Below, piece after piece: positions 1 through 64,000 of a DNA stretch of 64,000 nucleotides. The stretch is from assembly GCA_964035575.1 (NCBI GenBank), contig OZ037836.1, positions 2,046,001-2,110,000 of the forward strand. Reading direction: 5' to 3'. Source of the stretch: Rhynchopus sp. YZ270_cl-10 (Eukaryota). The position numbers were made by a program, and so were the translations under genes. The notes beneath the pieces are model-generated. The model saw only the letters and a list, made by a program, of their open reading frames with translations. It had not been told where the DNA came from and made no database searches. How positions within the stretch are numbered: position 1 is the first letter of the stretch; the number at the start of each line of letters is the position of its first letter.

Positions 1-1266
1 AGTGACCCACTCACGCTCGACCCTGTCCCTCCTTGTAAACAGTTCGCCTTCTCCTACGTTGTGCTAAGGAAAACCAAAAAACATGCTCAAAAATGATGGG
101 CACGGGGGTCAGACTCCACTTCTGACCACTTAAAATTAGGTCATACACGTGTTATACCCCAAACTGACCAAGAAATTTTCCCAGTGTTCGATGGTGATCG
201 AATTAAATCGGTGGTAAAAAGTGAAAAATGGGGCATGCCAGGCCCACGTCAATCAGCCTAAAAATGTTGCAACTTTAAACGCGCGTCTCTCCCGTACACC
301 AATATACACTTTTTAACACATACAGTACAGCAAGGGAAAACCAAGGGATTTTACCCTGTGTTCTCCTTGTTACGGCTGCACTAACCTAATCATCAAAACT
401 GCTCGATTTTGGCTTTATCTAAAAGATCGACATCAATTCTTACGAAATATAATTTATTTTACGATTTTGAGTAGAATTCTGTTTGCAGGGCGAAGTCACG
501 AGGCAGGGGGTGATTTTGGGGGTGAGCGCCAAAAAAAGTCCTTTTCCTAGGGTTGACCCACCTCCCTCCAGCATCCAACGATATGACATTTTCACGAAAG
601 TTGTCGATTCTTGCCTTATTATTGTCACACAGAAAAAAAATGTTTTTACGAAAATGAGTAGAACCCCATTACCCCTACCAACGTGTGGCATTCGTGCGCC
701 ACTATAGTGGCACTTGCCATGGGTAAAAACGGTTTTCTGGTTTTAGTGCCTCGCTGGCGACATCCGTTGGGGGGGATTCTGGTGTGAGAATGTTCTCGAT
801 TTTTGCTTTATTTGAAAGATTCGCCACAAAATCGTTTCAAGGAAAAGAGTCGGTCAAAAATTCCAAGTAGAACCCAGAAACTCTCCCTTGCCACCCATTT
901 CACGCCCATGCCCCTTGTACTACTAGGGGAAAAAAAAAAAACGATCGTGAAAAAAAAAACGATCGTGAAAAAAAAAAAAAAAATGTCAAGATCTTGAAAA
1001 AAGTTCAAGATCTTGAAAAAAACCGTCACGATCGTTCTCACACTATGAAAAAGTCCAAAATTTTAATTAGTTAAAGGCGGGCCACATGAATCACCACATT
1101 TCGTGACAGCCACTGATATGCATATATTCATGATACTGTCTTTCCATGGATACACCTGGAAAGGAGTTCCGTGCTATTCACAGAACTCGATAGGCGATTG
1201 AGCGTATCTAACAACAACCAAAACAAAAGAAAGTACAAAGAAGAGAATAAAAAATGCAGGAAAAAT

Positions 1267-2026
1267 CAGGGCGTTCGCCCCGGGGCGAAAAATATTTTTT
1301 TTCGTTAAAAAAATCTTTTCCTGAAAAAATGACATTTTATTTCGCCCCAGGGCTTCGCCCCACCGGGGCGAAACCCTGTTTGAATAAATAAATAAATAAA
1401 TAAATAAAAAAAGGGGGGAAAAAAAAAAAAAGAGAGAGAGAGAGATTTCTCCCCACCACCCTGTAGACCCCCCCGGAGGGGGGGTCGCAGAGGGGTGCAT
1501 GTCCACTGTACTCAAAATCATCCGCAAACCCGCCTGCCGTGAGAGGAAGTTTCCCCAGCACTCCCGCTCGCTCCTCAATCCTGCAGTCTGCTGAAGGTGT
1601 ACCGTACCCCCTGTTATAGAAGGTGTCACTGCTCGTGTCAACTCTACTTTCAACGGCAGAGAGTTGAAAATAATCAAAATAAGGATGAAGTCTCATATGA
1701 CAGATGCCTCTCTTGTACATCTGTTTGATTAAACAACACAAAGAGACCCTCAGTGAGGGGGGATTGATGAAATTCTCCATCGTTTTGCTGGTTTTAGTAT
1801 CAGGAAAGTTCAGCTGTAATATCACTTGTGCTGGGGAAGGGATCACGCGCAAATAGCAAATTTTTTTTGACCATTCAGTACCAGGGATTCACCCCACGAA
1901 CTAACTTCTCTCCGGCGGGAAAATTTTTTTTGACCTATTTTAAGCACTAGTAAAAAAACGAAAATTTCGGGGTTTTTGGCATTTCGCCACGATCAGGAAA
2001 AAACGATGGCGATAGCGAACGCCCTG
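1267..2026. mobile_element. Non-autonomous TIR element (MITE), hAT-like
   Basis: 12-bp TIR CAGGGCGTTCGC / GCGAACGCCCTG; exact 8-bp TSD GGAAAAAT at 1259-1266 and 2027-2034; no credible ORF. Confidence 0.85.
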
Positions 2027-4007
2027 GGAAAAATAGACAAAAAGAAAAACAAAGAGATTTCGACAAAGGAACAATATAAAATGTTTTTACGTTTTTTTAC
2101 GTTTGTAGAAGAAGGGACCTTGCGAACATTCTTTTTCAGGTGGACACCGTGACACTCACTTCCCATCTCAACAATTCTCCTTGAAAGAAAAATACGTTGT
2201 TTTACATTTTCTGTCACCGTGGCACTCAGCTACGGTGAAGGGTAGCATCTGTTTGTATCTGTGGTCCACGTTCTTGGGGAATTGTGTGGGTCCTTCATCA
2301 GGTTCTTTGGTCCCTGGTTTGTGGTTATCGGGGACATGACACTGTGTACATAATATATTATGTTGGTGTGACTGAGTGTGGGGATGCGTTCAAGAATTAA
2401 ACTCTTCCCCCCAAACCCCCTTTTTCGTCTTTGTTTTCTTTATCCAAACGGCAAGTGGATGAGTAATAATTTTATGAGGACAAATACTTTGTGGTGGGAA
2501 ATGATTAAAACATCCGAGACTTGTAGTTTATTCCTTTCCCCTATTATTGTGCACTCACCTCATTTCTGTACTTCAGGCTAAGGGTTCTCTCCCCTTTTGA
2601 CATCCTTTTCTGGACGTTTTTGGCGTATGACGTGAACACATATACGATAGTATTGGACAAAATACTCGAGACCAACACATCTTTCATTATCATCACTTTA
2701 CGTATTGACCGATACTACTCAAGTCAAGAAGACAAAAAGAAGTGTGAACGAACAACAAACAAACCTTTATTTTACCCTCTCCCCGTTTACGGTCGTTTGA
2801 GCATCAAAGAGAAACAGTCTCTCGAGCATTTTCATTTATGGACCCTCGTTCTCCATTTCTGTCTTTGCTCGTCGTGGTGCTTTTACATTCCCACCCCACA
2901 TTTTCAAATAAACGCACACTGGTGGCCAAGGCCATCTTTCGGTATTATAATGTCTGAATCAACTTTTGCTCGTCAACGCAGCGTCGTGCACCTGCTTCTC
3001 AACGTGCCCATCTACAGCACTCCCTACGAGGCTAGATTTGCTTTTTGATGCCACGTCCTGCATGTGCTCTGTCGCTGTGTTTTTTTTTTATTTTTGTACA
3101 GCGCTACTTAGCAGTAACCGTACCCCCCACATATTGGGAGTTTTGCTTCTTTGCTTTGTAGCGGCACTGTTCAGACGCTACTCTCCCTACCCCTCTTGTG
3201 TGCGCTGTCTGTTGCAATGAAAGCAACGCACGAACAGGTTGCCCACAACTATGATCTCTCTTCCTCCCATGCGAGTAGTATTTTTTTTGGGGCAGTACGC
3301 AGTGGTGCAGCTGCTGTCGGCGCAGGCGAACTTCAACTTCACTTACGCGCGTACACACACACAGTCAGCAGTATAGCACCCTTTGTACCAAGAGCCTGAG
3401 TGTGATCTGGGGTGAGGAAGCGTTCCAACTTTTCAACCTCTTCCCCAATTTACCTTTCACGCCTTTTTTACCCTCCCCCGTTTTAGAATCAACAGAGAGT
3501 GTACGTTAAGATTTGCATTTGCCTTGCAATTACCTATCTGTATGAGAGAGAGCGCATCTGAAGCACGTGCCGACCCCCCGTCCACCCCCCCAGTGAGAGA
3601 GTTTCTTTTGAAAATAGGACAAAAAAACAGAAGCCAGAGCTTCTCTGCCCAAGTCTCTGCCCAAATTAAATAACTTCGTTTTTATTTCCGGGTTCAGAAC
3701 TAGAATCAGAGGCCCAGATGTTTTTTCAATTCTGTCAATATTTCTGCTCCAATACGTTTTGAAACACAGCATGTATCTGACTCCGCACAGCAGCAAGCGA
3801 CAGTGAGGCTTGGACTGTGTTGCAAGCTTTTTCTCTTTTTTGTTTGTGTCCTGTCGAAAGCAGCTGGGAAGGTGAATGCATATTTGCCCTCCTCGCGTTC
3901 TTTCTCCACCTTTTAATTCATACAGATGTATGTGCACGAGAGGCACATTGTGAACCCCAGACCAGTCATCATCCCAAATAATGTTCTTTCCCCCAATACT
4001 TTTCTAT

Positions 4008-4210
4008 GATTACATGCAATGCTAAAAGGAAATTGAACACCGTACTCTACTCCCATCCTTTTTCCATTTTTCTAATCCGGGGCGGGTTGGAGTAGAGCCA
4101 CATTTCACCGACAGGTCGAGGTGTGTGCGTTTCACCACAACCTCTCCCTTTTGTCTTTATTGTTTTTATTGCTTTATTGTTTTCGGGGGTAGGGGAAAAA
4201 CATAAAAAGG
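4008..4210. repeat. Interspersed ~200-bp repeat, 3 copies in the window
   Basis: ATTACATGCAATGCTAAAAGGAAATTGAACACCG... recurs directly at ~50034-50210 and inverted at ~31500-31714. Confidence 0.8.
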
Positions 4211-4682
4211 AAAAGTAGGGTGCGGTTTCAATTTTTTCTGGATTCGTATGTCCCCAATCAAGCGCATTTTGTGCTTTGTTTTGTAGGTTCAGTCAGAGAC
4301 AGAGGATGCTGAGTGGACCAACATTGTGTCCATTCACAGTTCAAACATTGCACGATTGAACGACGCGACACTTTCCGCTCACAAAGTAGTGTGCGTTCAA
4401 AAAAACGGTGAGGGTAGAGCGTAAAACGCCACTCAGACAGTGCTTTATTGGTAGAGCTATAGCACCGCCCTTCTGTGGAAACTTCCAAACACCCTAATTA
4501 TATCAAACCCCACAGGTTTTTGTTGGTAGGTGGCCCTGCAAGCACCCCTTTCCTGATCGGGCCTGCGTCAATACCCACTGTACGATACGCACTTTCGTTT
4601 TCTAGACCCCCCCTGCCACACACCACCACCACCACCACCACCACAGGGGTACCCGCACCTCCCCCCCGAGTCCCCCCCGACC

Positions 4683-6126
4683 ATGGACAAACCCCGTACC
4701 ACACTGCACGTCAAGACGCTTGCGACGAACGAGGTGTTCCACCTGAAGAAGGTCAGCACAGCCACGACAGTCGCTACGCTCAAAGCACGGCTCAACCCGC
4801 TCCTCGGCGACAGCGGTGCAGTGACATCCGATGCTTTGGTGCTTCTGCGTGAGGGTGGCAGCGTCAACATCACCGATACCGACACCATAGCTGGTGCAGG
4901 GCTTGAGGGCGCCACCCTCCTGGTCATGACGTCCGAGCAGTACCACGGGTCGCCACACAAGGTGCCCCCCGCACTTCCCCCCTCTGCGCTGAAGAAGAGC
5001 GTGACGATACACGAAACGCCGACTCAGCGGAGCACGGTGCGGAGCACGGGAGCGGACGGTACCTTTGCGCTTCGCGTACAGTGCACGCTGGGGAGCAGCG
5101 GGGACGCGGTGTTGAAGGGCGTCTCCGCACGCAGCAGTGTCGGCTGGCTCCTCGACATCCTGGCACGCCACGTCGCGCACCCGCAGGCTGCCCTCCTCCT
5201 CCTCCACGACGGCCAGCCCCTTGCAGAAGGCGACTCCATCGGCTCTGCCGGCGTGACACCCGACTCAAAGCTCACCCTCATCGCGAAAGACCCGACACAC
5301 ATCCTCGACAACGAGAAGATCTCTGTATACCTCGAGACCGCGGCAGGCGACGTCACCTCCTTGAGGGTACCCCTCGGGTCTCGCGTGCAGGAGCTAAGCA
5401 ACGCTGCTGCCGCGAATTGGGATATGCCCCAAGGTGCTGTAGTCCTGAGTGTCGGTGGTGCCACCCTCGACCCGCGTGCCACGCTGTCTGCGGCAGGTGT
5501 GCAGGACGAACAGACGCTTCTCGTCACCTCCTCCCTCCCCGCAACCAGCCTCCGTCCCAAGACCTGCCATGTGTGCGGCCTCCCGCAGACAACCACATAC
5601 TGCACAGTCTCGGGAGAGCGCCACCTTGAGGCGGCAGAGGCACACCCTCTCCCAGGCGAAGTGACGGGGCCGCTCCTCACCAACTCGATACAGCCCATTG
5701 AGGAGGTGACCGCACCGTCCGCAACGGAGGCGATGCACATCACGATCTCTGTGTTCAACAAGGTGGACGGAAAGGAGTACCGCCTGCCCACACTGCGTCC
5801 GGGGGCTGTGACGGTACGCAAGGTGAAGCTTCTCCTGGCGAAGGCAGTGGGCGTGCCCGTCGCGGATATGGTGCTTAAGGGTGGCGGCGGTGCCGTGGCG
5901 TTGCTCGACACGCTCACATTGCGGCAGGCGGGCATCGTACACGGGGAGAGTCTGGTGCTCAGTGTACGTGGTCTTAACGACTTTGTAGCCTCGGGTGAGC
6001 TGCACGGCGGGCGTGAGCCCACTACACTAGGCATAGAACGAACGTATCCAACCATGTCGCCACCTAAGCAGTTCCCAACAGCGTTCCACCCTGACGAGCA
6101 CCCTTTGGTGCAGCCGCACTTTGACA
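4683..6126 (+). CDS. Exon 1 of a 3-exon multi-ubiquitin-like-domain protein (~4 UBL domains plus a CxxC...C...H Zn-ribbon-like motif); spliced product ~962 aa
   Basis: GC-rich ORF with repeated ubiquitin-fold patterns (LHVKTLATNEVFHLKKVSTATTVATLKARL; LLHDGQPLAEGDSIGSAGVTPDSKLTL; LSVGGATLDPRATLSAAGVQDEQTL; TVRKVKLLLAKAVGVPVADMVL) and CHVCGLPQTTTYCTVSGERH; GTATGT donor at 6127 (phase 1), followed by an AT-rich shift. Confidence 0.85.
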
Positions 6127-6447
6127 GTATGTTCTTCCCCCACACTCAGTCTATGAAAGCAACAGTGAATGATGATCATCTTTCCTTTGCTGCTTTCCTC
6201 GCCGTTCAAAAAACAGTTTCTCGTATTGTGCGAGAATGCCATCACAATCGTTTATCACCCAACCCTAACGAGCCATGATGTTGATCCAAAATTATTCAAT
6301 AATTAAACTCTTCCCCTAAAAGCCCCTTTCTTTGTTTTTCTTTATCCAATGAATGTACTTTATCCAAAACGAGGATGCGTAATGGTCCCTTCATACATTT
6401 ACGGCCAAAATGCTACAAAAAAAAAATCAATAAAAAAAACACAACAG

Positions 6448-7682
6448 TGGACGACACATACCACCGCGACGGCTCTCTCTACCATGACCTACAGCGACAG
6501 CGCCGCGAACATGCACTGTCACACCCTCACCACCATCACCACCATCACCACCACCACCCCACCGAACGCGACGTCCGCACCCGTCTCCACTACGACACCA
6601 GCATGCAGGGCTACCGGAAGGAGGACATGCCACCTGCATATGACATGTTGCCACACTCACGCCCCGCACCACCCCGCGATATGCAGCGCCGCGGGGTCGA
6701 AGCTGAGCTGGCAGCACACCCACACCTCACACAGTACAACAACTACGACGCAAACACCCAGGTCCTCTCCCGGGTGGACACCCTCCAGGATGCGCTGGAG
6801 GAAGTAAAAGATCAGCTCCACAGCCTCAAAGACCGGCAGGATGGTTTGGTAGAGAGTTTGGACAACGCAGATCGCAAGCAGGCGGAGCAGGACAACAGGA
6901 TTGCGGAGGAGAACGACCGGCGGGCGGTGAAGGAGCGCGAGGCTGAGCGCGAGGCTCGGTGGCTTCGCGAGGATTTGGAGGAGGAGAAGGCAAAGGTGGC
7001 GAGACTGAAGGGGAGGACAGAGGTTGCACCTCCACCACCACCCCCCCCTCCTCCTCCACAACCTCCAAGCCCACCAGGCGAGGTCTCCCGCAACAATGCT
7101 GCCGAGGTCCGCGGTGCGACCACCTTCGACTCCTCCGGCCGCATCACCTCCCACCACAACTCCCGCACCGCACTACCCCACGCGCACCCCGCACTCCGCC
7201 TGACCCCCATCCTCCCTGGAGGCTATGCACACACCTCACCACCACCCCCGATCTCCCCCCTGCAAGCCTCGCATGGAGTCGCCATACGCCACATCGGACT
7301 TCCCTCTGTCAGAAACCCTTCCTACAATGAAAGGGCCCAAATGGATGAAATTGCCTATGGACAGACCCCGGTGTGGGAGAAGACCCAAGAGACACGGAGA
7401 GAACCAGGGGGGGATGTGAGGGGAGAGGTCAGAGACAAAGAGAGAGTAGGATCTGTGCGCGAAGCCAATGCAGCAAGGGATGAAGCAGAGGAAGGGCGGC
7501 AGATTGCGCGGGAGAGGGAGTGGAGGAGACAGCGTGAGCAGGAGGCCGTGCGGGATGCGGAGATAGACCGAGCGTTTGAAGGGATAGCGGCAGAGGGTGG
7601 TGGGAGTGGTGGTGAGATGTTGTTGCGGGCGAAAGAGAATTCACCGTACCGCTTAAGACATAAATCGCCGAAGACAGCAACA
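6448..7682 (+). CDS. Exon 2 of the multi-UBL gene (poly-His, coiled coil, poly-Pro)
   Basis: CAG acceptor ending 6447; joining A6126 to TG gives in-frame ...PHFD-M-DDTYHRD...; ends at a GTATGT donor at 7683 (phase 0). Confidence 0.8.
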
Positions 7683-8459
7683 GTATGTTTTATCTCTTTT
7701 TTTTTTGTATTTTGCGCGGGGTCGAAAGTCATGCCAGGGACCAGGTTCTGGGGGAGGAGATGTGTGCTGTCTGTGTAGTCCCTCGAAACAAGAGGGAAAC
7801 TGCAGCCTGTAGCGTTTTTCCAAAAAAAAAAAAAAAAAAAAAAACCCCTCCGCAAACTGTATTTCACTCGGTCCCGAGATACATGGGAATTATCTAACAC
7901 CCCGTCCTGAGTTTTTCTCCGCGAATATGGTTACTAATTAGTTACTCCACTAAATAAATCGAGCAAAACTATGGTGAACTCAGCGGAGCCCGGTTTTAAA
8001 AGTGCCGAAAAAATGACCTTTTCGTTTTTGACGCATTGTGAGTTCCTCAAATGCAATTTTCAAGGGTAAACAATTTGGGTAACAAAAAGAAAACCGACGC
8101 AGGAGCTTTTCTTGGAACTGTTTTATTCTCCTCACCCCAACAACATCACATTCAGAAAAACACTGTTTTCCCGTTTTTATTCGCTTTCTTTTCTTCTTCC
8201 TCACACTTTGTTACTGTGAAGAAAAATCTTTTCGTTTGCCTGGTCGCATACTGCGAGTTTTCCTGGATGCGCAGGAAAAATGACTGGGGAGTGTTGGTGG
8301 CTCCGTGACGCCACAGAGCCGGCACACTCGTTGAGTGCCTCACAAAACCTAAAATACTTATTTGCTTTTATCATTTGTCTTCACGCTTTATCGTTTTTGT
8401 TGGGGTGGGAAATAAAATTAAAATCTAAATAAACTTCACCTATCTCTTGTGATTTGCAG

Positions 8460-8669
8460 GTAGGCTCTGTCAACGCAGAACGGTCTGCCCTTGAGCTGCA
8501 CGAGGCGTCCATCGATATGCAGGGACTTTCGGAGGCTGAGCGCAAGACAGAGCTCCGAATGGAAGCGGCACGCAAGGCGGAGCTGCAGAAGCGTGCCTCC
8601 CATAAAGCACGACGAGGGGCGTCCACACACACAGTCAGCAGTATAGCACCCTTTGTCCCAAGAGCCTGA
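8460..8669 (+). CDS. Exon 3 (terminal) of the multi-UBL gene
   Basis: Pyrimidine tract plus TTTGCAG acceptor ending 8459; in frame with exon 2 (KTAT|VGSVNAERSALE...VPRA*); spliced CDS totals 2889 nt. Confidence 0.75.
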   Translation, partial: VGSVNAERSALELHEASIDMQGLSEAERKTELRMEAARKAELQKRASHKARRGASTHTVSSIAPFVPRA

Positions 8670-9080
8670 GAGTGAAGTTAATCCCTAGTTTCGAGTGCGA
8701 AACGTTTCTCCATGTATTGCACGGGAAACAATATATATGACAAACAGGTGCAGGGTGGTTCCGTGCTTATCATAGAACCTGGCACCTTGTGTGTCTCCCA
8801 AAAACCAAAAAAAGCGTTGTGTGTGAAGTTTTGAAGGAAGGAAAAATAAAATATTTTGGCAATTTTTTTGTATTCCACTTTTGTTTATTTATGACTGACT
8901 GGTAGAGTACCAAAATAGACGTTACTGTAGTAAGAAAAATGACACCTTTTGTGTGGTTAGATTTTCAAAAAAAAAAAAGAAAGAAAAATACAGGGCTCTC
9001 AAGATCCTCCACGAAAAAACCAGAATTTTCGAAATGAGGAGGATTCATTTTTGTTTTTCAAATGTTTTTCAAAAAAAACC

Positions 9081-9777
9081 CAGGGTTTCCGCCAAGGGGG
9101 ACCGGGGGGGACCATGGACCCCCCCAATATTTTTCCCAGAAAAATCCGGATTTTTACAGGGGTTTGGGGGGGACCATGGTCCCCCCCAAGAAAAATGGGG
9201 TTTTGGAGGTTGTAGATGATCCCCCGTGGTCATGCGACCCCACCGTGCAGAGCATTTGGCTCGCTGTGCCAAAAGAAGTGGAAGGAAAAGGGGGTGGTGC
9301 AATCTTTTTAGAAAAGGGTAAAAGTAGCGTACCGTGCGCCTGCGGCGCTGTGTTGCTAGCTATGTGATATTGATATACTTCCATCGATACTTCCGTGCAT
9401 TGCCCCTTTTTCTAAGGAGGCTTCGGTGCAAGGGACGGGTAGTTATTACATGTTCCCACTGCAGCACTGTAATGACTGTAGCACCATACAATAGAAAAAG
9501 CAAACACCATCACCCTCCACTCTCACAGGACCCCTTACCTTGTTAAGCTTCCACCCCCGACCTCCAAACAAACCACCTCTATCAGACACACAGCTGTGAA
9601 GCTTGACATGGCTGCTATCAAACCTGGTGCACCCTTCGCCTCTCCACTCTGTGGCCTGCAGGGAGGCGCGCGCGAAGCGCGCGACGACCGCTTTTGCGGG
9701 GTGAAAAATTTTTTTTGGGGGGTCTTTTTGATGGTCCCCCCCAATTCCTGAAACCCCAAATCCTGGCGGAAACCCTG
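9081..9777. mobile_element. MITE family B nested in family A
   Basis: 14-bp TIR CAGGGTTTCCGCCA / TGGCGGAAACCCTG; absent from the 37099 copy of A; second copy at 37949-38692. Confidence 0.85.
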
Positions 9778-10401
9778 TAAACCCCCAAAAAAAAAAAATT
9801 TTTCCCCCCACAACAAGCGGTCGTCGCGCGCTTCGCGCGCGCCTCCCTGACAGCCACAGAGCGGAGAGGCGGGTCAATTTTGCGAGATAACAAAAAACGG
9901 AAATCTAATCCGTTCTCTTGCACCGTATGCTCCACGAACCGTACAAAACCAATACGTCTTCCAGAAGCAGGGGCTGATGCAACGGCGGGTAATTTTTTAA
10001 AAATGGCAAAAAAATTGCAGCTTTGGTGACGTTGCATTTTTTGGCTGCAAAATGCAAGGGTATCCAAAGACATTGCCAACTCTATTTTTTTGCAGAGCAA
10101 AAAAATAATATAAATGGCGCCGCAGGCGAAAAAAAATTAGGGTACGGTGTAAAAATGCTTCCTTTTACACCACAGAATCACTCAACGAACACATTTTTTG
10201 AGTAGCAAAAAATGGAAATGGCGCCGCAGGCAAATTTTTTTTAAAGGTGCAGCCCTGGACGGCATACAGGCTCGGGAAAATATTGGCTCCCTCGGGGGAG
10301 ACAAAGTGACCCCCACTATAAAACCCCTAGGAGGATAATCCTCCACCCGAGCCCGCCAAAAAAAAAAAAAAAAATGGAGGAAATCCTCCACCAAAAAAGC
10401 C

Positions 10402-11962
10402 CAGGGAAATAGCTCCATATACCGAATTATGCGACATCGCATAATTCTGGATTTTTGGGAAAAAAAAAAAAAAATAGTGGAGTTCATCCTCGGGTGTCTA
10501 CACTAATACAACCAAGTTTTCAAAAAAAAAAAAAAAAAAAAAGATGGTGTGACCACCCAAACCGATTCTCCGAGGTTCTTCCGTGGTTCTTCCGTAGGTA
10601 CTCCGGTAAGGGGGGTATACGATTTTTTTTTGTTGTTTTCGGTTTTCGCCCCTCGGGGGGGCTTCGAGACCTGGCAACCGCATACGTACCCTCAGGTTGT
10701 GTAAAAGTGATCATGCTGACCAAAACATAAAAGTAACGACCAAAAAAAAAAACGAAAAATGAATTTCCTAAAGCAAACTGACGGTGTTGACTTGGCTGTG
10801 CAGACACAGGCCCCTGGACAAGTCAGGACAGTGGCACGTGGGCACTACACCGCAACCCGGAGGAAAGGGAATGATACACCACCACCTGCACGCGGGTGCT
10901 ACAAACATTTTGACTGGGAAAGCCTCCAAGGCGGTCATGGCATATATAGTTGCGTATTACACACAGTACACAGTACACAGTACACAGTACACAGTACACA
11001 GTACACAGTACACAGTACACAGTACACAGTACACAGTACACAGTACACAGTACACAGTACACAGTACACAGTACACAGTACACAGTACACAGTACACAGT
11101 ACACAGTACACAGTACACAGTACACAGTACACAGTACACAGTACACAGTACACAGTACACAGTACACAGTACACAGTACACAGTACACAGTACACAGTAC
11201 ACAGTACACAGTACACAGTACACAGTACACAGTACACAGTACACAGTACACACGATATACGGGCGGTTCATTTTTTCTCAAGGGATTTTTTCCTCGCCGT
11301 TATTTTTTCGCGCGAAAATGCCATTTTTGGCACGTTTCAACCAATACAAACCCGTGGTGACCTCTCTCAGTCAAATTTGTGGTCATTTTCCCCTTGTGAC
11401 AGAAACCGAGAACAACAAAAAAAAAGTATACCCCTAGCAGTTCTCCGAGGTTCCTCCGTGGTTCTTCCGTGGGTTCTCCGTACCCCCTGAATCACACCAA
11501 AAGAGGGGATTTTTGGGCACTTTTGGGGGCCCCTCGCCCGACCCCCAGATCTCCCAAATGACTGGAATGATGAAATCGTAAAAGTTTCGCTCGCTGCGCT
11601 TGCAGATGTGCCGTACCCCTTAATTTTTTTTTGCCTGCGGCGCCATTTTCCTTTTTTGCTCCGCAAAAAAGGGTTTGTTGAGTGACTGTGTGGTTGTAAA
11701 CCAGCATTTTTACACCGTACCCTATTTTTTTTTCGCCTGCGGCGCCATTTATTTTTTTCCATACGGTTAGTGGAACGTAAGGTGCAAGACCAAGCTCCGT
11801 AATAAGGTATTACATTCCGTTTTTGGTTATCGCAAATTGACCTTTCGCCTCTCCACTCAGGGAGGCTTGCGCGAAGCGCAACGACCGCTTTCGACCGGGC
11901 GGAAAAAAAAATTCGTTTTCGCATAATTCCTGATTTTGGAGGAAAACCAAGCTATTTCCCTG
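10402..11962. mobile_element. TIR element C nested in family A, 9-bp TSD (Mutator-like by TSD length)
   Basis: 13-bp TIR CAGGGAAATAGCT / AGCTATTTCCCTG; TSD AAAAAAGCC at 10393-10401 and 11963-11971; empty site visible in the 37099 copy. Confidence 0.85.
10961..11252. repeat. (ACACAGT)n microsatellite, ~41 units
   Basis: Perfect 7-bp tandem repeat. Confidence 0.98.
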
Positions 11963-12894
11963 AAAAAAGCCTGAAAAAAAAAAAAAAAAGCCCCTGGAGG
12001 AAATATCCTCCCCTACGTGGAGGATCTTGAGAGCACTGAAAAATAGCAAAAAACAAATAAAGAGACAAACTTCCTTTTTTGATAGATCTTCAAATGCTCT
12101 GGTAAATAAGGGGTGTTTGTGATCTGAGATGGGGAACGCGTTCATTATGTAAAGTTTGGATTCAACCTTTCTCCACCCCTTCCCGCGTTCGTGATGTTGG
12201 ATACCTACCCCATATGCCAAAGCCAAAAAGTACCTTTTTCATAGATGTGTGGGTCATGTGTTCGTATGCCACTCTGAGAACCAAAAATGCGAATCTCTCT
12301 CAGTTTTTTTTTTTTTTTTTGCCCTAGATATTTCAAAGATTATTTTTCTTCTTTTTTACTACTTTTGTTGAGCGGAAAGTATCACGTCGTTCACTCACCC
12401 CAACCGTGCTCCGTAAGCAGGGGGAGGGGGGTGAGGGAAGGCAAGTGGCACTTTTTGCTGTTTTTTGTGTCGTTTGTGCCGCACGTTAGACTTATTCTGC
12501 AAATCTGGAAACCAGTAATATGCCATTTTACGCGTTTGCCTCCCCACCCTCTAGACCCTCTTTCAGTCCCCATACCATAGAAATGATTGCTCCCTTCTCT
12601 TCCGCTCACGAAAATTTAAATATTGTATCTCAACCTTTCTTGCAAAAGCATTAACTTGGCCTGAACCGACAGCCTATTGAAGACGTCGTTGTGATTTTCC
12701 TCTCGCGACTTTCCACTGATTTTCCTCTCAACCGCGTGTGGTGACGTTTCTGCGTTCGTACGACCTCCACCAATGCTTTCCTCCACGCACTCCGTGCCTT
12801 CTTCCCACCATGATTGCCTCCTTCAGTGTTCTGATGTCCTCTCCTACTCCCACAACCCCACCACACAACAGAGCAACACAAAAAAGAAGCCAAA

Positions 12895-14157
12895 ATGGAC
12901 GTAACCATCAAGGGGTACGACGACAACTTGTTCATGATCGAGGTGGGTGTGGATGACACAACGGAGACGATGCGGCAGAAGGTGGCGTCTGCAGTGGGGT
13001 TGGCTGAGGACAGCTTCCACATGGGCTTCGGAGGGAAGGACGAAGGAGAGGACATCACGCAGCTGAGTGCTGGAGACACAATCATCCTCACGAAAACTAC
13101 GAAGTACGCAGCCCGAGCAGAGCTTCACGCGTTGGGTGAGACGGACATCACTGCAGAGCGGTTGGAGGACGTGGAGGATCCTGAGGTGGCGTGTTTGCTT
13201 CTGCAGGCGGAGGTTGCGACTGTCATTCCGGATAAGTTCTTGTCGGGTTCATCGTTTACGAGACTTGATCTGAGTGCTGTGTCGTGTGTGACGGAGGTTG
13301 GTGATAGCTTTTTGTACAGTTGTACAACGTTGACAAGCATCGACCTGTCTGGGTTGAGCAACGTGACGCGCATCGGTAGCTACTTTCTCTCCGACTGCAA
13401 AGGCTTAACCACTCTGGATCTTCCGCCACTCAGCAACTTGACGCACATCGGTGAAGGCTTTCTTGACGGCTGCAAAGGCTTAACCACTGTGGATCTTTCG
13501 CCATTCAGCAACTTGACCCGCATCGAGAGCTACTTTCTCTACGACTGCGAAGGCTTAACTACTCTGGATCTTTCACCACTCGGCAACGTGACAGAAATCG
13601 GTAAAGGCTTTCTCGACGGCTGCGATGGCTTAACCGCTCTGGATCTTAGACCACTCAGCAACGTGACAGAAATCGATGGCAACTTTCTCAGAGGCTGCGA
13701 AGGTTTAACCACTCTGGATCTTTCTCCACTCAGCAACTTGACGCGCATCACTAGAGGCTTTCTCGAGGGCTGCGAAGGCTTAACCACTCTGGATATTTCT
13801 CCACTCAGCAACTTGACGCACATCGATAGCTACTTTCTCACCGTCTGCAAGGGCTTAACCACTCTGGATCTTTCTCCACTCAGCAACTTGACAGAAATCA
13901 GTGAAGGCTTTCTCGACGAGTGCGAAGGCTTAACCACTCTGGATCTTTCTCCACTCAGCAGGGTTACGTTTGTTGGTTGCCAATTTCTTACGAACTGCAC
14001 TTCGTTGAAGAGTATTTACCTTACCGGCTGCAGCAGTGCTGTGTCAGACGCAGTAGTGAAGTGCGAGCTGAAGAAGCTTGTGGTTGAAGCATGTCCGAAA
14101 CGCAGCAGAGACGAATCCCCCGAGCAAGCACACAAACGGCAGAGACACGCACAATGA
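12895..14157 (+). CDS. UBL-LRR protein, family A (NLS-like tail), 420 aa
   Basis: N-terminal ubiquitin-like MDVTIKGYDDNLFMIEVGVDDT...; 25-aa LRRs LTTLDLSPLSN(L/V)TxIxxxFLxxCxG; C-terminus PKRSRDESPEQAHKRQRHAQ. Confidence 0.93.
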   Translation: MDVTIKGYDDNLFMIEVGVDDTTETMRQKVASAVGLAEDSFHMGFGGKDEGEDITQLSAGDTIILTKTTKYAARAELHALGETDITAERLEDVEDPEVACLLLQAEVATVIPDKFLSGSSFTRLDLSAVSCVTEVGDSFLYSCTTLTSIDLSGLSNVTRIGSYFLSDCKGLTTLDLPPLSNLTHIGEGFLDGCKGLTTVDLSPFSNLTRIESYFLYDCEGLTTLDLSPLGNVTEIGKGFLDGCDGLTALDLRPLSNVTEIDGNFLRGCEGLTTLDLSPLSNLTRITRGFLEGCEGLTTLDISPLSNLTHIDSYFLTVCKGLTTLDLSPLSNLTEISEGFLDECEGLTTLDLSPLSRVTFVGCQFLTNCTSLKSIYLTGCSSAVSDAVVKCELKKLVVEACPKRSRDESPEQAHKRQRHAQ

Positions 14158-15186
14158 CGATGAGGTGTGCTGCATAACGGGCTTCCTCAAGTCGCTCTTC
14201 CAACCAAAGCAGACATGGTGGCAGTTTAGTGAGGACACATCAGTTGGCAAATGTTTGTTTAATGTTTATGAGTGTAGCATCGGTTTGTAATGTGGTCCAC
14301 ATTTTTGTGGGAATTGTCAAGATCTTGATCACAAAGATGAAGATTTGGGCTGTGTGGAATGTTTGTCTTCTTTGCCTTGTCGGGTGTGTGCACTGTATGT
14401 GAAACAACTGTGGCTCTGCAGGTACATGCTCTGATGTCTATTCAGTGTGGTGTGTTGTGGTTTTGTTATGTTCTGTTATGTTTAGTTCATTTTAAAGCAT
14501 ATTCGGGGATGGTACATGGGGACAGGAAGGGTAACAAACAAGGTGGTCGCCCTTCTTTATTAGCACGCCATATGTTAGGGTTTTGTGCATTGCTTCTTTC
14601 ATTTGTTTTGCAGTCAGGCCAGCTTACTGCATGGGAGGGCTGCCACATCCAGGGGTGAGATGTGCTGCCTGTAAATGACTTCTCGAGTCCGCGAAGTGCA
14701 TTCATTTTGCAACTCCAACAGATGCAGAAGGAATGTGGGGGAGGACCTGGCACAGCACATGAACATCTGTACAGATGCTGTCACAAATATTCGGACAAAA
14801 ACAAAACAAAAGACCTCTCCCCTTGCAACTGTTTGTTGTCTCTTGCGTACTCTTACCCCCAATTGAAAACACCTGCACAAAACAGAGAGACACAAAACCA
14901 TGGAAATATGTGTGAAGAGCTTTGACGGAGAGAAGTACACAGTCGAGGTGGGTGTGGATGATACAACTGCGGACATACGGCGGAAGGTGGCGTCTGCAGC
15001 AGAGTTGTGCGAAGACGGCTTTGACATGAGCTTCGGAGAGAAGCTGCTGGCCGAAGGAGACGACACGACGCAGCTGAGTGCTGGGGACACAGTTGTGCTG
15101 ACGAAGACGAAGTCGCAGAAGGACGACGCCATTGCAGCTCTTCGTGACTTGGGTGAGACAAGGCTGACGTCAGAGAGGTTCGAAGG

Positions 15187-15253
15187 TGGGGTTTTACCGA
15201 GCACCTCCACGAGGTGACCCCGGGCAACGCAGTGGACTGCGGCAAAGACTCGG
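15187..15253 (+). ncRNA. Putative HDV-like self-cleaving ribozyme
   Basis: Manual fold: P1 15187-15193/15216-15222; P2 15197-15202/15247-15253 (bulged A); P3 ACC/GGU; L3 UCCACGA; P1.1 CC/GG; P4 CGCAG-UGGA-CUGCG; J4/2 GCAAA with candidate catalytic C15243. Confidence 0.8.
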
Positions 15254-17931
15254 AACAAGAAGAAAAAGAAGAACAACATCTGAAGTGCCTCATGGAATAC
15301 GAGGACCGCTAACTTCGCGACATGGTAGCTTTTTACGTGCTAGCCGAAGCCTGAACCCAAGACCTCCCTAGTAGGGGGGGCGCGTGATCACTCAGCAGTC
15401 AAACAACAACATTTGAAAGACCTCATGGAATACGAGGACCGCTAACTTCGACGACATGGTAGCTTTTACGTGCAAGCCGAAGCATGAACCTAAGACCTCC
15501 CTAGTAGGGGGGGCGCGTGATCACTCAGCAGACAAACTACATCATCAGAAATGCCTCATGGAATACGAGGACCGCTAACTTCGGCGACATGGTAGCTTTT
15601 ACGTGCAAGCCGAAGCCTGAACCTAAGACCTCCCTAGTAGGGGGGGCGCGTGATCACTCAGCAGTCAAACAACAACATCTGAAAGACCTCATGGAATACG
15701 AGGACCGCTAACTTCGACGACATGGTAGCTTTTACGTGCTAGCCGAAGCATGAACCTAAGACCTCCCTAGTAGGGGGGGCGCGTGATCACTCAGCAGACA
15801 AACTACAACATCTGAAAGACCTCATGGAATACGAGGACCGCTAACTTCGACGACATGGTAGCTTTTACGTGCAAGCCGAAGCATGAACCTAAGACCTCCC
15901 TAGTAGGGGGGGCGCGTGATCACTCAGCAGACAAACAACAACATCTGAAAGACCTCATGGAATACGAGGACCGCTAACTTCGACGACATGGTAGCTTTTA
16001 CGTGCTAGCCGAAGCATGAACCTAAGACCTCCCTAGTAGGGGGGGGCGCGTGATCACTCAGCAGACAAACAACAACATCTGAAAGACCTCATGGAATACG
16101 AGGACCGCTAACTTCGGCGACATGGTAGTTCTTTACGTGCAAGCCGAAGCATGAACCTAAGACCTCCCTAGTAGGGGGGGCGCGTGATCACTCAGCAGAC
16201 AAACAACAACATCTGAAAGACCTCATGGAATACGAGGACCGCTAACTTCGACGACATGGTAGCTTTTACGTGCTAGCCGAAGCATGAACCTAAGACCTCC
16301 CTAGTAGGGGGGGGCGCGTGATCACTCAGCAGACAAACAACAACATCTGAAAGACCTCATGGAATACGAGGACCGCTAACTTCGGCGACATGGTAGTTCT
16401 TTACGTGCAAGCCGAAGCATGAACCTAAGACCTCCCTAGTAGGGGGGGCGCGTGATCACTCAGCAGACAAACAACAACATCTGAAAGACCTCATGGAATA
16501 CGAGGACCGCTAACTTCGACGACATGGTAGCTTTTACGTGCTAGCCGAAGCATGAACCTAAGACCTCCCTAGTAGGGGGGGGCGCGTGATCACTCAGCAG
16601 ACAAACAACAACATCTGAAAGACCTCATGGAATACGAGGACCGCTAACTTCGACGACATGGTAGCTTTTACGTGCAAGCCGAAGCATGAACCTAAGACCT
16701 CCCTAGTAGGGGGGGCGCGTGATCACTCAGCAGACAAACTACATCAGAAATGCCTCATGGAATACGAGGACCGCTAACTTCGACGACATGGTAGCTTTTA
16801 CGTGCTAGCCGAAGCATGAACCTAAGACCTCCCTAGTAGGGGGGGGCGCGTGATCACTCAGCAGTCAAACAACAACATCTGAAAGACCTCATGGAATACG
16901 AGGACCGCTAACTTCGACGACATGGTAGCTTTTTTCGTGCAAGCCGAAGCATGAACCTAAGACCTCCCTAGTAGGGGGGGCGCGTGATCACTCAGCAGTC
17001 AAACAACAACATCTGAAAGACCTCATGGAATACGAGGACCGCTAACTTCGGCGACATGGTAGCTTTTTTCGTGCAAGCCGAAGCATGAACCTAAGACCTC
17101 CCTAGTAGGGGGGGCGCGTGATCACTCAGCAGTCAAACAACAACATCTGAAAGACCTCATGGAATACGAGGACCGCTAACTTCGGCGACATGGTAGCTTT
17201 TTTCGTGCAAGCCGAAGCATGAACCTAAGACCTCCCTAGTAGGGGGGGCGCGTGATCACTCAGCAGACAAACAACATCATCAGAAATGCCTCATGGAATA
17301 CGAGGACCGCTAACTTCGACTACATGGTAGTTCTTTACGTGCAAGCCGAAGCCTGAACCTAAGACCTCCCTAGTAGGGGGGGCGCGTGATCACTCAGCAG
17401 TCAAACAACAACATCTGAAAGACCTCATGGAATACGAGGACCGCTAACTTCGGCGACATGGTAGCTTTTACGTGCTAGCCGAAGCATGAACCTAAGACCT
17501 CCCTAGTAGGGGGGGCGCGTGATCACTCAGCAGACAAACTACAACATCAGAAACGATGCCCATGGAATATGAGGCAATTCTTAGTATTTTACCTTTTTCG
17601 TGTATTTCAATCTTGGTCAACGACATTCTTGTTTTTAAAACATTGTTTTTCAGTTACTATAGCGACGCGTAAGCCCAAATGGCTCTGTTGCTGTTCATTG
17701 CTTTTCCTTTTCAAGTTGATACAAGATTTTTTATTTTATTTTAAGTTGGTTCAGCCTCGCGTCAGCCCATTGGCGCTGTCGCTGAACCCAAACATTTTCC
17801 TTTTCTTTGTTCGGTTTTTGGCCCGTGAGACCCAGTGTTACTGCAATACTGGGTTCGCGAGCCTGAAGCCAGGGGTGGCTGCATTCCTTTTCGGACCGGG
17901 GTGCTCCATCCTATTTTTAAAAAACGTTTAC
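15188..17931 (+). mobile_element. Non-autonomous retroposon-like insertion with 5' HDV-like ribozyme and internal tandem array
   Basis: 20-bp TSD CGTCAGAGAGGTTCGAAGGT at 15168-15187 and 17932-17951; no TIR; no credible ORF. Confidence 0.85.
15272..17570. repeat. Tandem array, ~17 copies of a ~133-bp unit
   Basis: CTCATGGAATACGAGGACC recurs at 15289, 15422, 15555, 15688, 15821 ... 17424. Confidence 0.97.
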
Positions 17932-19178
17932 CGTCAGAGAGGTTCGAAGGTCTTGCAGATCCCAAGCTGGTTCATTTGTTTCTGCAGGCGGAGGTTGTTA
18001 CTGAGATCCCCGATGAATTATTGCGAGGGGTCGTGTTCTCAGAACTTGATCTCAGTGGTGTGTCAGGTGTTACCTGTGTAGGTTACAACTTCCTCCAATA
18101 CTGCCCTTCATTGCACACAGCTGACTTATCTGGGTGGAACAATGTGACGCGGGTTGGGCACTCTTTTCTCTCCATCTGCAGCACATTGCGAAGCCTTGAC
18201 TTGTCTGGGTGGAACACTGTGACGCACGTAGGAGACTTCTTTCTCTGCAACTGCACCTCATTGACCACACTGGATATTTCAGGGTGGAACAATGTGACGC
18301 ATGTTGGGACCTGTTTCCTCACCAAATGCACTTCATTGCAAACCCTTGACCTATCTGGGTTAACGACTGTTCAGCACATTGGGACAGGCTTCCTGTATGG
18401 ATGCAAAATACGTACAAGCAGCATCAACGTCACCGGATCGAGCAGTGTTGTGTCAGAATATGTGCAGAGTCGTAACCTCGTGGATAAAATCAAGCACCAA
18501 TGTGTGTGCATGTGAGGCATGTGCATCTTTCGAGAGGCTAGGTACTCATTGCGATGTTCAGAGAACGAATTTTACATTGCACGTTGCACTTTGCCCTTAC
18601 CAAAACTAACGTCGCTTTTGACCGTTCTTTTGCTTTCCCAAGCTTCAAAGGTTAAAAAGAACGAGCGAAGAATAAATCATAGCTGGTGATGTTTTATACC
18701 CGATTCTTTGCCTCCTCGCGTGCGTACAGTGCTGCAACCAAGCATGTTGTCGCAGCCAGTATTTTTGTGCACTATTTGGGTTGGACCCCTGTAGTCATGA
18801 TAAAAGCGATGACGCCATTGAGCGACTCATAGGCGCATGAGTGATAGACGTTGTCGCTGTGGTATCCCGCCTCGCAGAGGAAGGTGTTTTTGACACAGCA
18901 ACTTCGTGAGTTAGTATCGGTCTGTGAATCAAATTGAAAACGGCGTGTTTGCGCGTCATATCGCAGAGGATAGAGAAACTGAAAAGTATTGAAAATAACA
19001 GAAGTATGGTGCCAAGTTCACAAGGAACAGATAGTGGAGCACATCCTCTGTCCACATTACTATAACGAAGCTTTCAAAAACAAAACAAAAGACCTCTCCC
19101 CTTGTAACTGTTTGTTGTCTCTTGCGTACTCTCACCCCCAATTGAAAACACCTGCACAAAACAGAGAGACACAAAACC

Positions 19179-20105
19179 ATGGAAATATGTGTGAAGAGCT
19201 TTGACGGAGAGAAGTACACAGTCGAGGTGGGTGTGGATGATACAACTGCGGACATACGGCGGAAGGTGGCGACTGCAGCAGAGTTGTGCGAAGACGGCTT
19301 TGACATGAGCTTCGGAGAGAAGGTGCTGGCCGAAGGAGACTACATCACGCAGCTGAGTGCTGGGGACACAGTTGTGCTGACGAAGACGAAGTCGCAGAAG
19401 GACGACGCCATTGCAGCTCTTCGTGACTTGGGTGAGACAAGGCTGACGTCAGAGAGGTTCCAAGGTCTGAGAGATCCCAAGCTGGTTCATTTGTTTCTGC
19501 AGGCGGAAGTTGTGACTGAGATCCCCGATAAATTCTTGTCAGGTGGCACGTTCTCAGAACTTGATCTCAGTGGTGTGCCAGGTGTTACCTGTATAGGTTA
19601 CACCGTTTTCCAATTCTGCAGCGTATTGCACACCGCTGATTTATCTGGGTGGAGCAATGTGACGTACATTGGGATGTACTTCCTCTCCATCTGCAGCACA
19701 TTGCGAACCCTTGACTTGTCTGGGTGGAACAATGTGAGGCACGTAGGGGACTTCTTCCTCTGCAACTGCACCTCATTGACCACACTGGATATTTCTGGGT
19801 GGAACAGTGTGACGCGGGTTGGTGATTACTTTCTCTCCAACTGCACCTCATTGACCACGCTGGATATTTCTGGGTGGAACAATGTGACGCATGTTGGGAT
19901 ATGTTTCCTCACCAAATGTACTTCATTGCAAACCCTTGACTTATCTGGGTTGACGACTGTTCAGCACATTGAGGAAGGCTTCCTAAAAGGATGTAAAATA
20001 CCCACAAGCAGCATCAACGTCACGGGATCGAGCAGTGTTGTGTCAGAATATGTGCAGAGCCCTAACCTCGTGGACAAAATCAAGCACAAATGTGTGTGCA
20101 TGTGA
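19179..20105 (+). CDS. UBL-LRR-CaaX protein, family B, 308 aa
   Basis: MEICVKSFDGEKYTVEV UBL; 25-aa LRRs LTTLDISGWNNVTxxxxxFLxxCTS; ends KIKHKCVCM. Confidence 0.93.
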   Translation: MEICVKSFDGEKYTVEVGVDDTTADIRRKVATAAELCEDGFDMSFGEKVLAEGDYITQLSAGDTVVLTKTKSQKDDAIAALRDLGETRLTSERFQGLRDPKLVHLFLQAEVVTEIPDKFLSGGTFSELDLSGVPGVTCIGYTVFQFCSVLHTADLSGWSNVTYIGMYFLSICSTLRTLDLSGWNNVRHVGDFFLCNCTSLTTLDISGWNSVTRVGDYFLSNCTSLTTLDISGWNNVTHVGICFLTKCTSLQTLDLSGLTTVQHIEEGFLKGCKIPTSSINVTGSSSVVSEYVQSPNLVDKIKHKCVCM

Positions 20106-20245
20106 GGCATGTGCATCTTTCGAGAGGCTAGACGCTCATTGCGATGTTCAGAGAAGGACTTTTACATTGCACGTTGCACTTTGCCCTTACCAGAGCTAGC
20201 CTCGCTTTTGACCGTTCTTTTGCTTTCCGAACCCTCAAGGCTTAA

Positions 20246-21455
20246 CCCTTTAAGGACCGTTCAGGTTTTTGGATTTTGGGGGTCAACTCTCCCCCGGCAG
20301 TAAAATATTAAGTGATAATTTTTTTTGACCAAATCTGGCGGCATTTGAAAGATTTTGCACAAATCTTTCCAACGGAATCAAAAAATCGAAAAATCGAAAA
20401 TCATCTATTTTTTTTAGAGTGGTGCGAGACTTTTATTTTTGAGATTTTTTCTGAACAAAAAAATTTATTGATAAACTCCCCGACATTATTTCAACTCGAA
20501 AACGGCGTATTTTGAAAGATCTGTTCAAAATCTTTGAAAATAAAAAAAAATTCGATAAGAAAGTCGGAGTAGAAATTTTCTGAAACAGCTGCACAAGGTT
20601 AGCAGCAATATTGAAATACATGAGTTGTTAAAGATTTGCCTTAAACACGTGTATATCTGTAAGAAACAGTACAAAAAGTGATCAAACCTCTTCCCATTCC
20701 TCACCTTCCTTCTCTTTGGAGCTTCTGGAGTATCCGGAAGCGTCACAAAAAGCGATGACCGTGTTCCCGGCATTGCCGATGCTCGCGTTGTCCACCTGTT
20801 CTCAGCAATAAGCTGCTTCGCCAGTTCACACTTGAACACACTAAGCGATACCTTCTGTTGCTGAGAGCGTTGCAGAGGGAGAAGGCATTCTGCGCGGACT
20901 CCAAGAAATACCAAAACACTTTCGGTACCAAACTTTAGTCTTGAAGTCCCGGCAGGCTAGCGCTGGTCCGACCGATCGATCCCTCCCATGTGGGAGTTGA
21001 AGACATGTCGAAGACATTATCCGTGGGTGAAAATGGGGGAAATCCCAAAGTGAAATGGTACCCCTAACCCCTCCTGTTGATGAGGCTGACATATGGGTAT
21101 GTCAAAATAAATTTATTTTTGCTTCTTTGGAAAGATTTGTCACAAAATCTTCCAAAGAACCAAAAATCAATTAGAAATCCGTAGTGGACACCCTCTAAAA
21201 TTTTTTTGTGATTTGAAGTGCCTCCGATCCGTAAAAATCCGAAAAATCCCAACAAAAGTGAAATAGTACCCCAAATCTCTCCTGTCGGTGATGGTGCTGG
21301 GGGGTGTCAAAAAAAATCAAAACTTGCGTATTTTGAAAGATTTGCAACAAATCTTTCCAAAGAAGAAAAAATCGATTTGAAATATGAAGTAGACATATCC
21401 TTAGGTATTTACGTGACCTTGAAGTGGCAATGGATTGCCTATGGTCCTTAAAGGG
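20246..21455 (-). mobile_element. Internally deleted piggyBac element
   Basis: 13-bp TIR CCCTTTAAGGACC; TTAA on both sides; empty TTAA site in paralogous 3' flanks (~23299); minus-strand frameshifted remnants WYRK/VFWYFLESAQNAFSL/SLSVFKCELAKQLI resemble a piggyBac transposase C-terminus. Confidence 0.9.
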
Positions 21456-22187
21456 TTAATGGAACGAGCGAAGAATAAAACATAGCTGGTGATGTTTTAT
21501 ACCCAATTCTTTGCCTCCTCGCGTGCGTACAGTGCTGCAACCAAGCATGTTGTTGTCGCAGCCAGTATTTTTGTGCATTATTTCCACCAACGTATTTTTG
21601 TGTTTTTTTACACGACCATTCTGTGCTAAGACCTAAGCCTGCTCGGTGGCCCCTGCACAACTTGCTTTGTGCCCATTGATCGTTCAAGGTTTCGTTTTTT
21701 GGTCCCAGAGTGGAAACAAAACAGCACCATTTCCCTCTACATTTTGTGTTCTCAGCTTTTTGTGTTGTGAGAGAAATGTGCAGGGTTGGACCCCTGTAGT
21801 CATGATAAAAGCGATGACGCCATTGAGCGACTCATAGGCGCATGAGTGATAGACGTTGTCGCTGTGGTATCCCGCCTCGCAGAGGAAGGTGTTTTTTGAC
21901 ACAGCAACTTCGTGAGTCAGTATCGGTCTGCGAATCTAATTGAAAACGGCGTGTTTGCGCGTCATATCGCAGAGGATAGAGAAACTGAAAAGTCATGAAA
22001 ATAACAAAAGTATGGTACCAAGTTCACAAGGAACACATAGTGGAGCACATTCTCGGGTGTCCCCACTAATGCAACGAAGTTTTCAAAAACAAAACAAAAG
22101 ACCTCTCCCCTTGTAACTGTTTGTTGTCTCTTGCGCACTCTCACCCCCAATTGAAAACACCTGCACAAAACAGAGAGACACAAAACC

Positions 22188-23171
22188 ATGGAAATATGTG
22201 TGAAGAGCTTTGACGGAGAGAAGTACACAGTCGAGGTGGGTGTGGATGATACAACTGCGGACATACGGCGGAAGGTGGCGACTGCAGCAGAGTTGTGCGA
22301 AGACGGCTTTGACATGAGCTTCGGAGAGAAGGTGCTGGCCGAAGGAGACTACATCACGCAGCTGAGTGCTGGGGACGCAGTTGTGCTGACGAAGACGAAG
22401 TCGCAGAAGGACGACGCCATTGCAGCTCTTCGTGACTTGGGTGAGACAAGGCTGACGTCAGAGAGGCTCGAAGGTCTGAGAGATCCCAAGCTGGTTCATT
22501 TGTTTCTGCAGGCGGAGGTTGTTACTGAGATCCCTCGTAGATGCTTGTCAGGTCGCACGTTCTCAGAACTTGATCTCAGTGGTGTGCCAGGTGTGACTGC
22601 AATAGGCGACTACGTCCTCCAAAACTGCACCTCATTGCACACTGCTGACTTATCTGGGTGGAGCAATGTAGGACTCCTGAAGAGTTTCTTCCTCTCCAAA
22701 TGCACTGCCTTGCGCACCCTTGACTTGTCTGGGTGGAACAATGTGAGGCACGTAGGGGACTTCTTCCTCATGAACTGCACCTCATTGACCACACTGGATA
22801 TTTCCGGGTGGAACAGTGTGACGCGGGTTGGTGATTACTTTCTCTCCAACTGCACCTCATTGACGACGCTGGATATTTCTGGGTGGAACAATGTGACACG
22901 GGTTGATATGTACTTTCTCTACCACTGCACCTCATTGACCACACTGGATATTTCTGGGTGGAACAATGTGACGCATGTTGGGACCTGCTTCCTCTCCAAA
23001 TGCACTGCATTGCGAACACTTGACTTATCTGGGTTGACGACTGTTCAGCACATTGGGAAAGGCTTCCTAAAAGGATGCAAAATACCCACAAGCAGCATCA
23101 ACATCACCGGATCGAGCAGTGTTGTGTCAGACAAAATGGACAAAATCAAGCACAAATGTGTGTGCATGTGA
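22188..23171 (+). CDS. UBL-LRR-CaaX protein, family B, 327 aa
   Basis: Same architecture; short tail SDKMDKIKHKCVCM. Confidence 0.93.
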   Translation: MEICVKSFDGEKYTVEVGVDDTTADIRRKVATAAELCEDGFDMSFGEKVLAEGDYITQLSAGDAVVLTKTKSQKDDAIAALRDLGETRLTSERLEGLRDPKLVHLFLQAEVVTEIPRRCLSGRTFSELDLSGVPGVTAIGDYVLQNCTSLHTADLSGWSNVGLLKSFFLSKCTALRTLDLSGWNNVRHVGDFFLMNCTSLTTLDISGWNSVTRVGDYFLSNCTSLTTLDISGWNNVTRVDMYFLYHCTSLTTLDISGWNNVTHVGTCFLSKCTALRTLDLSGLTTVQHIGKGFLKGCKIPTSSINITGSSSVVSDKMDKIKHKCVCM

Positions 23172-24089
23172 GGCATGTGCATCTTTCGAGAGGCTACGCT
23201 CATTGCGATGTTCAGGGAACGAATTTTACAGTGCACGTTGCGCTTTGCCCTTACCAGAGCTAGCCTCGCTTTTGACCATTCTTTCCCAAGCTTCAGGGTT
23301 AAAAAGAACGAGAAGAAAAAAAACAAAACTGGTGATGTTTTATACCCAATTCTTTGCCTCCTCGCGTGCGTACAGTGCTGCAACCAAGCATGTTGTCGTC
23401 GCAGCCAGTATTTTTGTGCATTATTTCCACCAACATATTTTTGTGTGTTTTTCTTCCACATGCGCTTGGTTTTTGTGTTCATTAATTTTTATCAAAAAGC
23501 TTTAGTTTCGACAGCGAAACGTTTCCCCATGTATTGCACGGGAAACAATATATATGACAAACAGGTGCAGGGTGGTTCCGTGCATATCATAGAACCCGGC
23601 ACATTTGAGTGTCTTCCAAAAACCAAAAGTGTTGTGTGTGAAGTTTTGAAGGAAGGAAAAATAAAAGTTGAGAGAGCAATGTGCAGGGTTGGACCCCTGT
23701 AGTCATGATAAAAGCGATGACGCCATTGAGCGACTCATAGGCGCATGAGTGATAGACGTTGTCGCTGTGGTATCCCGCCTCGCAGAGGAAGGTGTTTTTG
23801 ACACAGCAACTTCGTGAGTCAGTATCGGTCTGCGAATCAAATTGAAAACGGCGTGTTTGCGCGTCATATCGCAGAGGATAGAGAAACTGAAAAGTCTTGC
23901 AAATAACAAAAGTATGGTGCCAAGTTCACAAGGAACACATAGTGGAGCACATCCTCGGGTGTCCACACTAATACAACGAAGCTTTCAAAAACAAAACAAA
24001 AGACCTCTCCCCTTGCAACTGTTTGTTGTCTCTTGCGTACTCTCACCCCCAATTGAAAACACCTGCACAAAACAGAGAGACACAAAACC

Positions 24090-25016
24090 ATGGAAATATG
24101 TGTGAAGAGCTTTGACGGAGAGAAGTGCACAGTCGAGGTGGGTGTGGATGATACAACTGCGGACATACGGCGGAAGGTGGCGTCTGCAGCAGAGTTGTGC
24201 GAAGACGGCTTTGACATGAGCTTCGGTGGGAAGCTGCTGGCCGAAGGAGACGACACGACGCAGCTGAGTGCTGGGGACACAGTTGTGCTGATGAAGACGA
24301 AGTCGCAGAAGGACGACGCCATTGCAGCTCTTCGTGACTTGGGTGAGACATGGCTGACGTCAGAGAGATTCGAAGGTCTGAGAGATCCCAAGCTGGTTCA
24401 TTTGTTTCTGCAGGCGGAGGTTGTTACTGAGATACCCTTCAACTGCTTGAGAGGTGCCACGTTCTCAGAACTTGATCTCAGTGGTGTGCCAGGTGTTACC
24501 TGTGTAGGTTTCGAATTCCTCACCCACTGCCCCTCATTGCACAGAGCTGATTTGTCTGGGTGGAACAATGTCACACTTATTTCAGGGTTCTTACTCTGCC
24601 ACTGCACCTCATTGCGCACTGTTGATTTATCTGGGTGGAGCAATGTGACACGCACTGGGAGTGCGTTCCTCAACGACTGCAGGGCATTGACCACACTGGA
24701 TATTTCAGGGTGGAACAATGTGACACGTGTTGATGACTGCTTCCTCATGAACTGCACCTCATTGACCACGCTGGATATTTCTGGGTGGAGAACTGTAAGG
24801 CACATAGGGAGCGACTTCCTCTACAACTGCAGCGCATTGAAAACCCTTGACTTATCTGGGTTGACGACTGTTCAGCACATTGGGAGAGACTTCCTAATAG
24901 GATGTAAAATACCCACAAGCAGCATCAACGTCACCGGATCGAGCAGTGTTGTGTCAGAATATGTACAGAACCCTAACCTCGTGGACAAAATCAAGCACAA
25001 ATGTGTGTGCATGTGA
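24090..25016 (+). CDS. UBL-LRR-CaaX protein, family B, 308 aa
   Basis: Same architecture with a divergent set of LRR variable segments. Confidence 0.93.
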   Translation: MEICVKSFDGEKCTVEVGVDDTTADIRRKVASAAELCEDGFDMSFGGKLLAEGDDTTQLSAGDTVVLMKTKSQKDDAIAALRDLGETWLTSERFEGLRDPKLVHLFLQAEVVTEIPFNCLRGATFSELDLSGVPGVTCVGFEFLTHCPSLHRADLSGWNNVTLISGFLLCHCTSLRTVDLSGWSNVTRTGSAFLNDCRALTTLDISGWNNVTRVDDCFLMNCTSLTTLDISGWRTVRHIGSDFLYNCSALKTLDLSGLTTVQHIGRDFLIGCKIPTSSINVTGSSSVVSEYVQNPNLVDKIKHKCVCM

Positions 25017-25445
25017 GGCATGTGCATCTTTCGAGAGGCTAGGCGCTCATTGCGATGTTTAGAGAACGACTTTTACAGTGCACGTTGCACTTTGCCCCTA
25101 CCAGAGCTAGCCTCGCTTTTGACCGTTCTTTCCCAAGCTTCAAGGTTAAAAGGAATGAGAATAATAAAAACAAAACTGGTGATGTTTTATACCCAATTCT
25201 TTGCCTCCTCGCGTGCGTACAGTGCTGCAACCAAGCATGTTGTCGTCGCAGCCAGTATTTTTGTGCATTATTTCCACCAACGTATTTTTGTGCTTTTTTT
25301 GCACGACCATTCTGTGCTAAGACCTAACTGCACAAATTGATGTTTGTGCCCATTCATCGTTCAAGGTTTGATTCTTTAGTTCCAAAGTGGAAACAAAACA
25401 GCACCATTTCCCTTTTCATTTTGTGTAGTCAGTTTTTTGTTGAAC

Positions 25446-26104
25446 TGGTGTGATTTTTCTAAAAAAAAGGTGTAAAAAAGGTCCTTCTAAGGTCCTTCTA
25501 AGGTATGGTGGTTTTCCTTAGGGCATTTCCTTAAGGAAAACGTGACTTTTTCCCGAGCTTTCTGTACCCAGTACCCAGTACCAAAGGGCCGCTGGAGGGT
25601 TCCGAGACGGCGGTAGCCTGCGACACTATGTCATGGGAAGGAGGGATACCAGCTTGCGCCGCAGGCGCACGGTACTTTTATTGTTTCGGCGTATCCTTTT
25701 TTCTCACTCTTCGTTGGGTTCTACGAGCTCCGCCCCGTCAAATGGTGGGGTGTAAAATTCGCATCTACGCAAACTGCCCCACGTTCCTTTTGTACTTTTC
25801 CTTCAGACGTCAAGTACTGACCATATTTTGCACACAGAACCTGAAAATGGCCTGTAAAAACTGACACATGCATTTTAGGTCAAAAATACTCATTTCTGAG
25901 CGCAAAGTGACCCCATCACAGCACGTACAGGCTCCGGTGCACCGAAATCAAAAAAAAATATTTTTGATTTTTTGTGGGGGAAAATTTCTGGCCACACAAA
26001 ACCACCAAAAAGATGTACACAAAATAATTTTAGCACCCCCCTAAAAAAAAGGTGTAAAAAAGGTCCTTCTAAGGTATACCACTACCCTTGTATAGGTCAC
26101 ACCA
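25446..26104. mobile_element. TG...CA-ended element, family E
   Basis: TIR TGGTGTGA / TCACACCA; 5-bp TSD TGAAC (25441-25445, 26105-26109); ~35-bp subterminal direct repeats; internal similarity to 36990-37098 and 37861-37915. Confidence 0.7.
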
Positions 26105-26676
26105 TGAACAAGATAAAACAAAAAAGCTTGCGTTTCTTTTATCGAACAGATTCTATTCTCCGCCCCGTACCCAAAACGTAAACACCACTTTGAATCAGAA
26201 AAATATTTTCTTTTCTTTTTTCTTCCACATGCGCTTGGTTTTTGTGTTCATTTATTTTTATCAAAAAGCATTAGTTTCGACAGCGAAACGTTTCCCCATG
26301 TATTGCACGGGAAACAATATATATGACAAACAGGTGCAGGGTGGTTCCGTGCAAATCATAGAACCCGGCACCTTGTGTGTCTTCCAAAAACCAAAAGTGT
26401 TGTGTGTGAAGTTTTGAAGGAAGGAAAAATAAAAGTTGAGAGACAAATGTGCAGGGTTGGACCCCTGTAGTTATGATAAAAGCGATGAAAATAACAAAAG
26501 TATGGTGCCAAGTTCACAAGGAACACATAGTGGAGCACATCCTCAGGTGTCCACACTAATACAACGAAGCTTTCAAAACAAAACAAAAGACCTCTCCCCT
26601 TGCAACTGTTTGTTGTCTCTTGCGTACTCTTGCCCCCAATTGAAAACACCTGCACAAAACAGAGAGACACAAAACC

Positions 26677-27585
26677 ATGGAAATATGTGTGAAGAGCTTT
26701 GACGGAGAGAAGTACACAGTCGAGGTGGGTGTGGATGATACAACTGCGGACATACGGCGGAAGGTGGCGTCTGCAGCAGAGTTGTGCGAAGACGGCTTTG
26801 ACATGAGCTTCGGTGGGAAGCTGCTGGCCGAAGGAGACGACACGACGCAGCTGAGTGCTGGGGACACAGTTGTGCTGATGAAGACGAAGTCGCAGAAGGA
26901 CGACGCCATTGCAGCTCTTCGTGACTTGGGTGAGACAAGGCTGACGTCAGAGAGGCTCGAAGGTCTGAGAGATCCCAAGCTGGTTCATTTGTTTCTGCAG
27001 GCGGAGGTTGTTACTGAGATCCCGTATGAATTCTTGTCACATGCCACGTTCTCAGAACTTGATCTCAGTGGTGTGTCAGGTGTGACTGCAATAGGCGACT
27101 GCGTCCTCCAAAGCTGCACCTCATTGCACACTGCTGACTTATCTGGGTGGAGCAATGTAGGACTCCTGAAGAGTTTCTTCCTCTCCAAATGCACTGCCTT
27201 GCGAACCCTTGACTTGTCTGGGTGGAACAATGTGACCCGGGTTGATATGTACTTTCTCTCCAACTGCACCTCGTTGACCACACTGGATATTTCTGGGTGG
27301 AACAATGTGACGCAGCTTGGGCACTGTTTTCTCGCCGGCTGCACTGCACTGCGAATACTTGACTTGTCTGGGTGGAACAATCTGACACAGGTTGATGACT
27401 ACTTTCTGTCCAACTGCAGCGCATTGCAAACACTTGACCTATCTGGATGGACGACTGTTCAGCACATTGGGAAACGCTTCCTAAAAGGATGCAACATACC
27501 CACAAGCAGCATCAACATCACCGGATCGAGCAGTGTTGTGTCAGACAAAATGGACAAAATCAAGCACAAATGTGTGTGCATGTGA
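26677..27585 (+). CDS. UBL-LRR-CaaX protein, family B, 302 aa
   Basis: Same architecture; ends KIKHKCVCM. Confidence 0.93.
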   Translation: MEICVKSFDGEKYTVEVGVDDTTADIRRKVASAAELCEDGFDMSFGGKLLAEGDDTTQLSAGDTVVLMKTKSQKDDAIAALRDLGETRLTSERLEGLRDPKLVHLFLQAEVVTEIPYEFLSHATFSELDLSGVSGVTAIGDCVLQSCTSLHTADLSGWSNVGLLKSFFLSKCTALRTLDLSGWNNVTRVDMYFLSNCTSLTTLDISGWNNVTQLGHCFLAGCTALRILDLSGWNNLTQVDDYFLSNCSALQTLDLSGWTTVQHIGKRFLKGCNIPTSSINITGSSSVVSDKMDKIKHKCVCM

Positions 27586-28503
27586 GGCATGTGCATCTTT
27601 CGAGAGGCTACGCTCATTGCGATGTTCAGGGAACGAATTTTACAGTGCACGTTGCACTTTGCCCTGACCAAAAGTAACGTCGCTTTTGACCATTCTTTCC
27701 CAAACTTCAGGGTTAAAAAGAACGAGAAGAAAAAAAACAAAAGTGGTGATGTTTTATACCCAATTCTTTGCCTCCTCGCGTGCGTACAGTGCTGCAACCA
27801 AGCATGTTGTCGTCGCAGCCAGTATTTTTGTGCATTATTTCCACCAACATATTTTTGTGTGTTTTTCTTCCACATGCGCTTGGTTTTTGTGTTCATTAAT
27901 TTTTATCAAAAAGCTTTAGTTTCGACAGCGAAACGTTTCCCCATGTATTGCACGGGAAACAATATATATGACAAACAGGTGCAGGGTGGTTCCGTGCATA
28001 TCATAGAACCCGGCACATTTGAGTGTCTTCCAAAAACCAAAAGTGTTGTGTGTGAAGTTTTGAAGGAAGGAAAAATAAAAGTTGAGAGACAAATTTGCAG
28101 GGTTGGACCCCTGTAGTCATGATAAAAGCGATGACGCCATTGAGAGACTCATAGGCGCATGAGTGATAGACGTTGTCGCTGTGGTATCCCGCCTCGCAGA
28201 GGAAGGTGTTTTTTGACACAGCAACTTCGTGAGTCAGTATCGGTCTGCGAATCAAATTGAAAACGGCGTGTTTGCGCGTCATATCGCAGAGGATAGAGAA
28301 ACTGAAAAGTCATGAAAATAACAAAAGTATGGTGCCAAGTTCACAAGGAACACATAGTGGAGCACATCCTCGGGTGTCCACACTAATACAACGAAGCTTT
28401 CAAAACAAAACAAAAGACCTCTCCCCTTGTAACTGTTTGTTGTCTCTTGCGTACTCTTACCCCCAATTGAAAACACCTGCACAAAACAGAGAGACACAAA
28501 ACC

Positions 28504-29505
28504 ATGGAAATATGTGTGAAGAGCTTTGACGGAGAGAAGTACACAGTCGAGGTGGGTGTGGATGATACAACTGCGGACATACGGCGGAAGGTGGCGACTG
28601 CAGCAGAGTTGTGCGAAGACGGCTTTGACATGAGCTTTGGAGAGAAGGTGCTGGCCGAAGGAGACGACATCACGCAGCTGAGTGCTGGGGACACAGTTGT
28701 GCTGACGAAGACGAAGTCGCAGAAGGACGACGCCATTGCAGCTCTTCGTGACTTGGGTGAGACAAGGCTGACGTCAGAGAGGTTCAACGGTCTGAGAGAT
28801 CCCAAGCTGGTTCATTTGTTTCTGCAGGCGGAGGTTGTTACTGAGATCCCGTATGAATTCTTGTCACATGCCACGTTCTCAGAACTTGATCTCAGTGGTG
28901 TGTCAGGTGTGACTGCAATAGGCGACTGCGTCCTCCAAAGCTGCACCTCATTGCACACTGCTGACTTATCTGGGTGGAGCAATGTGACACTCCTGAAGAG
29001 TTTCTTCCTCTCCAAATGCACTGCCTTGCGCACCCTTGACTTGTCTGGGTGGAAAAATGTGACGCGGGTTGATATGTACTTTCTCTCCCACTGCACCTCA
29101 TTGACCACACTGGATATTTCTGGGTGGCACAATGTGACGCAGCTTGGGCACTGTTTTCTCGCCGGCTGCACTGCACTGCGAACCCTTGACTTATCTGGGT
29201 GGAACAATGTGACGCAGGTTGATGACTACTTTCTGTCCAACTGCACCTCATTGACCACCTTGTTTATTTCTGGGTGGAACAATGTGACGCAGCTTGGTAA
29301 CTATTTTCTCCGCAACTGCAGCGCATTGCAAACCCCTGACCTATCTGGATGGACGACTGTTCAGCACATCGGGAAAGGCTTCCTAAAAGGATGCAACATA
29401 CCCACAAGCAGCATCAACGTCACCGGATCGAGCAGTGTTGTGTCAGAATATGTGCAGAGCCCTAACCTCGTGGACATAATCAAGCACCAATGTGTGTGCA
29501 TGTGA
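28504..29505 (+). CDS. UBL-LRR-CaaX protein, family B, 333 aa
   Basis: Same architecture; ends IIKHQCVCM. Confidence 0.92.
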   Translation: MEICVKSFDGEKYTVEVGVDDTTADIRRKVATAAELCEDGFDMSFGEKVLAEGDDITQLSAGDTVVLTKTKSQKDDAIAALRDLGETRLTSERFNGLRDPKLVHLFLQAEVVTEIPYEFLSHATFSELDLSGVSGVTAIGDCVLQSCTSLHTADLSGWSNVTLLKSFFLSKCTALRTLDLSGWKNVTRVDMYFLSHCTSLTTLDISGWHNVTQLGHCFLAGCTALRTLDLSGWNNVTQVDDYFLSNCTSLTTLFISGWNNVTQLGNYFLRNCSALQTPDLSGWTTVQHIGKGFLKGCNIPTSSINVTGSSSVVSEYVQSPNLVDIIKHQCVCM

Positions 29506-30873
29506 GGCATGTGCATCTTTCGAGAGACTAGGCACTTATTGCGATGTTCAGAGAATGAATTTTACGTTGCACGTTGACTTACCAAAAATATGAAACTGAG
29601 ATGTTTTTTATGCACAGTTCTTTGCTTCCTCGCGTGCGTACACTGATACAAGCAAGCATGTTGTTGTTTTGTACTAAGTTAAGACAAATGCTTTGTGATG
29701 GGAAATGAGTCAAATGTCTTTTTGTTTTTTGTGACGCGACGCTTGTGACATGCAGCGTGTACATTTGTCTGTAAATCTTTTAGTATACGCGAAGACGATT
29801 CTCACCTCACCCCCACACTCTTTCAATGCAACATGTTAGACCGTTTGGTCTGGGAGGGTTTGGGATTCTTCTTTCGTAACCACACATACTATTTGAAAAA
29901 ATGCTCGAGACCCTCGTGTAAAGTATCGTGTTCTACGTATCCACCTCCCCCCCCTGAGGACCCTCTTTTCCCCGTGCATGCACATGTGCTCCACGACACT
30001 TTTCTGGAAGTGTTTGCGCGTCATATCGCATAGTGAAACTGAATAGTCATGAAAATACAAAACTGAGGAACACGCCACTCTGCCTCTTTCCGCCCTCCCG
30101 CTCCACATTGATTTACCTTACTTCACCTTCGGTTACCCTTACAGGGGGGGGGGGGGTGAAGGAAGGTTGTGGAAAACAATGTCATCTATGCCTGCCTGGG
30201 AAAGCTGGCCGGGTGCGGATAAGGTACATTGGGCCCATATCAAAACCCCAGTCCCCAAGGCCAATGCAATGGAGCCTGACACTGAAGATGAGTGCGTTTC
30301 CCACTCATGCGGTGTTATGCACAAAAAGGGTGTGCTTGTGTGCAGAGCTGCGGCAGGTCATGCACGAAGACGTGCATGCGCAACACAGGGATCATCTCGG
30401 AAGGGGTCGTCTCTGACGTCCTGAAGAAAACAGAGAGTTGGGTCGGTCCGGTGTATGCGTGGAGACACACCCCCAGCACGAAGGTGAAGAAGGAGAAGCC
30501 GAGCGAGCTGCAGCAGGACGCGGAGTACGAGGACGTAGAAGGCACACTGGAAGGGCTCCTCGAAATGATTCCGGAAACGGCTAAAGAAGCTCTAAAGTCA
30601 TAATAACTCAAAGTGGACGGTTGGAGCTTTTCATGCACACTTTTTTTTGCACGCTTTGATTTCTGCAGAAGGAGAACGAAAATCTCAAGAAAACTGTAGC
30701 GTTTATTAAAAAGTCCCACCAAACGGCACTCGCTGCGTTCTCGCCGTTTGTCGTTGCAACCTGGAAATAATAAAATCTACATTCTTGAGCTCTTCTAAAC
30801 GACGTGATTTTCATTGGACGCATCCCCACCTGTAAGAATATCCAGAAGCCGCATCCGCAAAGAGATCCGTGAA

Positions 30874-31097
30874 AAGGTAGGGAAGGCGTTCAGGGAGTCG
30901 TCCCTCCCTTTGGCAGCACCCTCGAGTACAAGGTAGGGAAGGCGTTCAGGGAGTCGTCCCTCCCTTTGGCAACACCCTCGAGTACAAGGTAGGGAAGGCG
31001 TTCAGGGAGTCGTCCCTCCCTTTGGCAGCACCCTCGAGTACAAGGTAGGGAAGGCGTTCAGGGAGTCGTCCCTCCCTTTGGCAACACCCTCGAGTAC
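30874..31097. repeat. Minisatellite, 4 x 56 bp
   Basis: AAGGTAGGGAAGGCGTTCAGGGAGTCGTCCCTCCCTTTGGCA(G/A)CACCCTCGAGTAC in tandem. Confidence 0.95.
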
Positions 31098-32498
31098 CAA
31101 AAGGGCAGCCTCAGATGCTCCAAAGACGTATGGCGACAAAGAAGGAAACAAACGAGGAGACAATTCATGAGCCGCACTGGCCCCGCAGAACCTCAGCCTG
31201 AGCGCTTTGCTGGAAGAAAGGCCTCCTTCGCATCTCGGACGTCCACGACAGAAGGAACTGCCACTCACCAGAGCAGGCTTGTATGGTCATGGCGAAGGCG
31301 CAAGCTCACTCTGTCAGCGCTAACGGGTTCTTACATGGGGGGGAGCTGCGAGGTGTGTGGGGAGGACCTGGCACAACACACGAACAGTGCCGTGCCTGCC
31401 CCTTCTCTTCCTCTCAAATGAAAAGTGTTTCTTTTGTTTTCTGTTTTCACTTCGAAATGCTGTTTTCACAAATATTCGGACACAAATTGAAACTGCGTTC
31501 CTACTTTTCCTTTTTATGTTTTTCCCCTACCCCCGCAAACAATGAAGCAACAAAGCAATAAAGACAAAAGGGAGAGGTTGTGGTGAAACGCACACACCTC
31601 GACCTGTCGGTGAAGTGTGGCTCTCCACTCCAACCCGCCCTGGATGAGAACATACAACAAAGGCAGGGAGTAGGGGTACGGTGTTCAATTTCCTTTTAGC
31701 ATTGCATGTAATCATGAAACAAAACAAAAGACCTCTCCCCTTGTAACTGTTTGTTGTCTCTTGCATACTCTTACCCCCAATTGAAAACACCTGCACAAAA
31801 CAGAGAGACAAAGCCATGGAAATATGTGTGGAGAGCTTTGACGGAGAGAAGTACACAGTCGAGGTGGGTGTGGATGATACAACTGCGGACATACGGCGGA
31901 AGGTGGCGACTGCAGCAGAGTTGTGCGAAGACGGCTTCGACATGAGCTTCGGAGAGAAGCTGCTGGCCGAAGGAGACTACATCACGCAGCTGAGTGCTGG
32001 GGACACAGTTGTGCTGACGAAGACGAAGTCGCAGAAGGACGACGCCATTGCAGCTCTTCGTGACTTGGGTGAGACGGCTGACGTCAGAGAGGTTCAAGTG
32101 TCTGAGAGATCCCAAGCTGGTTCATTTGTTTCTGCAGGCGGAGGTTGTTACTGAGATCCCCGATCAAATCTTGGCAGGTGGCACGTTCTCAGAACTTGAT
32201 CTCAGTGGTGTGCCAGGTGTGACTCAAATAGAAAGAGGTTTCCTCCAATGCTGCACCTCATTGCACACTGCTGACTTATCTGGGTGAGCAATGTGACACT
32301 CCTTAAGAGTTTCGTCCTCTTCAAATGCACTGCCTTGCGCACCCTTGACTTGTCTGGGTGGAACAATGTGAGGCACGTACGGGACTTCTTTCTCTGCAAC
32401 TGCACCTCGTTGACGACACTGGATATTTCAGGGTGGAACAATGTTACGCAGCTTGGTGATTACTTCCTCTACAACTGCACCTCATTGCCCACGCTGGA

Positions 32499-32590
32499 GG
32501 GGACAAAAACGTGAGGTGGCAGCCCCCCGGCATTTTTGCCCTGGCGTCCCCGGATATAATCTCTTTTTTGAGTGAACGAAGGCCACGCGT
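32499..32590 (+). ncRNA. Possible HDV-like ribozyme variant
   Basis: P1 GGGGAC/GUCCCC followed by GG; P2 GUGGC/GCCAC; P3 GCC/GGC; P4 CUC-U6-GAG; J4/2 C-GAA (C32577); L3 atypically extended by the hairpin GGCAUUUUUGCC. Confidence 0.5.
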
Positions 32591-33111
32591 GGGATGGTTG
32601 CATTGCACTTTTGCAAACCCGGGCACATGATACTGGAGGGTCCAAAGCAACTGGAGGAGGTGTATGCTGGGCTTTTTGTGCCCTCAGGGATTTAAGCGAC
32701 CCTGCGCCTACTTTACGACCATGCACAGCTTTTGCTTTTCTTTTCTTTGCTTTTCTTTGCTTTTTGTAGGTGCTAACCTGCGGCAGTGGTTTGCATCAGT
32801 TGGGTGTTCCACTCACCGCAGTTTAGAGAATTAGGAGATGCCAGTCATTCGTTCCTCCCATTGGAATGACTGGTGGTTTTATTGTTGTTTATTTCTTTTG
32901 ACGCTGCCAGAGTGCGGACCTTGAACTGGCTTATATACAACCTAGGCCACCAGCGGTGGTATACGGCCCCTGTTCACTTAGGTGTCGCTTCTTTGTTGGG
33001 TATAAGTCAGCAAATGGGATCAAGCCACTCTCTGGCACACCGTGGTGCCATCCTTCCCTTTTGCTGGTTTTTCTTTTTGCGGGGGTGGATCACGTTTTTC
33101 AAGGTTAATAT
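32499..33111 (+). mobile_element. Short retroposon-like insertion with possible 5' HDV-like ribozyme
   Basis: 18-bp TSD CTCATTGCCCACGCTGGA (32481-32498, 33112-33129); no TIR or credible ORF; starts GGGGAC. Confidence 0.8.
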
Positions 33112-34997
33112 CTCATTGCCCACGCTGGATATTTCTGGGTGGAACAATGTGACGCATGTTGGGACCTGCTTCCTCTCCAAATGCACTGCATTGCAAACCC
33201 TTGACTTATCTGGGTTGACGACTGTTCAGCACATTGGGAAACGCTTCCTAAAAGGATGTAAAATACCCACCAGCAGCATCAACATCACCGGATCGAGCAG
33301 TGTTGTGTCAGACAAAATGGACAAAATCAAGCACAAATGTGTGTGCATGTGAGGCATGTGCATCTTTCGAGAGGCTAGGCGCTCATTGCGATGTTCAGAG
33401 AACGAATTTTACATTGCACGTTGCACTTTGCCCATGCCAAAAATATGAAACTGGAGATGTTTTTTATGCACAGTTCTTTGCATCCTCGCGTGCGTACACT
33501 GATACAACCAAGCATGTTGTTGTTTTGTACTAAGTTAAGACAAATGCTTTGTGGTGGGAAATGATTCAAAGATTTGTTACCTCACGTTTTGAGAGTCAAC
33601 ATAGTGTTGTGAAAGAGAAAACCGACGCAGGAGCCTTTTATCGGAAACTGTTTTCTTCTCCACTAACACACACAAACACTGGACAGAAAAAGCTTTTTTC
33701 ACACGTTTTTTTTTCTGTTCTCATATGAATTTGCTGTTCTCCTTTTTTAACTCTCTGCTTTTCATTTTTTCAAAAATGGATTTAAGAATGCCTTGCCCTG
33801 GTCAGGACAAGGCGTTGCGAGCGGGAGGTACGCAATCGACGTGACGCATGCACATCTGAGGACGAACACTGTGGAGTTATAGTCTGGTCGCGATAGTTTT
33901 CGCGAACTTTCCTGCAGTCAACGCAGGGAAAGAATTAATCAACGATGTGATACAGGATATGGGTGGTTCAGTGATTCCACAGAACCGACACCATTCAACC
34001 AAAACCAAATCAATTAAAAAAGACAGAGTTTTTGAAGTAAGGAAAGAAAAACGTTACGATTTTATTCCCTTCCCCGTTTATTGCGCACTCACCTCATTTC
34101 TGAGAATTTTCTGTCTTGGTTGTGCATATTTTTTGCCTTCGGAATTTTCCTCGTTTCCGGATCATTTTTTTAAAAAGCATTTTCAAAGAAGTAAGAGTCG
34201 CCACCGTGACAGGCTTGGCGCTAACGAGCAGAGACCTTCCTCGCAGAGGAAGGTGTTTTGACACAGCAACTTCGTGAGTCAGTATCGGTCTGCGAATCAA
34301 ATTGAAAACGGCGTGTTTGCGCGTCATATCGAAGAGGATAGAGAAACTGAAAAGTCATGAAAATACAAAACTGAAGAACAGCCACTCTGCCTCAGCAGGG
34401 AAAGTGAACGAAAGGATGGTGGCCACGTTCGACACATTGCACATCCTCGGGTGTCCACACTAATACAACGAAGCTTTCAAAAAAACAAAACAAAAGACCT
34501 CTCGCCTTGTCACTGTTTGCTGTCTCTTGCACACCACACGCACACCTAAACACGAAGTTCTGCTTCCTTTCTCTGCAGACAAACACACATGTCTACTGAG
34601 CCTACACACTCGTTGAGTGCCTCACAAAACCTCAAATTACTTCTTCTTTGCTTTTTATTTGTTGTCTTCGCGCTTTATCATTGTTGTTGGGAAATAAAAC
34701 CTGGAACAGTATTCTTCCCAAAGTCTGAGGGAAACTCAATACGTCATTTTGCGAAGACTTCTTTCCTGTTGGTGCGTGGGGTGTCTGCAACGTCTTGTTA
34801 ATGTACTTCGTACATGTTCACACAATAGCCCCTCAACCGTGTGGTGACGTTTCTGCGTTCGTACGACCTCCACCAATGCTTTCCTCCACGCACTCCGTGC
34901 CTTCTTCCCACCATGATTGCCTCCTTCAGTGTTCTGATGTCCTCTCCTACTCCCACAACCCCACCACACAACAGAGCAACACAAAAAAGAAGGCAAA

Positions 34998-35888
34998 ATG
35001 GACGTAACCATCAAGGGGTACGACGACAACTTGTTCATGATCGAGGTGGGTGTGGATGACACAACGGAGACGATGCGGCAGAAGGTGGCGTCTGCAGTGG
35101 GGTTGGCTGAGGACAGCTTCCACATGGGCTTCGGAGGGAAGGACGAAGGAGAGGACATCACGCAGCTGAGTGCTGGAGACACAATCATCCTCACGAAAAC
35201 TAAGAAGTACGCAGCCCGAGCAGAGCTTCATGCGTTGGGTGAGACGGACATCACTGCAGAGCGGTTGGAGGAGGTGGATGATCCTGAGGTGGCGTGTTTG
35301 CTTCTGCAGGCGGAGGTTGCGACTGTCATTCCGGATGACTTCTTGTCGCGTTCATCGTTAACGAGACTTGATCTGAGTGCTGTGTCGTGTGTGACGGAGG
35401 TTGGTGATAGCTTTTTGTACAGTTGTACAACGTTGACAAGCATCGACCTGTCAGGGTTGAGCAATGTGACGCGCATCGGTGACTACTTTCTCTCCGACTG
35501 CAAAGGCTTAACCACTCTGGATCTTTCGCCACTCAGCAACTTGACGCGCATCGGTAGCAACTTTCTCTACGACTGCAAAGGTTTAACCACTCTGGATCTT
35601 TCAGCACTCAGCAACTTCACAGAAGTCGGTGACTACTTTCTCTACTACTGCGAAGGCTTAACCACTCTGGATCTTTCACCACTCAGCAGGGTTAAGGTTG
35701 TTGATTCGCACTTTCTTACGATCTGCACTTCGTTGAAGAGTATTTACCTTACCGGCTGCAGCAGTGCTGTGTCCGACGCAGTGAGGAATAACAAGAAGCT
35801 GAGCAAACTTGTGGTTGAAGCACGTCCGAAACGCAGCAGAGACGAATCCCCCCAACAAGCACACAAACGGCAGAGACACACACAATGA
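34998..35888 (+). CDS. UBL-LRR protein, family A, 296 aa
   Basis: Paralogue of 12895; tail RPKRSRDESPQQAHKRQRHTQ. Confidence 0.93.
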   Translation: MDVTIKGYDDNLFMIEVGVDDTTETMRQKVASAVGLAEDSFHMGFGGKDEGEDITQLSAGDTIILTKTKKYAARAELHALGETDITAERLEEVDDPEVACLLLQAEVATVIPDDFLSRSSLTRLDLSAVSCVTEVGDSFLYSCTTLTSIDLSGLSNVTRIGDYFLSDCKGLTTLDLSPLSNLTRIGSNFLYDCKGLTTLDLSALSNFTEVGDYFLYYCEGLTTLDLSPLSRVKVVDSHFLTICTSLKSIYLTGCSSAVSDAVRNNKKLSKLVVEARPKRSRDESPQQAHKRQRHTQ

Positions 35889-37098
35889 CGATGAGGTGTG
35901 CTGGTGGTTTCAGCCTCAGAATTGGCAAGGTTCGCGGTACCAAGTGGTGGCTCACGTGCCATTTGTGTTTGAGGAAGCCCGCTATGTAGCACAGCACCAA
36001 AAGCAAAGCAGCTGTGCTGCGGTCAACGAAAGCAGACATGGTGGCAGTTTAGTGAGGACACATCAGTTGGCAAATGTTTGTTTAATGTTGATGAGGGTAG
36101 CATCGGTTTGTAATGTGGTCCACGTTTTTGTGGGAATTGTCAAGATCTTGATCACAAAGATGAAGATTTGGGCTGTGTGAAATGTTTGTCTTGTTTGCCT
36201 TGTCGGGTGTGTGCACTGTACGTGAAACAACTGTGGATCTGCAGGTACGTGCTCTGATGTTTATTCAGTGTGGTGTGTTGTGGTTTTGTTATGTTTTTAC
36301 GCTTTTTTTGGTGTGGCCCGCCCCAAAATAAAGTCAAAAAAATGTACTTCTAATGTATGGTAAAAAAAGGGGGGTAAAAAAATTTTTCCCACCCATACTG
36401 GCATAGTCAGTGTGCATAATAATAGGGTCCCGAGCTTTCCCCCCGCAAAAAGCGGTCGCTGCGCGCGCTTCGCGCACGCGACTCCCTGCTAGTGCAAGAA
36501 GGTGAGGCTCTTTCTCACCTCTGATGCACAAAATCGTGAAAGGCGGGTGGGGACGGTGAACCACAAGCCGTAGTGGGTGTTAACCTTCTTATCAGTAACC
36601 TCAGTGCATCTATAAAAGAAGAGGCGGTCATGGCATCCAAAGGTTCCAGGCGAAGCCACGGTACGCAACATTTCTGAAAAATGTTGCCATAAAATGACGC
36701 TGTCGTTCGTAATTAACGTCACTTTCCGTAAATTTTACTTACGTATTTCGCTAAAAACGAAAGCTTCTGGCGAAGCCACGGTACGCAACATTTCAAAAAA
36801 AAATGCGCTTACAATTGAACATTTTACAGCCAAACTACGACATGGGAAGAGTGCAAGCTTGCGCCGCAGGCGCACGGTACGCTACTTTTCTTCTTTCGCT
36901 ATGCCGCATGTTACAGTAAAATAAAAGAAAATTGTCATCTGAAAATAGAGTTATGTGGGGGTAAGGTGGGGGGTGGGGCTCCGCACCAAACCTGAAAATA
37001 GCCTGTAAAACTGATACATGCATTTTAGGTACAAAATACTCATTTCTCAGCGCAAAATGACCCCACCACAACACGCACGGACTCCGGAGAATCGGGAA

Positions 37099-37853
37099 CA
37101 GTGCTCTCAAGATCCTCCACGTAGGGGAGGATATTTCCTCCAGGGGCTTTTTTTTTTTTTTTCAGGCTTTTTTGGTGGAGGATTTCCTCCACTTTTTTTT
37201 TTTTTTGGCGGGCTCGGGTGGAGGATTATCCTCCTAGGGGTTTTATAGTGGGGGGTCACTTTGTCTCCCCCGAGGGAGCCAATATTTTCCCGAGCCTGTA
37301 TGCACCGTCCAGGGCTGCACCTTAAAAAAAATTTGCTTGCGGCGCCATTTTCATTTTTTGCTACTCAAAAAAAGGGTTCGTTGAGTGATTCTGTAGTGTA
37401 AAAGGAAGCATTTTTACACCGTACCCCAATTTTTTTTCGCCTGCGGCGCCATTTATATTATTTTTTTGCTCCGCAAAAAAATAGTTGGCAATGTCTTTGG
37501 ATACCCTTGTATTTTGCAGCCAAAAAATGCAACGTGACCAAAGCTGCAAAAGTTTTGCCATTTAAAAAAAATTACCCGCCGTTGCATCAGCCCCTGCTTC
37601 TGGAAGACGTATTGGTTTTGTACGGTTCGTGGAGCGTACGGTGCAAGAGAAAGGATTAGATTTCCGTTTTTTGTTATCTCGCAAAATTGACCCGCCTCTC
37701 CGCTCTGCGGCTGTCAGGGAGGCGCGCGCGAAGCGCGCGACGACCGCTTGTTGCGGGGGAAAAATTTTTTTTTGGGGGGTTTTTTTTGCAAAAACGAATC
37801 CTCCTCATTTCGAAAATTCTGCTTTTTTCGTGGAGGATCTTGAGAGAGCCCTG
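37099..37853. mobile_element. MITE family A, uninterrupted copy (inverted relative to 8991)
   Basis: Same TIRs; 7-bp TSD TCGGGAA (37092-37098, 37854-37860). Confidence 0.88.
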
Positions 37854-37948
37854 TCGGGAAAGAAAAATTTTTTTTTTTCGATTTTTTGTGGGCAAAAATT
37901 GGCCGAAAAATTTTTCGCCCCCCCCGGATCCCCCAAAAAAAGTCACCT

Positions 37949-38692
37949 CAGGGTTTCCGCCAAGGGGGACCGGGGGGGACCATGGTCCCCCCCAATATTT
38001 TTCCCAGAAAAATCCGGATTTTTACAGGGGTTTGGGGGGGACCATGGACCCCCCCAAGAAAAATGAGTTTTGGAGGTTGTAGATGACCCCCCGTGGTCAT
38101 GTGACCCCACCGTGCAGAGCATTTGACTCGCTGTGTCAAAAGGAATGGAAGAAAAGGGGATGGCGAACTCTAAAAAAATAAAAAGTAGCGTACCGTGCGC
38201 CTGCGGCGCTGTGTTGCTGGCTCTTTGATGTTGATATTATTGATACCATTGATACTTCCGAGCATTGCCCCTTTTAAAAGGAGGCTGACGAGTACATTCA
38301 CTTTCATTACATGTTCCAACTGCAGCACTGCAATCACTGTGTGGCGCCATACAAGGAAAAAAGCAAATACCATCACCCTCCACTCTCACAAGACCCCTTA
38401 CCTACCTCTACCAGACAACGCGGCTGTGAAGCTTAACACGGCTATCAAACCTGGTGCTAAAAAGCCTGGCGCAAAAAAGTTGTGCCAAAGCTGGCAGAGC
38501 AGACTTGTCTTTGCTGTCAAGAAGGAGACTCCCACGGTTGTCACACCCTTCGCCTCTCCACTCTGTGGCCTGCAGGGAGGCGCGCGCGAAGCGCGCGACG
38601 ACCGCTATTGCGGGGAGAAAAAAATTTTTTTGGGGGGTCTTTTTGATGGTCCCCCCCAATTTCTGAAACCCCAAATCCTGGCGGAAACCCTG
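37949..38692. mobile_element. MITE family B, second copy
   Basis: 14-bp TIR; 5-bp TSD CACCT (37944-37948, 38693-38697). Confidence 0.88.
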
Positions 38693-40166
38693 CACCTATA
38701 AAAAAAAGTTTTTTCCCTTAATCACGCCTAAAATAAAGTCAAAAAAATGTACTTCTAATGTACTTCTAATGTACCCCAAAAACCGGGTTTCGGGCCACAC
38801 CAAAAAAAAACGTTTGTAGAAGAAGGGACCTTGCGAACATTCTTTCGCAGGTGGGTACAAGCTGTCACCGTGGCACTCAGCTACGGTGCAGAAGAGGCAG
38901 TAGGGCAGACCAACTACCAAAGGTGGGGTCTGTGCTAGAGGGAAGGGGTTACGTTTTCAGGGTGGTGCACTGTACGTGAGACAACTGACGTGCGCTGTTG
39001 TTTATTCAGTATCACGAACCTAGGTCATTTGAAAGCATATTCGGGGATGGTACATAGGGACAGGAAGGGCAACCATATGTTAGGGTTTTGTGCATTGCTT
39101 CTTAACTGTGTTCCTTCCCATCCCTCCACCTTTTCACTGTCCTCTTGGTCCATCTTTCCTCTCTGTCCTTTTATAGGGGGTTGCGTGCTACTAAGAACCC
39201 CTGACAGGGGCTGGCATCGTGCGGCCAGTCGGAGGTGCCTGCATAGTCCGTTGCGACAGTGGGTCAGTGATGCACTGTCTGCAGCTGCTCTGCGTGTCTG
39301 TACCCTCCTCCACCTCTCTCCTGCAGTTTAATACCTCTGCTCACCGTGCCCGACCTCCACCACGACCACTCATCCAACACATGTTCAGCAGCGGTTCCGT
39401 TCCGCCTGCGCGGTGCTTTTCTATTGCCCAGAAGTGGTTCGTTTTTTGTGTGCCAAGCCCAATACCCTTGCACCCTCGTGTGAGCGATCTGTCAAAAAGA
39501 AGGCAGACAAACGGTATTTTGAGCAGTTTGTATCACATTCCTGTTTTCCTCCTAAAATGTCAGACACCTTTTTCGATTTGCCACTTTGGCTCAGATCACT
39601 TCTTCAGGTGGAGGCAGTGGGGCTGTGGCTTTGCAAGACAGTGCTTTGTGGTGTGTGGGTTATTTGCACCTTCAAATGCGAGTATCCGTTTTTGAAAAAG
39701 TGACTTTTTGGCTGATGTTGGCTGAGGGTGTGAAATAACCATACCAGGTTCGGCGGGGCTCCGACACCAGAAATATTTTTTTGAAATTATTTTGGGATTG
39801 AAATCAGCGGATCAAAATGAGTTAAGTGCGGGGTCGTAGGCTCAAAAATTTTAATCTGTGGTTTGTTAAGTGAACGAGGTCCAGAGTATAGGCCTAACGA
39901 GATCTTGGCTGATATGTGAATCGCACTGTACTACGTCATTTTGCGAAGACTTCTGTCCTGTTGGTGCGTGGGGTGTCTGCAACGTCTTGTCAATGTACTT
40001 CGTACATGTTCACAATAGCCCCAACTCCCACAGCCCCACCACCAATGCTTTCCTCCACGCACTCCGTGCCTTCTTCCCACCGTGATTGCCTCCTACAGTG
40101 TTCTGATGTCCTCTCCTACTCCCACAACCCCACCACACAACAGAGCAACACAAAAAAGAAGACAAA

Positions 40167-41207
40167 ATGGACGTAACCATCAAGGGGTACGACGACAACT
40201 TGTTCATGATCGAGGTGGGTGTGGATGACACAACGGAGACGATGCGGCAGAAGGTGGCGTCTGCAGTGGGGTTGGCTGAGGACAGCTTCCACATGGGCTT
40301 CGGAGGGAAGGACGAAGGAGAGGACATCACGCAGCTGAGTGCTGGAGACACAATCATCCTGACGCAAAGTATGAAGTTCGAAGCCACACGAGCACTTCAT
40401 GCGTTGGGTGAGTACATCACAGCAGAGAGGCTGAGGACTGTACAGGATCCTGAGGTGGCGTGTTTGCTTCTGCAGGCGGAGGTTGCGACTGTCATTCCGA
40501 ATGCATTCTTGTCGAGTCAATTCATTACGTTAACGAGACTTGATCTGAGCTCTGTGTCATGTGTGACGGAGGTTGGTGATAGGTTTCTGTACGATTGTAC
40601 AACGTTGACAAGCATCGACCTGTCTGGGTTGAGCAATGTGACGCGCATCGGTGGCTACTTTCTCTGTGGCTGCAAAGGTTTAACCACTCTGGATCTTTCA
40701 GCACTCAGCAACTTGACAGCAATCGGTGGAAACTTTCTCCACGATTGCAAAGGTTTAACCAGCCTGGATCTGTCACCACTCAGCAACGTGACAGAAATTA
40801 AGTCCTGTTTTCTTGCCGGTTGCAAAGGCTTAACCACTCTGGATCTTACACCACTCAGCAACTTGACAGAAATCAGTAGAAGGTTTATCTATGGCTGCAA
40901 AGGCTTATCCACTCTGGATCTGTCACCACTCACCAACGTGACAGGGATAAAGTGCGATTTTCTTGCCTACTGCAAAGGCTTAACCACTCTGGATCTTTCA
41001 CCACTCAGCAGGGTTAAGGTTGTTGATTCGCACTTTCTTACGAACTGCACTTCGTTGAAGAGTATTCACCTTACCGGCTGCAGCAGTGCTGTGTCCGACG
41101 CAGTAGTGAAGTGCGAGCTGAGCAAGCTTGTGGTTGAAGCACGTCCGAAACGCAGCAGAGACGAATCCCCCCAGCAAGCACACAAACGGCAGAGACACGC
41201 ACAATGA
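40167..41207 (+). CDS. UBL-LRR protein, family A, 346 aa
   Basis: Paralogue of 12895 with a divergent linker and LRR variable segments. Confidence 0.93.
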   Translation: MDVTIKGYDDNLFMIEVGVDDTTETMRQKVASAVGLAEDSFHMGFGGKDEGEDITQLSAGDTIILTQSMKFEATRALHALGEYITAERLRTVQDPEVACLLLQAEVATVIPNAFLSSQFITLTRLDLSSVSCVTEVGDRFLYDCTTLTSIDLSGLSNVTRIGGYFLCGCKGLTTLDLSALSNLTAIGGNFLHDCKGLTSLDLSPLSNVTEIKSCFLAGCKGLTTLDLTPLSNLTEISRRFIYGCKGLSTLDLSPLTNVTGIKCDFLAYCKGLTTLDLSPLSRVKVVDSHFLTNCTSLKSIHLTGCSSAVSDAVVKCELSKLVVEARPKRSRDESPQQAHKRQRHAQ

Positions 41208-42522
41208 CGATGAGGTGTGCTGGTGGTTTCAGCCTCAGAATTGGCAAGGTTCGCGGTACCAAGTGGTGGCTCACGTTGCCATTTGTGTTTGAGGAAGCCC
41301 GCTGTGTAGCACAGCACCAAAAGCAAAGCAGCTGTGCTGCGGTCAACGAAAGCAGACACGGTGGCAGTTTAGTGAGGACACAAATGTTTGTTTAATGTTC
41401 ATGAGGGTAGCATCGGTTTGTAATGTGGTCCACGTTTTTGTGGGAATTGTCAAGATCTTGATCACAAAGATGAAGATTTGGGCTGTGTGAAATGTTTGTC
41501 TTCTTTGCCTTGTCGGGTGTGTGCACTGTATGTGAAACAACTGTGGATCTGCAGGTACGTGCTCTGATGTTTATTCAGTGTGGTGTGTTGTGGTTTTGTT
41601 ATGTTTTTACGCTTTTCTACGTTTGTAGAAGAAGGGACCTTGCGAACATTCTTTTGCAGGTGGGTACAAGCTGTCACCGTGGCACTCACTTCCCATCTCA
41701 ACAATTCTCCTTCAAAGAAAATACGTTGTTTTATTTTTTTGTTGCATGTATCTTCCAGTCCTGTGGCTGTCTGGAATAACTGGATGCATGCAACCCTGCA
41801 GTGCCATCAGCCATCTTGAGTTCACGAGATTACTGTGAACTCCGCTGCAGTTGCTGTGTTACATTTTACTGTTTCCTCAGTCCGATAACTTTTTTGAAAG
41901 ATATTTGTACGCCCGGATACCTTATTCGGAATAATAAGCATTTTATAATGACACAGACATGCGAACGTGGTAATGTGGAATAAGAGGCGTTCTTGCACTT
42001 TCCCGTTCAGTAGGGAGATGACATGCCCGGACATCCAGGAACAGAGGCAGAGCGAGGCTTTCGCCATTTGATACAGGACTCACAAGCCCTCTTGCAGGAG
42101 TGTCAGCCCCGTTTGCGAATCCGCCCTTTGTGTATTGCGTTTCAGTCTTCTGGATGTTGTTGTGGACATGTTCTCTTTGAAGAAATGGACTGCCGTCTGT
42201 GGCTTCGTCACCATTATTCCCTGTCGCATAGATACCAACTTCGTTATCACTTTTCAACTTTTATGGACACGCTCTGGAATGTGAACCCGTTCCCCAAAGT
42301 CATTCAGACTGCTTGTGTTCACGAGTCAACAAAAAAGAATCCCCAACATATTTCCTGACCACTTTCCATATCCCGTACCCTACCCTACCCTGCCGCACTG
42401 TGCATCGTAGCATCGTCTGGACATGCTACGCACGTTCTGCTAGAAGCTGGACGGTGTCAGCGGACTGTCGTGACACATCGTCACATCACCCACACAGGAA
42501 CTTTTTCATTGTGTCAACAACC

Positions 42523-45500
42523 ATGCTGCGTCTCGCTGTGGCGTTGCTGCTTGCGACGTTTGCAGCAGGATCCGATGCGAAGGTGTTCTACTGGTTCAAG
42601 GCGACGAAGTCCTGGCAGAAGAGCCGTGGCAAGGAAAGCGGGAGGGAGGAGTACACCATGAAAGGATGGGTGAAGGTGGATAACGGAGTGAAAAAGGATC
42701 TTGGCTGTATCAAGTGCGACTCGTACTCCTCGTGCACAAAGACAGGAACATGGGCTTCATCCGGTACACAGAGCTTGTCCGGTGCTCTGAGGATGAGAAC
42801 CTACCTCGATGCGTGGGAGGATGACAACGGTTCGAGGTGCTCCTTCAAAAAAGGATGGTGGATCAACGACGATGACGACCGCTGTCGTGAGGAGTGCAGC
42901 ATCAACATGAAGTCTTACGCAATGGGCAGAACACACACATACAGGTGCAAGGACAACAAAGGTAAGGCCTATCTTGAGGTGCAGTTCCGTTGGTGGCCAG
43001 ACACCACTGCTGCACCGGACACACCCGCACCACCGACAAGGGCCCCACGTACACGGGCCCCACCTACACGGGCCCCACGGACACGGTCCCCACCGACACC
43101 GTCACCACCGACTCCGAGTCCTCCGACACCAGCACCACCCACTCCAAGTCCTGCAACACCATCACCACCGACTCCAAGTCCTCCGACACCTTCGCCACCG
43201 ACTCCGAGTCCTCCAACACCATCTCCACCGACTCCAAGTCCTCCAACCCCGTCGCCACCGACACCAGCACCACCGACTCCCAGTCCACCTACTCCGAGTC
43301 CTCCAACCCCGTCGCCACCGACACCATCACCACCGACTCCAAGTCCTCCGACACCATCACCACCCACTCCGAGTCCTCCGACACCTTCGCCACCGACACC
43401 GTCACCACCGACTCCGAGTCCTCCAACACCATCACCACCGACTCCGAGTCCTCCAACACCATCACCACCGACTCCAAGTCCTCCGACACCTTCGCCACCG
43501 ACACCGTCACCACCGACTCCGTCGCCACCCACTCCAAGTCCTCCAACACCATCTCCACTGACTCCAAGTCCACCGACTCCGTCGCCACCGACACCGTCAC
43601 CACCGACTCCGAGTCCTCCAACACCATCACCACCGACTCCAAGTCCTCCGACACCTTCGCCACCGACACCGTCACCACCGACTCCGTCGCCACCCACTCC
43701 AAGTCCTCCAACACCATCTCCACCGACTCCAAGTCCACCGACTCCGTCGCCACCGACACCGTCACCACCGACTCCGAGTCCTCCAACACCATCTCCACCG
43801 ACTCCAAGTCCACCGACTCCGTCGCCACCCACTCCGAGTCCTCCAACCCCGTCGCCACCGACACCAGCACCACCGACTCCGAGTCCTCCAACACCATCTC
43901 CACCGACTCCAAGTCCACCGACTCCGTCGCCACCCACTCCGAGTCCTCCAACCCCGTCGCCACCGACACCGTCACCACCGACTCCGAGTCCTCCAACACC
44001 ATCTCCACCGACTCCAAGTCCACCGACTCCGTCGCCACCGACACCGTCACCACCGACTCCGAGTCCTCCAACACCATCTCCACCGACTCCAAGTCCACCG
44101 ACTCCGTCGCCACCCACTCCGAGTCCTCCAACCCCGTCGCCACCGACACCATCTCCACCGACTCCCAGTCCACCGACTCCGAGTCCTCCAACCCCGTCGC
44201 CACCGACACCGTCACCACCGACTCCGTCGCCACCGACTCCGAGTCCTCCAACACCATCTCCACCGACTCCAAGTCCACCGACTCCGTCGCCACCCACTCC
44301 GAGTCCTCCAACCCCGTCGCCACCGACACCAGCACCACCGACTCCGAGTCCTCCAACACCATCTCCACCGACTCCAAGTCCTCCAACCCCGTCGCCACCG
44401 ACACCATCACCACCGACTCCGTCACCACCCACTCCAAGTCCTCCAACACCGTCACCACCCACTCCGAGTCCTCCAACCCCGTCGCCACCGACACCAGCAC
44501 CACCGACTCCCAGTCCACCGACTCCGAGTCCTCCGACACCTTCGCCACCGACACCGTCACCACCGACTCCGAGTCCTCCAACACCATCTCCACCGACTCC
44601 AAGTCCTCCAACCCCGTCGCCACCGACACCAGCACCACCGACTCCCAGTCCACCGACTCCGAGTCCTCCGACACCTTCGCCACCGACACCGTCACCACCG
44701 ACTCCGAGTCCTCCAACACCATCTCCACCGACTCCAAGTCCTCCAACCCCGTCGCCACCGACACCAGCACCACCGACTCCCAGTCCACCGACTCCGAGTC
44801 CTCCGACACCTTCGCCACCGACAACGTCACCACCGACTCCGAGTCCTCCAACACCATCTCCACCGACTCCAAGTCCTCCAACCCCGTCGCCACCGACACC
44901 GTCACCACCGACACCGTCACCACCGACTCCGAGTCCTCCAACACCATCTCCACCGACTCCAAGTCCACCGACTCCGTCGCCACCCACTCCGAGTCCTCCA
45001 ACCCCGTCGCCACCGACCCCAGCACCACCGACTCCAAGTCCTCCAACACCGTCGCCACCTACTCCAAGTCCTCCGACACCATCACCACCGACTCCAAGTC
45101 CTCCGACACCATCACCACCGACTCCAAGTCCTCCAACACCATCACCACCGACTCCGAGTCCTCCAACACCATCTCCACCGACTCCAAGTCCTCCAACCCC
45201 GTCGCCACCGACACCATCACCACCGACTCCGTCACCACCCACTCCAAGTCCTCCAACACCGTCACCACCCACTCCGAGTCCTCCAACCCCGTCGCCACCG
45301 ACACCAGCACCACCGACTCCCAGTCCACCGACTCCGAGTCCTCCAACCCCGTCGCCACCGACACCATCTCCACCGACTCCAAGTCCTCCGACACCTTCGC
45401 CACCGACACCGTCACCACCGACTCCGAGTCCTCCAACACCATCTCCACCGACTCCAAGTCCTCCAACCCCGTCGCCACCGACACCAGCACCACCGACTCC

Positions 45501-48500
45501 CAGTCCACCGACTCCGAGTCCTCCAACCCCGTCGCCACCGACCCCAGCACCACCGACTCCAAGTCCTCCAACACCGTCGCCACCTACTCCAAGTCCTCCG
45601 ACACCATCACCACCGACTCCAAGTCCTCCAACACCATCACCACCGACTCCAAGTCCTCCGACACCATCACCACCGACTCCGAGTCCTCCAACCCCGTCGC
45701 CACCGACACCAGCACCACCGACTCCAAGTCCTCCGACAACATCACCACCGACTCCAAGTCCTCCGACACCGTCACCACCGACTCCAAGTCCTCCGACACC
45801 ATCACCACCGACTCCAAGTCCTCCAACACCATCACCACCGACTACAAGTCCTCCGACACCATCACCACCGACTCCATGTCCTCCGACACCGTCACCACCG
45901 ACTCCAAGTCCTCCGACAACATCACCACCGACTCCAAGTCCTCCGACACCGTCACCACCGACTCCAAGTCCTCCGACACCGTCACCACCGACTCCAAGTC
46001 CTCCGACACCATCACCACCGACTCCAAGTCCTCCAACACCATCACCACCGACTACAAGTCCTCCGACACCATCACCACCGACTCCAAGTCCTCCGACACC
46101 ATCACCACCGACTCCAAGTCCTCCGACACCATCACCACCGAATCCAAGTCCTCCGACACCAGCACCACCGACTCCAAGTCCTCCGACACCATCACCACCG
46201 ACTCCAAGTCCTCCGACACCATCACCACCGACTCCGAGTCCTCCAACCCCGTCGCCACCGACACCAGCACCACCGACTCCCAGTCCACCGACTCCGAGTC
46301 CTCGAACCCCGTCGCCACCGACACCATCTCCACCGACTCCAAGTCCTCCGACACCTTCGCCACCGACACCGTCACCACCGACTCCGAGTCCTCCAACACC
46401 ATCTCCACCGACTCCAAGTCCTCCAACCCCGTCGCCACCGACACCAGCACCACCGACTCCGAGTCCTCCAACACCGTCGCCACCGACACCATCACCACCG
46501 ACTCCGAGTCCTCCAACACCGTCGCCACCTACTCCAAGTCCTCCGACACCATCACCACCGACTCCAAGTCCACCGACTCCCAGTCCACCGACTCCGAGTC
46601 CTCCAACACCGTCGCCACCTACTCCAAGTCCTCCGACACCATCACCACCGACTCCAAGTCCACCAACTCCTTCACCGCCGACACCGTCACCACCGACTCC
46701 GAGTCCACCTACTCCCAGTCCACCGACACTATCACCACCGACTCCGGGTACGCCCACTACTTCCCCTGTGTCACCATCACCGCTGACACCAAGTCCACCT
46801 ACCTCCAGTCCAGCGACACCTTCAATGCTTACACGGTCACCATTGACGTTGCCACCTGTAACACCGTCACCCCCAACATCGGTTCCTGTCACGCCTTCAC
46901 CACCCTCAATTACTCCTGTAGTGCTTTTTCCTGACACACGGGTGCCGGTGACGCTGTCACCCAGCACATTGGAACCTGTCATGCCATCGCCAGCAACATT
47001 TGCCCCTGGAACACTTTCACCTCCCACACTAGCACCTGTAACAGCATCGACACCAACATTTTCACCTGTCACATGGTCACCTCCTACACCTTCACCTGTG
47101 ATAGTGTCTCCACCAACATTCGCACCTGTAACGTTTTCTCCTCCGACACATGCTCTTGTAACCGTATCCCCTCTCACAACTTCACCACTGACTACGGCAC
47201 CGTCAGAGACTCCTTTGCCGAGCACAGAGGCTCCGGGAACATCGATACCGTTGCTTTCGACGTCGCCGCTGACGTCTCCCCCTTCTGCACCTGCCACAGG
47301 ATCCCCAGACACATTTGCTCCTGGAACAGCGGTACCCATCACATCAGACCCGGCAACAGGTGTGCCCGACACACTGACATCTGTGGTAGCCTCATCCACT
47401 GCACCAGAGACACAAGCGCCATCAACACAGGTGCCCACGTTTCAAGGCACAATGACCCCAGTCGCAGTAATCACATTCCAGCCACCAACCGAAGCCAGTT
47501 CTGCGTCGCCGATAACTGCAAGCCCGATAACAGGCACCCCCGACACGCTGGCGCCTGCAACTGGAGACACACAAGCTCCGTCTGTGACACGAGTACCGAG
47601 GTTGCCACGCACGATGGTGCCGAATCCAGTCCTGGTGACGTTCCAGCCGCCCACAGACGCCGCTTCTGTGCAGGAGACGACAACACCTGGCACGCTTACG
47701 TTCAGCCCAACGACGGTCTCGCCAGACACGACTGCACCTGGCACGCTTACGTTCAGCCCAACGACGGTCTCGCCAGACACGACTGCACCGATTGCAGCAG
47801 GTGACAGGACGTTTTCGCCTATTGTGCCGGCGACATTTGGACCAGATCGCGGCACAGCAACACAAGGGCTGCTTGTGGAGTGTCCTGTGGGGGCAACGGC
47901 TTCTGACATGCGCAGTCATGCTGTGACGGTGAACGTGTGGCACGGGTCTGGCACTGCTGTGGACACAGAGGTGGCTGTGGCAAGCACTGCAGGGGAGAAG
48001 GAGTACCTGGGCATATGGGCGTCAAAGCAAGACGGCTTTGTGCAGTCGAGTGCACACCCGACACACGCAGGGGGGCAGCAGCTGCGTATGGGGAATGCAC
48101 ACTACTCCGGCAGTGGGAGCGAGACGCTGGAGCTGCAGGTGACGGACAAGAACACCCTGGAGACGGCGTCCTGCACAGTGTCCGTGTCTGCGGTGGCGGC
48201 AGCTGCTGTGCAGCAGTCTGCTGTGGCAGAGACGACACCTGCGATTGGTGTGGTGAGTGTCAGCTCAGCAGCGTCGGGGTCCACACTAGGCCTGGTGGGC
48301 ACGCCGCAGTGCGGTGTGAAGGCAGACCTGCCCTTTGGTGTGCACCCACTTCAGTTCGAGCTTGACGGAAGCCAGCACCTGGGAGCTGTGGCAGGGAACA
48401 CAGTCAGCATGGTGGTGCTTGCAGGGCTTGCGTACAGTGTGTCGTGGGTGGTGGGGACACAGACAAAGTCAGTCTTCCTGCAGCAGCTGCTGGCGTATCA

Positions 48501-49836
48501 GGGGTTCACAGCGTTCCCGTCTGTGCTCCTGTACTTCTTTGTGTTCCTGTACCAAGGAACGGTGTACGCGTCACAGCACCTTGTCGTCTACCCTAAGACG
48601 CTTGCGCACTTCCTCGGGGGACTTGCAGGCGTGATTGCGTGCGTTGCCGTGCCGGTGTGGGTCGGGTGGAAGATACGGCGCTCTGTGGCGTGGCGAGCGA
48701 CCTACACTCCAGAGTCTGCGGAGGGGCCTGGTGTGGTGCGACTGTTCTTCCTCGGCAAGGGCGAGTGGGTGCCGACGGAGCGCGACGACCGCTTCAACAG
48801 TCGCTTCATGTCGATGCTGAAGCCGTACGGGGAGGAGACGTGCTGGTTTGTGGTGTTTTTCTTCCTGCTGATGTTCGCGGTCGGTGCACTGACAGTGCCG
48901 GACACAACAGACTTCATTGAGTGCGGGCACCTGCGCATGGGGATGGCAGTGCTGTTTGCTGTGATGGCGCTGTTTGTGGGGTGGCTGCGGCCGTACTGCC
49001 GTGTGCGCGACAACGCGCTGTACGTGGTGCTGTACTCTGTGGCTGCAGTGGCAATGGTGATGCAGGGCCTGGGCTACTACAATGAAGACCTGGACGACCC
49101 GAAGTTCACACTCGCAATGAACATTCTGACAGTTGCGTTGGCGTTGGTGATTGTGAAGGCAGTAGCGGACCTGCTCTGCGATGTGTACGTTGTGTGGACA
49201 GCACGTCGCCGCCTTCTGCAGGAGGCACTGTGGGCGAAGCAGGACGCATCACGTGTGTCTGCACGTGAGATAGACCAGCAGGGCTACCTGTCTGTGTTTG
49301 GCGAGTTGTCTGTTGCAGACACGCAGACGAAGCAGCTGCCGCCACTTCCGTCTCCGCCACCACGTGGTGGAGGCATGTTCACAGAGTTTGGTCTTCCATC
49401 CGAGACGAGCCCTCAGTACTTTGACGACGTGGGGGACGTGGAGTCGAACCCAAGCAGCCCTGTGCAGGATGTGCCACAGTCGTATGCCCACTCGCCACTG
49501 GGCGTGTCGAGTGGGCCGTTCCCCACGAAGTCCCTGCCAAGTGAGGATGTGGTGCACGTCACACCTGTGCGGCGTTCGGCAGGTGTCTCGCTCTTCAACG
49601 AACCTCCTGCGCAGCCGATGGGGTTGCTGGCGTTTGAGGCTGGCGGTCTGGGGTTCTCGCTGTCGGGACCTAGCTCGGTGCTCGCACCCACGTCGCCTGC
49701 ACAGGAGCCACCTCCTTCGGACGCGAGCCTGAGTGGAGTGTCGTTGAGTGACAACAACGTTGGGACGTCCACCTCTTCGAAGCCCTCGTGGGGCAAAGGA
49801 GCGCCACTGACGGAGGACTACGTCTCGCATGTGTGA
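42523..49836 (+). CDS. Large surface glycoprotein: signal peptide, Cys-rich head, ~240 PPTPS extensin-like repeats, S/T/P stalk, multi-pass TM domain, cytosolic tail (~2437 aa)
   Basis: ATG at 42523 after a CAG acceptor, followed by hydrophobic [19 protein letters not shown]; 7 or more hydrophobic segments at ~48380-49200. Confidence 0.9.
43081..46746 (+). repeat. Coding 15-bp tandem repeat (TPSPP)n
   Basis: Unit ACNCCN(TCN/AGT)CCNCCN with extensive synonymous variation. Confidence 0.98.
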
Positions 49837-52069
49837 ACGTGAGCCTTGGCGTGCAAGTGGGAGGCAAGGTTTGTGTGCTGTTGCGACCCTCGTGTGAGGG
49901 ACCGTGCATCCATGTAGTGATCCGATGAGTGTTTGTCGCTTACAACTCAAGGTGAGCCGCTCTTGCGCCAAGTTTTGTGTATTGTATTGTTTCTTTGAGA
50001 ATTTCAAATTATTGTCCACATTTTTTATATACAATTACATGCAATGCTAAAAGGAAATTGAACACCGTGCTCCCTTCCTTTTTTCATTTTTCTAATCCGG
50101 GGCGGTTGGAGTAGAGCCACATTTCACCGACAGGTGGAGGTGTGTGCGTCCACCACAACCTCTCCCTTTTGTCTTTATTATTTTTATTGCTTTATTGTTT
50201 GCGGGGGTGAAAAATGGATTTTTTTGCCTCTAAGGCTCGGAAGCTCGGAGCAGAAACGTCTATTACGAGCTTAAGAATTTTTTCCTGTTGTTCGAAGTGT
50301 ATTTTTTGTATTTTTTTTACAGACAGAACAGCACATGTTATGCAGTAACATTGCCCTCAATTAGCATCAGTATCTTTGTTGTTTTGTTATTATAAGATAC
50401 GCGTGCACGTGACTTATTTCATCCTTGATCCTTCCACCTTTCTTTGTTTGTTTATTCATTCACTGCTCTGGGCTGTGCTCTTGAAGCATTACTACGGAAT
50501 GTGCCGTTAACGTACATCCCGCTCTTGTTTCAAATGCCAGCACACCTGTTCACAGTTTCACATCCACCCACCTGTTCTTCTTTGAATCTGTGCTTCTTGC
50601 TTGTTGAACAATTCTGGCAATCGCTCCCCCAACACCGTACACTCGCCTACTGGAACAATTTGCCTTGTAATGAAGTAGTGCTGGGTGTGTGGCCTTGTGT
50701 TATTAAGTATAGCAAAAAAAAAAAATGGCAATGTACCCCGGCAGGGTATTAACCAAAAAATACAAAACTCGGTTTTTTTTTTTTGACCGAATTTTTGTTT
50801 TTTGAGTTGTATGATAACAATCTAGATTGGTTCTGTTAGAGGGTTCGTCTTTTCTTTCTTTGTTGACTGGAGTGCGGGAGCTTTTCTCTCTCTCGTTCTT
50901 GATTAATGAAGACATTCTTGTCGAATGCTTTCCGCAGAAGTTCGTCTTCCCGCGATCTAAGGATTTTCACCTTTCCGCTAACTGCTCTTGAACCGTGGTA
51001 CTGTGCCAGAAAGGGAAAAGGGTTTGCTTTTGTGTACAAACCGCTTGTACGGTCAACAGCATGAGGGGCGAAAGGGCTCCCTAAAATATTTTAGTAGAAT
51101 TAGTGCAAAAAAAAGTATAGTGGAGCACACTCTAGGGTGGCTACACTAATAATACAACCAAGTTTTCAAAAAAAAAAAAAAAAGTGTTATTTTCACCACC
51201 CAAAACTGAGATACACAGGGGAATAAATGTTTTCCACCCAATACTGAGATATAAAGGGTAAAAAAAAATGTTTGTTCACCAAAACTGAGATACAAAAAAA
51301 GGGGGTGGAAAAAATGTTTTCTACTCAATGCTGAGATACAAAGGGAAAATGTTTTTTTTTCGCCACCCAAAACAGTTTAAACTGAGATACCATACACAAA
51401 GGGAGTAAAAATGTTTTCGAATGTTTTTGGGACCCCCAACAAGGTACCCTCCAAAAAGCATGGGTGGCTATTGCCTCCCAGGGAAAGGGACTCTCGAATT
51501 TTTATTTTACGCGCATGGGGTGAAACGTTTCAGATGTGGAAATCTTGTCATCGTTTTTCACATCGTTTTACGCCGTGAAGAAAAATAATTTTTTTTTTGT
51601 GCCTCTTTCTTTTTGAACGTTCTTGCTTTGCATCCACACCAGACAATAAAGAGAAAAAAAAGCAGATACCTCCCTAGTCCACCTGATTTTCAAAAAAAAT
51701 AGTAGCCTGTGTGTGTGTGTGTATGAGGCAGCATTGTGAGTGCAGAACCCTGTCCTGGGTGGATTCATCGAGACAGAGGGGAAAAGTGGAGGGAGGGTGC
51801 TCCTCTTTGTGCCTCTTCCAAAATTGCTGTGTGGCTGTAGGTGTTTATTATTGTTCTTTGCGACCCCTTGTCTTGGTTTGGCAGACACACTCCCTGTACA
51901 CAGTGTACAGCACGGTCGCCGACATTCATGTCTCCACGGGGCAGACTGGGACGTCCAAATGCTGTTGACGCGGAAACCTTCTCCACTTCTGCCTTCAAGG
52001 TTCTCCATTGAATATTCGCTACTGCATACCACACACCATCCTGACGACAGGTTGTGATCACGTCACATA

Positions 52070-53320
52070 ATGTACTTCGACAGCAATGCCGATAGCGACA
52101 GCGACAGCGACGGGGTCTATGAGTGCAGGTACTGTGGTGCGTCCGAGTCGCTGACCGGGAGGCCGTTTTATCACGAAAATCAAATTGCGCAGCACGAACG
52201 GGACTGCAGCAGCGTGTTTCCTTGCAGGCATTGTGGTGCAACTGAGTCTAAGAGCGGTCTGTATTTTCTCAGAGAAGAACATCGTGACTCACACGAAGCG
52301 AACTGCCCTGAAAACAAGAGTCGGTTTAAAGCAAGCTTGGAGAGCGTACCCCAAAGGAACCGTAAGCGCGACGAAGAGACGTGCAACGTGTACCCTTGCA
52401 GGAGGTGTGGTGCCACGGAGTCGAAGCAAGGAAAGGTGTTCCTGACAGAGAAGCATCGTAACTCTCATGAGCACAACTGCGACGGCGAAGACCATCACGA
52501 CCCTCAAGACAGTCATCAGCACTCCACAAACGCTCGCGACCGTGATCATCAACCGATGGACCCTCGCGAACGTGATCAACATCAACACAACTGCGACAAC
52601 GAAGAGCATTATCACCATCAGCGCCAACATCACCAACATCACCATTTTCATCATTATCACCAACATCACTATCAGCAACTTCAACCAGTGGTGATACCAG
52701 TGGTTGAAGTGTATGGGTTTGTGTGTCAACCACATCACCACTGCGGCTGCAACTGCGAGGCATACCAACGGATGGACCCTCGTGACCGGCATCAACAATT
52801 CATGGACCCTCGCGATCGTTATCAATCTCACCATCATCACCATCCGCAACAACAACCGCAACAGCAGCAGCAGCAGCAGAAGCCCTCCACGAGGGAACCA
52901 CACTCTCAGCCCCCACATCAACCCGCTGTACCACCCCCGCCCCACACCCAGGAGCCCACATCGCCACCAGAAGAGTTTGTGTGTCCCATCTGCGCTGACC
53001 TGATGCAGGAGCCCATGCAGTGCAGGGAGGGCCACTCTCTGTGCAAGACCTGTTGGGATGCCTGCCTGTCGCAGAGGGTCCCCGGGAGTCGTCATGTGTG
53101 CCCTATTGACAACAGAACACATGTGAACAGATCCCACCTGGTCCCTAACAGAAGCCTGGCGTCGCTCATTGAGTCATACGTCAAGAAGCAGGGGAGGGGG
53201 GCAGAGCGCTCCTCTGCTGATGCCACGCAGCAGGCAGCACCTGATCGCTCTGGACTCGGAGGCCGTGGTGGAGGCAAGGGCAGGGGCGGAAGACGTGGGA
53301 GCCGCTCCATTGCCGAATAG
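52070..53320 (+). CDS. Zinc-finger / RING-finger protein, putative E3 ubiquitin ligase, 416 aa
   Basis: Three C2HC-type repeats (CRxCGA[ST]ES..G..F..E.....HE..C); His/Gln/Pro linker; RING CPIC...CREGHSLCKTC...CPID (C3HC3D type); RGG-rich tail. Confidence 0.9.
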   Translation: MYFDSNADSDSDSDGVYECRYCGASESLTGRPFYHENQIAQHERDCSSVFPCRHCGATESKSGLYFLREEHRDSHEANCPENKSRFKASLESVPQRNRKRDEETCNVYPCRRCGATESKQGKVFLTEKHRNSHEHNCDGEDHHDPQDSHQHSTNARDRDHQPMDPRERDQHQHNCDNEEHYHHQRQHHQHHHFHHYHQHHYQQLQPVVIPVVEVYGFVCQPHHHCGCNCEAYQRMDPRDRHQQFMDPRDRYQSHHHHHPQQQPQQQQQQQKPSTREPHSQPPHQPAVPPPPHTQEPTSPPEEFVCPICADLMQEPMQCREGHSLCKTCWDACLSQRVPGSRHVCPIDNRTHVNRSHLVPNRSLASLIESYVKKQGRGAERSSADATQQAAPDRSGLGGRGGGKGRGGRRGSRSIAE

Positions 53321-53926
53321 TGGGAGGCAATGGTCACAAGCCATAGCAGTCTGCAATTGAGAGAGGCCCGTCTGTTGTGATCCGATAACTTCAAAAAATA
53401 TCCCAATATTGTCTCTGGTGTCCTCAAAACACCTTCCTGGCACCCAAAAGCTAGAAAATATCGTGTAGTTTGGCTTCTCCGCGGGGGGGGGGGAATCCCG
53501 GGGGGGATAACCGATTTTTCTGGGTGAGAATGTAAGGGGGAGAGATAAATCTCACGCCATACGTTGTTTTTGCATCCTGCCTGTCCCCACATACAACCAC
53601 ACCACAACAGAGGTGACGTGGGACTTAATGTACTGGGAGATCACTTACACCTTCACCACCCACATATGTACAGTTCCCCAAGCAGGGCAAGCGTGTGGGT
53701 TCCGTCGGCACTCCTCACTGCGGAGCGGATAGTCAAGGCAGTGCGTGCCCAGCTGCTCCCGAAGGACGCGTCTCTGTACCTGGTACAGTGGGAGCGTGCA
53801 TTGGGCTCAGTGGGCTCACTTGTCGCGTACATGTCTGCCTTCTTCTTGTCTCCTTCCCGTTCTGCGAGTTGTGTTTCTCCTTGCCCCACCCAAAACACCT
53901 TGCACAAAACAGAGAGACACGAAACC

Positions 53927-55084
53927 ATGGAAATATGTGTGAAGAGCTTTGACGGAGAGAAGTACACAGTCGAGGTGGGTGTGGATGATACAACTGCGGA
54001 CATACGGCGGAAGGTGGCGACTGCAGCAGAGTTGTGCGAAGACGGCTTTGACATGAGCTTCGGAGAGAAGCTGCTGGCCGAAGGAGACGACACGACGCAG
54101 CTGAGTGCTGGGGACACAGTTGTGCTGACGAAGACGAAGTCGCAGAAGGACGACGCCATTGCAGCTCTTCGTGACTTGGGTGAGACAAGGCTGACGTCAG
54201 ACAGTTTCAACGGTCTGGAAGATCCCAAGCTGGTTCATATGTTTCTGCAGGCGGAGGTTGTTACTGAGATCCCTGATCAATTCTTGGAAGGTGGCACGTT
54301 CGAAGAACTTGATCTCAGTGGTGTGCCAGGTGTGACTCAAATAGAAGGAGGTTTCCTCCAATGCTGCACCTTATTGCACACTGCTGATTTATCTGGGTGG
54401 AGCAATGTGATGCGGGTTGATAATTTCTTTCTCTTCAACTGCACCTCATTGACCACACTGGATATTTCTGGGTGGCACAATGTAAGGCAAATAGGAGACG
54501 ACTTTCTCTCCTACTGCAGCGCATTGACAACACTGGATATTTCTGTGTTGAACAATGTGACGCAAATAGGAGACGATTTTTTCTCCAGCTGCAGCGCATT
54601 GCAAACCCTTGACTTGTCTGGGTGGAACAATGTGACGCGGGTTTATGAGCGCTTTCTCTTCAGCTGCACCTCACTGACCACACTGGATATTTCTGGGTGG
54701 AACAATGTGACGCAGCTTGGGCACTCTTTTCTCTCCAGCTGCAGCGCATTGCAAACCCTTGACTTGTCTGGGTGGAACAATGTAACGCGGGTTGATGATT
54801 TCTTTCTCTTCAACTGCACGTCATTGACCACACTGGATATTTCTGGGTGGAACAATGTGAGGCAAATAGGGAGGCACTTCCTCAAGAACTGCAGCGCATT
54901 GAAAACACTTGACCTATCTGGGTTGACGACTGTTCAGCACATTGGGAAAGACTTCCTAAAAGGATGCACAATACCCACAAGCAGCATCAACGTCACCGGA
55001 TCGAGCAGTGTTGTGTCAGAATATGTGCAGAGCCAGAGCGGTAGCCTCGTGGACGATACCAAGTGCAAATGTGTGTGCATGTGA
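53927..55084 (+). CDS. UBL-LRR-CaaX protein, family B, 385 aa
   Basis: ATG 53927 matches the paralogous start; longest family-B LRR set; ends TKCKCVCM. Confidence 0.93.
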   Translation: MEICVKSFDGEKYTVEVGVDDTTADIRRKVATAAELCEDGFDMSFGEKLLAEGDDTTQLSAGDTVVLTKTKSQKDDAIAALRDLGETRLTSDSFNGLEDPKLVHMFLQAEVVTEIPDQFLEGGTFEELDLSGVPGVTQIEGGFLQCCTLLHTADLSGWSNVMRVDNFFLFNCTSLTTLDISGWHNVRQIGDDFLSYCSALTTLDISVLNNVTQIGDDFFSSCSALQTLDLSGWNNVTRVYERFLFSCTSLTTLDISGWNNVTQLGHSFLSSCSALQTLDLSGWNNVTRVDDFFLFNCTSLTTLDISGWNNVRQIGRHFLKNCSALKTLDLSGLTTVQHIGKDFLKGCTIPTSSINVTGSSSVVSEYVQSQSGSLVDDTKCKCVCM

Positions 55085-56066
55085 GGCATGTGCATCTTTC
55101 GAGAGGCTAGGCGCTCATTGCGATGTTCAGAGAACGAATTTTACATTGCACGTTGCACTTTGCCCAAATATGATACTAGAGATATGTTTTTTTATGCACA
55201 GTTCTTTGCATCCTTGCGTGCGTACACTGATACAACCAAGCATGTTGTTGTTTTATACTAAGTTACGACAAATGCTTTGTCACAACACAGTTTTGTGGTG
55301 GGAAATGACTCTTTAATAAGCCAATTGTCTTTTTCTATGCAACATGTTAGACCGTTTGGTCTGGGAGGGTTTAGGATTCTTCTTTGTCTCAGTGATATGT
55401 TGAGCAATTACGAGAGGTGTTTGCCGTATTTTATTCGGACAAATACTTTGTGGTGGGAAATGATTAAAACATCTGAGACTTGTCGTTTATTCCCTTTCCC
55501 CTATTATTGTGCACTCACCTCATTTCTGTACTTCAGGCTAAGGGTTTTTTCCCCTTTTGACATCCTTTTCTGGACGTTTTGGGGGGTAGGAAAAAAGCGT
55601 ATGACGTGGGCAGCGTACCAACTAAACAAAAGATGAAAGGGGTTTTCATTATTTGTCACACAGAAGGTGTGTGAGGTCTGTTTTAGCGATTTTTTACCTC
55701 ACGTTTTTAGAATCAACGTAGTATGCACGTTACGATGTTATTGCCTTCCCCCTTTATTGTGCACTCGCCTCATTTCTGTACTTCAAGCAAAAGTGTTTTT
55801 TCCTTGTTGACATTAATTTCTGGGCGTGTTGAAGAGAACTATATAAAATGGAAGAATCCTGTTCATTCAAGTTCAAGGGGAAAACCTCGTGATTTTCCTC
55901 GCAACCGCGTGTGGTGACGTTGCTGCGTTCGTACGACCTCGACCAATGCTTTCCTCCACGCACTCCGTGCCTTCTTCCCACCATGATTGCCTCCTTCAGT
56001 GTTCTGATGTCCTCTCCTACTCCCACAACCCCACCACACAACAGAGCAACACAAAAGGACGACAAA

Positions 56067-57182
56067 ATGGACGTAACCATCAAGAGGTACGACGACAACT
56101 TGTTCATAATCGAGGTGGGTGTGGATGACACAACGGAGACGATGCGGCAGAAGGTGGCGTCTGCAGTGAGGTTGGCTGAGGACAGCTTCCACATGGGCTT
56201 CGGAGGGAAGGACGAAGGAGAGGACATCACGCAGCTGAGTGCTGGAGACACAATCATCCTCACGAAAACTGCTAAGTACGCAGCTCGAGCAGAGCTTCAT
56301 GCGTTGGGTGAGACGGACATCACTGCAGAGCGGTTGGAGGAGGTGGAGGATCCTGAGGTGGCGTGTTTGCTTCTGCAGGCGGAGGTTGCGACTGTCATTC
56401 CTGATGACTTCTTGTCGGGTTCATCATTAACGAGACTTGATCTGAGTGCTGTGTCGTGTGTGACGGAGGTTGGTGATAGGTTTCTGTACGATTGCACAAC
56501 GTTGACAAGCATCGACCTGTCAGGGTTGAGCAATGTGACGCGCATCGGTAGCTGCTTTCTCTCCGACTGCAAAGGCTTAACCACTCTGGATCTTTCGCCA
56601 CTCAGCAACTTGATGCGCATCGATAGCTCCTTTCTCTCCGACTGCAAAGGTTTAACCACTCTGGATCTTTCGCCACTCAGCAACTTGACAGAAATCGATG
56701 AAGGCTTTCTCTACTGCTGCAAAGGTTTAACCACTCTGGATCTTTCGCCACTCAGCAACTTGACGCGCATCGGTAGCTTCTTTCTCTACGACTGCAAAGG
56801 TTTAACCACTCTGGATCTTTCGCCACTCAGCAACTTGACAGAACTCGGTTACTACTTTCTCTCCGACTGCAAAGGTTTAACCACTCTGGATCTTTCGCCA
56901 CTCAGCAACGTGACAGAATTCGGTAACCACTTTCTCAGCAGCTGCAAAGGCTTAACCACTCTGGATCTTTCGCCACTCAGCAGGGTTAAGGTTGTTGGTT
57001 CGCACTTTCTTACGAACTGCACTTCGTTGAAGAGTATTCACCTTACCGGCTGCAGCAGTGCTGTGTCCGACGCAGTGAGGAACAACAAGAAGCTGAGCAA
57101 ACTTGTGGTTGAAGCACGTCCGAAACGCAGCAGAGACGAATCACCCCAGCAAGCACACAAACGGCAGAGACACGCACAATGA
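56067..57182 (+). CDS. UBL-LRR protein, family A, 371 aa
   Basis: ATG 56067 matches the paralogous start MDVTIK; NLS-like tail. Confidence 0.93.
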   Translation: MDVTIKRYDDNLFIIEVGVDDTTETMRQKVASAVRLAEDSFHMGFGGKDEGEDITQLSAGDTIILTKTAKYAARAELHALGETDITAERLEEVEDPEVACLLLQAEVATVIPDDFLSGSSLTRLDLSAVSCVTEVGDRFLYDCTTLTSIDLSGLSNVTRIGSCFLSDCKGLTTLDLSPLSNLMRIDSSFLSDCKGLTTLDLSPLSNLTEIDEGFLYCCKGLTTLDLSPLSNLTRIGSFFLYDCKGLTTLDLSPLSNLTELGYYFLSDCKGLTTLDLSPLSNVTEFGNHFLSSCKGLTTLDLSPLSRVKVVGSHFLTNCTSLKSIHLTGCSSAVSDAVRNNKKLSKLVVEARPKRSRDESPQQAHKRQRHAQ

Positions 57183-57789
57183 CGATGAGGTTTACAGGGA
57201 GGGTGGTTTCAGCCTCGCAATTGACGAGTTTCGCGGTACCAAGTGGTGGCTCACGTGCTATTTGTGTTTGAGGAAGCCTGCTATGTAGCACAGCACCAAA
57301 GGCAAAGCAGACGTGGTGGCAGTTTAGTGAGGACACATCAGTTGGCAAATGTTTGTTTAATGTTGATGAGGGTAGCATCGGTTTGTAATGTGGTCCACGT
57401 TTTTGTGGGAATTGTCAAGATCTTGATCACAAAGATGAAGATTTGGGCTGTGTGAAATGTTTGTCTTGTTTGCCTTGTCGGGTGTGTGCACTGTATGTGA
57501 AACAACTGTGGATCTGCAGGTACGTGCTCTGATGTTTATTCAGTGTGGTGTGTTGTGGTTTTGTTATGTTTTTACGCTTTTTCCACCTGATTTTTTTTAA
57601 CCAAAAGAAAACCGACGCAGGAGCTTTTCTTGGAACTGTTTTATTCTCCTCACCCCAACAACAACATCACATTCAGAAAAACACTGTTTTTTCGTTTTTA
57701 TTCGCTTTCTTTTCTTCTTCCTCACACTTTGTTACTGTGAAGAAAAATTTTTTCGTTTCCCTCCCTCCCTCCCAATTTTGTGTTTTTTG

Positions 57790-57993
57790 CTTCAGTGTTT
57801 CCATGCGTAGGGTCCGAGTTGGCCTAGTGGACCTGAAATTCAGTGTGTTCATGCGTAGGGTCCGAGTTGGCCTAGTGAACCTGAATACCCCTTTTGCTTC
57901 AGTGTTTCCATGCGTAGGGTCCGAGTTGGCCTAGTGGACCTGAAATTCAGTGTGTTCCATGTGTAGGGTCCGAGTTGGCCTAGTGGACCTGAA
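57790..57993. repeat. Four tandem ~48-59-bp units with core GTAGGGTCCGAGTTGGCCTAGTG(G/A)ACCTGAA
   Basis: Direct inspection. Confidence 0.9.
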
Positions 57994-58582
57994 CCAATCC
58001 TCCTTTCAACTTTCTTTGCGTCAGGTGTTCCATGTGATCAAAACCCATTAAAAACACCGTTGGGAGGCATTGAGAGGGTGGGAAAAGTGCCGGGGGCACT
58101 AGATTTGCAGTTCTACGCCAAGTCCGCTCTAAAATCCTTGTGTAGACGCAGTGGAATGGCAGTAAAGGCAAAGCGCCGTATCCACTGTGGAATGGGCCTG
58201 CTGAAGGGTCCTCAGAGGCGATTCTGCAAGTCCTGGGGAGATTGAGTTTAAGAAAACACGCGAAAAGGGGAGGAAAGTGACGTGTGTGGTATTGGGCCTC
58301 CCACGCGTCCTCCTCGCGGGTCATTGCGTACGACTTGTCGTCAAGCAGTCTGGCCTTGCCACATTGGAGCAGTGTGCCTAAGCTCCCAATACGGTATTCC
58401 TTGCCCTTGTGGGCTGTGGACACCCCACTCTTGCCGCTGTATATTGTGGCGTGCCTGGCTGTATCCACGAGGGATGTCTCTTTCCTCCCACAATAATATG
58501 AGCGTGGGGTCTGAAGAAGATAAAGAAGACGAGGCAGATGCGGGGTGGTGCTTTAGTCGAGTCTATTACTGGATACCTATAT

Positions 58583-59500
58583 CACCCATTCCATGAAATT
58601 CCGTATACTTTTGCAAAAAAGTCACTCAGAGAACCCAGATGCAAATTTTTTATCGTCCGACCCCGCATTTGATTCATTTTGACTCCCCGGATCTGAGAAT
58701 ATTTTTTTCAAAAAAAATAAAAAAAAAATTCCATCCGAGGATGTGTGGGAGAGTTTTGGGTCCGGCGCTCCCAGTTATCTCGACAATTTCCTGGTCACAA
58801 AAACCCCCCAAAACACCGCTAGTGTGAATTTCCGAGCTCAGCGCTTTTCATTAAAAAAAAAATCGAGAAGATTAGTGGAGTAGAAGTTGTCTACTTTTTT
58901 TACCATGGGTAATTTTGCACTATAGCTGTATATAGCAGGGCAAATTACCTTGGAAAATGGGGTGTTCGCCGCTAGTATATGGTAGTACCCTGGTCGCCTT
59001 CTGCGTCTACCCGTTGGTCGTGCGACCCCGGAATTGCAAGATATTGCAATGCATCTTTCAAACGCGTGCTTGGGCAATTTTTTTGTTGACGAAAGCGTGG
59101 CCTTAAAATATAGAGGGATTCCTCTGTAAAAGGGGCACCATAAGGCACTTCCTAGTAGGTACCTTCCGCCTAAGAACTGCCCAAAAAATAATAGACATCA
59201 ACAGATGCATAAAAAAAATCGTCCGACCCCGGAATTGAAAGATTTCGTACCCGATCTTCCAAAAAATGAGAAAAAATATTATTTTTGGGGACCTGGGCCC
59301 CTGTTAAAATTATGTGTCCACGGACGACATCGTTTGCGGAAATATAAAGTATTTTTTTGTTGTCGAAAATGCGCTAGTGTGAATTTCCGAGCTCGGCGCT
59401 TTCAATTAAAAAAAAAATCGATAAGATTAGTGGAGTAGAAGTTGTCTAGTTTCTTTACCAAAAACAGGGGTTTTGTATACGGTTTTTCGTGGAATGGGTG
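58583..59500. mobile_element. MITE with CACCC termini
   Basis: Imperfect ~26-bp TIR CACCCATTCCA(T/C)GAAA..CCGTATAC; ATAT on both flanks; internal ~85-bp direct duplication (58818, 59372). Confidence 0.75.
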
Positions 59501-60123
59501 ATATACGTGTCTAGTACAGGGCTATTGAAGGCTGAACTGCAAAACCAAGGGGGGAACTGGGCATTGCAATATCTGGAAAGTCATACGAGGCGTTTTTTTC
59601 AAAAGGGAAGATACCCTGAGGGACCGGGTGAGGCAGTGACGGCACATCTGCTCGATAATTTACACCCGACTAATTTTCCTCCTTGAATTGATCACTCCCT
59701 GGACTATTAATAGTGTAGGTACCTCAGCGTGTGTATACATTGGTCACTACGACCCACAAAATACAGATGCCACGTGACCGTCTTGTCTTGTTTTGGCTGT
59801 ATTCAAACGCAATTAGATGATATTAGTCGAGATGTGTCATTTACTTCCTAAAATATGAGTCATGGGCTGTTGCCATGCCCATATCTCGTTTATGTGCTAA
59901 AAAATAGGAATAGGCAAGGTACAAACCCTGTCCCACGACCCCTTTTTTTTTCGGGATTTTGATTTTCTGGTCACTTCTGGTCACTATTTTTGGTATTTTC
60001 GGGCCTCCAGGACGTTTTTCGGGGGGTCTTGGGTAGTGACTTGTGGGGTCGGACACTGCGCTGCGCGTAGAATTAAAAAACCCTGAAAAAGTGCAGTGTC
60101 CTCCCCTTGTGACCCCCCCTAGG

Positions 60124-60946
60124 CATAGGTGCCCGCCGAGTCGTTTTTGGGCGAGTTGTCGGAACTTTACGATTTCACCTAACAACTCGCCCAAAAACTC
60201 GGACAACTCGGCCACAACTCGCCCTATACTCGGCACAACTCGCCCTATACTCGGCACAACTCGGCCACAACTCGGCCACAACTCGCCCATTTTTACAGGC
60301 AAAAACATACAGGGATGGGAGGTGACGTTGTAAGGTTACACACATGTAACGTTGGTACAACACATAATCTCAAGAAAAACAACCAGGGCTAAGGCCAAAC
60401 GCCACTCATTACATGCACCTTGTCATATGACTAGTCATAGGTGGTAACTAGGTCGTGGTGGTCCATGGGCCACCGTGCACACTCACGGTTTTTGGTAATT
60501 GCTGGGGGGAATGGGATATACTCCGTACATGGATACCCACACAGAACACACGGTTCCCCAGACATCTGTCAGGCAATCACTGATTCACTTCACACAGGTC
60601 GGGCAGGCGCTGCCTGCCCATCCTCTTTTCCTGTCTGCTATCGATTCCAGGTTCACAACGTTCACACGTTTAGTCAAAATGCTTTGGGCGACGACTTCCT
60701 TTGGGATACACAAAACCACACAAAGCGCACATTCACAGACCAGCTGTGAAGCGTGGGATGCACAAGATAAAACGTGATGTGGTGTACCTGTGTACCTGTG
60801 TACCTGTGTACCTGTGTACCTGTGTACCTGTGTTTTTGTAGCCATAAAAAATCCCAAAAAAAAACAACTCGCCCAAAAAAAATGGGCGAGTTGTTGGCCG
60901 AATTTGGGCGAGTTGCCGAGTTGTTTTAACTCGCCGGGCACCTATG
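60124..60946. mobile_element. MITE with CATAGGTGCCCG TIRs
   Basis: TIR CATAGGTGCCCG / CGGGCACCTATG flanked by CCTAGG on both sides; subterminal ACAACTCG(C/G)CC repeats; internal (GTACCTGT)n. Confidence 0.75.
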
Positions 60947-61572
60947 CCTAGGCATACCGTGCAGACGAGTCGTCTACTCGTCTATCCTCGTCTTTTTGGG
61001 TCACGACCCAAAAACTCGTCTTTTTACTCGTCTATCCTCGTCTTGACGAGTGCTGTACTCGTCTCATACTCGTTTGTTAGGCCCTGTGAGGTGCTCACGG
61101 GTGAGGTGCTCACGGGTGAGCGTTGTCCGGCCAGCCAGTAGACCTCTTCGTCGGTGTCTTTCTGTGTCTTGCAGTTGACAGTACCAAAGTCCATTATTAA
61201 TGTACTTTTGAGTAACCCGTACAACTGTCTCGTGTGTTCCAGTGTGTCGATGTTGTCTGGTGATCGATATTGCTCTCCATCCGCACGTATAAACGTGCTG
61301 CAACACAAACGTTCCACCGACGTTACCTACAACTAAGGGGAGGGGGAGGGGGAGGGGACTCGTTACCTGCACGGTGGCTTGGTCAGGTGACTGACCAGGC
61401 TCTGACCAAGCTAAAAACATGACCAAGGGGGCTTGGTCATGACCAAACCCCCCCTTGGTCATGACCAAGGGGGGGCTTGGTCAGACCAGGCCCCCCCTTG
61501 GTCATGACGGGTAAAAATGCACGGTGGGGGGTTTGAAACCCGCAAAAAAAAACAAAATAAGAGCACAAAGCA

Positions 61573-62015
61573 TGTATACTGTGTATACTGTGTATACTGT
61601 GTATACTGTGTATACTGTGTATACTGTGTATACTGTGTATACTGTGTATACTGTGTATACTGTGTATACTGTGTATACTGTGTATACTGTGTATACTGTG
61701 TATACTGTGTATACTGTGTATACTGTGTATACTGTGTATACTGTGTATACTGTGTATACTGTGTATACTGTGTATACTGTGTATACTGTGTATACTGTGT
61801 ATACTGTGTATACTGTGTATACTGTGTATACTGTGTATACTGTGTATACTGTGTATACTGTGTATACTGTGTATACTGTGTATACTGTGTATACTGTGTA
61901 TACTGTGTATACTGTGTATACTGTGTATACTGTGTATACTGTGTATACTGTGTATACTGTGTATACTGTGTATACTGTGTATACTGTGTATACTGTGTAT
62001 ACTGTGTATACTGTA
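61573..62015. repeat. (TGTATACTG)n 9-bp microsatellite, ~49 units
   Basis: Perfect tandem repeat. Confidence 0.98.
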
Positions 62016-64000
62016 CGCGAGATACCACAGCACAGGACTTCATAAGCTCTCACGGCTCCCACTAGTTCTCACTAAGCTCTCACAGCTCTCAGTAAGCTCA
62101 CAGACTGTGTTACGTGTCTCACGGCCGTTCGGTTGTGCACCCAGGTACCCAGACCCATGCAGTGAAGAAGTCTAAATGGGAGCTGTCTAAGTATAAGTCT
62201 GATCCTGAGCCCAAATCTGCCCGGACTTATAGGGTCATCGGACTTATGCACGGGGGGGGAGTAGGTAAATAAATAAAAGCCCGCTCCCCCGCAAAATACA
62301 GAGAGAACGACCATTTTTTTTACCTGATTTTCATTAACCCGTCATTGACCCCTCATGGTGAGAGCACCAAACAGACGACGAATTAGATGTAGTCGGAGAG
62401 GAGGAGTGTGTGGGGTAATGGTAAAAAACGGAACGACACAGCACATGCAACACCACCCCAGTTTCTTTAAAGAGAAGCACCGTTGCAAACTTTGCTGGGA
62501 AGTTTTTGAAACCGAAGACACATGGCGAAACCATGTCGCAACATGTCCAGACAGGAAATAATAAAGCCAAAATCGGGCTGGGGAGGTCATCAACTATGCC
62601 AAGAATTCAAGGAAAATATCAGATATTTTGGGTTCTACCTGTCATGCAGTACGCAGTGTACTTTCGCTACAAAAACTATTTTACGAGTTTTGCTTGCCAA
62701 AACGAGTTGGTAATTAATGTTGTTTCACGAGCGCAGTGAGTGTGACATACATAGAATAACCCATTTACTTCGCGCGATTTTGCGGTCATGTAACCGACAA
62801 AGTATTTCACGCGTGAAATGAACACGTCGTAGCGGAAACACGTCGTTTGCGGACAACAACGGGGGGTTAAAGTCAGTCACTACTATAGCCATTAACTCAG
62901 GGAGCATAGCTAGTGCAAGAAATTCGAAGCCAGTGCACAATTTGTTTGTGTAGCGCGAGGCACTCTTTTTTAATAAAGTTCCTGCAGTTGCTATGCACTG
63001 TTATTTCTTAGGATTTATCATGATACAGCGTAACATAGTGGATTCGCCTGGTCGACACAACCTTTGATAGATATGGGATAACCAACCCCCTTCAGCCCCT
63101 CGTGGGTTCACTGAACAAGCCCTAGTGGTAGTTAAACGCGATTGAACATTTAAATTCCTAGAGATGAAAGAACAAGACTGTACCCGCGCATCAAAATTGT
63201 GGAAAACTTTGCACCCCAAACACCCTCAACAACGCCCGCCAAAAGGCGCCCCCTGTTGCTGGGAGTTGGTTCTCATGTTTGATACCTGCACAGCGGGCAT
63301 TCCTGAGTCCAACGCGTGTTTGCCCTGCAGCGCTGCCTCCAATCTTTTTATAATTGACAACAAGTTATTTTATCAAAAAGTACCACCAGGCCCTGTCTTC
63401 GTGCACCTTAGGTGCAACGCCGCAGAGAAACAAAACGGATTGAAAAAGCCTTAGTTTAAAGATAGAAGCTTGATTGTTTTCTTTGAGTACTCAATTAACC
63501 AGAACAACCGTACTTCAGTTTAACACATTTTTTCACCTTTTTGTTTTCCGGCTTGGAGCGCACAAACAACATGGATAACCAACTTTTTGCAGGTTCAAAA
63601 ACGATGGCAGTAGGCATCTTCTCGCTTCAGAGCACTATGCGCTTGTTGCAGCTTGACGTTGGGAGAAGTCTCACCACTACAAGCTGAGGGTTTGTTGAAG
63701 GCCTTCACGGCAACCTCGTTGAGAGGAGGTGGCGTGTCCAAACTTAGTGAATTGTTGTAACGCTCAGTGACTTGTCCAAACTTAGTTACTTGTTGTAACG
63801 CTTAGTGACTTGTCCACGTGGGTGGCATGTCCACTCTTAGTTACTTGTTGTAAATACGGCCCGGCTTTGAGCGCACAAACAAAAGACCCGATATTTTTGC
63901 GTGTCACATTCCCTCAATTCAAGTGTGAGTCACTCACACTTGAAGTCATGTGCCACTGCGTGGGTACCTGTGTACCTGTGTACCTGTGTTCACAGTACAC

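Follow-up and report, generated by a model that had tools for sequence, protein, structure and literature searches.

An array of ubiquitin-like LRR genes with exchangeable tails in a diplonemid: a candidate repertoire of intracellular binders

There are 12 copies of a gene joining a ubiquitin-like (UBL) domain to leucine-rich repeats (LRRs) in the analysed window, a 64,000-nucleotide stretch of contig OZ037836.1 from Rhynchopus sp. YZ270_cl-10. They are found between positions 12895 and 57182, all on the forward strand and all intronless (Table 1). Each consists of a ubiquitin-fold head without a GG end, a solenoid of 25-residue repeats of the BspA/TpLRR type and a C-terminal tail, which reads KRSR-x8-KRQR in all four family A copies and ends in CVCM in all eight family B copies. 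The original prediction of 12 paralogues is correct as a count of copies, but only 10 are intact ORFs. One family B gene is broken by a 2,764-bp insertion that contains a 134-bp unit repeated 17 times (15272-17574), and a second carries frameshifts and an insertion whose read-through end also terminates other family members. The ends of the 15188-17931 insertion read GT..AG. Two other genes of the same window encode a U-box protein and a multi-UBL protein. Rfam and tRNA searches returned zero matches. Read coverage is uninformative on expression, as runs X1, X2 and X4 cover 30 of 30 bins including intergenic DNA and run X5 covers 26 of 30.

Table 1. UBL-LRR gene copies of the array and the insertions within them.
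Feature	Position	Strand	Description
A1, family A	12895..14157	+	420 aa: UBL, N-cap, 10 Cys-anchored LRRs, bipartite-NLS tail
Split family B gene	14900..18515	+	halves mutually in frame (283 aa), CVCM tail
Insertion in 14900 gene	15188..17931		20-bp direct repeat on both sides (15168-15187, 17932-17951)
B1, family B	19179..20105	+	308 aa, 5 LRRs, CVCM tail; copy used for folded model
B2, family B	22188..23171	+	327 aa, 6 LRRs; mosaic, its repeats partly B1-like and partly B4/B5-like
B3, family B	24090..25016	+	308 aa, 5 LRRs, CVCM tail
B4, family B	26677..27585	+	302 aa, 5 LRRs, CVCM tail
B5, family B	28504..29505	+	333 aa, 6 LRRs, CVCM tail
Family B pseudogene	31816..33352	+	two frameshifts (near 32075, 32285) and a 631-bp insertion
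Insertion in 31816 pseudogene	32499..33111		18-bp direct repeat on both sides (32481-32498, 33112-33129)
A2, family A	34998..35888	+	296 aa, 5 LRRs, NLS tail
A3, family A	40167..41207	+	346 aa, 7 LRRs, NLS tail
B6, family B	53927..55084	+	385 aa, 8 LRRs; ends in DDTKCKCVCM, with a Cys upstream and no polybasic stretch
A4, family A	56067..57182	+	371 aa, 8 LRRs, NLS tail

The proposal that the N-terminal domain is a beta-grasp is borne out by structure prediction. In the AF2 model of B1 (pLDDT 90), the head superposes on ubiquitin at an rmsd of about 1.4 Å over about 72 residues. Matches to the ubiquitin fold span 1.3-1.5 Å for roughly 70 residues, with Z about 12, and the Dsk2 UBL matches at Z 12.1 and rmsd 1.3 Å. 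A model of the isolated head (pLDDT 71, best Z 6) was discarded. Pfam detects ubiquitin in all six intact B copies, two of them above the cut-off, and in none of the four A copies at E<=0.1. Database proteins contain at least 304 different complete heads, and GG follows the last strand in none of these 304, as anticipated; they thus lack the C-terminal di-Gly of a conjugatable UBL or a ubiquitin-fusion precursor. The remainder of the model is LRR, and neither a UBA nor another ubiquitin-binding domain is found in the 10 intact copies (E<=0.1). Helices at residues 73-108 were considered as an E3-adaptor motif and rejected, because they align with the TpLRR cap (N-cap region). The description of the head as nearly invariant holds within each family but not across them, where A and B heads are 53-54% identical. 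Even the within-family invariance is mostly due to young or homogenised copies, with an omega of 1.1-1.2 that gives no clear sign of purifying selection. Between A and B the UBL omega is 0.66 by counting and 0.89 by likelihood (not significant), and the beta1-beta2 hairpin, which differs strongly among subfamilies, has an A versus B omega of 0.77 compared with 0.49-0.56 for the rest of the domain.

One use for such a head would be to dock directly on Rpn1, Rpn10 or Rpn13, as in Rad23 and Dsk2, or on p97, as in UBX proteins, and so deliver LRR-bound targets for degradation. The non-cleavable N-terminal ubiquitin fold and its likeness to the Dsk2 UBL fit this idea, although similarity of fold is no proof of function, and the loop between strands 3 and 4 reads F-G-G/E, unlike the FPR motif of UBX domains, which speaks against p97. 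Shuttle UBLs do bind Rpn1 (PMC5028754, available text). However, the usual contact surface has been replaced in the 304 heads: the position of I44 is S (45%), G (32%) or T (10%), together 87%, that of R42 is mostly D (39%), H (26%) or C (10%), that of V70 is T where filled, and the median net charge is -9. The Ile44 patch is the route by which ubiquitin-like UBLs bind, and divergent UBLs usually bind through the alpha/beta groove, according to the available text of PMC7226360. Because this surface is lost and the head is strongly acidic, Rad23-type docking is unlikely on sequence grounds, and the notion of a constant proteasome adaptor, which the weak constraint on the UBL also counts against, is not upheld. 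Taken with p97, we judge direct docking of this kind to be very improbable. The Rad23, Dsk2 and Ddi1 shuttles likewise combine an N-terminal non-cleavable ubiquitin fold with a binding module, and the Ddi1 UBL, which ignores Rpn10 and binds ubiquitin, provides a precedent for another partner (PMC5028754, available text). In contrast to these shuttles, the genes described here have no UBA, have lost the I44 patch and number in the hundreds rather than being one conserved gene. An analogy to Ddi1 based on charge was dropped, since its sheet is described as positively charged rather than acidic in the available text of PMC4962041.

The solenoid conforms to the predicted variable 25-residue LRRs of the BspA type. 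LRR_5 scores above the cut-off in all 10 intact copies, the register is exactly 25 residues with 5-10 Cys-anchored repeats per intact gene, and the best structural match of residues 73-297 is 6MLX (Z 18.2, rmsd 3.1 Å). No signal peptide or transmembrane anchor was evident in 10 sequences checked by eye. Among 1,635 repeats from 302 proteins outside the window, variability peaks at positions -9, -6, -5, -2 and -1 from the Cys, and on the model (DSSP) these five lie on or just past the short second strand, where they stack. Tests of selection used these positions, chosen beforehand from the non-window repeats. For family A, dN/dS at the five positions is 3.9 (p 5e-4, dS free), tree-free counting gives 2.3 (p 0.008), and when neutral evolution with gene conversion was simulated, only one of 83 runs reached the observed value; multiple hits at 27 of 60 variable codons could inflate dN. 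For family B the values of 1.7 (p 0.12) and, by counting, 1.35 (p 0.32) are not significant; the nonsynonymous excess proposed for the variable sites reaches significance in A but not in B. Purifying selection acts on the LRR framework (0.68 in A and 0.32 in B; counting for B 0.41, p 3e-8). Synonymous divergence is about ten times higher in the LRRs than in the UBL, and thus recombination accounts for much of the variability. Segments of B2 derive from B1, B4 and B5 at 95-99% identity, and repeats are exchanged between genes.

These rates bear on two further explanations. The array could be a largely neutral or selfish expansion in which unequal crossing-over and conversion amplified a small intronless gene and most copies are not needed. 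Two broken copies among 12, the recurrence of insertion-derived ends in stored members, a head omega of about 1 within families and the recombination-driven divergence of the LRRs are all expected from such a process, but the 10 intact ORFs, the precisely kept tails, the purifying selection on the LRR framework and the survival of the family A signal under the conversion control are not, and this account seems to us distinctly unlikely. Alternatively, the head could be bait, wherein a ubiquitin mimic is struck by pathogen deubiquitinases or ligases and the LRR serves as sensor or lock, much as integrated decoys exist in plant NLRs. Divergence of the beta1-beta2 hairpin and the weak overall constraint on the UBL would suit a bait. 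However, the surfaces read by ubiquitin-binding enzymes (the I44 patch and the LRGG tail) are gone, a signalling domain is not attached, and the signal of selection resides in the LRR rather than in the head, which together make a bait a remote prospect.

The tails offer predicted addresses. A classical bipartite NLS has the pattern KR-x10-12-basic cluster, and the tails of all four A copies match it as originally proposed; family-wide, the spacing is 10 in 35 of 46 NLS tails. The CVCM end of the B copies can be read as a CaaX box with X = Met, as also proposed, wherein a2 is Cys and not aliphatic and farnesylation is predicted. It is the exact end of 66 of the 77 tails of its class. The farnesyltransferase of T. 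brucei prefers X = Met, and X = Ser is a poor substrate (PMC3206815, available text). The polybasic stretch said to precede the box was overstated, given that K-I-K-H-K/Q is present in six of the eight B copies and that a net charge of at least +3 is found in only 16 of 77 such tails family-wide, with an upstream Cys in 29 of 77. Nor are there just two address labels, as 21 tails end in CSVS and 105 of the 304 heads have no recognised tail. Only 43 of these 105 retain the C-cap motif, and from their sequences many tail-less members are probably broken. In a tree test on 55 of the 304 heads, a single clade was rejected both for CVCM heads (p-AU 1e-4) and for NLS heads (p-AU 2e-5); the NLS label of P0173 in this set is a false match of the regex, and three CVCM proteins were chosen for their A-like heads. 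Tails are exchanged between genes.

Protein searches, from which the best 120-150 matches were listed, served as a census of the family. There are 422 clusters that match the head, and the best 120 of the 422 all come from ENA where a source is shown. It is likely that a family of several hundred members resides within the genome of this one marine protist. Pattern matches to the head in JGI metagenome contigs (310) and in IMG/VR (111) yielded no confirmed relative, and viral structure matches correspond to the LRR or to ubiquitin, each by itself.

There are 73 matches to a subfamily with a TRIM-like B-box, most of which have the same head and LRR (56 with LRR_5), and individual proteins carry the B-box/B-box module fused to SPRY or WD40. 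Among 10 proteins of this subfamily, zf-B_box is detected in seven (one above the cut-off), a weak ANCHR-like B-box lies upstream in four, and RING gave no match in any of the 10 (E<=0.05); a coiled coil past the B-box is judged by eye only. TRIM or B-box-coiled-coil proteins include TRIM5, TRIM21 and pyrin, with which this subfamily has in common a tandem B-box-like module, a predicted coiled coil and an exchangeable C-terminal binder (LRR, SPRY or WD40). It differs from them in that no RING is seen and the UBL is placed before the binder, and a B-box is missing from all twelve genes of the window. The layout is that of a TRIM without RING and, by analogy, adds weight to the idea of surveillance.

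The combination of UBL, LRR and address tail was not found in a literature search, and the family is of a kind with known protist LRR expansions. The BspA-like proteins of Entamoeba and the TvBspA family of Trichomonas likewise have TpLRR/BspA-class repeats and hundreds of paralogues in a protist; several Entamoeba members end in CaaX, and those of Trichomonas, which have none, are interpreted as surface proteins (PMC2843621). The available text of that source mentions no ubiquitin-like head, NLS or B-box class for either, and the repeats here are 25 residues long. The species-specific LRR genes of Tetrahymena are likewise young, lineage-specific and ectopically recombined, and are associated with retroelements and proposed to be innate-immunity-like (PMC6564038, available text). 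According to that text their repeats are 90-bp exons with introns between them, and ubiquitin is unmentioned; the genes of this array have no introns, their repeats measure 75 bp, and they carry a UBL head and address tails.

The proteins could instead be variable adaptors with a non-immune job: they might recruit clients to a cullin ligase, or serve as scaffolds for the cell's own proteins of signalling, feeding or the life cycle. In T. brucei, a euglenozoan, Cul-G associates with F-box-less, flagellum-tied LRR proteins that are likely client receptors linked to ubiquitylation (PMC12816148). These are three genes, for which the available text does not mention a UBL (PMC12816148). The U-box and multi-UBL genes of the window would also be compatible with such a job. 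However, F-box and BTB domains were not found by Pfam in the intact copies (E<=0.1), and hundreds of young, mosaic, lineage-restricted copies under diversifying selection suit an arms race better; we thus consider a non-immune job unlikely.

The reading that we prefer, at a probability of roughly 45%, is that this fast-turnover family, whose copies trade repeats and tails, forms a repertoire of intracellular binders diversified in the germline, with heads that dock a shared partner in the ubiquitin system. The variable stripe of the solenoid would recognize changing targets, likely to be proteins of viruses, bacteria or transposons. Each binder would be directed by its tail to the nucleus or, where farnesylation is predicted, to a membrane. 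The acidic head may engage the common partner without the I44 patch, by some other surface, perhaps with ubiquitylation or destruction of the target as the outcome. The use of F-box-less LRR proteins by T. brucei Cul-G, described above, also fits this reading. A bolder version, which we hold to be doubtful, is that the protist possesses an intracellular immune repertoire of its own. Hundreds of germline-shuffled LRR binders, some clustered by B-boxes, would be sent by their tails to nucleus, membranes or cytosol and would all act through one non-canonical UBL handle, so that proteins of viruses, symbionts or transposons are destroyed.

How free-living protists recognize viruses, intracellular bacteria and transposons is a largely open question, and this family provides a testable candidate in which the handle is constant, the variable stripe is under diversifying selection and the address tails can be swapped. 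An acidic UBL without an I44 patch hints at a docking mode that has not been described, and small intronless solenoids of 25-residue repeats are a natural scaffold for intracellular binders. If the preferred reading is true, the family would have reached by convergence the role that F-box, TRIM and NLR families fill in other organisms.

There are 12 copies of the gene family in the window, all on the forward strand and all intronless, as recovered by a six-frame scan and tblastn. The two tail types originally predicted for these paralogues were found: four copies (family A) end in the predicted bipartite nuclear localization signal (NLS) KRSR-x8-KRQR and eight (family B) end in CVCM. Ten have intact ORFs of 296-420 amino acids, and there are no additional LRR remnants elsewhere within the window. 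The family is genuine and bigger than first described. One-strand gene order has been reported for Diplonema papillatum (PMC10161547).

Features of the window and their coordinates
Feature	Position	Details
Gene array	12895-57182	12 copies, + strand
Family A copies	12895, 34998, 40167, 56067 (starts)
Broken family B copy	14900 (start)	2,764-bp insertion; 20-bp direct repeat and 134-bp tandem array; halves mutually in frame
Broken family B copy	31816 (start)	Two frameshifts and 631-bp insertion; 18-bp direct repeat
Insertion	15168-17951	134-bp unit, 17 copies
Inserted element, 0.6 kb	32481-33129	Read-through EGTKT
Multi-UBL gene	4683-6275	Multiple ubiquitin-like domains in tandem; Pfam matches to ubiquitin, Rad60-SLD and YukD
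U-box/RING gene	52070-53320	Between family copies; N-terminal CxxC zinc-finger-like repeats, His/Gln-rich linker
ORF, ~2,400 aa	42523-49836	Likely signal peptide; PTPSP repeat of 3.7 kb; the parts tested match no Pfam family
Short-period long satellite, one side of cluster	10961-11252	(ACACAGT)x42
Short-period long satellite, other side	61573-62014	(TGTATACTG)x49

The expected architecture of a ubiquitin-fold head followed by 25-residue LRRs is supported. An AlphaFold model of the intact family B copy B1 (61-row alignment, mean pLDDT 90) superposes on ubiquitin at ~1.4 Å over residues 1-71, and Pfam ubiquitin is detected in all six intact family B copies. Residues 73-297 match the T. pallidum TpLRR (6MLX; Z 18.2, rmsd 3.1 Å), which suggests that the three helices following the ubiquitin-like domain (UBL) are most likely an LRR cap. 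LRR_5 scores above cut-off in 10/10 intact copies and the register is exactly 25 residues, with modelled strands at +5 to +7 and -9/-8 counted from the invariant Cys.

Among 304 distinct full heads from stored database proteins, none has a GG end, as anticipated, and D21, T22, K29, A33 and F41 are 98-99% kept. Relative to the ubiquitin units of stored proteins, the I44 position is S/G/T in 87% of heads, R42 is D/H/C in 75%, and the median net charge is -9 versus -2; the V70 position is T where filled. These altered positions and the strongly negative charge argue against the head as a constant proteasome adaptor, such that a direct proteasome or p97 shuttle seems very unlikely and direct docking is the least supported element of the original prediction. 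A review describes ubiquitin-like UBLs as binding by the Ile44 patch and divergent UBLs by an alpha/beta groove (PMC7226360), and the UBL of yeast Ddi1 is reported to be able to ignore Rpn10 and bind ubiquitin (PMC5028754). That the heads serve as ubiquitin decoys is very improbable.

DNA identity within families is 97-98.5% for the UBL and 79-81% for inner repeats. Near-invariance of the head holds only within families. For the UBL, omega is 1.1-1.2 when copies of one family are compared; between A and B it is 0.66 by counting and 0.89 by likelihood, the latter not significant. With selection on the UBL this weak, its 'invariance' reflects mostly youth or homogenization of copies. Synonymous divergence is ~10 times greater in the repeats, indicating that recombination accounts for much of their diversification. 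Copy B2 is a mosaic whose head and repeats 3-4 are closest to B1, repeats 1-2 to B4/B5, and repeat 5 to repeat 3 of B5 (95-99% each). On head trees there are 56 tail changes (minimum 6, shuffled mean 170), and a tree test on 55 of the 304 heads rejects a single-clade origin for CVCM heads and for NLS heads.

Five variable repeat positions (-9, -6, -5, -2 and -1 from the Cys; the stripe) were picked from 1,635 non-window repeats and then tested on window DNA. The predicted excess of nonsynonymous change is present in family A (dN/dS 3.9, dS free, 22 repeats, p 5e-4; 2.3 by counting, p 0.008) but not significant in family B (1.7, 29 repeats, p 0.12; 1.35 by counting, p 0.32), where three individual sites exceed 1; these estimates are possibly inflated because multi-hit codons are common. 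The framework is constrained (0.68 in A, 0.32 in B). Only one of 83 neutral simulations with conversion reached the family A value, and neutral expansion of the family is rather improbable.

A full-length query returned 231 clusters and a head-only query 422; among the 120 shown for each, all are from ENA where a source is given, and they lie on single contigs with recurring lengths, a sign that they belong to one assembly. Profile searching across 1.84 billion representatives yielded 351 matches, the best 150 of which are family members and multi-ubiquitin proteins. Twenty divergent members looked up include a UBL-only relative with a different C-terminus in Rhynchopus euleeides. The 304 heads carry tails of CVCM type (77), CSVS (21), other Cys ends (4), NLS (46, plus 9 partial), a B-box class (42) or none (105). 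These counts derive from ranked lists and do not represent genome-wide proportions. Nuclear and membrane localization are predicted from these tails. The CaaX part of the proposed membrane signal holds, with X=Met, which is favoured by T. brucei farnesyltransferase, an enzyme that uses X=Ser poorly (PMC3206815). A strong polybasic stretch, the other part, is uncommon (16/77 CVCM-type tails), and an upstream Cys occurs in 29/77. NLS spacing is 10 in 35/46.

A third class emerged with the N-terminal part of the stored protein P0274, which retrieved 73 proteins, 56 with LRR_5. Two Cys/His clusters (weak B-box matches in 7/10 tested, one above cut-off) and a long helical stretch precede the family head and LRR. 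We take this layout to be that of TRIM proteins minus the RING, which was not detected in the 10 proteins tested. Single members carry SPRY (P0417, UBL absent) or WD40 (P0424) instead.

Many family members contain insertions. The insertion holding the 134-bp units, which have no Rfam match, starts with GT directly behind ...GAAG, while another ...GAAG closes its second direct repeat, just ahead of GT; this arrangement could in principle permit clean removal by splicing, as a new intron. The 0.6-kb element and at least three further ones interrupt many members (among stored proteins, P0060, P0073, P0120, P0222 and P0070), often near similar repeat positions, which suggests target preference. 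In P0270 and P0279 the head reads through into reverse transcriptase and OTU-containing ORFs, probably retroelements inserted behind the UBL.

The speed of turnover and the signature of selection point to a conflict in which viruses, intracellular bacteria or transposons would be the opponents (probability roughly 0.45); the bolder reading of an immune repertoire is doubtful. The proteins would most likely be cytosol-facing binders, wherein the variable stripe would bind changing targets, the tail would set the compartment, the B-box class would add avidity, and the head would dock a single shared ubiquitin-system partner via a non-I44 surface. Stable non-immune adaptors or cullin receptors, for which there is a reported precedent (PMC12816148), are unlikely.

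Listings from the non-subscription literature searched gave no description of a UBL-LRR or B-box-UBL-LRR family. The main text of the D. papillatum genome paper lacks 'ubiquitin' and 'BspA', and its gene-family supplement might mention such a family. CaaX-bearing BspA proteins, a feature shared with family B, are reported from Entamoeba, as is a 911-member BspA family from Trichomonas (PMC2843621), and Tetrahymena has immunity-like LRR expansions, shuffled like the repeats here (PMC6564038). The family is thus a variant of protist LRR expansions whose architecture we did not find described earlier. P0314, a stored protein from an ENA contig of 976 bp, has a divergent UBL-cap-LRR start and may come from a different organism, in which case the architecture would predate this genome.

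Follow-up and report, generated by a model that had tools for sequence, protein, structure and literature searches.

HDV-like ribozymes fold into a nested double pseudoknot, in which P1 stacks on P1.1 and P4, and P2 on P3 (PMC4908430). Ribozyme-defined 5' ends have been established for R2 and for the non-autonomous R2 SIDEs (PMC3414825, PMC3774820). In R2 and the R2 SIDEs, 3' sequences, not poly(A), are bound by the element protein to start TPRT, and the SIDEs, as non-autonomous forms, retain only the two ends (PMC3414825, PMC3774820). Ribozyme-defined 5' ends have likewise been established for the trypanosomatid L1Tc/ingi clade, including NARTc, RIME and SIDER (PMC4035085). The heads of these elements, termed Pr77, serve as a promoter in DNA form and also as a ribozyme; they start with CCCTG.. 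and continue past P1 with TCCAGTAC.., the elements end in poly(A), and they were screened for duplications of 7–11 nt (PMC4035085).

Transposable elements of trypanosomatids fall into the clades INGI, CRE, VIPER and TATE (PMC12278014). The CRE clade (SLACS, CZAR, CRE1/2) groups non-LTR elements that contain one or two regions of internal repeats and whose target duplications vary in size; its members target only spliced-leader RNA genes, have an ORF for RT/RLE and as a rule terminate in poly(A), and the portion of PMC12278014 drawn on here does not mention a ribozyme head for them. A self-cleaving ribozyme serves retrotransposition in the non-LTR retrotransposons of Schistosoma mansoni too, but its class is twister-variant (PMC8501958).

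Here we describe an insertion of about 2.7 kb in a 64-kb window, the whole stretch of 64,000 nucleotides that was analysed. A preliminary description had assigned an HDV-like ribozyme to the 5' junction of this insertion.

An insertion within one gene of a Ub-LRR array

The window carries an array of Ub-LRR genes on one strand, in which an N-terminal ubiquitin-like domain is fused to BspA-type leucine-rich repeats (12895–14157, 19179–20105, 22188–23171, 24090–25016, 26677–27585, 28504–29505, 34998–35888, 40167–41207, 53666–55084 and 55983–57182). Pfam identified three + strand ORFs as BspA-type LRR (PF13306), two of which also matched PF00240 below its cut-off; the remaining array genes were called Ub-LRR from the 75-nt LRR periodicity that recurs along the window. 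The family is very large: of 7,996 candidates scored, 751 proteins reached an E of 1e-5 or better. Fifteen of the 19 ORFs of at least 250 aa lie on the + strand; the other four, on the – strand, are each contained within a longer + ORF. Such a one-directional array would fit kinetoplastid-style transcription.

Other features share the neighbourhood. Two ubiquitin-system genes sit in the same array as the Ub-LRR genes: one at 4683–6278 encodes a 531-aa protein with a ubiquitin-like domain, for which a protein search found no homologue, and one at 52070–53320 encodes a 416-aa U-box protein, for which one homologue was retrieved (E=2.2e-29, covering 31% of the query). A 2,437-aa ORF at 42523–49836 (+) consists largely of ∼122 copies of a 30-nt unit that encodes a Pro/Thr/Ser-rich (PPTPS-like) repeat; its GC skew is strongly negative and it has no Pfam match. 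Tandem repeats of other kinds are found at 10961–11252 (ACACAGT, 41.7 copies, 100% matches, microsatellite-like), at 30874–31097 (56 nt, 4.0 copies, 98% matches), at 57791–57993 (about 48 nt, 4 copies, about 81% matches) and at 61573–62014 (TGTATACTG, 49.1 copies, 100% matches, also microsatellite-like), the last being the source of spurious matches to microRNA models of Rfam.

The insertion occupies positions 15188–17931 (2,744 nt) and splits one Ub-LRR gene copy, with its own orientation the same as that of the gene array. It lies between two copies of a 20-nt target-site duplication (TSD), assigned to neither strand: the left copy, CGTCAG..GAAGGT, at 15168–15187 is identical at 20 of 20 positions to the right copy at 17932–17951 (both CGTCAGAGAGGTTCGAAGGT). 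Empty sites are present within the same window, where uninterrupted paralogues at 19452, 28777 and 32087 each have the target sequence once. The left flank could be aligned to the paralogue 19179–20105 as far as window position 15187, corresponding to 19466, and the alignment of the right flank begins at window position 17933, corresponding to 19448. G15188 is thus the first base past the left TSD copy, and it is also the base at which the alignment to the ribozyme model starts (see below). T15187 can be attributed to the target or to the element, which leaves an ambiguity of 1 nt at the 5' boundary.

The 5' part of the interrupted gene (14900–15187, +) spans 96 codons including the ubiquitin-like domain and shows 98% identity to the paralogue at 19075–19466. 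Reading on from it into the insertion leads to a stop codon at 15215–15217. Beyond the insertion, 187 codons (17952–18515, +) continue in frame with codon 96, have no internal stop and end in a C-terminus of the same type as in the paralogue and usual for the family. The gene is therefore broken by the insertion only, its 187 downstream codons being open, and this intactness together with the identity of the two duplications points to a recent insertion event. Contigs of four sequencing runs (X1, X3, X6 and X12) that were placed on 14700–15330 have loose ends at 15187, and these represent uninterrupted paralogues.

The putative ribozyme head and its predicted cut

The first 66 nt of the insertion (15188–15253, +) can be folded as an HDV-like ribozyme with P1, J1/2, P2, P3, L3, P1.1, P4 and J4/2, an assignment that draws on the Rfam match, a core descriptor, a check of the pairs and a test of how often P2 arises by chance. 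Every helix listed in the preliminary description was found in its place. All five helices are present, and the 22 pairs, verified by script, include 21 Watson–Crick pairs. P1 joins G15188–U15193 to G15216–C15221 in 6 bp, made up of four G-C pairs, one U-A and one U.G; the seventh pair of the 7-bp P1 proposed earlier (UGGGGUU/GACCCCG), U15187.G15222, is possible. P1 closes with a G-C pair, as opposed to the G.U wobble of HDV itself, and the RF02682 consensus likewise has G-C here. J1/2 is UUA, and its 3 nt are enough for the P1–P2 spacer, which according to the published account has to be ∼3 nt or more. P2 pairs C15197–C15202 with G15247–G15253 through six Watson–Crick pairs, with A15248 bulged. 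P3 pairs A15203–C15205 with G15213–U15215 and encloses L3 (UCCACGA, 15206–15212), from which C15207 and C15208 pair with G15223 and G15222 to form P1.1. P4 pairs C15228–G15232 with C15237–G15241 around the loop UGGA, and is followed by J4/2, G15242-C15243-AAA. Taken together, these helices make up the nested double pseudoknot of HDV-like ribozymes. C15243, in the GCAAA of J4/2 on the + strand, aligns with the C of the GGCuAA and GGCUAA consensus in the two Rfam HDV models and is predicted to be the catalytic base.

The position of the cut follows the same alignment. The TSD takes in T15187 and the Rfam alignment starts at G15188, so that U15187 is –1 and G15188 is +1. This is the canonical register, with GACCCC preceding GGGCAAC as the HDV consensus has it, and cleavage is accordingly predicted between U15187 and G15188, leaving a 5'-OH on G15188. 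The preliminary description had the cut coincide with the TSD boundary, at 15186/15187; the coincidence with the boundary was borne out, but the cut itself moves one base rightward. In the comparison with HDV descriptors that it had proposed, the match to RF02682 is full-length and that to the core is unique, but the Rfam score stays below threshold.

RF02682, the family of the HDV ribozyme of F. prausnitzii, matches 15188–15255 (+) over model positions 1–74 of 74 with 37.7 bits, short of the gathering threshold of 44. The match has E=1e-5 when 301 nt are searched and E=0.0022 for the whole 64-kb window, and in a scan of the window at E-value thresholds it has the top bit score. The other Rfam matches in the window are to microRNA or sRNA models, most of them within 61420–62015, and at the default gathering thresholds Rfam returned no match anywhere in the window. 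RF00094 (HDV) aligned in the same register with 16.4 bits against a gathering threshold of 50, so that the score of the head is below threshold for both HDV families. Both models were built from bacterial and viral members, and neither P2 nor P1.1 is scored by them. The head resembles the members of these families in its architecture, its core letters and its alignment over the full length of the model; it differs in a shorter J1/2–P2 region and in its context, a eukaryotic retroposon instead of a bacterial or viral genome.

Helices by themselves carry little weight here. A lax descriptor that uses structure only found 58 starts in the window (42 on the + strand and 16 on the – strand), and since such matches are frequent the helices alone prove nothing; this descriptor was dropped as a ribozyme test. 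The letters of the core are more telling. Common to the two consensus lines are CCUCC.CG..GG in P3/L3, GGGCAAC past P1 and GGC.AA in J4/2, and the head has the conserved letters of L3, J1.1/4 and J4/2, including the J4/2 cytosine. A descriptor requiring the core letters found a single match in the window, at 15204, and none in 500 dinucleotide shuffles searched on both strands. The chance rate of P2 was estimated by swapping everything 3' of P4 for pieces drawn at random from the window: 1,848 of 200,000 trials (a rate of 0.009, <1%) yielded a P2 of at least 6 bp with a C opening J4/2, and 389 of 200,000 an all-Watson–Crick P2. Judged from its sequence, the head is a match beyond chance once the conserved core letters count, though not by helices alone.

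One feature of the fold is a real caveat for ribozyme activity. The segment 15202–15216 reads CACCUC-CAC-GAGGUG and can close into a perfect 6-bp hairpin, which lengthens P3 and would tie up the L3 cytosines on which P1.1 depends. A nested alternative fold containing this CACCUC/GAGGUG hairpin has –23.2 kcal/mol, compared with –16.9 kcal/mol for P1, P3 and P4 together, and the hairpin may be a folding trap or a switch for the ribozyme. The plain minimum free energy of the head, folded as a 68-mer, is ordinary (z=–0.68), which is uninformative because pseudoknots are not modelled.

Array, tail and abundance

Behind the ribozyme head, the insertion consists of an A-rich linker, an array of 134-nt monomers and a structured tail, in this order. 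The linker (AACAAGAAGAAAAAGAAG) was identified by sequence reading at 15254–15271 (+). Repeat analysis mapped the array to 15272–17574 (+), where 17.2 copies of the monomer, with 95% matches, account for 84% of the insertion. Adjacent monomers alternate between two variants, such as GTGCTAGCC and GTGCAAGCC, a pattern that may reflect a higher-order repeat. The final monomer, incomplete and diverged, passes gradually into the tail; from this merging we take it that the array likely arose by expansion of sequence internal to the element.

The tail (17575–17931, +) is 357 nt long and T-rich, and ends in ..AAAAAACGTTTAC, without poly(A). Folding showed it to be strongly structured: for the whole tail z=–5.49, equalled by none of 100 shuffles, and for its last 132 nt z=–5.19, equalled by none of 200. 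Long hairpins lie at 17813–17870 and 17872–17912. No poly(A) or simple 3' repeat was found at the end of the insertion. Besides two frames that leave the tail into the flanking gene, no stop-to-stop frame in the insertion exceeds 69 aa. The insertion has no inverted repeats of at least 14 nt and neither terminal inverted repeats nor long terminal repeats. Searches of the monomers and the tail for Rfam families yielded only noise, at E of 0.4 or more, and no tRNA.

We searched the window for further copies and for a partner enzyme. The 27-nt core pattern, allowing up to three mismatches, matched the query alone, so that the window holds no second copy of the ribozyme by this measure; blastn searches of the window with the head, the tail and the monomer returned these segments and the array and nothing else, and the whole-window Rfam scan at E-value thresholds gave no second HDV-type match. 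Metagenome scans with a degenerate ribozyme core and with a 23-nt word from the monomer each gave 0 matches. No RT or endonuclease domain was detected by Pfam in seven long ORFs of the window and in 52 of its 145 stop-to-stop frames of at least 110 aa, these 52 having been picked to exclude frames that overlap LRR genes or repeats.

Contigs of the sequencing runs give some indication of abundance. Twelve entries among public sequencing runs contain part of the stretch, none of them on record as RNA. The contigs of the four runs placed (X1, X3, X6 and X12) showed great abundance both of the LRR family and of the monomer. The monomer has a high summed depth (bins 15272–15330) in contigs of X1, X3 and X6, three runs that each carry a different organism label, and so has the character of an abundant satellite besides being the filler of the element. 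For X1, the summed contig depth over 15184–15271 is 13,080–57,703, against 324 for the one contig that spans 14700–14721, figures that are not a copy number; the depth over the head is 40–178 times that of the latter contig, again not to be read as a copy number. This is a weak hint that the head is present in many copies. The contigs of X6 and X12 have a gap in cover at 15206–15271, which is not evidence of absence.

Kinship and origin of the insertion

We read the insertion as a non-autonomous non-LTR retroposon of a "two ends plus filler" type. It has a TSD and empty sites, and it has neither coding sequence nor terminal repeats. The preliminary description had taken it for a 5'-complete non-autonomous retroposon, and the fold, its placement at the first base of the element, the TSD and the absence of ORFs all fit this; its view that the insertion is in the sense orientation relative to the interrupted LRR gene also stands. 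Of the parallel that it drew to L1Tc, ingi and SIDER, the mechanism holds up and the family does not, the head being without the Pr77 hallmark.

By analogy, the architecture of the insertion is closest to that of R2-type non-autonomous elements, although several differences set it apart. R2 is site-specific in 28S rDNA, while the present copy, flanked by a duplication of 20 nt, lies in a protein-coding LRR gene, so the target is not that of R2. The R2 SIDEs retain only their ends, while the middle here is filled by a 17-copy array of 134 nt, and the frames scanned contain no R2-type partner. The host, moreover, is a protist-like eukaryote and not an animal.

Likeness to the L1Tc/ingi clade is evident in the position of the ribozyme, which in LINEs and in short ORF-less derivatives of that clade makes up the first 66–80 nt and cuts just upstream of itself, in the location of the elements within one-directional gene arrays, and in similar P3/L3 segments (ACC UC..CG. 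GGU; PMC4035085). The Pr77 sequences printed in PMC4035085, as far as that paper was drawn on, were compared by eye and differ from the present head in their CCCTG.. start and in the segment past P1, which is not GGGCAAC as it is here. A Pr77 head was ruled out on these two grounds. The tail and the TSD are also unlike those of L1Tc/ingi: the insertion ends in ..AAAAAACGTTTAC with no poly(A), and its duplication is 20 nt long, in comparison with poly(A) ends and 7–11 nt (PMC4035085). On the evidence of start, post-P1 segment, tail and duplication, the present head is therefore not a Pr77 member.

Internal repeats and a target duplication recall the CRE clade, but membership in that clade was rejected, since the target here is an LRR gene and not a spliced-leader RNA gene. 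In the portion of PMC12278014 drawn on, none of INGI, CRE, VIPER and TATE combines a non-Pr77 ribozyme head, the lack of poly(A) and a target other than the spliced-leader gene. It is possible, though we lean somewhat against committing to it, that the insertion is the first example seen of a retroposon lineage not yet described, from a protist whose one-directional gene arrays are of kinetoplastid style. Such a lineage would combine a canonical-core head (HDV/R2-type, non-Pr77), a 134-nt array capable of expansion and a structured tail lacking poly(A), would stand outside INGI, CRE, VIPER and TATE, and would have been recently active, having knocked out one Ub-LRR member.

The explanation that we favour, with a probability of about three in four, is that the insertion is an ORF-less element headed by an HDV-like ribozyme that works, or worked at the time of insertion, by cutting between U15187 and G15188, and that would so free the element's RNA from read-through transcripts. 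No promoter or gene is recognisable in the element, which lies in the same sense as the one-directional gene array, and we infer from this that it would be transcribed by read-through, as part of the host transcript. The ribozyme would fold co-transcriptionally and cut just 5' of its own first base, which would leave a 5'-OH on G15188 and at the same time sever the host LRR pre-mRNA. The structured, non-polyadenylated tail would serve as a handle for the reverse transcriptase of an autonomous partner, and TPRT at nicks staggered by 20 bp would copy the RNA up to its ribozyme-defined 5' end. A DNA copy made by TPRT of a ribozyme-trimmed RNA should begin exactly at the ribozyme +1, as is seen. 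The array would probably have expanded from sequence internal to the element.

Other accounts of the same features were weighed. The insertion could be a real retroposon copy whose head resembles an HDV-like ribozyme but does not cut, its 5' end having been set by transcription start from an internal promoter or by other processing. The Rfam score below gathering would suit such a head, as would the short P1 without a G.U closing pair, the competing hairpin over L3 and the fact that a single copy was read, which provides no covariation; and since Pr77 heads are promoter as well as ribozyme (PMC4035085), a head at the 5' end can serve functions other than catalysis. Against it stand the full-length model match with the canonical letters of L3, GGGCAAC and GGCAAA, a core descriptor that none of 500 shuffles matched, a P2 that the model does not score and that is present at a chance rate <1%, and a fold whose +1 is exactly the first base of the element, and we consider this account unlikely. 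Pure chance, with an accidental coincidence at the boundary, is very improbable. It draws on the frequency of structure-only matches and on the way the candidate was found, having been chosen by eye in the course of a very large scan, but has to contend with the E of 0.0022 for the whole window, the independent chance rate of 0.009 for P2, and a fold that starts within 1 nt of one particular boundary when 128,000 strand positions were available.

A different kind of account keeps a working ribozyme and dispenses with TPRT by a LINE partner: a ribozyme-processed satellite transcript, its cDNA or a DNA fragment from a satellite locus would have been captured at a staggered double-strand break. 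That 84% of the insertion is a satellite-like array of 134-nt monomers speaks for this, and so do the lack of poly(A), the lack of a partner reverse transcriptase in the frames scanned and the abundance of the monomer, with its high summed depth in X1, X3 and X6. A perfect 20-nt TSD and a precise 5' end at +1 are, by contrast, what TPRT should produce from a ribozyme-trimmed RNA; the tail, distinct, highly structured and non-repetitive, resembles a recognition module for reverse transcriptase and not satellite DNA; and the last monomer grades into that tail, suggesting one coherent element. Such a capture strikes us as improbable, though less so than chance, and we retain the reading of a ribozyme-headed retroposon copied by TPRT.

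If the head cuts as predicted, a ribozyme-defined retroposon is added for a poorly known eukaryote, with the coincidence of the ribozyme +1 and the first base of the DNA copy visible in a single fresh insertion. It would mean that canonical-core HDV-like heads define 5' ends outside animals, beyond the divergent Pr77 type. Since R2, L1Tc/ingi and others have already established the principle, what is gained is breadth and not concept; the insertion is a new example of a ribozyme-headed mobile element, not a new principle. Its head and structured tail would offer a way to trace the autonomous partner as well as every copy in the genome. For the host, the insertion has inactivated one paralogue in an LRR family of surface type that has undergone massive expansion, and the element may thereby contribute to the turnover of that family.

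Follow-up and report, generated by a model that had tools for sequence, protein, structure and literature searches.

A presumed non-autonomous retroposon with a predicted HDV-like ribozyme and a large tandem array within a ubiquitin-like/BspA-LRR gene

Which kind of element interrupts a ubiquitin-like/BspA-LRR gene in the 64-kb window (the whole stretch of DNA analysed, to which all coordinates refer), and by which route could an insert consisting mostly of tandem repeats have entered a coding sequence? The 2,744-bp insert is very probably a non-autonomous non-LTR retroposon. The account as a whole, i.e., such a retroposon equipped with a ribozyme, dependent on a borrowed LINE enzyme and carrying its array as a passenger, is favoured with reasonable, though not high, confidence.

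Insertion into a coding sequence

The insert (15188-17931) is bracketed by an exact direct repeat of 20 bp that cannot be extended, representing the left (15168-15187, + strand) and right (17932-17951, +) copies of a target site duplication (TSD), as claimed in the original prediction. The interrupted gene starts at 14900. Its 5′ half (14900-15187, +; 96 codons; Pfam ubiquitin, E 1.2e-5) shares 96–99 % identity with seven paralogues, and its 3′ half (17952-18515, +; LRR_5, E 1.2e-16) continues in register and without internal stop to its own stop codon. The start motif of the gene is present in eight copies in the window, and the other seven paralogues (7/7) all display the empty site, the 20-mer region being found there once and directly continuous with the downstream sequence (in one case shifted by 2 nt). 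These empty sites together with the 20-bp TSD identify 15188-17931 as an insertion, and the intactness of both gene halves suggests that it is a recent one. The gene disruption and the nearby empty paralogues were not part of the earlier reading, which had been made from the letters only.

When the window was scanned for inserts that are bounded by a TSD and have an empty counterpart among the paralogues, 164 candidate repeat pairs were reduced to 17 rows, 15 of which lie within the array and were dropped, the other two being true inserts: 15188-17931 and a second one of 613 bp (32499-33111, +), which is flanked by an 18-bp TSD (32481-32498/33112-33129). The latter resides in another, already frameshifted ubiquitin-LRR paralogue, has no ORF, array or poly(A), and is unrelated in sequence to the 2,744-bp insert except for low-complexity matches. 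At its base +1, a descriptor search places an HDV-like topology with an enlarged L3 containing a hairpin; no Rfam ribozyme was matched in this insert. Its pyrimidine-AG site (21/24 pyrimidines) belongs to the top-scoring class of the window (8 of 3641 AG sites). Both inserts are in the sense orientation of the cluster, all 16 of the genes that we selected as plausible being encoded on the + strand.

The cluster itself (12895-57182) is a tandem arrangement of at least 12 intronless ubiquitin-like and BspA-LRR genes from two subfamilies, and 231 homologues of the ubiquitin-LRR proteins in the protein collection point to a very large expansion. Also assigned to the cluster are two further proteins (4683-6278 and 52070-53320), one with multiple ubiquitin domains and one of U-box/RING type. 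A predicted surface protein of 2,437 aa (42523-49836) has a signal-like N-terminus, about 120 PPTPS-rich repeats and five homologues in the protein collection; the resemblance of its C-terminal membrane domain to DGF-1_C of Euglenozoa (Atlas 0.88, below 0.9) is to be taken as a lead only. An apparent GT donor at 7683 is, like the location of all selected genes on one strand and the DGF-1_C resemblance, a lead towards a euglenozoan, diplonemid-like host. Further features of the window are a 56-bp unit repeated four times, near-perfectly, in the region separating two ubiquitin-LRR genes (30874-31097; a TSD-bounded empty site was not found there) and perfect simple arrays of a 7-mer (41.7 copies, 10961-11252) and a 9-mer (49.1 copies, 61573-62014). 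Directly upstream of the 9-mer array is a GC-rich inverted/tandem repeat (61418-61508) with several sub-threshold miRNA matches. Rfam miRNA matches across repeats and hairpins were discounted, since they score far under the cut-off.

Predicted ribozyme at the first inserted base

The 5′ head of the insert (15188-15253, +) is predicted to form an HDV-like ribozyme fold, on the basis of a match to Rfam family RF02682 and of the descriptor. The RF02682 match (15188-15255) begins at the first inserted base and is aligned across the whole model, with 37.7 bits against a gathering score of 44 (E 1e-4 for 2.9 kb, 0.0022 for the whole window); it is the one credible Rfam match within the insert. The predicted fold comprises P1 of 6 bp (or 7 bp with the last target base included), a bulged P2, P3, L3, P1.1 (GG), P4 and a candidate catalytic C at 15243, so that a nested double-pseudoknot with P1.1 and predicted catalytic C can be placed in the head, albeit below the gathering score. 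P1 of HDV-like ribozymes usually has 7 bp. Thus, the head shares the P1/P3/L3/P1.1/P4 and catalytic-C pattern of the family over the full model, but scores under the curated value and has a P1 one pair shorter.

With the descriptor anchored, matches were limited to 2 of 127,720 window positions, namely base +1 of each of the two inserts; shuffling each head 20,000 times gave none (0/20,000). Since this descriptor was written after both heads had been seen, its specificity is inflated, and the independent fact is therefore the coincidence of the folds with the insertion junctions rather than the number of matches. A looser version was unspecific, with 20 other starts matched within the window. 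Accordingly, the head is addressed here as a predicted ribozyme with hypothetical self-cutting activity. It is followed by an A-rich spacer (15254-15287, +; 56 % A over 15256-15287) that leads to the first repeat.

Tandem array

The array (15272-17574, +) makes up 83 % of the insert length. Tandem Repeats Finder (TRF) reports 17.2 copies at a period of 134 with 95 % matches, corresponding to 17 full units of 130-136 bp (starts 15288 to 17423) plus the degenerate start of an 18th; the homogeneous array of 17 133-bp units originally described is thereby borne out. It is non-coding and without Rfam match. On average, units differ at 6.1 positions, with 4 identical pairs out of 136 (units 6=8=10 and 7=9), and those two apart are most alike (4.3 differences). 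The latter, together with the identical units, indicates local duplication of dimers.

The unit does not fold better than its shuffles (z -0.75, -0.33, -0.14 and +0.75 in four frames), and its sequence variants take up differing predicted folds. The array contains no Rfam ribozyme at E values up to 10; the hammerhead core CUGANGA is absent from both strands, and the HDV descriptor does not match there either. A ribozyme or structured RNA as the unit is ruled out by Rfam, descriptor, shuffle folding and the unlike folds of the variants; a by-eye comparison with the twister consensus likewise failed. The proposal that the array may provide promoter or reverse transcriptase-binding monomers finds no backing in the shuffle-like and variant-dependent folding of the unit, nor in the second insert, which is array-free. 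Most likely, the array is a dispensable passenger of this subfamily, grown by local duplication.

The 3′ part and its terminus

Downstream of the array follows a T-rich unique segment with polypyrimidine tracts (17575-17812, +; 43 % T). The best pyrimidine-AG site of this segment (17714; 20/24 pyrimidines) is equalled or exceeded at 18 of the 3641 AG sites in the window, which is suggestive of a possible splice acceptor. Folding and variant mapping delineate a first 3′ hairpin of 58 nt (17813-17870, +). The previously noted hairpin at 17828-17857 does exist; it starts at 17827, though, and constitutes the tip of this larger structure. Behind it comes a second hairpin (17872-17912, +), the portion of the insert that other sequences have in common with it, as seen from loose contig ends before 17870/17873 and rising summed depth (see below); it is likely the site recognised by a reverse transcriptase. 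The fixed 3′ terminus (17913-17931, +) consists of T5, A6 and CGTTTA, with 17930 as its last base and a single additional base behind it, and was delimited by contig divergence after 17923, 17924 or 17930. For the region 17790-17931 a fold with z -4.65 is predicted, equally good folds being reached in 0/200 shuffles. The lack of a real poly(A) tail, noted already in the original prediction, holds for 17559-17931 (38 % T), where A6 is internal to the fixed end.

Other copies in public sequencing runs

Parts of the stretch are contained in 16 of the 19 listed runs, four of which, from three studies, were compared (X1, X5, X6 and X7), the remaining 12 mostly containing small shares of it; X6 and X7 represent one sample, and one of the compared runs may be the window's own source. 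Among the best 12 of 61 loose ends, contigs depart after 17930 (7 in X1, 5 in X5) or after 17924 (4 in X1, 3 in X5), with a consensus agreement of only 0.51–0.58 and median loose lengths of 84–255 letters. In X6 and X7, contigs depart after 17923; here, too, the terminal motif is found with different flanks behind it. Since the departing contigs agree poorly with each other, the 3′ end is a fixed one (17930) that occurs at several unrelated sites; the divergence of other copies beyond this position also means that the element proper ends there, leaving 17931 as one extra base. Single-copy ends, which the original prediction had named as speaking against it, are thus not what is observed: 3′ flanks vary and termini are shared in the public contigs.

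Upstream of the second hairpin, other sequence joins before 17870/17873 in 3 contigs of X1 and 8 of X5 (among the best 12 of 61 loose ends) as well as in 1 contig of X7. These loose ends could be 5′-truncated copies instead of a partner family. After 15270, i.e., past the head, 2 contigs of X5 pass into other sequence (again among the best 12 of 61 loose ends). The sequence joining at the insert ends can be followed for no more than 30 letters, and these as a mixed consensus. Summed depth rises towards the 3′ end, the last three bins amounting to 9.6k, 26k and 106k in X1 and to 4.0k, 9.9k and 32k in X5. As a rough hint, depth not being copy number, contigs identical to the array-tail junction have 8–9 times the depth of a flank contig (2506 vs 324; 896 vs 105), and those of the first unit and the head about 13 times (4377; 1345). 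One X5 contig joins ribozyme, spacer and first unit (15229-15315). None of the contigs listed crosses either junction of the locus or the whole array.

Variation in the public contigs includes six substitutions across the hairpin region, three of which are unpaired, two pair-keeping and one (at low depth) pair-breaking. In X1 and X5, one contig each omits 74 tail bases (17738-17813), while another contains a diverged version of 17828-17928 with 7 substitutions and 14 gap positions; both kinds of contig indicate the existence of related 3′-end subfamilies.

Coding capacity and class assignment

The insert has no coding capacity, LTR or TIR (2 of the first 10 bases match), and no protein family was found in it. 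The original statement that there is no ORF is to be modified in that a single 121-codon ATG frame is present in the T-rich tail; it stands insofar as no Pfam family was matched. The head of a Pol III-transcribed SINE is lacking as well, with no tRNA and no tRNA-, 5S- or 7SL-type Rfam match in the insert. Nowhere in the 64-kb window does an Rfam family reach its gathering score, and exact patterns of tail and unit had no match (0) in JGI metagenome contigs, viral contigs and GTDB genomes. Points that count against a retroposon include the following. Among 110 window frames, chosen from 141 stop-free stretches and gene pieces, no reverse transcriptase, endonuclease or transposase family was detected. 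Moreover, most retroposons possess a poly(A) or microsatellite tail, which is lacking here. Nevertheless, empty paralogous sites, the predicted fold at +1, varied 3′ flanks, shared termini and the absence of TIR support the original assignment to a non-autonomous retroposon of an unnamed family.

Comparison with known systems

The R2 SIDE and R2/R1 hybrid SIDE of Drosophila resemble the insert in having no ORF, a 5′ HDV-like ribozyme and a structured 3′ end for a borrowed reverse transcriptase, and further in their unrelated middle parts and reliance on read-through transcription (PMC3414825). They are, however, only about 0.5 kb in size, confined to 28S rDNA sites and, in case of R2 SIDE, poly(A)-ended (PMC3414825), whereas the present insert measures 2.7 kb, is an array to the extent given above, occurs at dispersed sites and combines a 20-bp TSD with lack of poly(A). 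Together with NARTc/RIME (PMC5814959; PMC5786205), R2 SIDEs (PMC3414825) provide precedents for parasites composed of a ribozyme and a 3′ end.

The non-autonomous trypanosomatid elements NARTc, RIME and SIDER, with ingi/L1Tc as partners, are similar in that an HDV-like ribozyme at +1 frees the element from polycistronic RNA (PMC5814959, PMC3820030), in their dispersed distribution and in the probable euglenozoan-type host. In the ingi clade, the TSD is fixed at 12 bp and the end is poly(dA), with no array described (PMC3820030). Membership of the ingi clade was rejected for the insert, based on the absence of 3′ poly(dA) and on a TSD that has 20 bp here and 18 bp around the 613-bp insert, instead of 12. 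A signature sequence of 76–79 bp is a further criterion of this clade.

An internal tandem repeat region, as known from CRE elements, is present (17 units), the likeness to CRE repeats being one by description only. The tandem repeats of SLACS/CZAR measure about 185 bp. SLACS, CZAR, CRE1 and CRE2 (PMC12278014) as well as the fungal FoTeR/MoTeR (PMC12857005) share with the insert internal or 5′ tandem repeats and TSDs of variable size, but are autonomous, site-specific (SL RNA genes or telomeres) and generally poly(A)-tailed. For trypanosomatid CRE elements, the spliced-leader gene as target and a generally poly(A)-ended terminus are stated (PMC12278014), and criteria of target and tail for SLACS/CZAR are also available from PMC5994713. 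Membership of SLACS/CZAR was rejected in view of the ubiquitin-LRR coding target, the differing flanks of other copies and the lack of both poly(A) and an ORF for reverse transcriptase and restriction-like endonuclease. The link to these elements drawn in the original prediction is accordingly reduced to a resemblance, since the target is not a spliced-leader gene and poly(A) is missing.

Among protist elements, EhSINE1 of Entamoeba histolytica comes closest in having both internal repeats and 18–24-bp TSDs: it is a non-autonomous retroposon without small-RNA head, the long TSDs being those of young copies, but differs by 1–4 repeats of 26–27 nt only, an element size of 0.5–0.6 kb and no mention of a ribozyme there (PMC2996970).

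Proposed mechanism and alternative explanations

We infer an RNA intermediate, self-cleavage and 3′ recognition. Most likely, read-through host transcription of the gene cluster would run across the element, and its 5′ end would be set by the predicted HDV-like ribozyme, whose cut in the RNA would fall precisely at base +1. A reverse transcriptase/endonuclease supplied by a LINE partner may then bind the 3′ hairpins, and the LINE protein would reverse-transcribe the element RNA at a staggered cut spanning about 20 bp. A scheme of this kind is described for R2 SIDEs (PMC3414825) and for L1Tc/NARTc (PMC5814959). Both ingi and SL-specific SLACS/CZAR elements are improbable as the partner; the best guess is a non-site-specific LINE making 18–20-bp cuts (REL-type or RTE-type).

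One may alternatively regard the array as a working part, i.e., promoter or enhancer monomers inherited from a CRE/SLACS-type LINE that had them in its 5′ UTR, and the insert as that LINE with its ORF deleted. The order of ribozyme, array, polypyrimidine/AG and 3′ hairpins would fit the fusion of 5′ and 3′ UTRs, and the first unit and the array-tail junction are found again in other copies; further, internal or 5′ repeat regions are reported for CRE-clade elements (PMC12278014), VNTRs for FoTeR (PMC12857005) and annotated SLACS-like reverse transcriptase genes for a diplonemid (PMC10161547). Set against this are the absence of CRE from the clades for which 5′ ribozymes or bipartite derivatives are listed (PMC5786205, section 23), the targeting of a protein gene rather than the SL gene, the lack of poly(A), and the fact that some heads pass into non-array sequence and that the 613-bp insert has no array, so that this origin is considered rather unlikely. 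Replication of the 133-bp unit as a rolling-circle monomer, in the manner of a retrozyme or Penelope-type multimer, could explain near-identical head-to-tail units with a partial last one. It is nonetheless highly improbable given the array's lack of an Rfam ribozyme (E up to 10), hammerhead core, HDV descriptor match or better-than-shuffle fold, and its position between a unique head and a unique tail that are both common to other copies.

Non-autonomous DNA transposons and Helitron-like elements typically have tandem arrays in their centre and hairpins on the 3′ side, features that together with the missing poly(A) would suit an element of this type carrying a satellite. No TIR is present, though, and Helitrons are not known to make a TSD, while TSDs of cut-and-paste elements are far below 20 bp; in addition, the finding of a ribozyme fold at +1 in two inserts of independent origin speaks for an RNA stage, leaving such an origin hardly credible. 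The gene might also tolerate the insert as a newly arisen spliceosomal intron, the AG|GT present in both TSD copies allowing traceless removal from GT at 15186 (or 15178) to AG at 17949 (or 17941). The two GT/AG pairs in the TSD would permit exact removal, the 3′ gene half is still open, and long TE-containing GT-AG introns are described for Diplonema papillatum (PMC10161547, section 7). Yet AGGT is unremarkable, being contained in 684 (11.8 %) of the 5793 20-mers that the intact paralogues comprise, it is missing from the 613-bp insert, neither AG (17949/17941) is preceded by a pyrimidine tract, an active ribozyme would cut two bases past the donor, and the open frame is accounted for by recent insertion; an intron is therefore very unlikely. 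As regards a chimeric join or an inflated array produced by assembly, the junctions of the locus and the array are unspanned by any contig listed. The exact TSD inside a coding frame, the structured variants among units and the recurrence, across independent studies, of contigs joining head to array and array to tail make an artefact the least probable explanation of all.

Implications

Ribozyme-headed non-autonomous derivatives of LINEs are reported from few clades (RTE, Ingi, Vingi, R2; PMC5786205) and are short, and transposons of Diplonema are stated not to have been curated (PMC10161547). In titles and abstract openings of the literature, no ribozyme-headed, satellite-carrying retroposon was found for such a host, a weak result in that most subscription papers and Repbase are outside this coverage. 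With the non-autonomous retroposon proposed here, the type would reach into a lineage of protists that has received little study, a view based on the element's content of tandem repeat, its long TSD, its lack of poly(A) and the presence nearby of another element that is built alike but unrelated. It would also add two natural HDV-like variants, one with a P1 of 6 bp and one with an enlarged L3.

As a doubtful but conceivable extension, several unrelated, ribozyme-headed and poly(A)-less parasites might exploit a non-site-specific lineage of LINEs that is as yet undescribed and may be a CRE/SLACS relative off its SL target. If true, a 5′ HDV-like ribozyme and bipartite derivatives would for the first time be found in a CRE-type system, one such derivative carrying a 2.3-kb satellite via an RNA stage and seeding satellite arrays into genes. 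A new mechanism would be implied only if the partner proved to be a new LINE lineage. For the biology of the organism, the insert offers a likely route for the spread of satellites through RNA and points to recent knock-outs in a large ubiquitin-LRR family.

Follow-up and report, generated by a model that had tools for sequence, protein, structure and literature searches.

Two gene families in the window

The window, meaning the whole 64-kb stretch of DNA that was analyzed, contains ten intact and two interrupted UBL-LRR genes, which belong to two paralogous families, A and B. Both families share a common plan in which a putative N-terminal ubiquitin-like domain (UBL) is followed by BspA/TpLRR-type repeats and then a family-specific tail. 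A tblastn search over the window placed every copy, intact or interrupted, on the plus strand. Without exception, the ten intact genes have repeat units of exactly 25 aa (75 bp), and lengths within each family are stepped by whole repeats. A sequence-only reading of this DNA had described copies that differ in length by whole 25-aa repeats, and its coordinates, lengths and motifs all check out.

Intact family B genes are located at 19179..20105 (308 aa, 6 units, tail ending in CVCM, from the ORF and unit parse), 22188..23171 (327 aa and 7 units with a short tail; a mosaic that mixes tracts resembling 19179 with others resembling 26677/28504), 24090..25016 (308 aa, 6 units; the most divergent LRR of the array, with a UBL tract in common with 26677), 26677..27585 (302 aa, 6 units, short tail; a three-parent mosaic), 28504..29505 (333 aa, 7 units, long tail) and 53927..55084 (385 aa and 9 units, among which a super-repeat of two units, 150 bp, can be recognized). 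Homologous 5' modules of about 500 bp, approximately 96-100% identical, recur every 2-3 kb in the array; homology of 53927 to the other B copies starts only about 35 bp upstream of its ATG. The four family A genes lie at 12895..14157 (420 aa, consisting of UBL, ten 25-aa LRR units, a cap and a basic tail ending in KRQRHAQ), 34998..35888 (296 aa, 5 units; a mosaic), 40167..41207 (346 aa, 7 units) and 56067..57182 (371 aa, 8 units), 12895 and 40167 again being defined by ORF and unit parse. Internal duplication is visible in two of them: units u2 and u4 of 56067 are 95% identical (150 bp), and 12895 has a 300-bp periodicity (u2 and u6 87%, u4 and u8 88%). The sequence-only reading left 53927 out of its list of family B lengths, and two of the four family A genes fall outside the span it gave (17952..55084). 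An Rfam scan of the window returned no matches, and a homologue search found none for a multi-UBL ORF at 4683-6278. One-strand gene order and pyrimidine-rich leaders give the window a kinetoplastid-like look, as an impression only.

In each of the interrupted copies, an insertion with flanking duplications of 18-20 bp splits a complete gene. The 5' part of one, a family B gene, lies at 14900..15187 (plus strand, codons 1-96; 95.8% identity by tblastn to residues 1-96 of B28504), and its 3' part, at 17932..18515 (plus strand), encodes five LRR units and a long tail; the closest counterparts of these units among the intact B genes are 82-94% identical. Between the parts is a 2744-bp insertion (15188..17931) with a 20-bp direct duplication at its flanks, one copy of which is 15168-15187. 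This insertion carries a tandem array of 17.2 copies of a 134-bp repeat (15272-17574). The length of 283 aa given in the sequence-only reading corresponds to 14900-15187 (96 codons) joined to 17952-18515 (187 codons) across the insertion. The other interrupted copy is a family B pseudogene at 31816..33349 (plus strand). It has two frameshifts and one in-frame stop, and its 613-bp insertion (32499-33111) lies between the copies of an 18-bp duplication. One of the two insertions sits in the UBL-linker region, outside the LRR, and no further copies of either were found within the window, the 2744-bp one having been searched by its ends. The 613-bp insertion was considered as an intron and rejected, as no GT or GC...AG pair fits its duplication; the 2744-bp insertion could formally be drawn GT...AG.

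Pfam LRR_5 (PF13306) matches the tested proteins with E values from 1e-20 to 4e-36 (3.7e-36 for the 12895 product), and B28504, A12895 and B53927 score 74.2, 124.3 and 110.1 bits, the cut-off being 27.7. An AlphaFold model of B28504 has pLDDT above 90 over residues 120-300. Top Foldseek matches of this model are the BspA-type structures 4fs7, 4h09 and 4gt6 and the TpLRR structure 6mlx (E 7e-6 to 3e-4), the last aligning with a TM score of 0.70 by target length and an rmsd of 3.8 A. The ubiquitin profile PF00240 scores 24.1 and 21.1 bits, under its cut-off of 25.4, and the UBL aligns to ubiquitin residues 1-57 without gaps at just 8.9 bits per repeat. PF00240 is assigned in the precomputed annotation of many paralogues, and the modelled region has two strands and a helix followed by pLDDT under 50 for residues 35-72. 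These matches weakly suggest that the N-terminal head is a ubiquitin-like domain. No di-glycine follows it and the polypeptide continues through the linker to the LRR, which points to a built-in UBL rather than a ubiquitin precursor. Best ESM Atlas scores of 0.79-0.86, which are below 0.9 and serve as leads only, were to clusters combining DUF285/BspA with ubiquitin domains.

The CVCM C-terminus is present in all six intact B genes. Among the family matches listed, 84 of 120 proteins end in C-x-x-X, CVCM accounting for 67 of those 84. These proteins lack both signal peptides and transmembrane segments and are predicted to be intracellular, and Pfam found no F-box. CVCM, a CaaX-like box, would be farnesylated in family B, and family A proteins would be directed to the nucleus by their bipartite basic C-terminal stretch. 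Docking to ubiquitin-binding partners is a possible role of the non-cleavable UBL.

Mosaic relationships among the copies

Statistical tests robustly support homologous exchange between paralogues in family B, whether by gene conversion, unequal crossing-over or both. Identity matrices of the B copies computed per segment disagree between segments, and partitions of informative sites cluster along the gene. The PHI statistic over 56 informative sites was 0.284, compared with 0.417 +/- 0.020 for permuted data, and none of 2000 permutations was as low; the same was true (0/2000) when the test was restricted to the five tandem B copies (45 sites). Runs tests are reported only for triplets with windows starting at -100, because one-base indels have shifted parts of the alignment between -200 and -100. 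They placed 86 informative sites in 5 runs for the B22188 triplet (0/10,000 shuffles, p = 1e-4) and 65 in 10 runs for the B26677 triplet (0/10,000 shuffles). Trees group (24090,26677) in the 5' segment (support 96/95), (22188,26677,28504) at the LRR start (94/95) and (22188,26677) at the 3' end (98/98). In AU tests of these clades, which were picked after the identity tables had been seen, each segment rejects the clades of the other segments (p 0.0046-0.041), with the one exception that the LRR start fails to reject (22188,26677) (p 0.43). A GENECONV-like test of the longest identical run was significant for three of 15 pairs after Bonferroni correction. Unequal crossover or gene conversion between paralogues, as proposed in the sequence-only reading, is supported by all four kinds of test.

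Identity tracts are approximately 50-250 bp long, with switches in UBL, linker, LRR and flanks. Units u2 and u3 of 19179 are 96-97% identical to u2 and u3 of 22188. Several tracts reach just 85-91% to their best partner within the window (e.g., 22188 u4) and may have their true partners elsewhere on the chromosome. Every cassette recurrence that had been named is present. Given the tract lengths and the breakpoints in UBL and linker, the idea that the 75-bp unit is the currency of exchange is not supported. In a tree of the 75-bp units, a check that had been suggested for it, first units form one clade (8/8) and last units another (8/8; SH-aLRT 97 each); groupings within position classes conflict, and the units sort mainly by position. 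A combinatorial cassette library is likewise not supported, near-identical units being rare and mostly in register. Across the family, which has at least 500 members, 486 units from 78 sampled proteins yielded 19 near-identical pairs, 15 of them in register and 7 from this window itself.

The 31816 pseudogene is a mosaic in its own right. Its u0, which contains the VTQIE(R/G)GFLQCC motif noted earlier as common to it and 53927, is 97% identical at the nucleotide level to the first unit of 53927, while u2 is 94% identical to 19179, u4 is 97% identical to 22188 u5 and the tail matches those of 22188 and 26677 at 100% identity. Near-identical tracts in common with different intact genes indicate that both interrupted copies take part in exchange, as donors, recipients or both; the sequence-only reading had proposed that pseudogenes could act as donors.

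In family A, 34998 shows u0 100% identical to 12895, u2 97% identical to 56067 u4 and thus out of register, a last unit and 3' flank 99% identical to 40167, and a tail 97% identical to 56067. All three possible partitions occur among the 17 sites with a 2+2 split (9, 5 and 3) and are clustered (p 0.017), which points weakly to exchange in this family as well.

B26677 requires at least five switches among three relatives. Its codons 31-70 are 100% identical to 24090, its codons 101-150 are 100% identical to 28504, and its tail is 100% identical to 22188, with the following 800 bp 97-99% identical to 22188. The earlier description of a 24090-type UBL, a 28504-type middle and a 22188-type tail is therefore confirmed in the DNA. 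Unit u4 is a hybrid that follows 28504 u4 in the left register to about nt 60 and 28504 u5 in the right register from about nt 53. The out-of-register junction behind one 75-bp length difference thus falls within the repeat's conserved ‘N-C’ codons. Its position inside a conserved repeat stretch supports exchange through the conserved LRR scaffold, as had been suggested, for this whole-unit change. The hybrid unit, together with the internal 150- and 300-bp duplications, indicates that repeat number has changed by out-of-register recombination.

Contigs of four public runs (X1, X2, X3 and X5) from three studies, some of which may derive from the assembled sample, contain B26677 at 100% identity in 30, 27, 30 and 24 of 30 bins, respectively. 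A 232-bp contig of X5 (27285-27516) crosses, with zero differences, the point at which 28504-like sequence gives way to 22188-like sequence. Logan contigs over the array measure 54-366 bp, which is shorter than a gene, and no whole-gene mosaic is spanned. Contig ‘joints’ between non-equivalent paralogue positions (e.g., 26853 to 26971 and 22002 to 23952) were rejected as signs of rearrangement; their sides are just 20-29 letters, and we attribute them to further paralogues or to de Bruijn artefacts.

Uneven divergence and the origin of the mosaics

Synonymous divergence is about ten times lower in the 5' module and its non-coding leader than in the LRR. Mean dS in family B is 0.031 for codons 1-115 and 0.324 for codons 116-177 (15 pairs), corresponding values for 5' module and LRR in family A are 0.012 and 0.133 (6 pairs), and the 100 bp upstream of the five tandem B copies are 96-99% identical. 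Frequent conversion likely homogenizes this module. Within the repeats, the dN/dS ratio at variable positions is 1.22 in family B and 1.48 in family A, with a range of 1.2-1.7, and the ratio in the scaffold is 0.18 and 0.38, with a range of 0.11-0.38, a contrast that is partly circular since variable positions were chosen by amino-acid entropy, with non-independent unit pairs. Each repeat has about ten such variable positions (7, 11, 13-15, 18, 19, 21, 22 and 24), and selection on them, diversifying or relaxed, may combine with exchange to maintain a varied binding surface.

We consider germline (evolutionary) gene conversion and unequal crossing-over between neighboring paralogues to be the most probable origin of the mosaics and whole-repeat differences (probability about 0.85). 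The history of the array would then be one of birth-and-death evolution with gene conversion. Assembly chimeras, produced by an assembler switching paralogues in 5' modules of 97-100% identity and in conserved repeat scaffolds, would be a natural concern in so repetitive an array with public contigs too short to span a gene. Yet a source contig of 2.16 Mb is suggestive of long reads, mis-joining is unlikely at the many switches that fall where paralogues diverge by 5-25%, and mosaics of the same kind occur in family A copies 5-43 kb apart. With B26677 also covered at full identity by runs of three studies, and one of its switches crossed without differences by a contig from a different study, we regard this as very unlikely. 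Nested duplications of different ages combined with uneven selective constraint along the gene, with no exchange at all, would account for a visible two-gene block duplication (22694-24864 and 27106-29278, 88.6% over 2179 bp), and constraint does differ between scaffold and variable positions. Uneven constraint cannot, however, yield incompatible groupings in different segments, nor the ten-fold lower synonymous and leader divergence beside the LRR, nor the repeated switches of B26677, and this scenario is the least credible of those considered.

Programmed or somatic cassette assembly, whether by lamprey-VLR-like copy choice or as trypanosome-VSG-like mosaics from pseudogene donors, also appears highly improbable, marginally more so than misassembly; either process would create new combinations inside clonal lines. 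Short conversion tracts guided by a conserved scaffold, a 5' module that could serve as a homology anchor and the 94-100% identical tracts that the two interrupted copies share with intact genes are features that such a system might display. The window contains no incomplete recipient gene and no partial or inverted cassettes, though, and what breaks up the two interrupted copies, each a complete gene, is an insertion bordered by an 18-20-bp duplication. Identical sequences recur in runs of three studies, and reuse of cassettes is rare across the family. With intracellular address signals and no signal peptide, the proteins are also poor candidates for antigenic variation. Exchange between neighboring germline paralogues is a textbook mechanism of diversification and bears no resemblance to assembly of the adaptive-immune type.

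Related systems and possible roles

Clusters of plant resistance genes (NLR / LRR receptor) resemble the present array in consisting of tandem paralogues that undergo conversion with one another and vary in LRR number. Raised dN/dS at exposed LRR positions in plants has a possible parallel here at the positions picked by variability. Unequal crossing-over alters LRR number in plant clusters of this kind. The genes described here differ in having 25-aa BspA/TpLRR repeats and no NB-ARC or kinase domain, a putative UBL head, a CaaX-like or basic tail and a strongly homogenized 5' module, and in lying all on one strand in a unicellular-looking eukaryote. In the coffee SH3 CNL cluster, gene conversion between paralogues is accompanied by positive selection at solvent-exposed residues, according to PMC3113787.

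TvBspA of Trichomonas and EhBspA of Entamoeba share the LRR_5/TpLRR-type repeats and form very large variable paralogous families. According to PMC2843621, several EhBspA proteins have a C-terminal CAAX motif; no TvBspA with a CAAX box is reported there, and a term search of that paper did not find the word ‘ubiquitin’. That text discusses these proteins as surface proteins and proposes TvBspA pseudogenes as a recombination reservoir; here, signal peptides and transmembrane segments are absent, and recombination, only suggested for TvBspA, is shown by sequence statistics. LRR modules of lamprey and hagfish VLR are likewise swapped by a gene-conversion-like process guided by short scaffold homology (PMC3308329). 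According to that paper, a VLR locus has a single germline gene, which is incomplete and interrupted by non-coding sequence, and partial cassettes, in their hundreds and in both orientations, from which lymphocytes copy somatically. tblastn detected only whole or interrupted genes in the window, all on one strand, and the analogy to VLR cassettes drawn in the sequence-only reading is not supported. F-box-LRR proteins of the FBXL2 type offer another parallel, combining a small N-terminal ubiquitin-system module, an LRR solenoid and a C-terminal CaaX, whereas our proteins have a putative UBL head instead of an SKP1-binding domain and a different LRR subtype. FBXL2 itself is an F-box-LRR protein with a prenylated CaaX end, and the GGTase3-FBXL2-SKP1 chain was among the weak fold matches (6o60, probability 0.51).

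The combination of UBL, BspA-type LRR and a CaaX or basic tail was not found in the literature listings searched, and this family of at least 500 UBL-LRR genes is apparently undescribed. It is a tentative and rather doubtful possibility that these genes form an intracellular recognition repertoire in which the conversion-homogenized 5' module is a recombination anchor, with hypervariable LRR faces and interchangeable C-terminal address tags. LRR faces would be kept diverse by local exchange and selection, and the tags, a farnesyl box or a nuclear signal, would route binders to different compartments. Linked to the ubiquitin system, such a repertoire would correspond in a protist to the NLR clusters of plants, or would supply an arsenal of effectors. 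The window provides a quantified case of a large LRR repertoire diversifying in a single-celled eukaryote, through short-tract exchange between neighbors and gain or loss of whole repeats at conserved junctions, with a sharp boundary between a homogenized 5' module and a variable binding domain. If the repertoire proves to be a ubiquitin-linked recognition or effector set, it would be a new system to study.

Two tandem families with a shared protein plan

The window behaves as eukaryotic DNA, and its + strand carries every long ORF of interest. Twelve related loci were found in the window by tblastn with one query from each family: four intact family A genes (starts 12895, 34998, 40167 and 56067; named here by family letter and start), six intact family B genes (starts 19179, 22188, 24090, 26677, 28504 and 53927) and two interrupted B copies (14900...18515 and 31816...33349), all on the + strand, the intact genes being supported by ORFs as well. 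The intact proteins consist of about 70 ubiquitin-like (UBL) residues, a helical linker, a run of LRR units, each exactly 25 residues long, that match Pfam LRR_5 (BspA type, E 1e-20 to 4e-36), and a family-specific tail. The six intact B genes all close with a CaaX-like box, ...KCVCM, and all four A genes with PKRSRDESP(E/Q)QAHKRQRH(A/T)Q, a tail that presumably matches the bipartite basic consensus of nuclear signals. None of the intact A and B proteins has an N-terminal signal peptide, as the chain opens with the UBL. Apart from two tail variants, lengths step by whole units of 25 residues (B 308, 327, 308, 302, 333 and 385 aa; A 296, 346, 371 and 420 aa), much as the sequence-only reading had described; its B length of 283 is an interrupted copy read through its insertion (96 + 187 codons).

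The UBL scores slightly below the cut-off of the Pfam ubiquitin profile and aligns weakly, without gaps, with ubiquitin residues 1-57, which gives moderate confidence in its ubiquitin-like identity. No di-glycine was found in the UBL of the A and B proteins, which marks the UBL as built in rather than a ubiquitin precursor. In the AlphaFold model of B28504 pLDDT is >90 over solenoid residues 120-300 and <50 at residues 35-72, which are part of the UBL. The structures matching this model best are gut-bacterial BspA-type LRR proteins (4fs7, 4h09 and 4gt6) and Treponema TpLRR (6mlx, TM 0.70 by target).

At least 500 related proteins were found at E <= 0.001. The 120 matches listed come from ENA records or the window itself, many of them from the window's own 2.16-Mb contig, and their C-termini are a C-x-x-X box in 84 (CVCM in 67), the basic tail in 11 and other sequences in 25. 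A library clustered at 50% gave 785 matching clusters (E <= 1e-30); the best 150 of these are mostly long multi-LRR proteins matched in the repeats alone, and the UBL-linker module is present at E <= 1e-5 in 27 of the 145 among them that were new relative to the first search. No description of a UBL plus BspA-LRR family was found in the titles and abstract openings of papers matched in literature searches, and this architecture is apparently undescribed.

Both interrupted copies carry insertions flanked by short duplications. A 2744-bp insertion (15188-17931) breaks one B gene at codon 96, is bounded by a 20-bp direct duplication (15168-15187 and 17932-17951) and holds 17.2 tandem copies of a 134-bp unit (95% matches, 15272-17574). 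The insertion could represent a mobile element or satellite; within the window its ends have no further copy. The 31816 pseudogene has a 613-bp insertion (32499-33111) within an LRR unit, bounded by an 18-bp duplication (32481-32498 and 33112-33129). Reading into this insert gives the C-terminal peptides of three family proteins elsewhere in the genome (P0067 ...LEGTKT, P0072 ...LKGTKT and P0055 ...GVPGYNLFFE), and the element therefore seems to be present in other copies.

Other features of the window include a 2507-codon ORF (42313-49836, +) with an internal Met that opens a signal-peptide-like sequence, more than 1000 residues of PPTPS-type repeats (30-bp period, 121.9 copies at 43090-46745) and several hydrophobic segments in its C-terminal part. 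Its product resembles a giant mucin-like membrane protein, and the ORF accounts for the GC skew of -0.5. Directly upstream of B53927 lies a U-box protein gene (52070-53320, +; PF04564, E 2.8e-8) encoding three Cys-x2-Cys motifs and a His/Gln-rich tract, and a 531-aa protein (4683-6278, +) has ubiquitin-family matches (PF00240, E 2.1e-9) and zero matches in a homologue search; these are two more ubiquitin-system genes. Perfect microsatellites (100% matches) occur at 10961-11252, (ACACAGT) x 41.7, and 61573-62014, (TGTATACTG) x 49.1.

Mosaic genes in both families

Identity matrices for different segments of the B genes disagree with each other. In codons 1-60, 19179, 22188 and 28504 are 99-100% identical, 24090 and 26677 are 99% identical, and the two groups are 96% identical to each other. 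Over repeats one and two, 22188, 26677 and 28504 share 95-100% identity, with 19179 and 24090 just 69-77% like those three. Through the tail and the 800 bp that follow, 22188 and 26677 share 97-100% identity, and past the first 300 bp downstream every other B pair is <=53% alike. Blocks of parsimony-informative sites along the genes back incompatible splits, with a PHI of 0.284 compared to 0.417 +/- 0.020 in permuted data (0 of 2000 permutations as low, 56 informative sites); the outcome is unchanged without the distant copy 53927 (45 sites). Comparison of B22188 with B26677 and B19179 gave 5 runs from 86 informative sites (0 of 10,000 shuffles). In maximum likelihood trees the sister of 26677 differs among three segments, each well supported, and in AU tests of clades picked after the identity tables were in view, each segment tree rejects the clades of the others (p 0.0046-0.041), except the LRR start against (22188,26677), p 0.43. 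A GENECONV-like longest-run test was significant after Bonferroni correction for 3 of 15 B pairs, the 24090-26677 UBL tract reaching p 0.0085 uncorrected only.

A two-gene block (22694-24864) is duplicated as 27106-29278 with 88.6% identity over 2179 bp, pairing the 22188 3' end, spacer and most of 24090 with the 26677 3' end, spacer and most of 28504. Despite this duplication 24090 and 28504 are only ~70-80% alike in their LRR parts, one of which was likely overwritten afterwards. Family A shows the same mosaic pattern with less power: its 17 informative sites support all three possible splits (9, 5 and 3 sites) and are clustered (p 0.017). The first unit of A34998 is 100% like 12895, its unit 2 97% like unit 4 of 56067, and its last unit and 3' flank 99% like 40167.

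Assembly chimeras are an unlikely alternative source of such mosaics. We compared the window with short Logan contigs of four public runs from three studies (X1, X2, X3 and X5), one of which may be the source of the assembly itself: at >=99% identity 21700-29800 is covered in 30/30 bins by X1, X2 and X3 and 24/30 by X5, and at 100% identity B26677 is covered in 30/30, 27/30, 30/30 and 24/30 bins. One X5 contig (27285-27516) crosses, with zero differences, the point where 28504-like sequence gives way to 22188-like sequence. The pieces are short (longest on B26677, 232 bp) and do not substitute for long reads, but these exact matches weaken the chimera explanation, and recombination between paralogues remains the preferred reading.

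Exchange tracts, the repeat unit and the 5' module

The sequence-only reading proposed that LRR cassettes are shuffled as 75-bp units. The cassette recurrences it listed were all found in the window's genes, and unit trees are incongruent with gene trees: the 31816 pseudogene groups with 53927 in unit 0, with 19179, 22188 and 17898 in unit 2, and with 22188 in the penultimate unit. In a tree of 51 units all eight first units form one clade and all eight last units another (SH-aLRT 97 each), and internal units fall into a few positional classes within which gene groupings conflict. Whole-unit steps are also borne out. From its left end, unit 4 of B26677 follows unit 4 of B28504 up to ~nt 60; aligned from its right end, it follows unit 5 of B28504, starting at ~nt 53. 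This overlap places the junction in conserved Asn-Cys codons, with a net change of exactly 75 bp, lost or gained. Out-of-register recombination thus produces whole-unit steps, and two- or four-unit internal duplications occur in B53927, A56067 and A12895. Cassettes do not bound exchange, however, since 60-nt sliding comparisons gave tracts of ~50-250 bp with switches in the UBL (nt 202-279), in the linker and within the first unit (nt 399-407) as well as at unit junctions (nt 521-559). Among 486 units of proteins clustered at 90% identity, drawn from the 120 matches listed, just 19 pairs from different proteins were near-identical (<=1 residue different), 15 with the same index and 7 involving the window's genes. 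This scarcity argues for local exchange between neighbours and against a shared cassette library.

Across 15 family B gene pairs mean dS rises from 0.031 in codons 1-115 to 0.324 in codons 116-177, and across 6 family A pairs from 0.012 in the 5' part to 0.133 in the LRR part. The 100 bp of non-coding sequence upstream is 96-99% identical across the five tandem B copies; 53927, 24 kb off, is 98% identical in codons 1-60, with upstream homology starting only ~35 bp before the gene. Protein-level constraint cannot explain this low divergence, and the 5' module has likely been evened out by frequent conversion. In X1-X3 the UBL bins (26638-26949) exceed the copy-specific LRR bins of B26677 (27340-27495) roughly 20- to 300-fold in summed contig word depth, a measure that does not equal copy number; this would fit a 5' module near-identical in many copies genome-wide.

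Variable positions in 477 units of 78 family proteins are 7, 11, 13-15, 18, 19, 21, 22 and 24, the remainder forming the scaffold L-D-L-S-G-W..V-T.I...F-L..C..L.T. In an informal contrast, with positions chosen circularly and non-independent unit pairs, dN/dS is 1.22 in B (140 unit pairs) and 1.48 in A (112 pairs) at variable positions, compared to 0.18 and 0.38 at scaffold positions. The contrast is consistent with one LRR face being under diversifying or relaxed selection.

Comparison with known systems

Recombination as a driver of the evolution of both tandem LRR families is real and well supported. The proposal of shuffling in 75-bp cassettes is right in part only, and the proposed likeness to lamprey VLR did not hold. 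Three features define VLR loci (PMC3308329): an incomplete germline gene with non-coding intervening sequence, hundreds of partial cassettes in both orientations, and somatic copying. Neither an incomplete germline gene nor partial cassettes in both orientations were found in the window. The families resemble Trichomonas and Entamoeba BspA-like families in repeat type and family size, and PMC2843621 reports a CAAX box in some Entamoeba members and offers Trichomonas pseudogenes as a recombination reservoir as a suggestion only. Plant resistance-gene clusters, where conversion between paralogues accompanies selection on exposed residues (PMC3113787), are similar in their tandem paralogues, mutual conversion and repeat-number changes, and possibly in selection on exposed residues, here one variable LRR face that may be under diversifying or relaxed selection. 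The mechanism of diversification is ordinary. The A and B proteins are predicted to act inside the cell as binders that carry a ubiquitin-like handle and either a farnesyl or a nuclear address.
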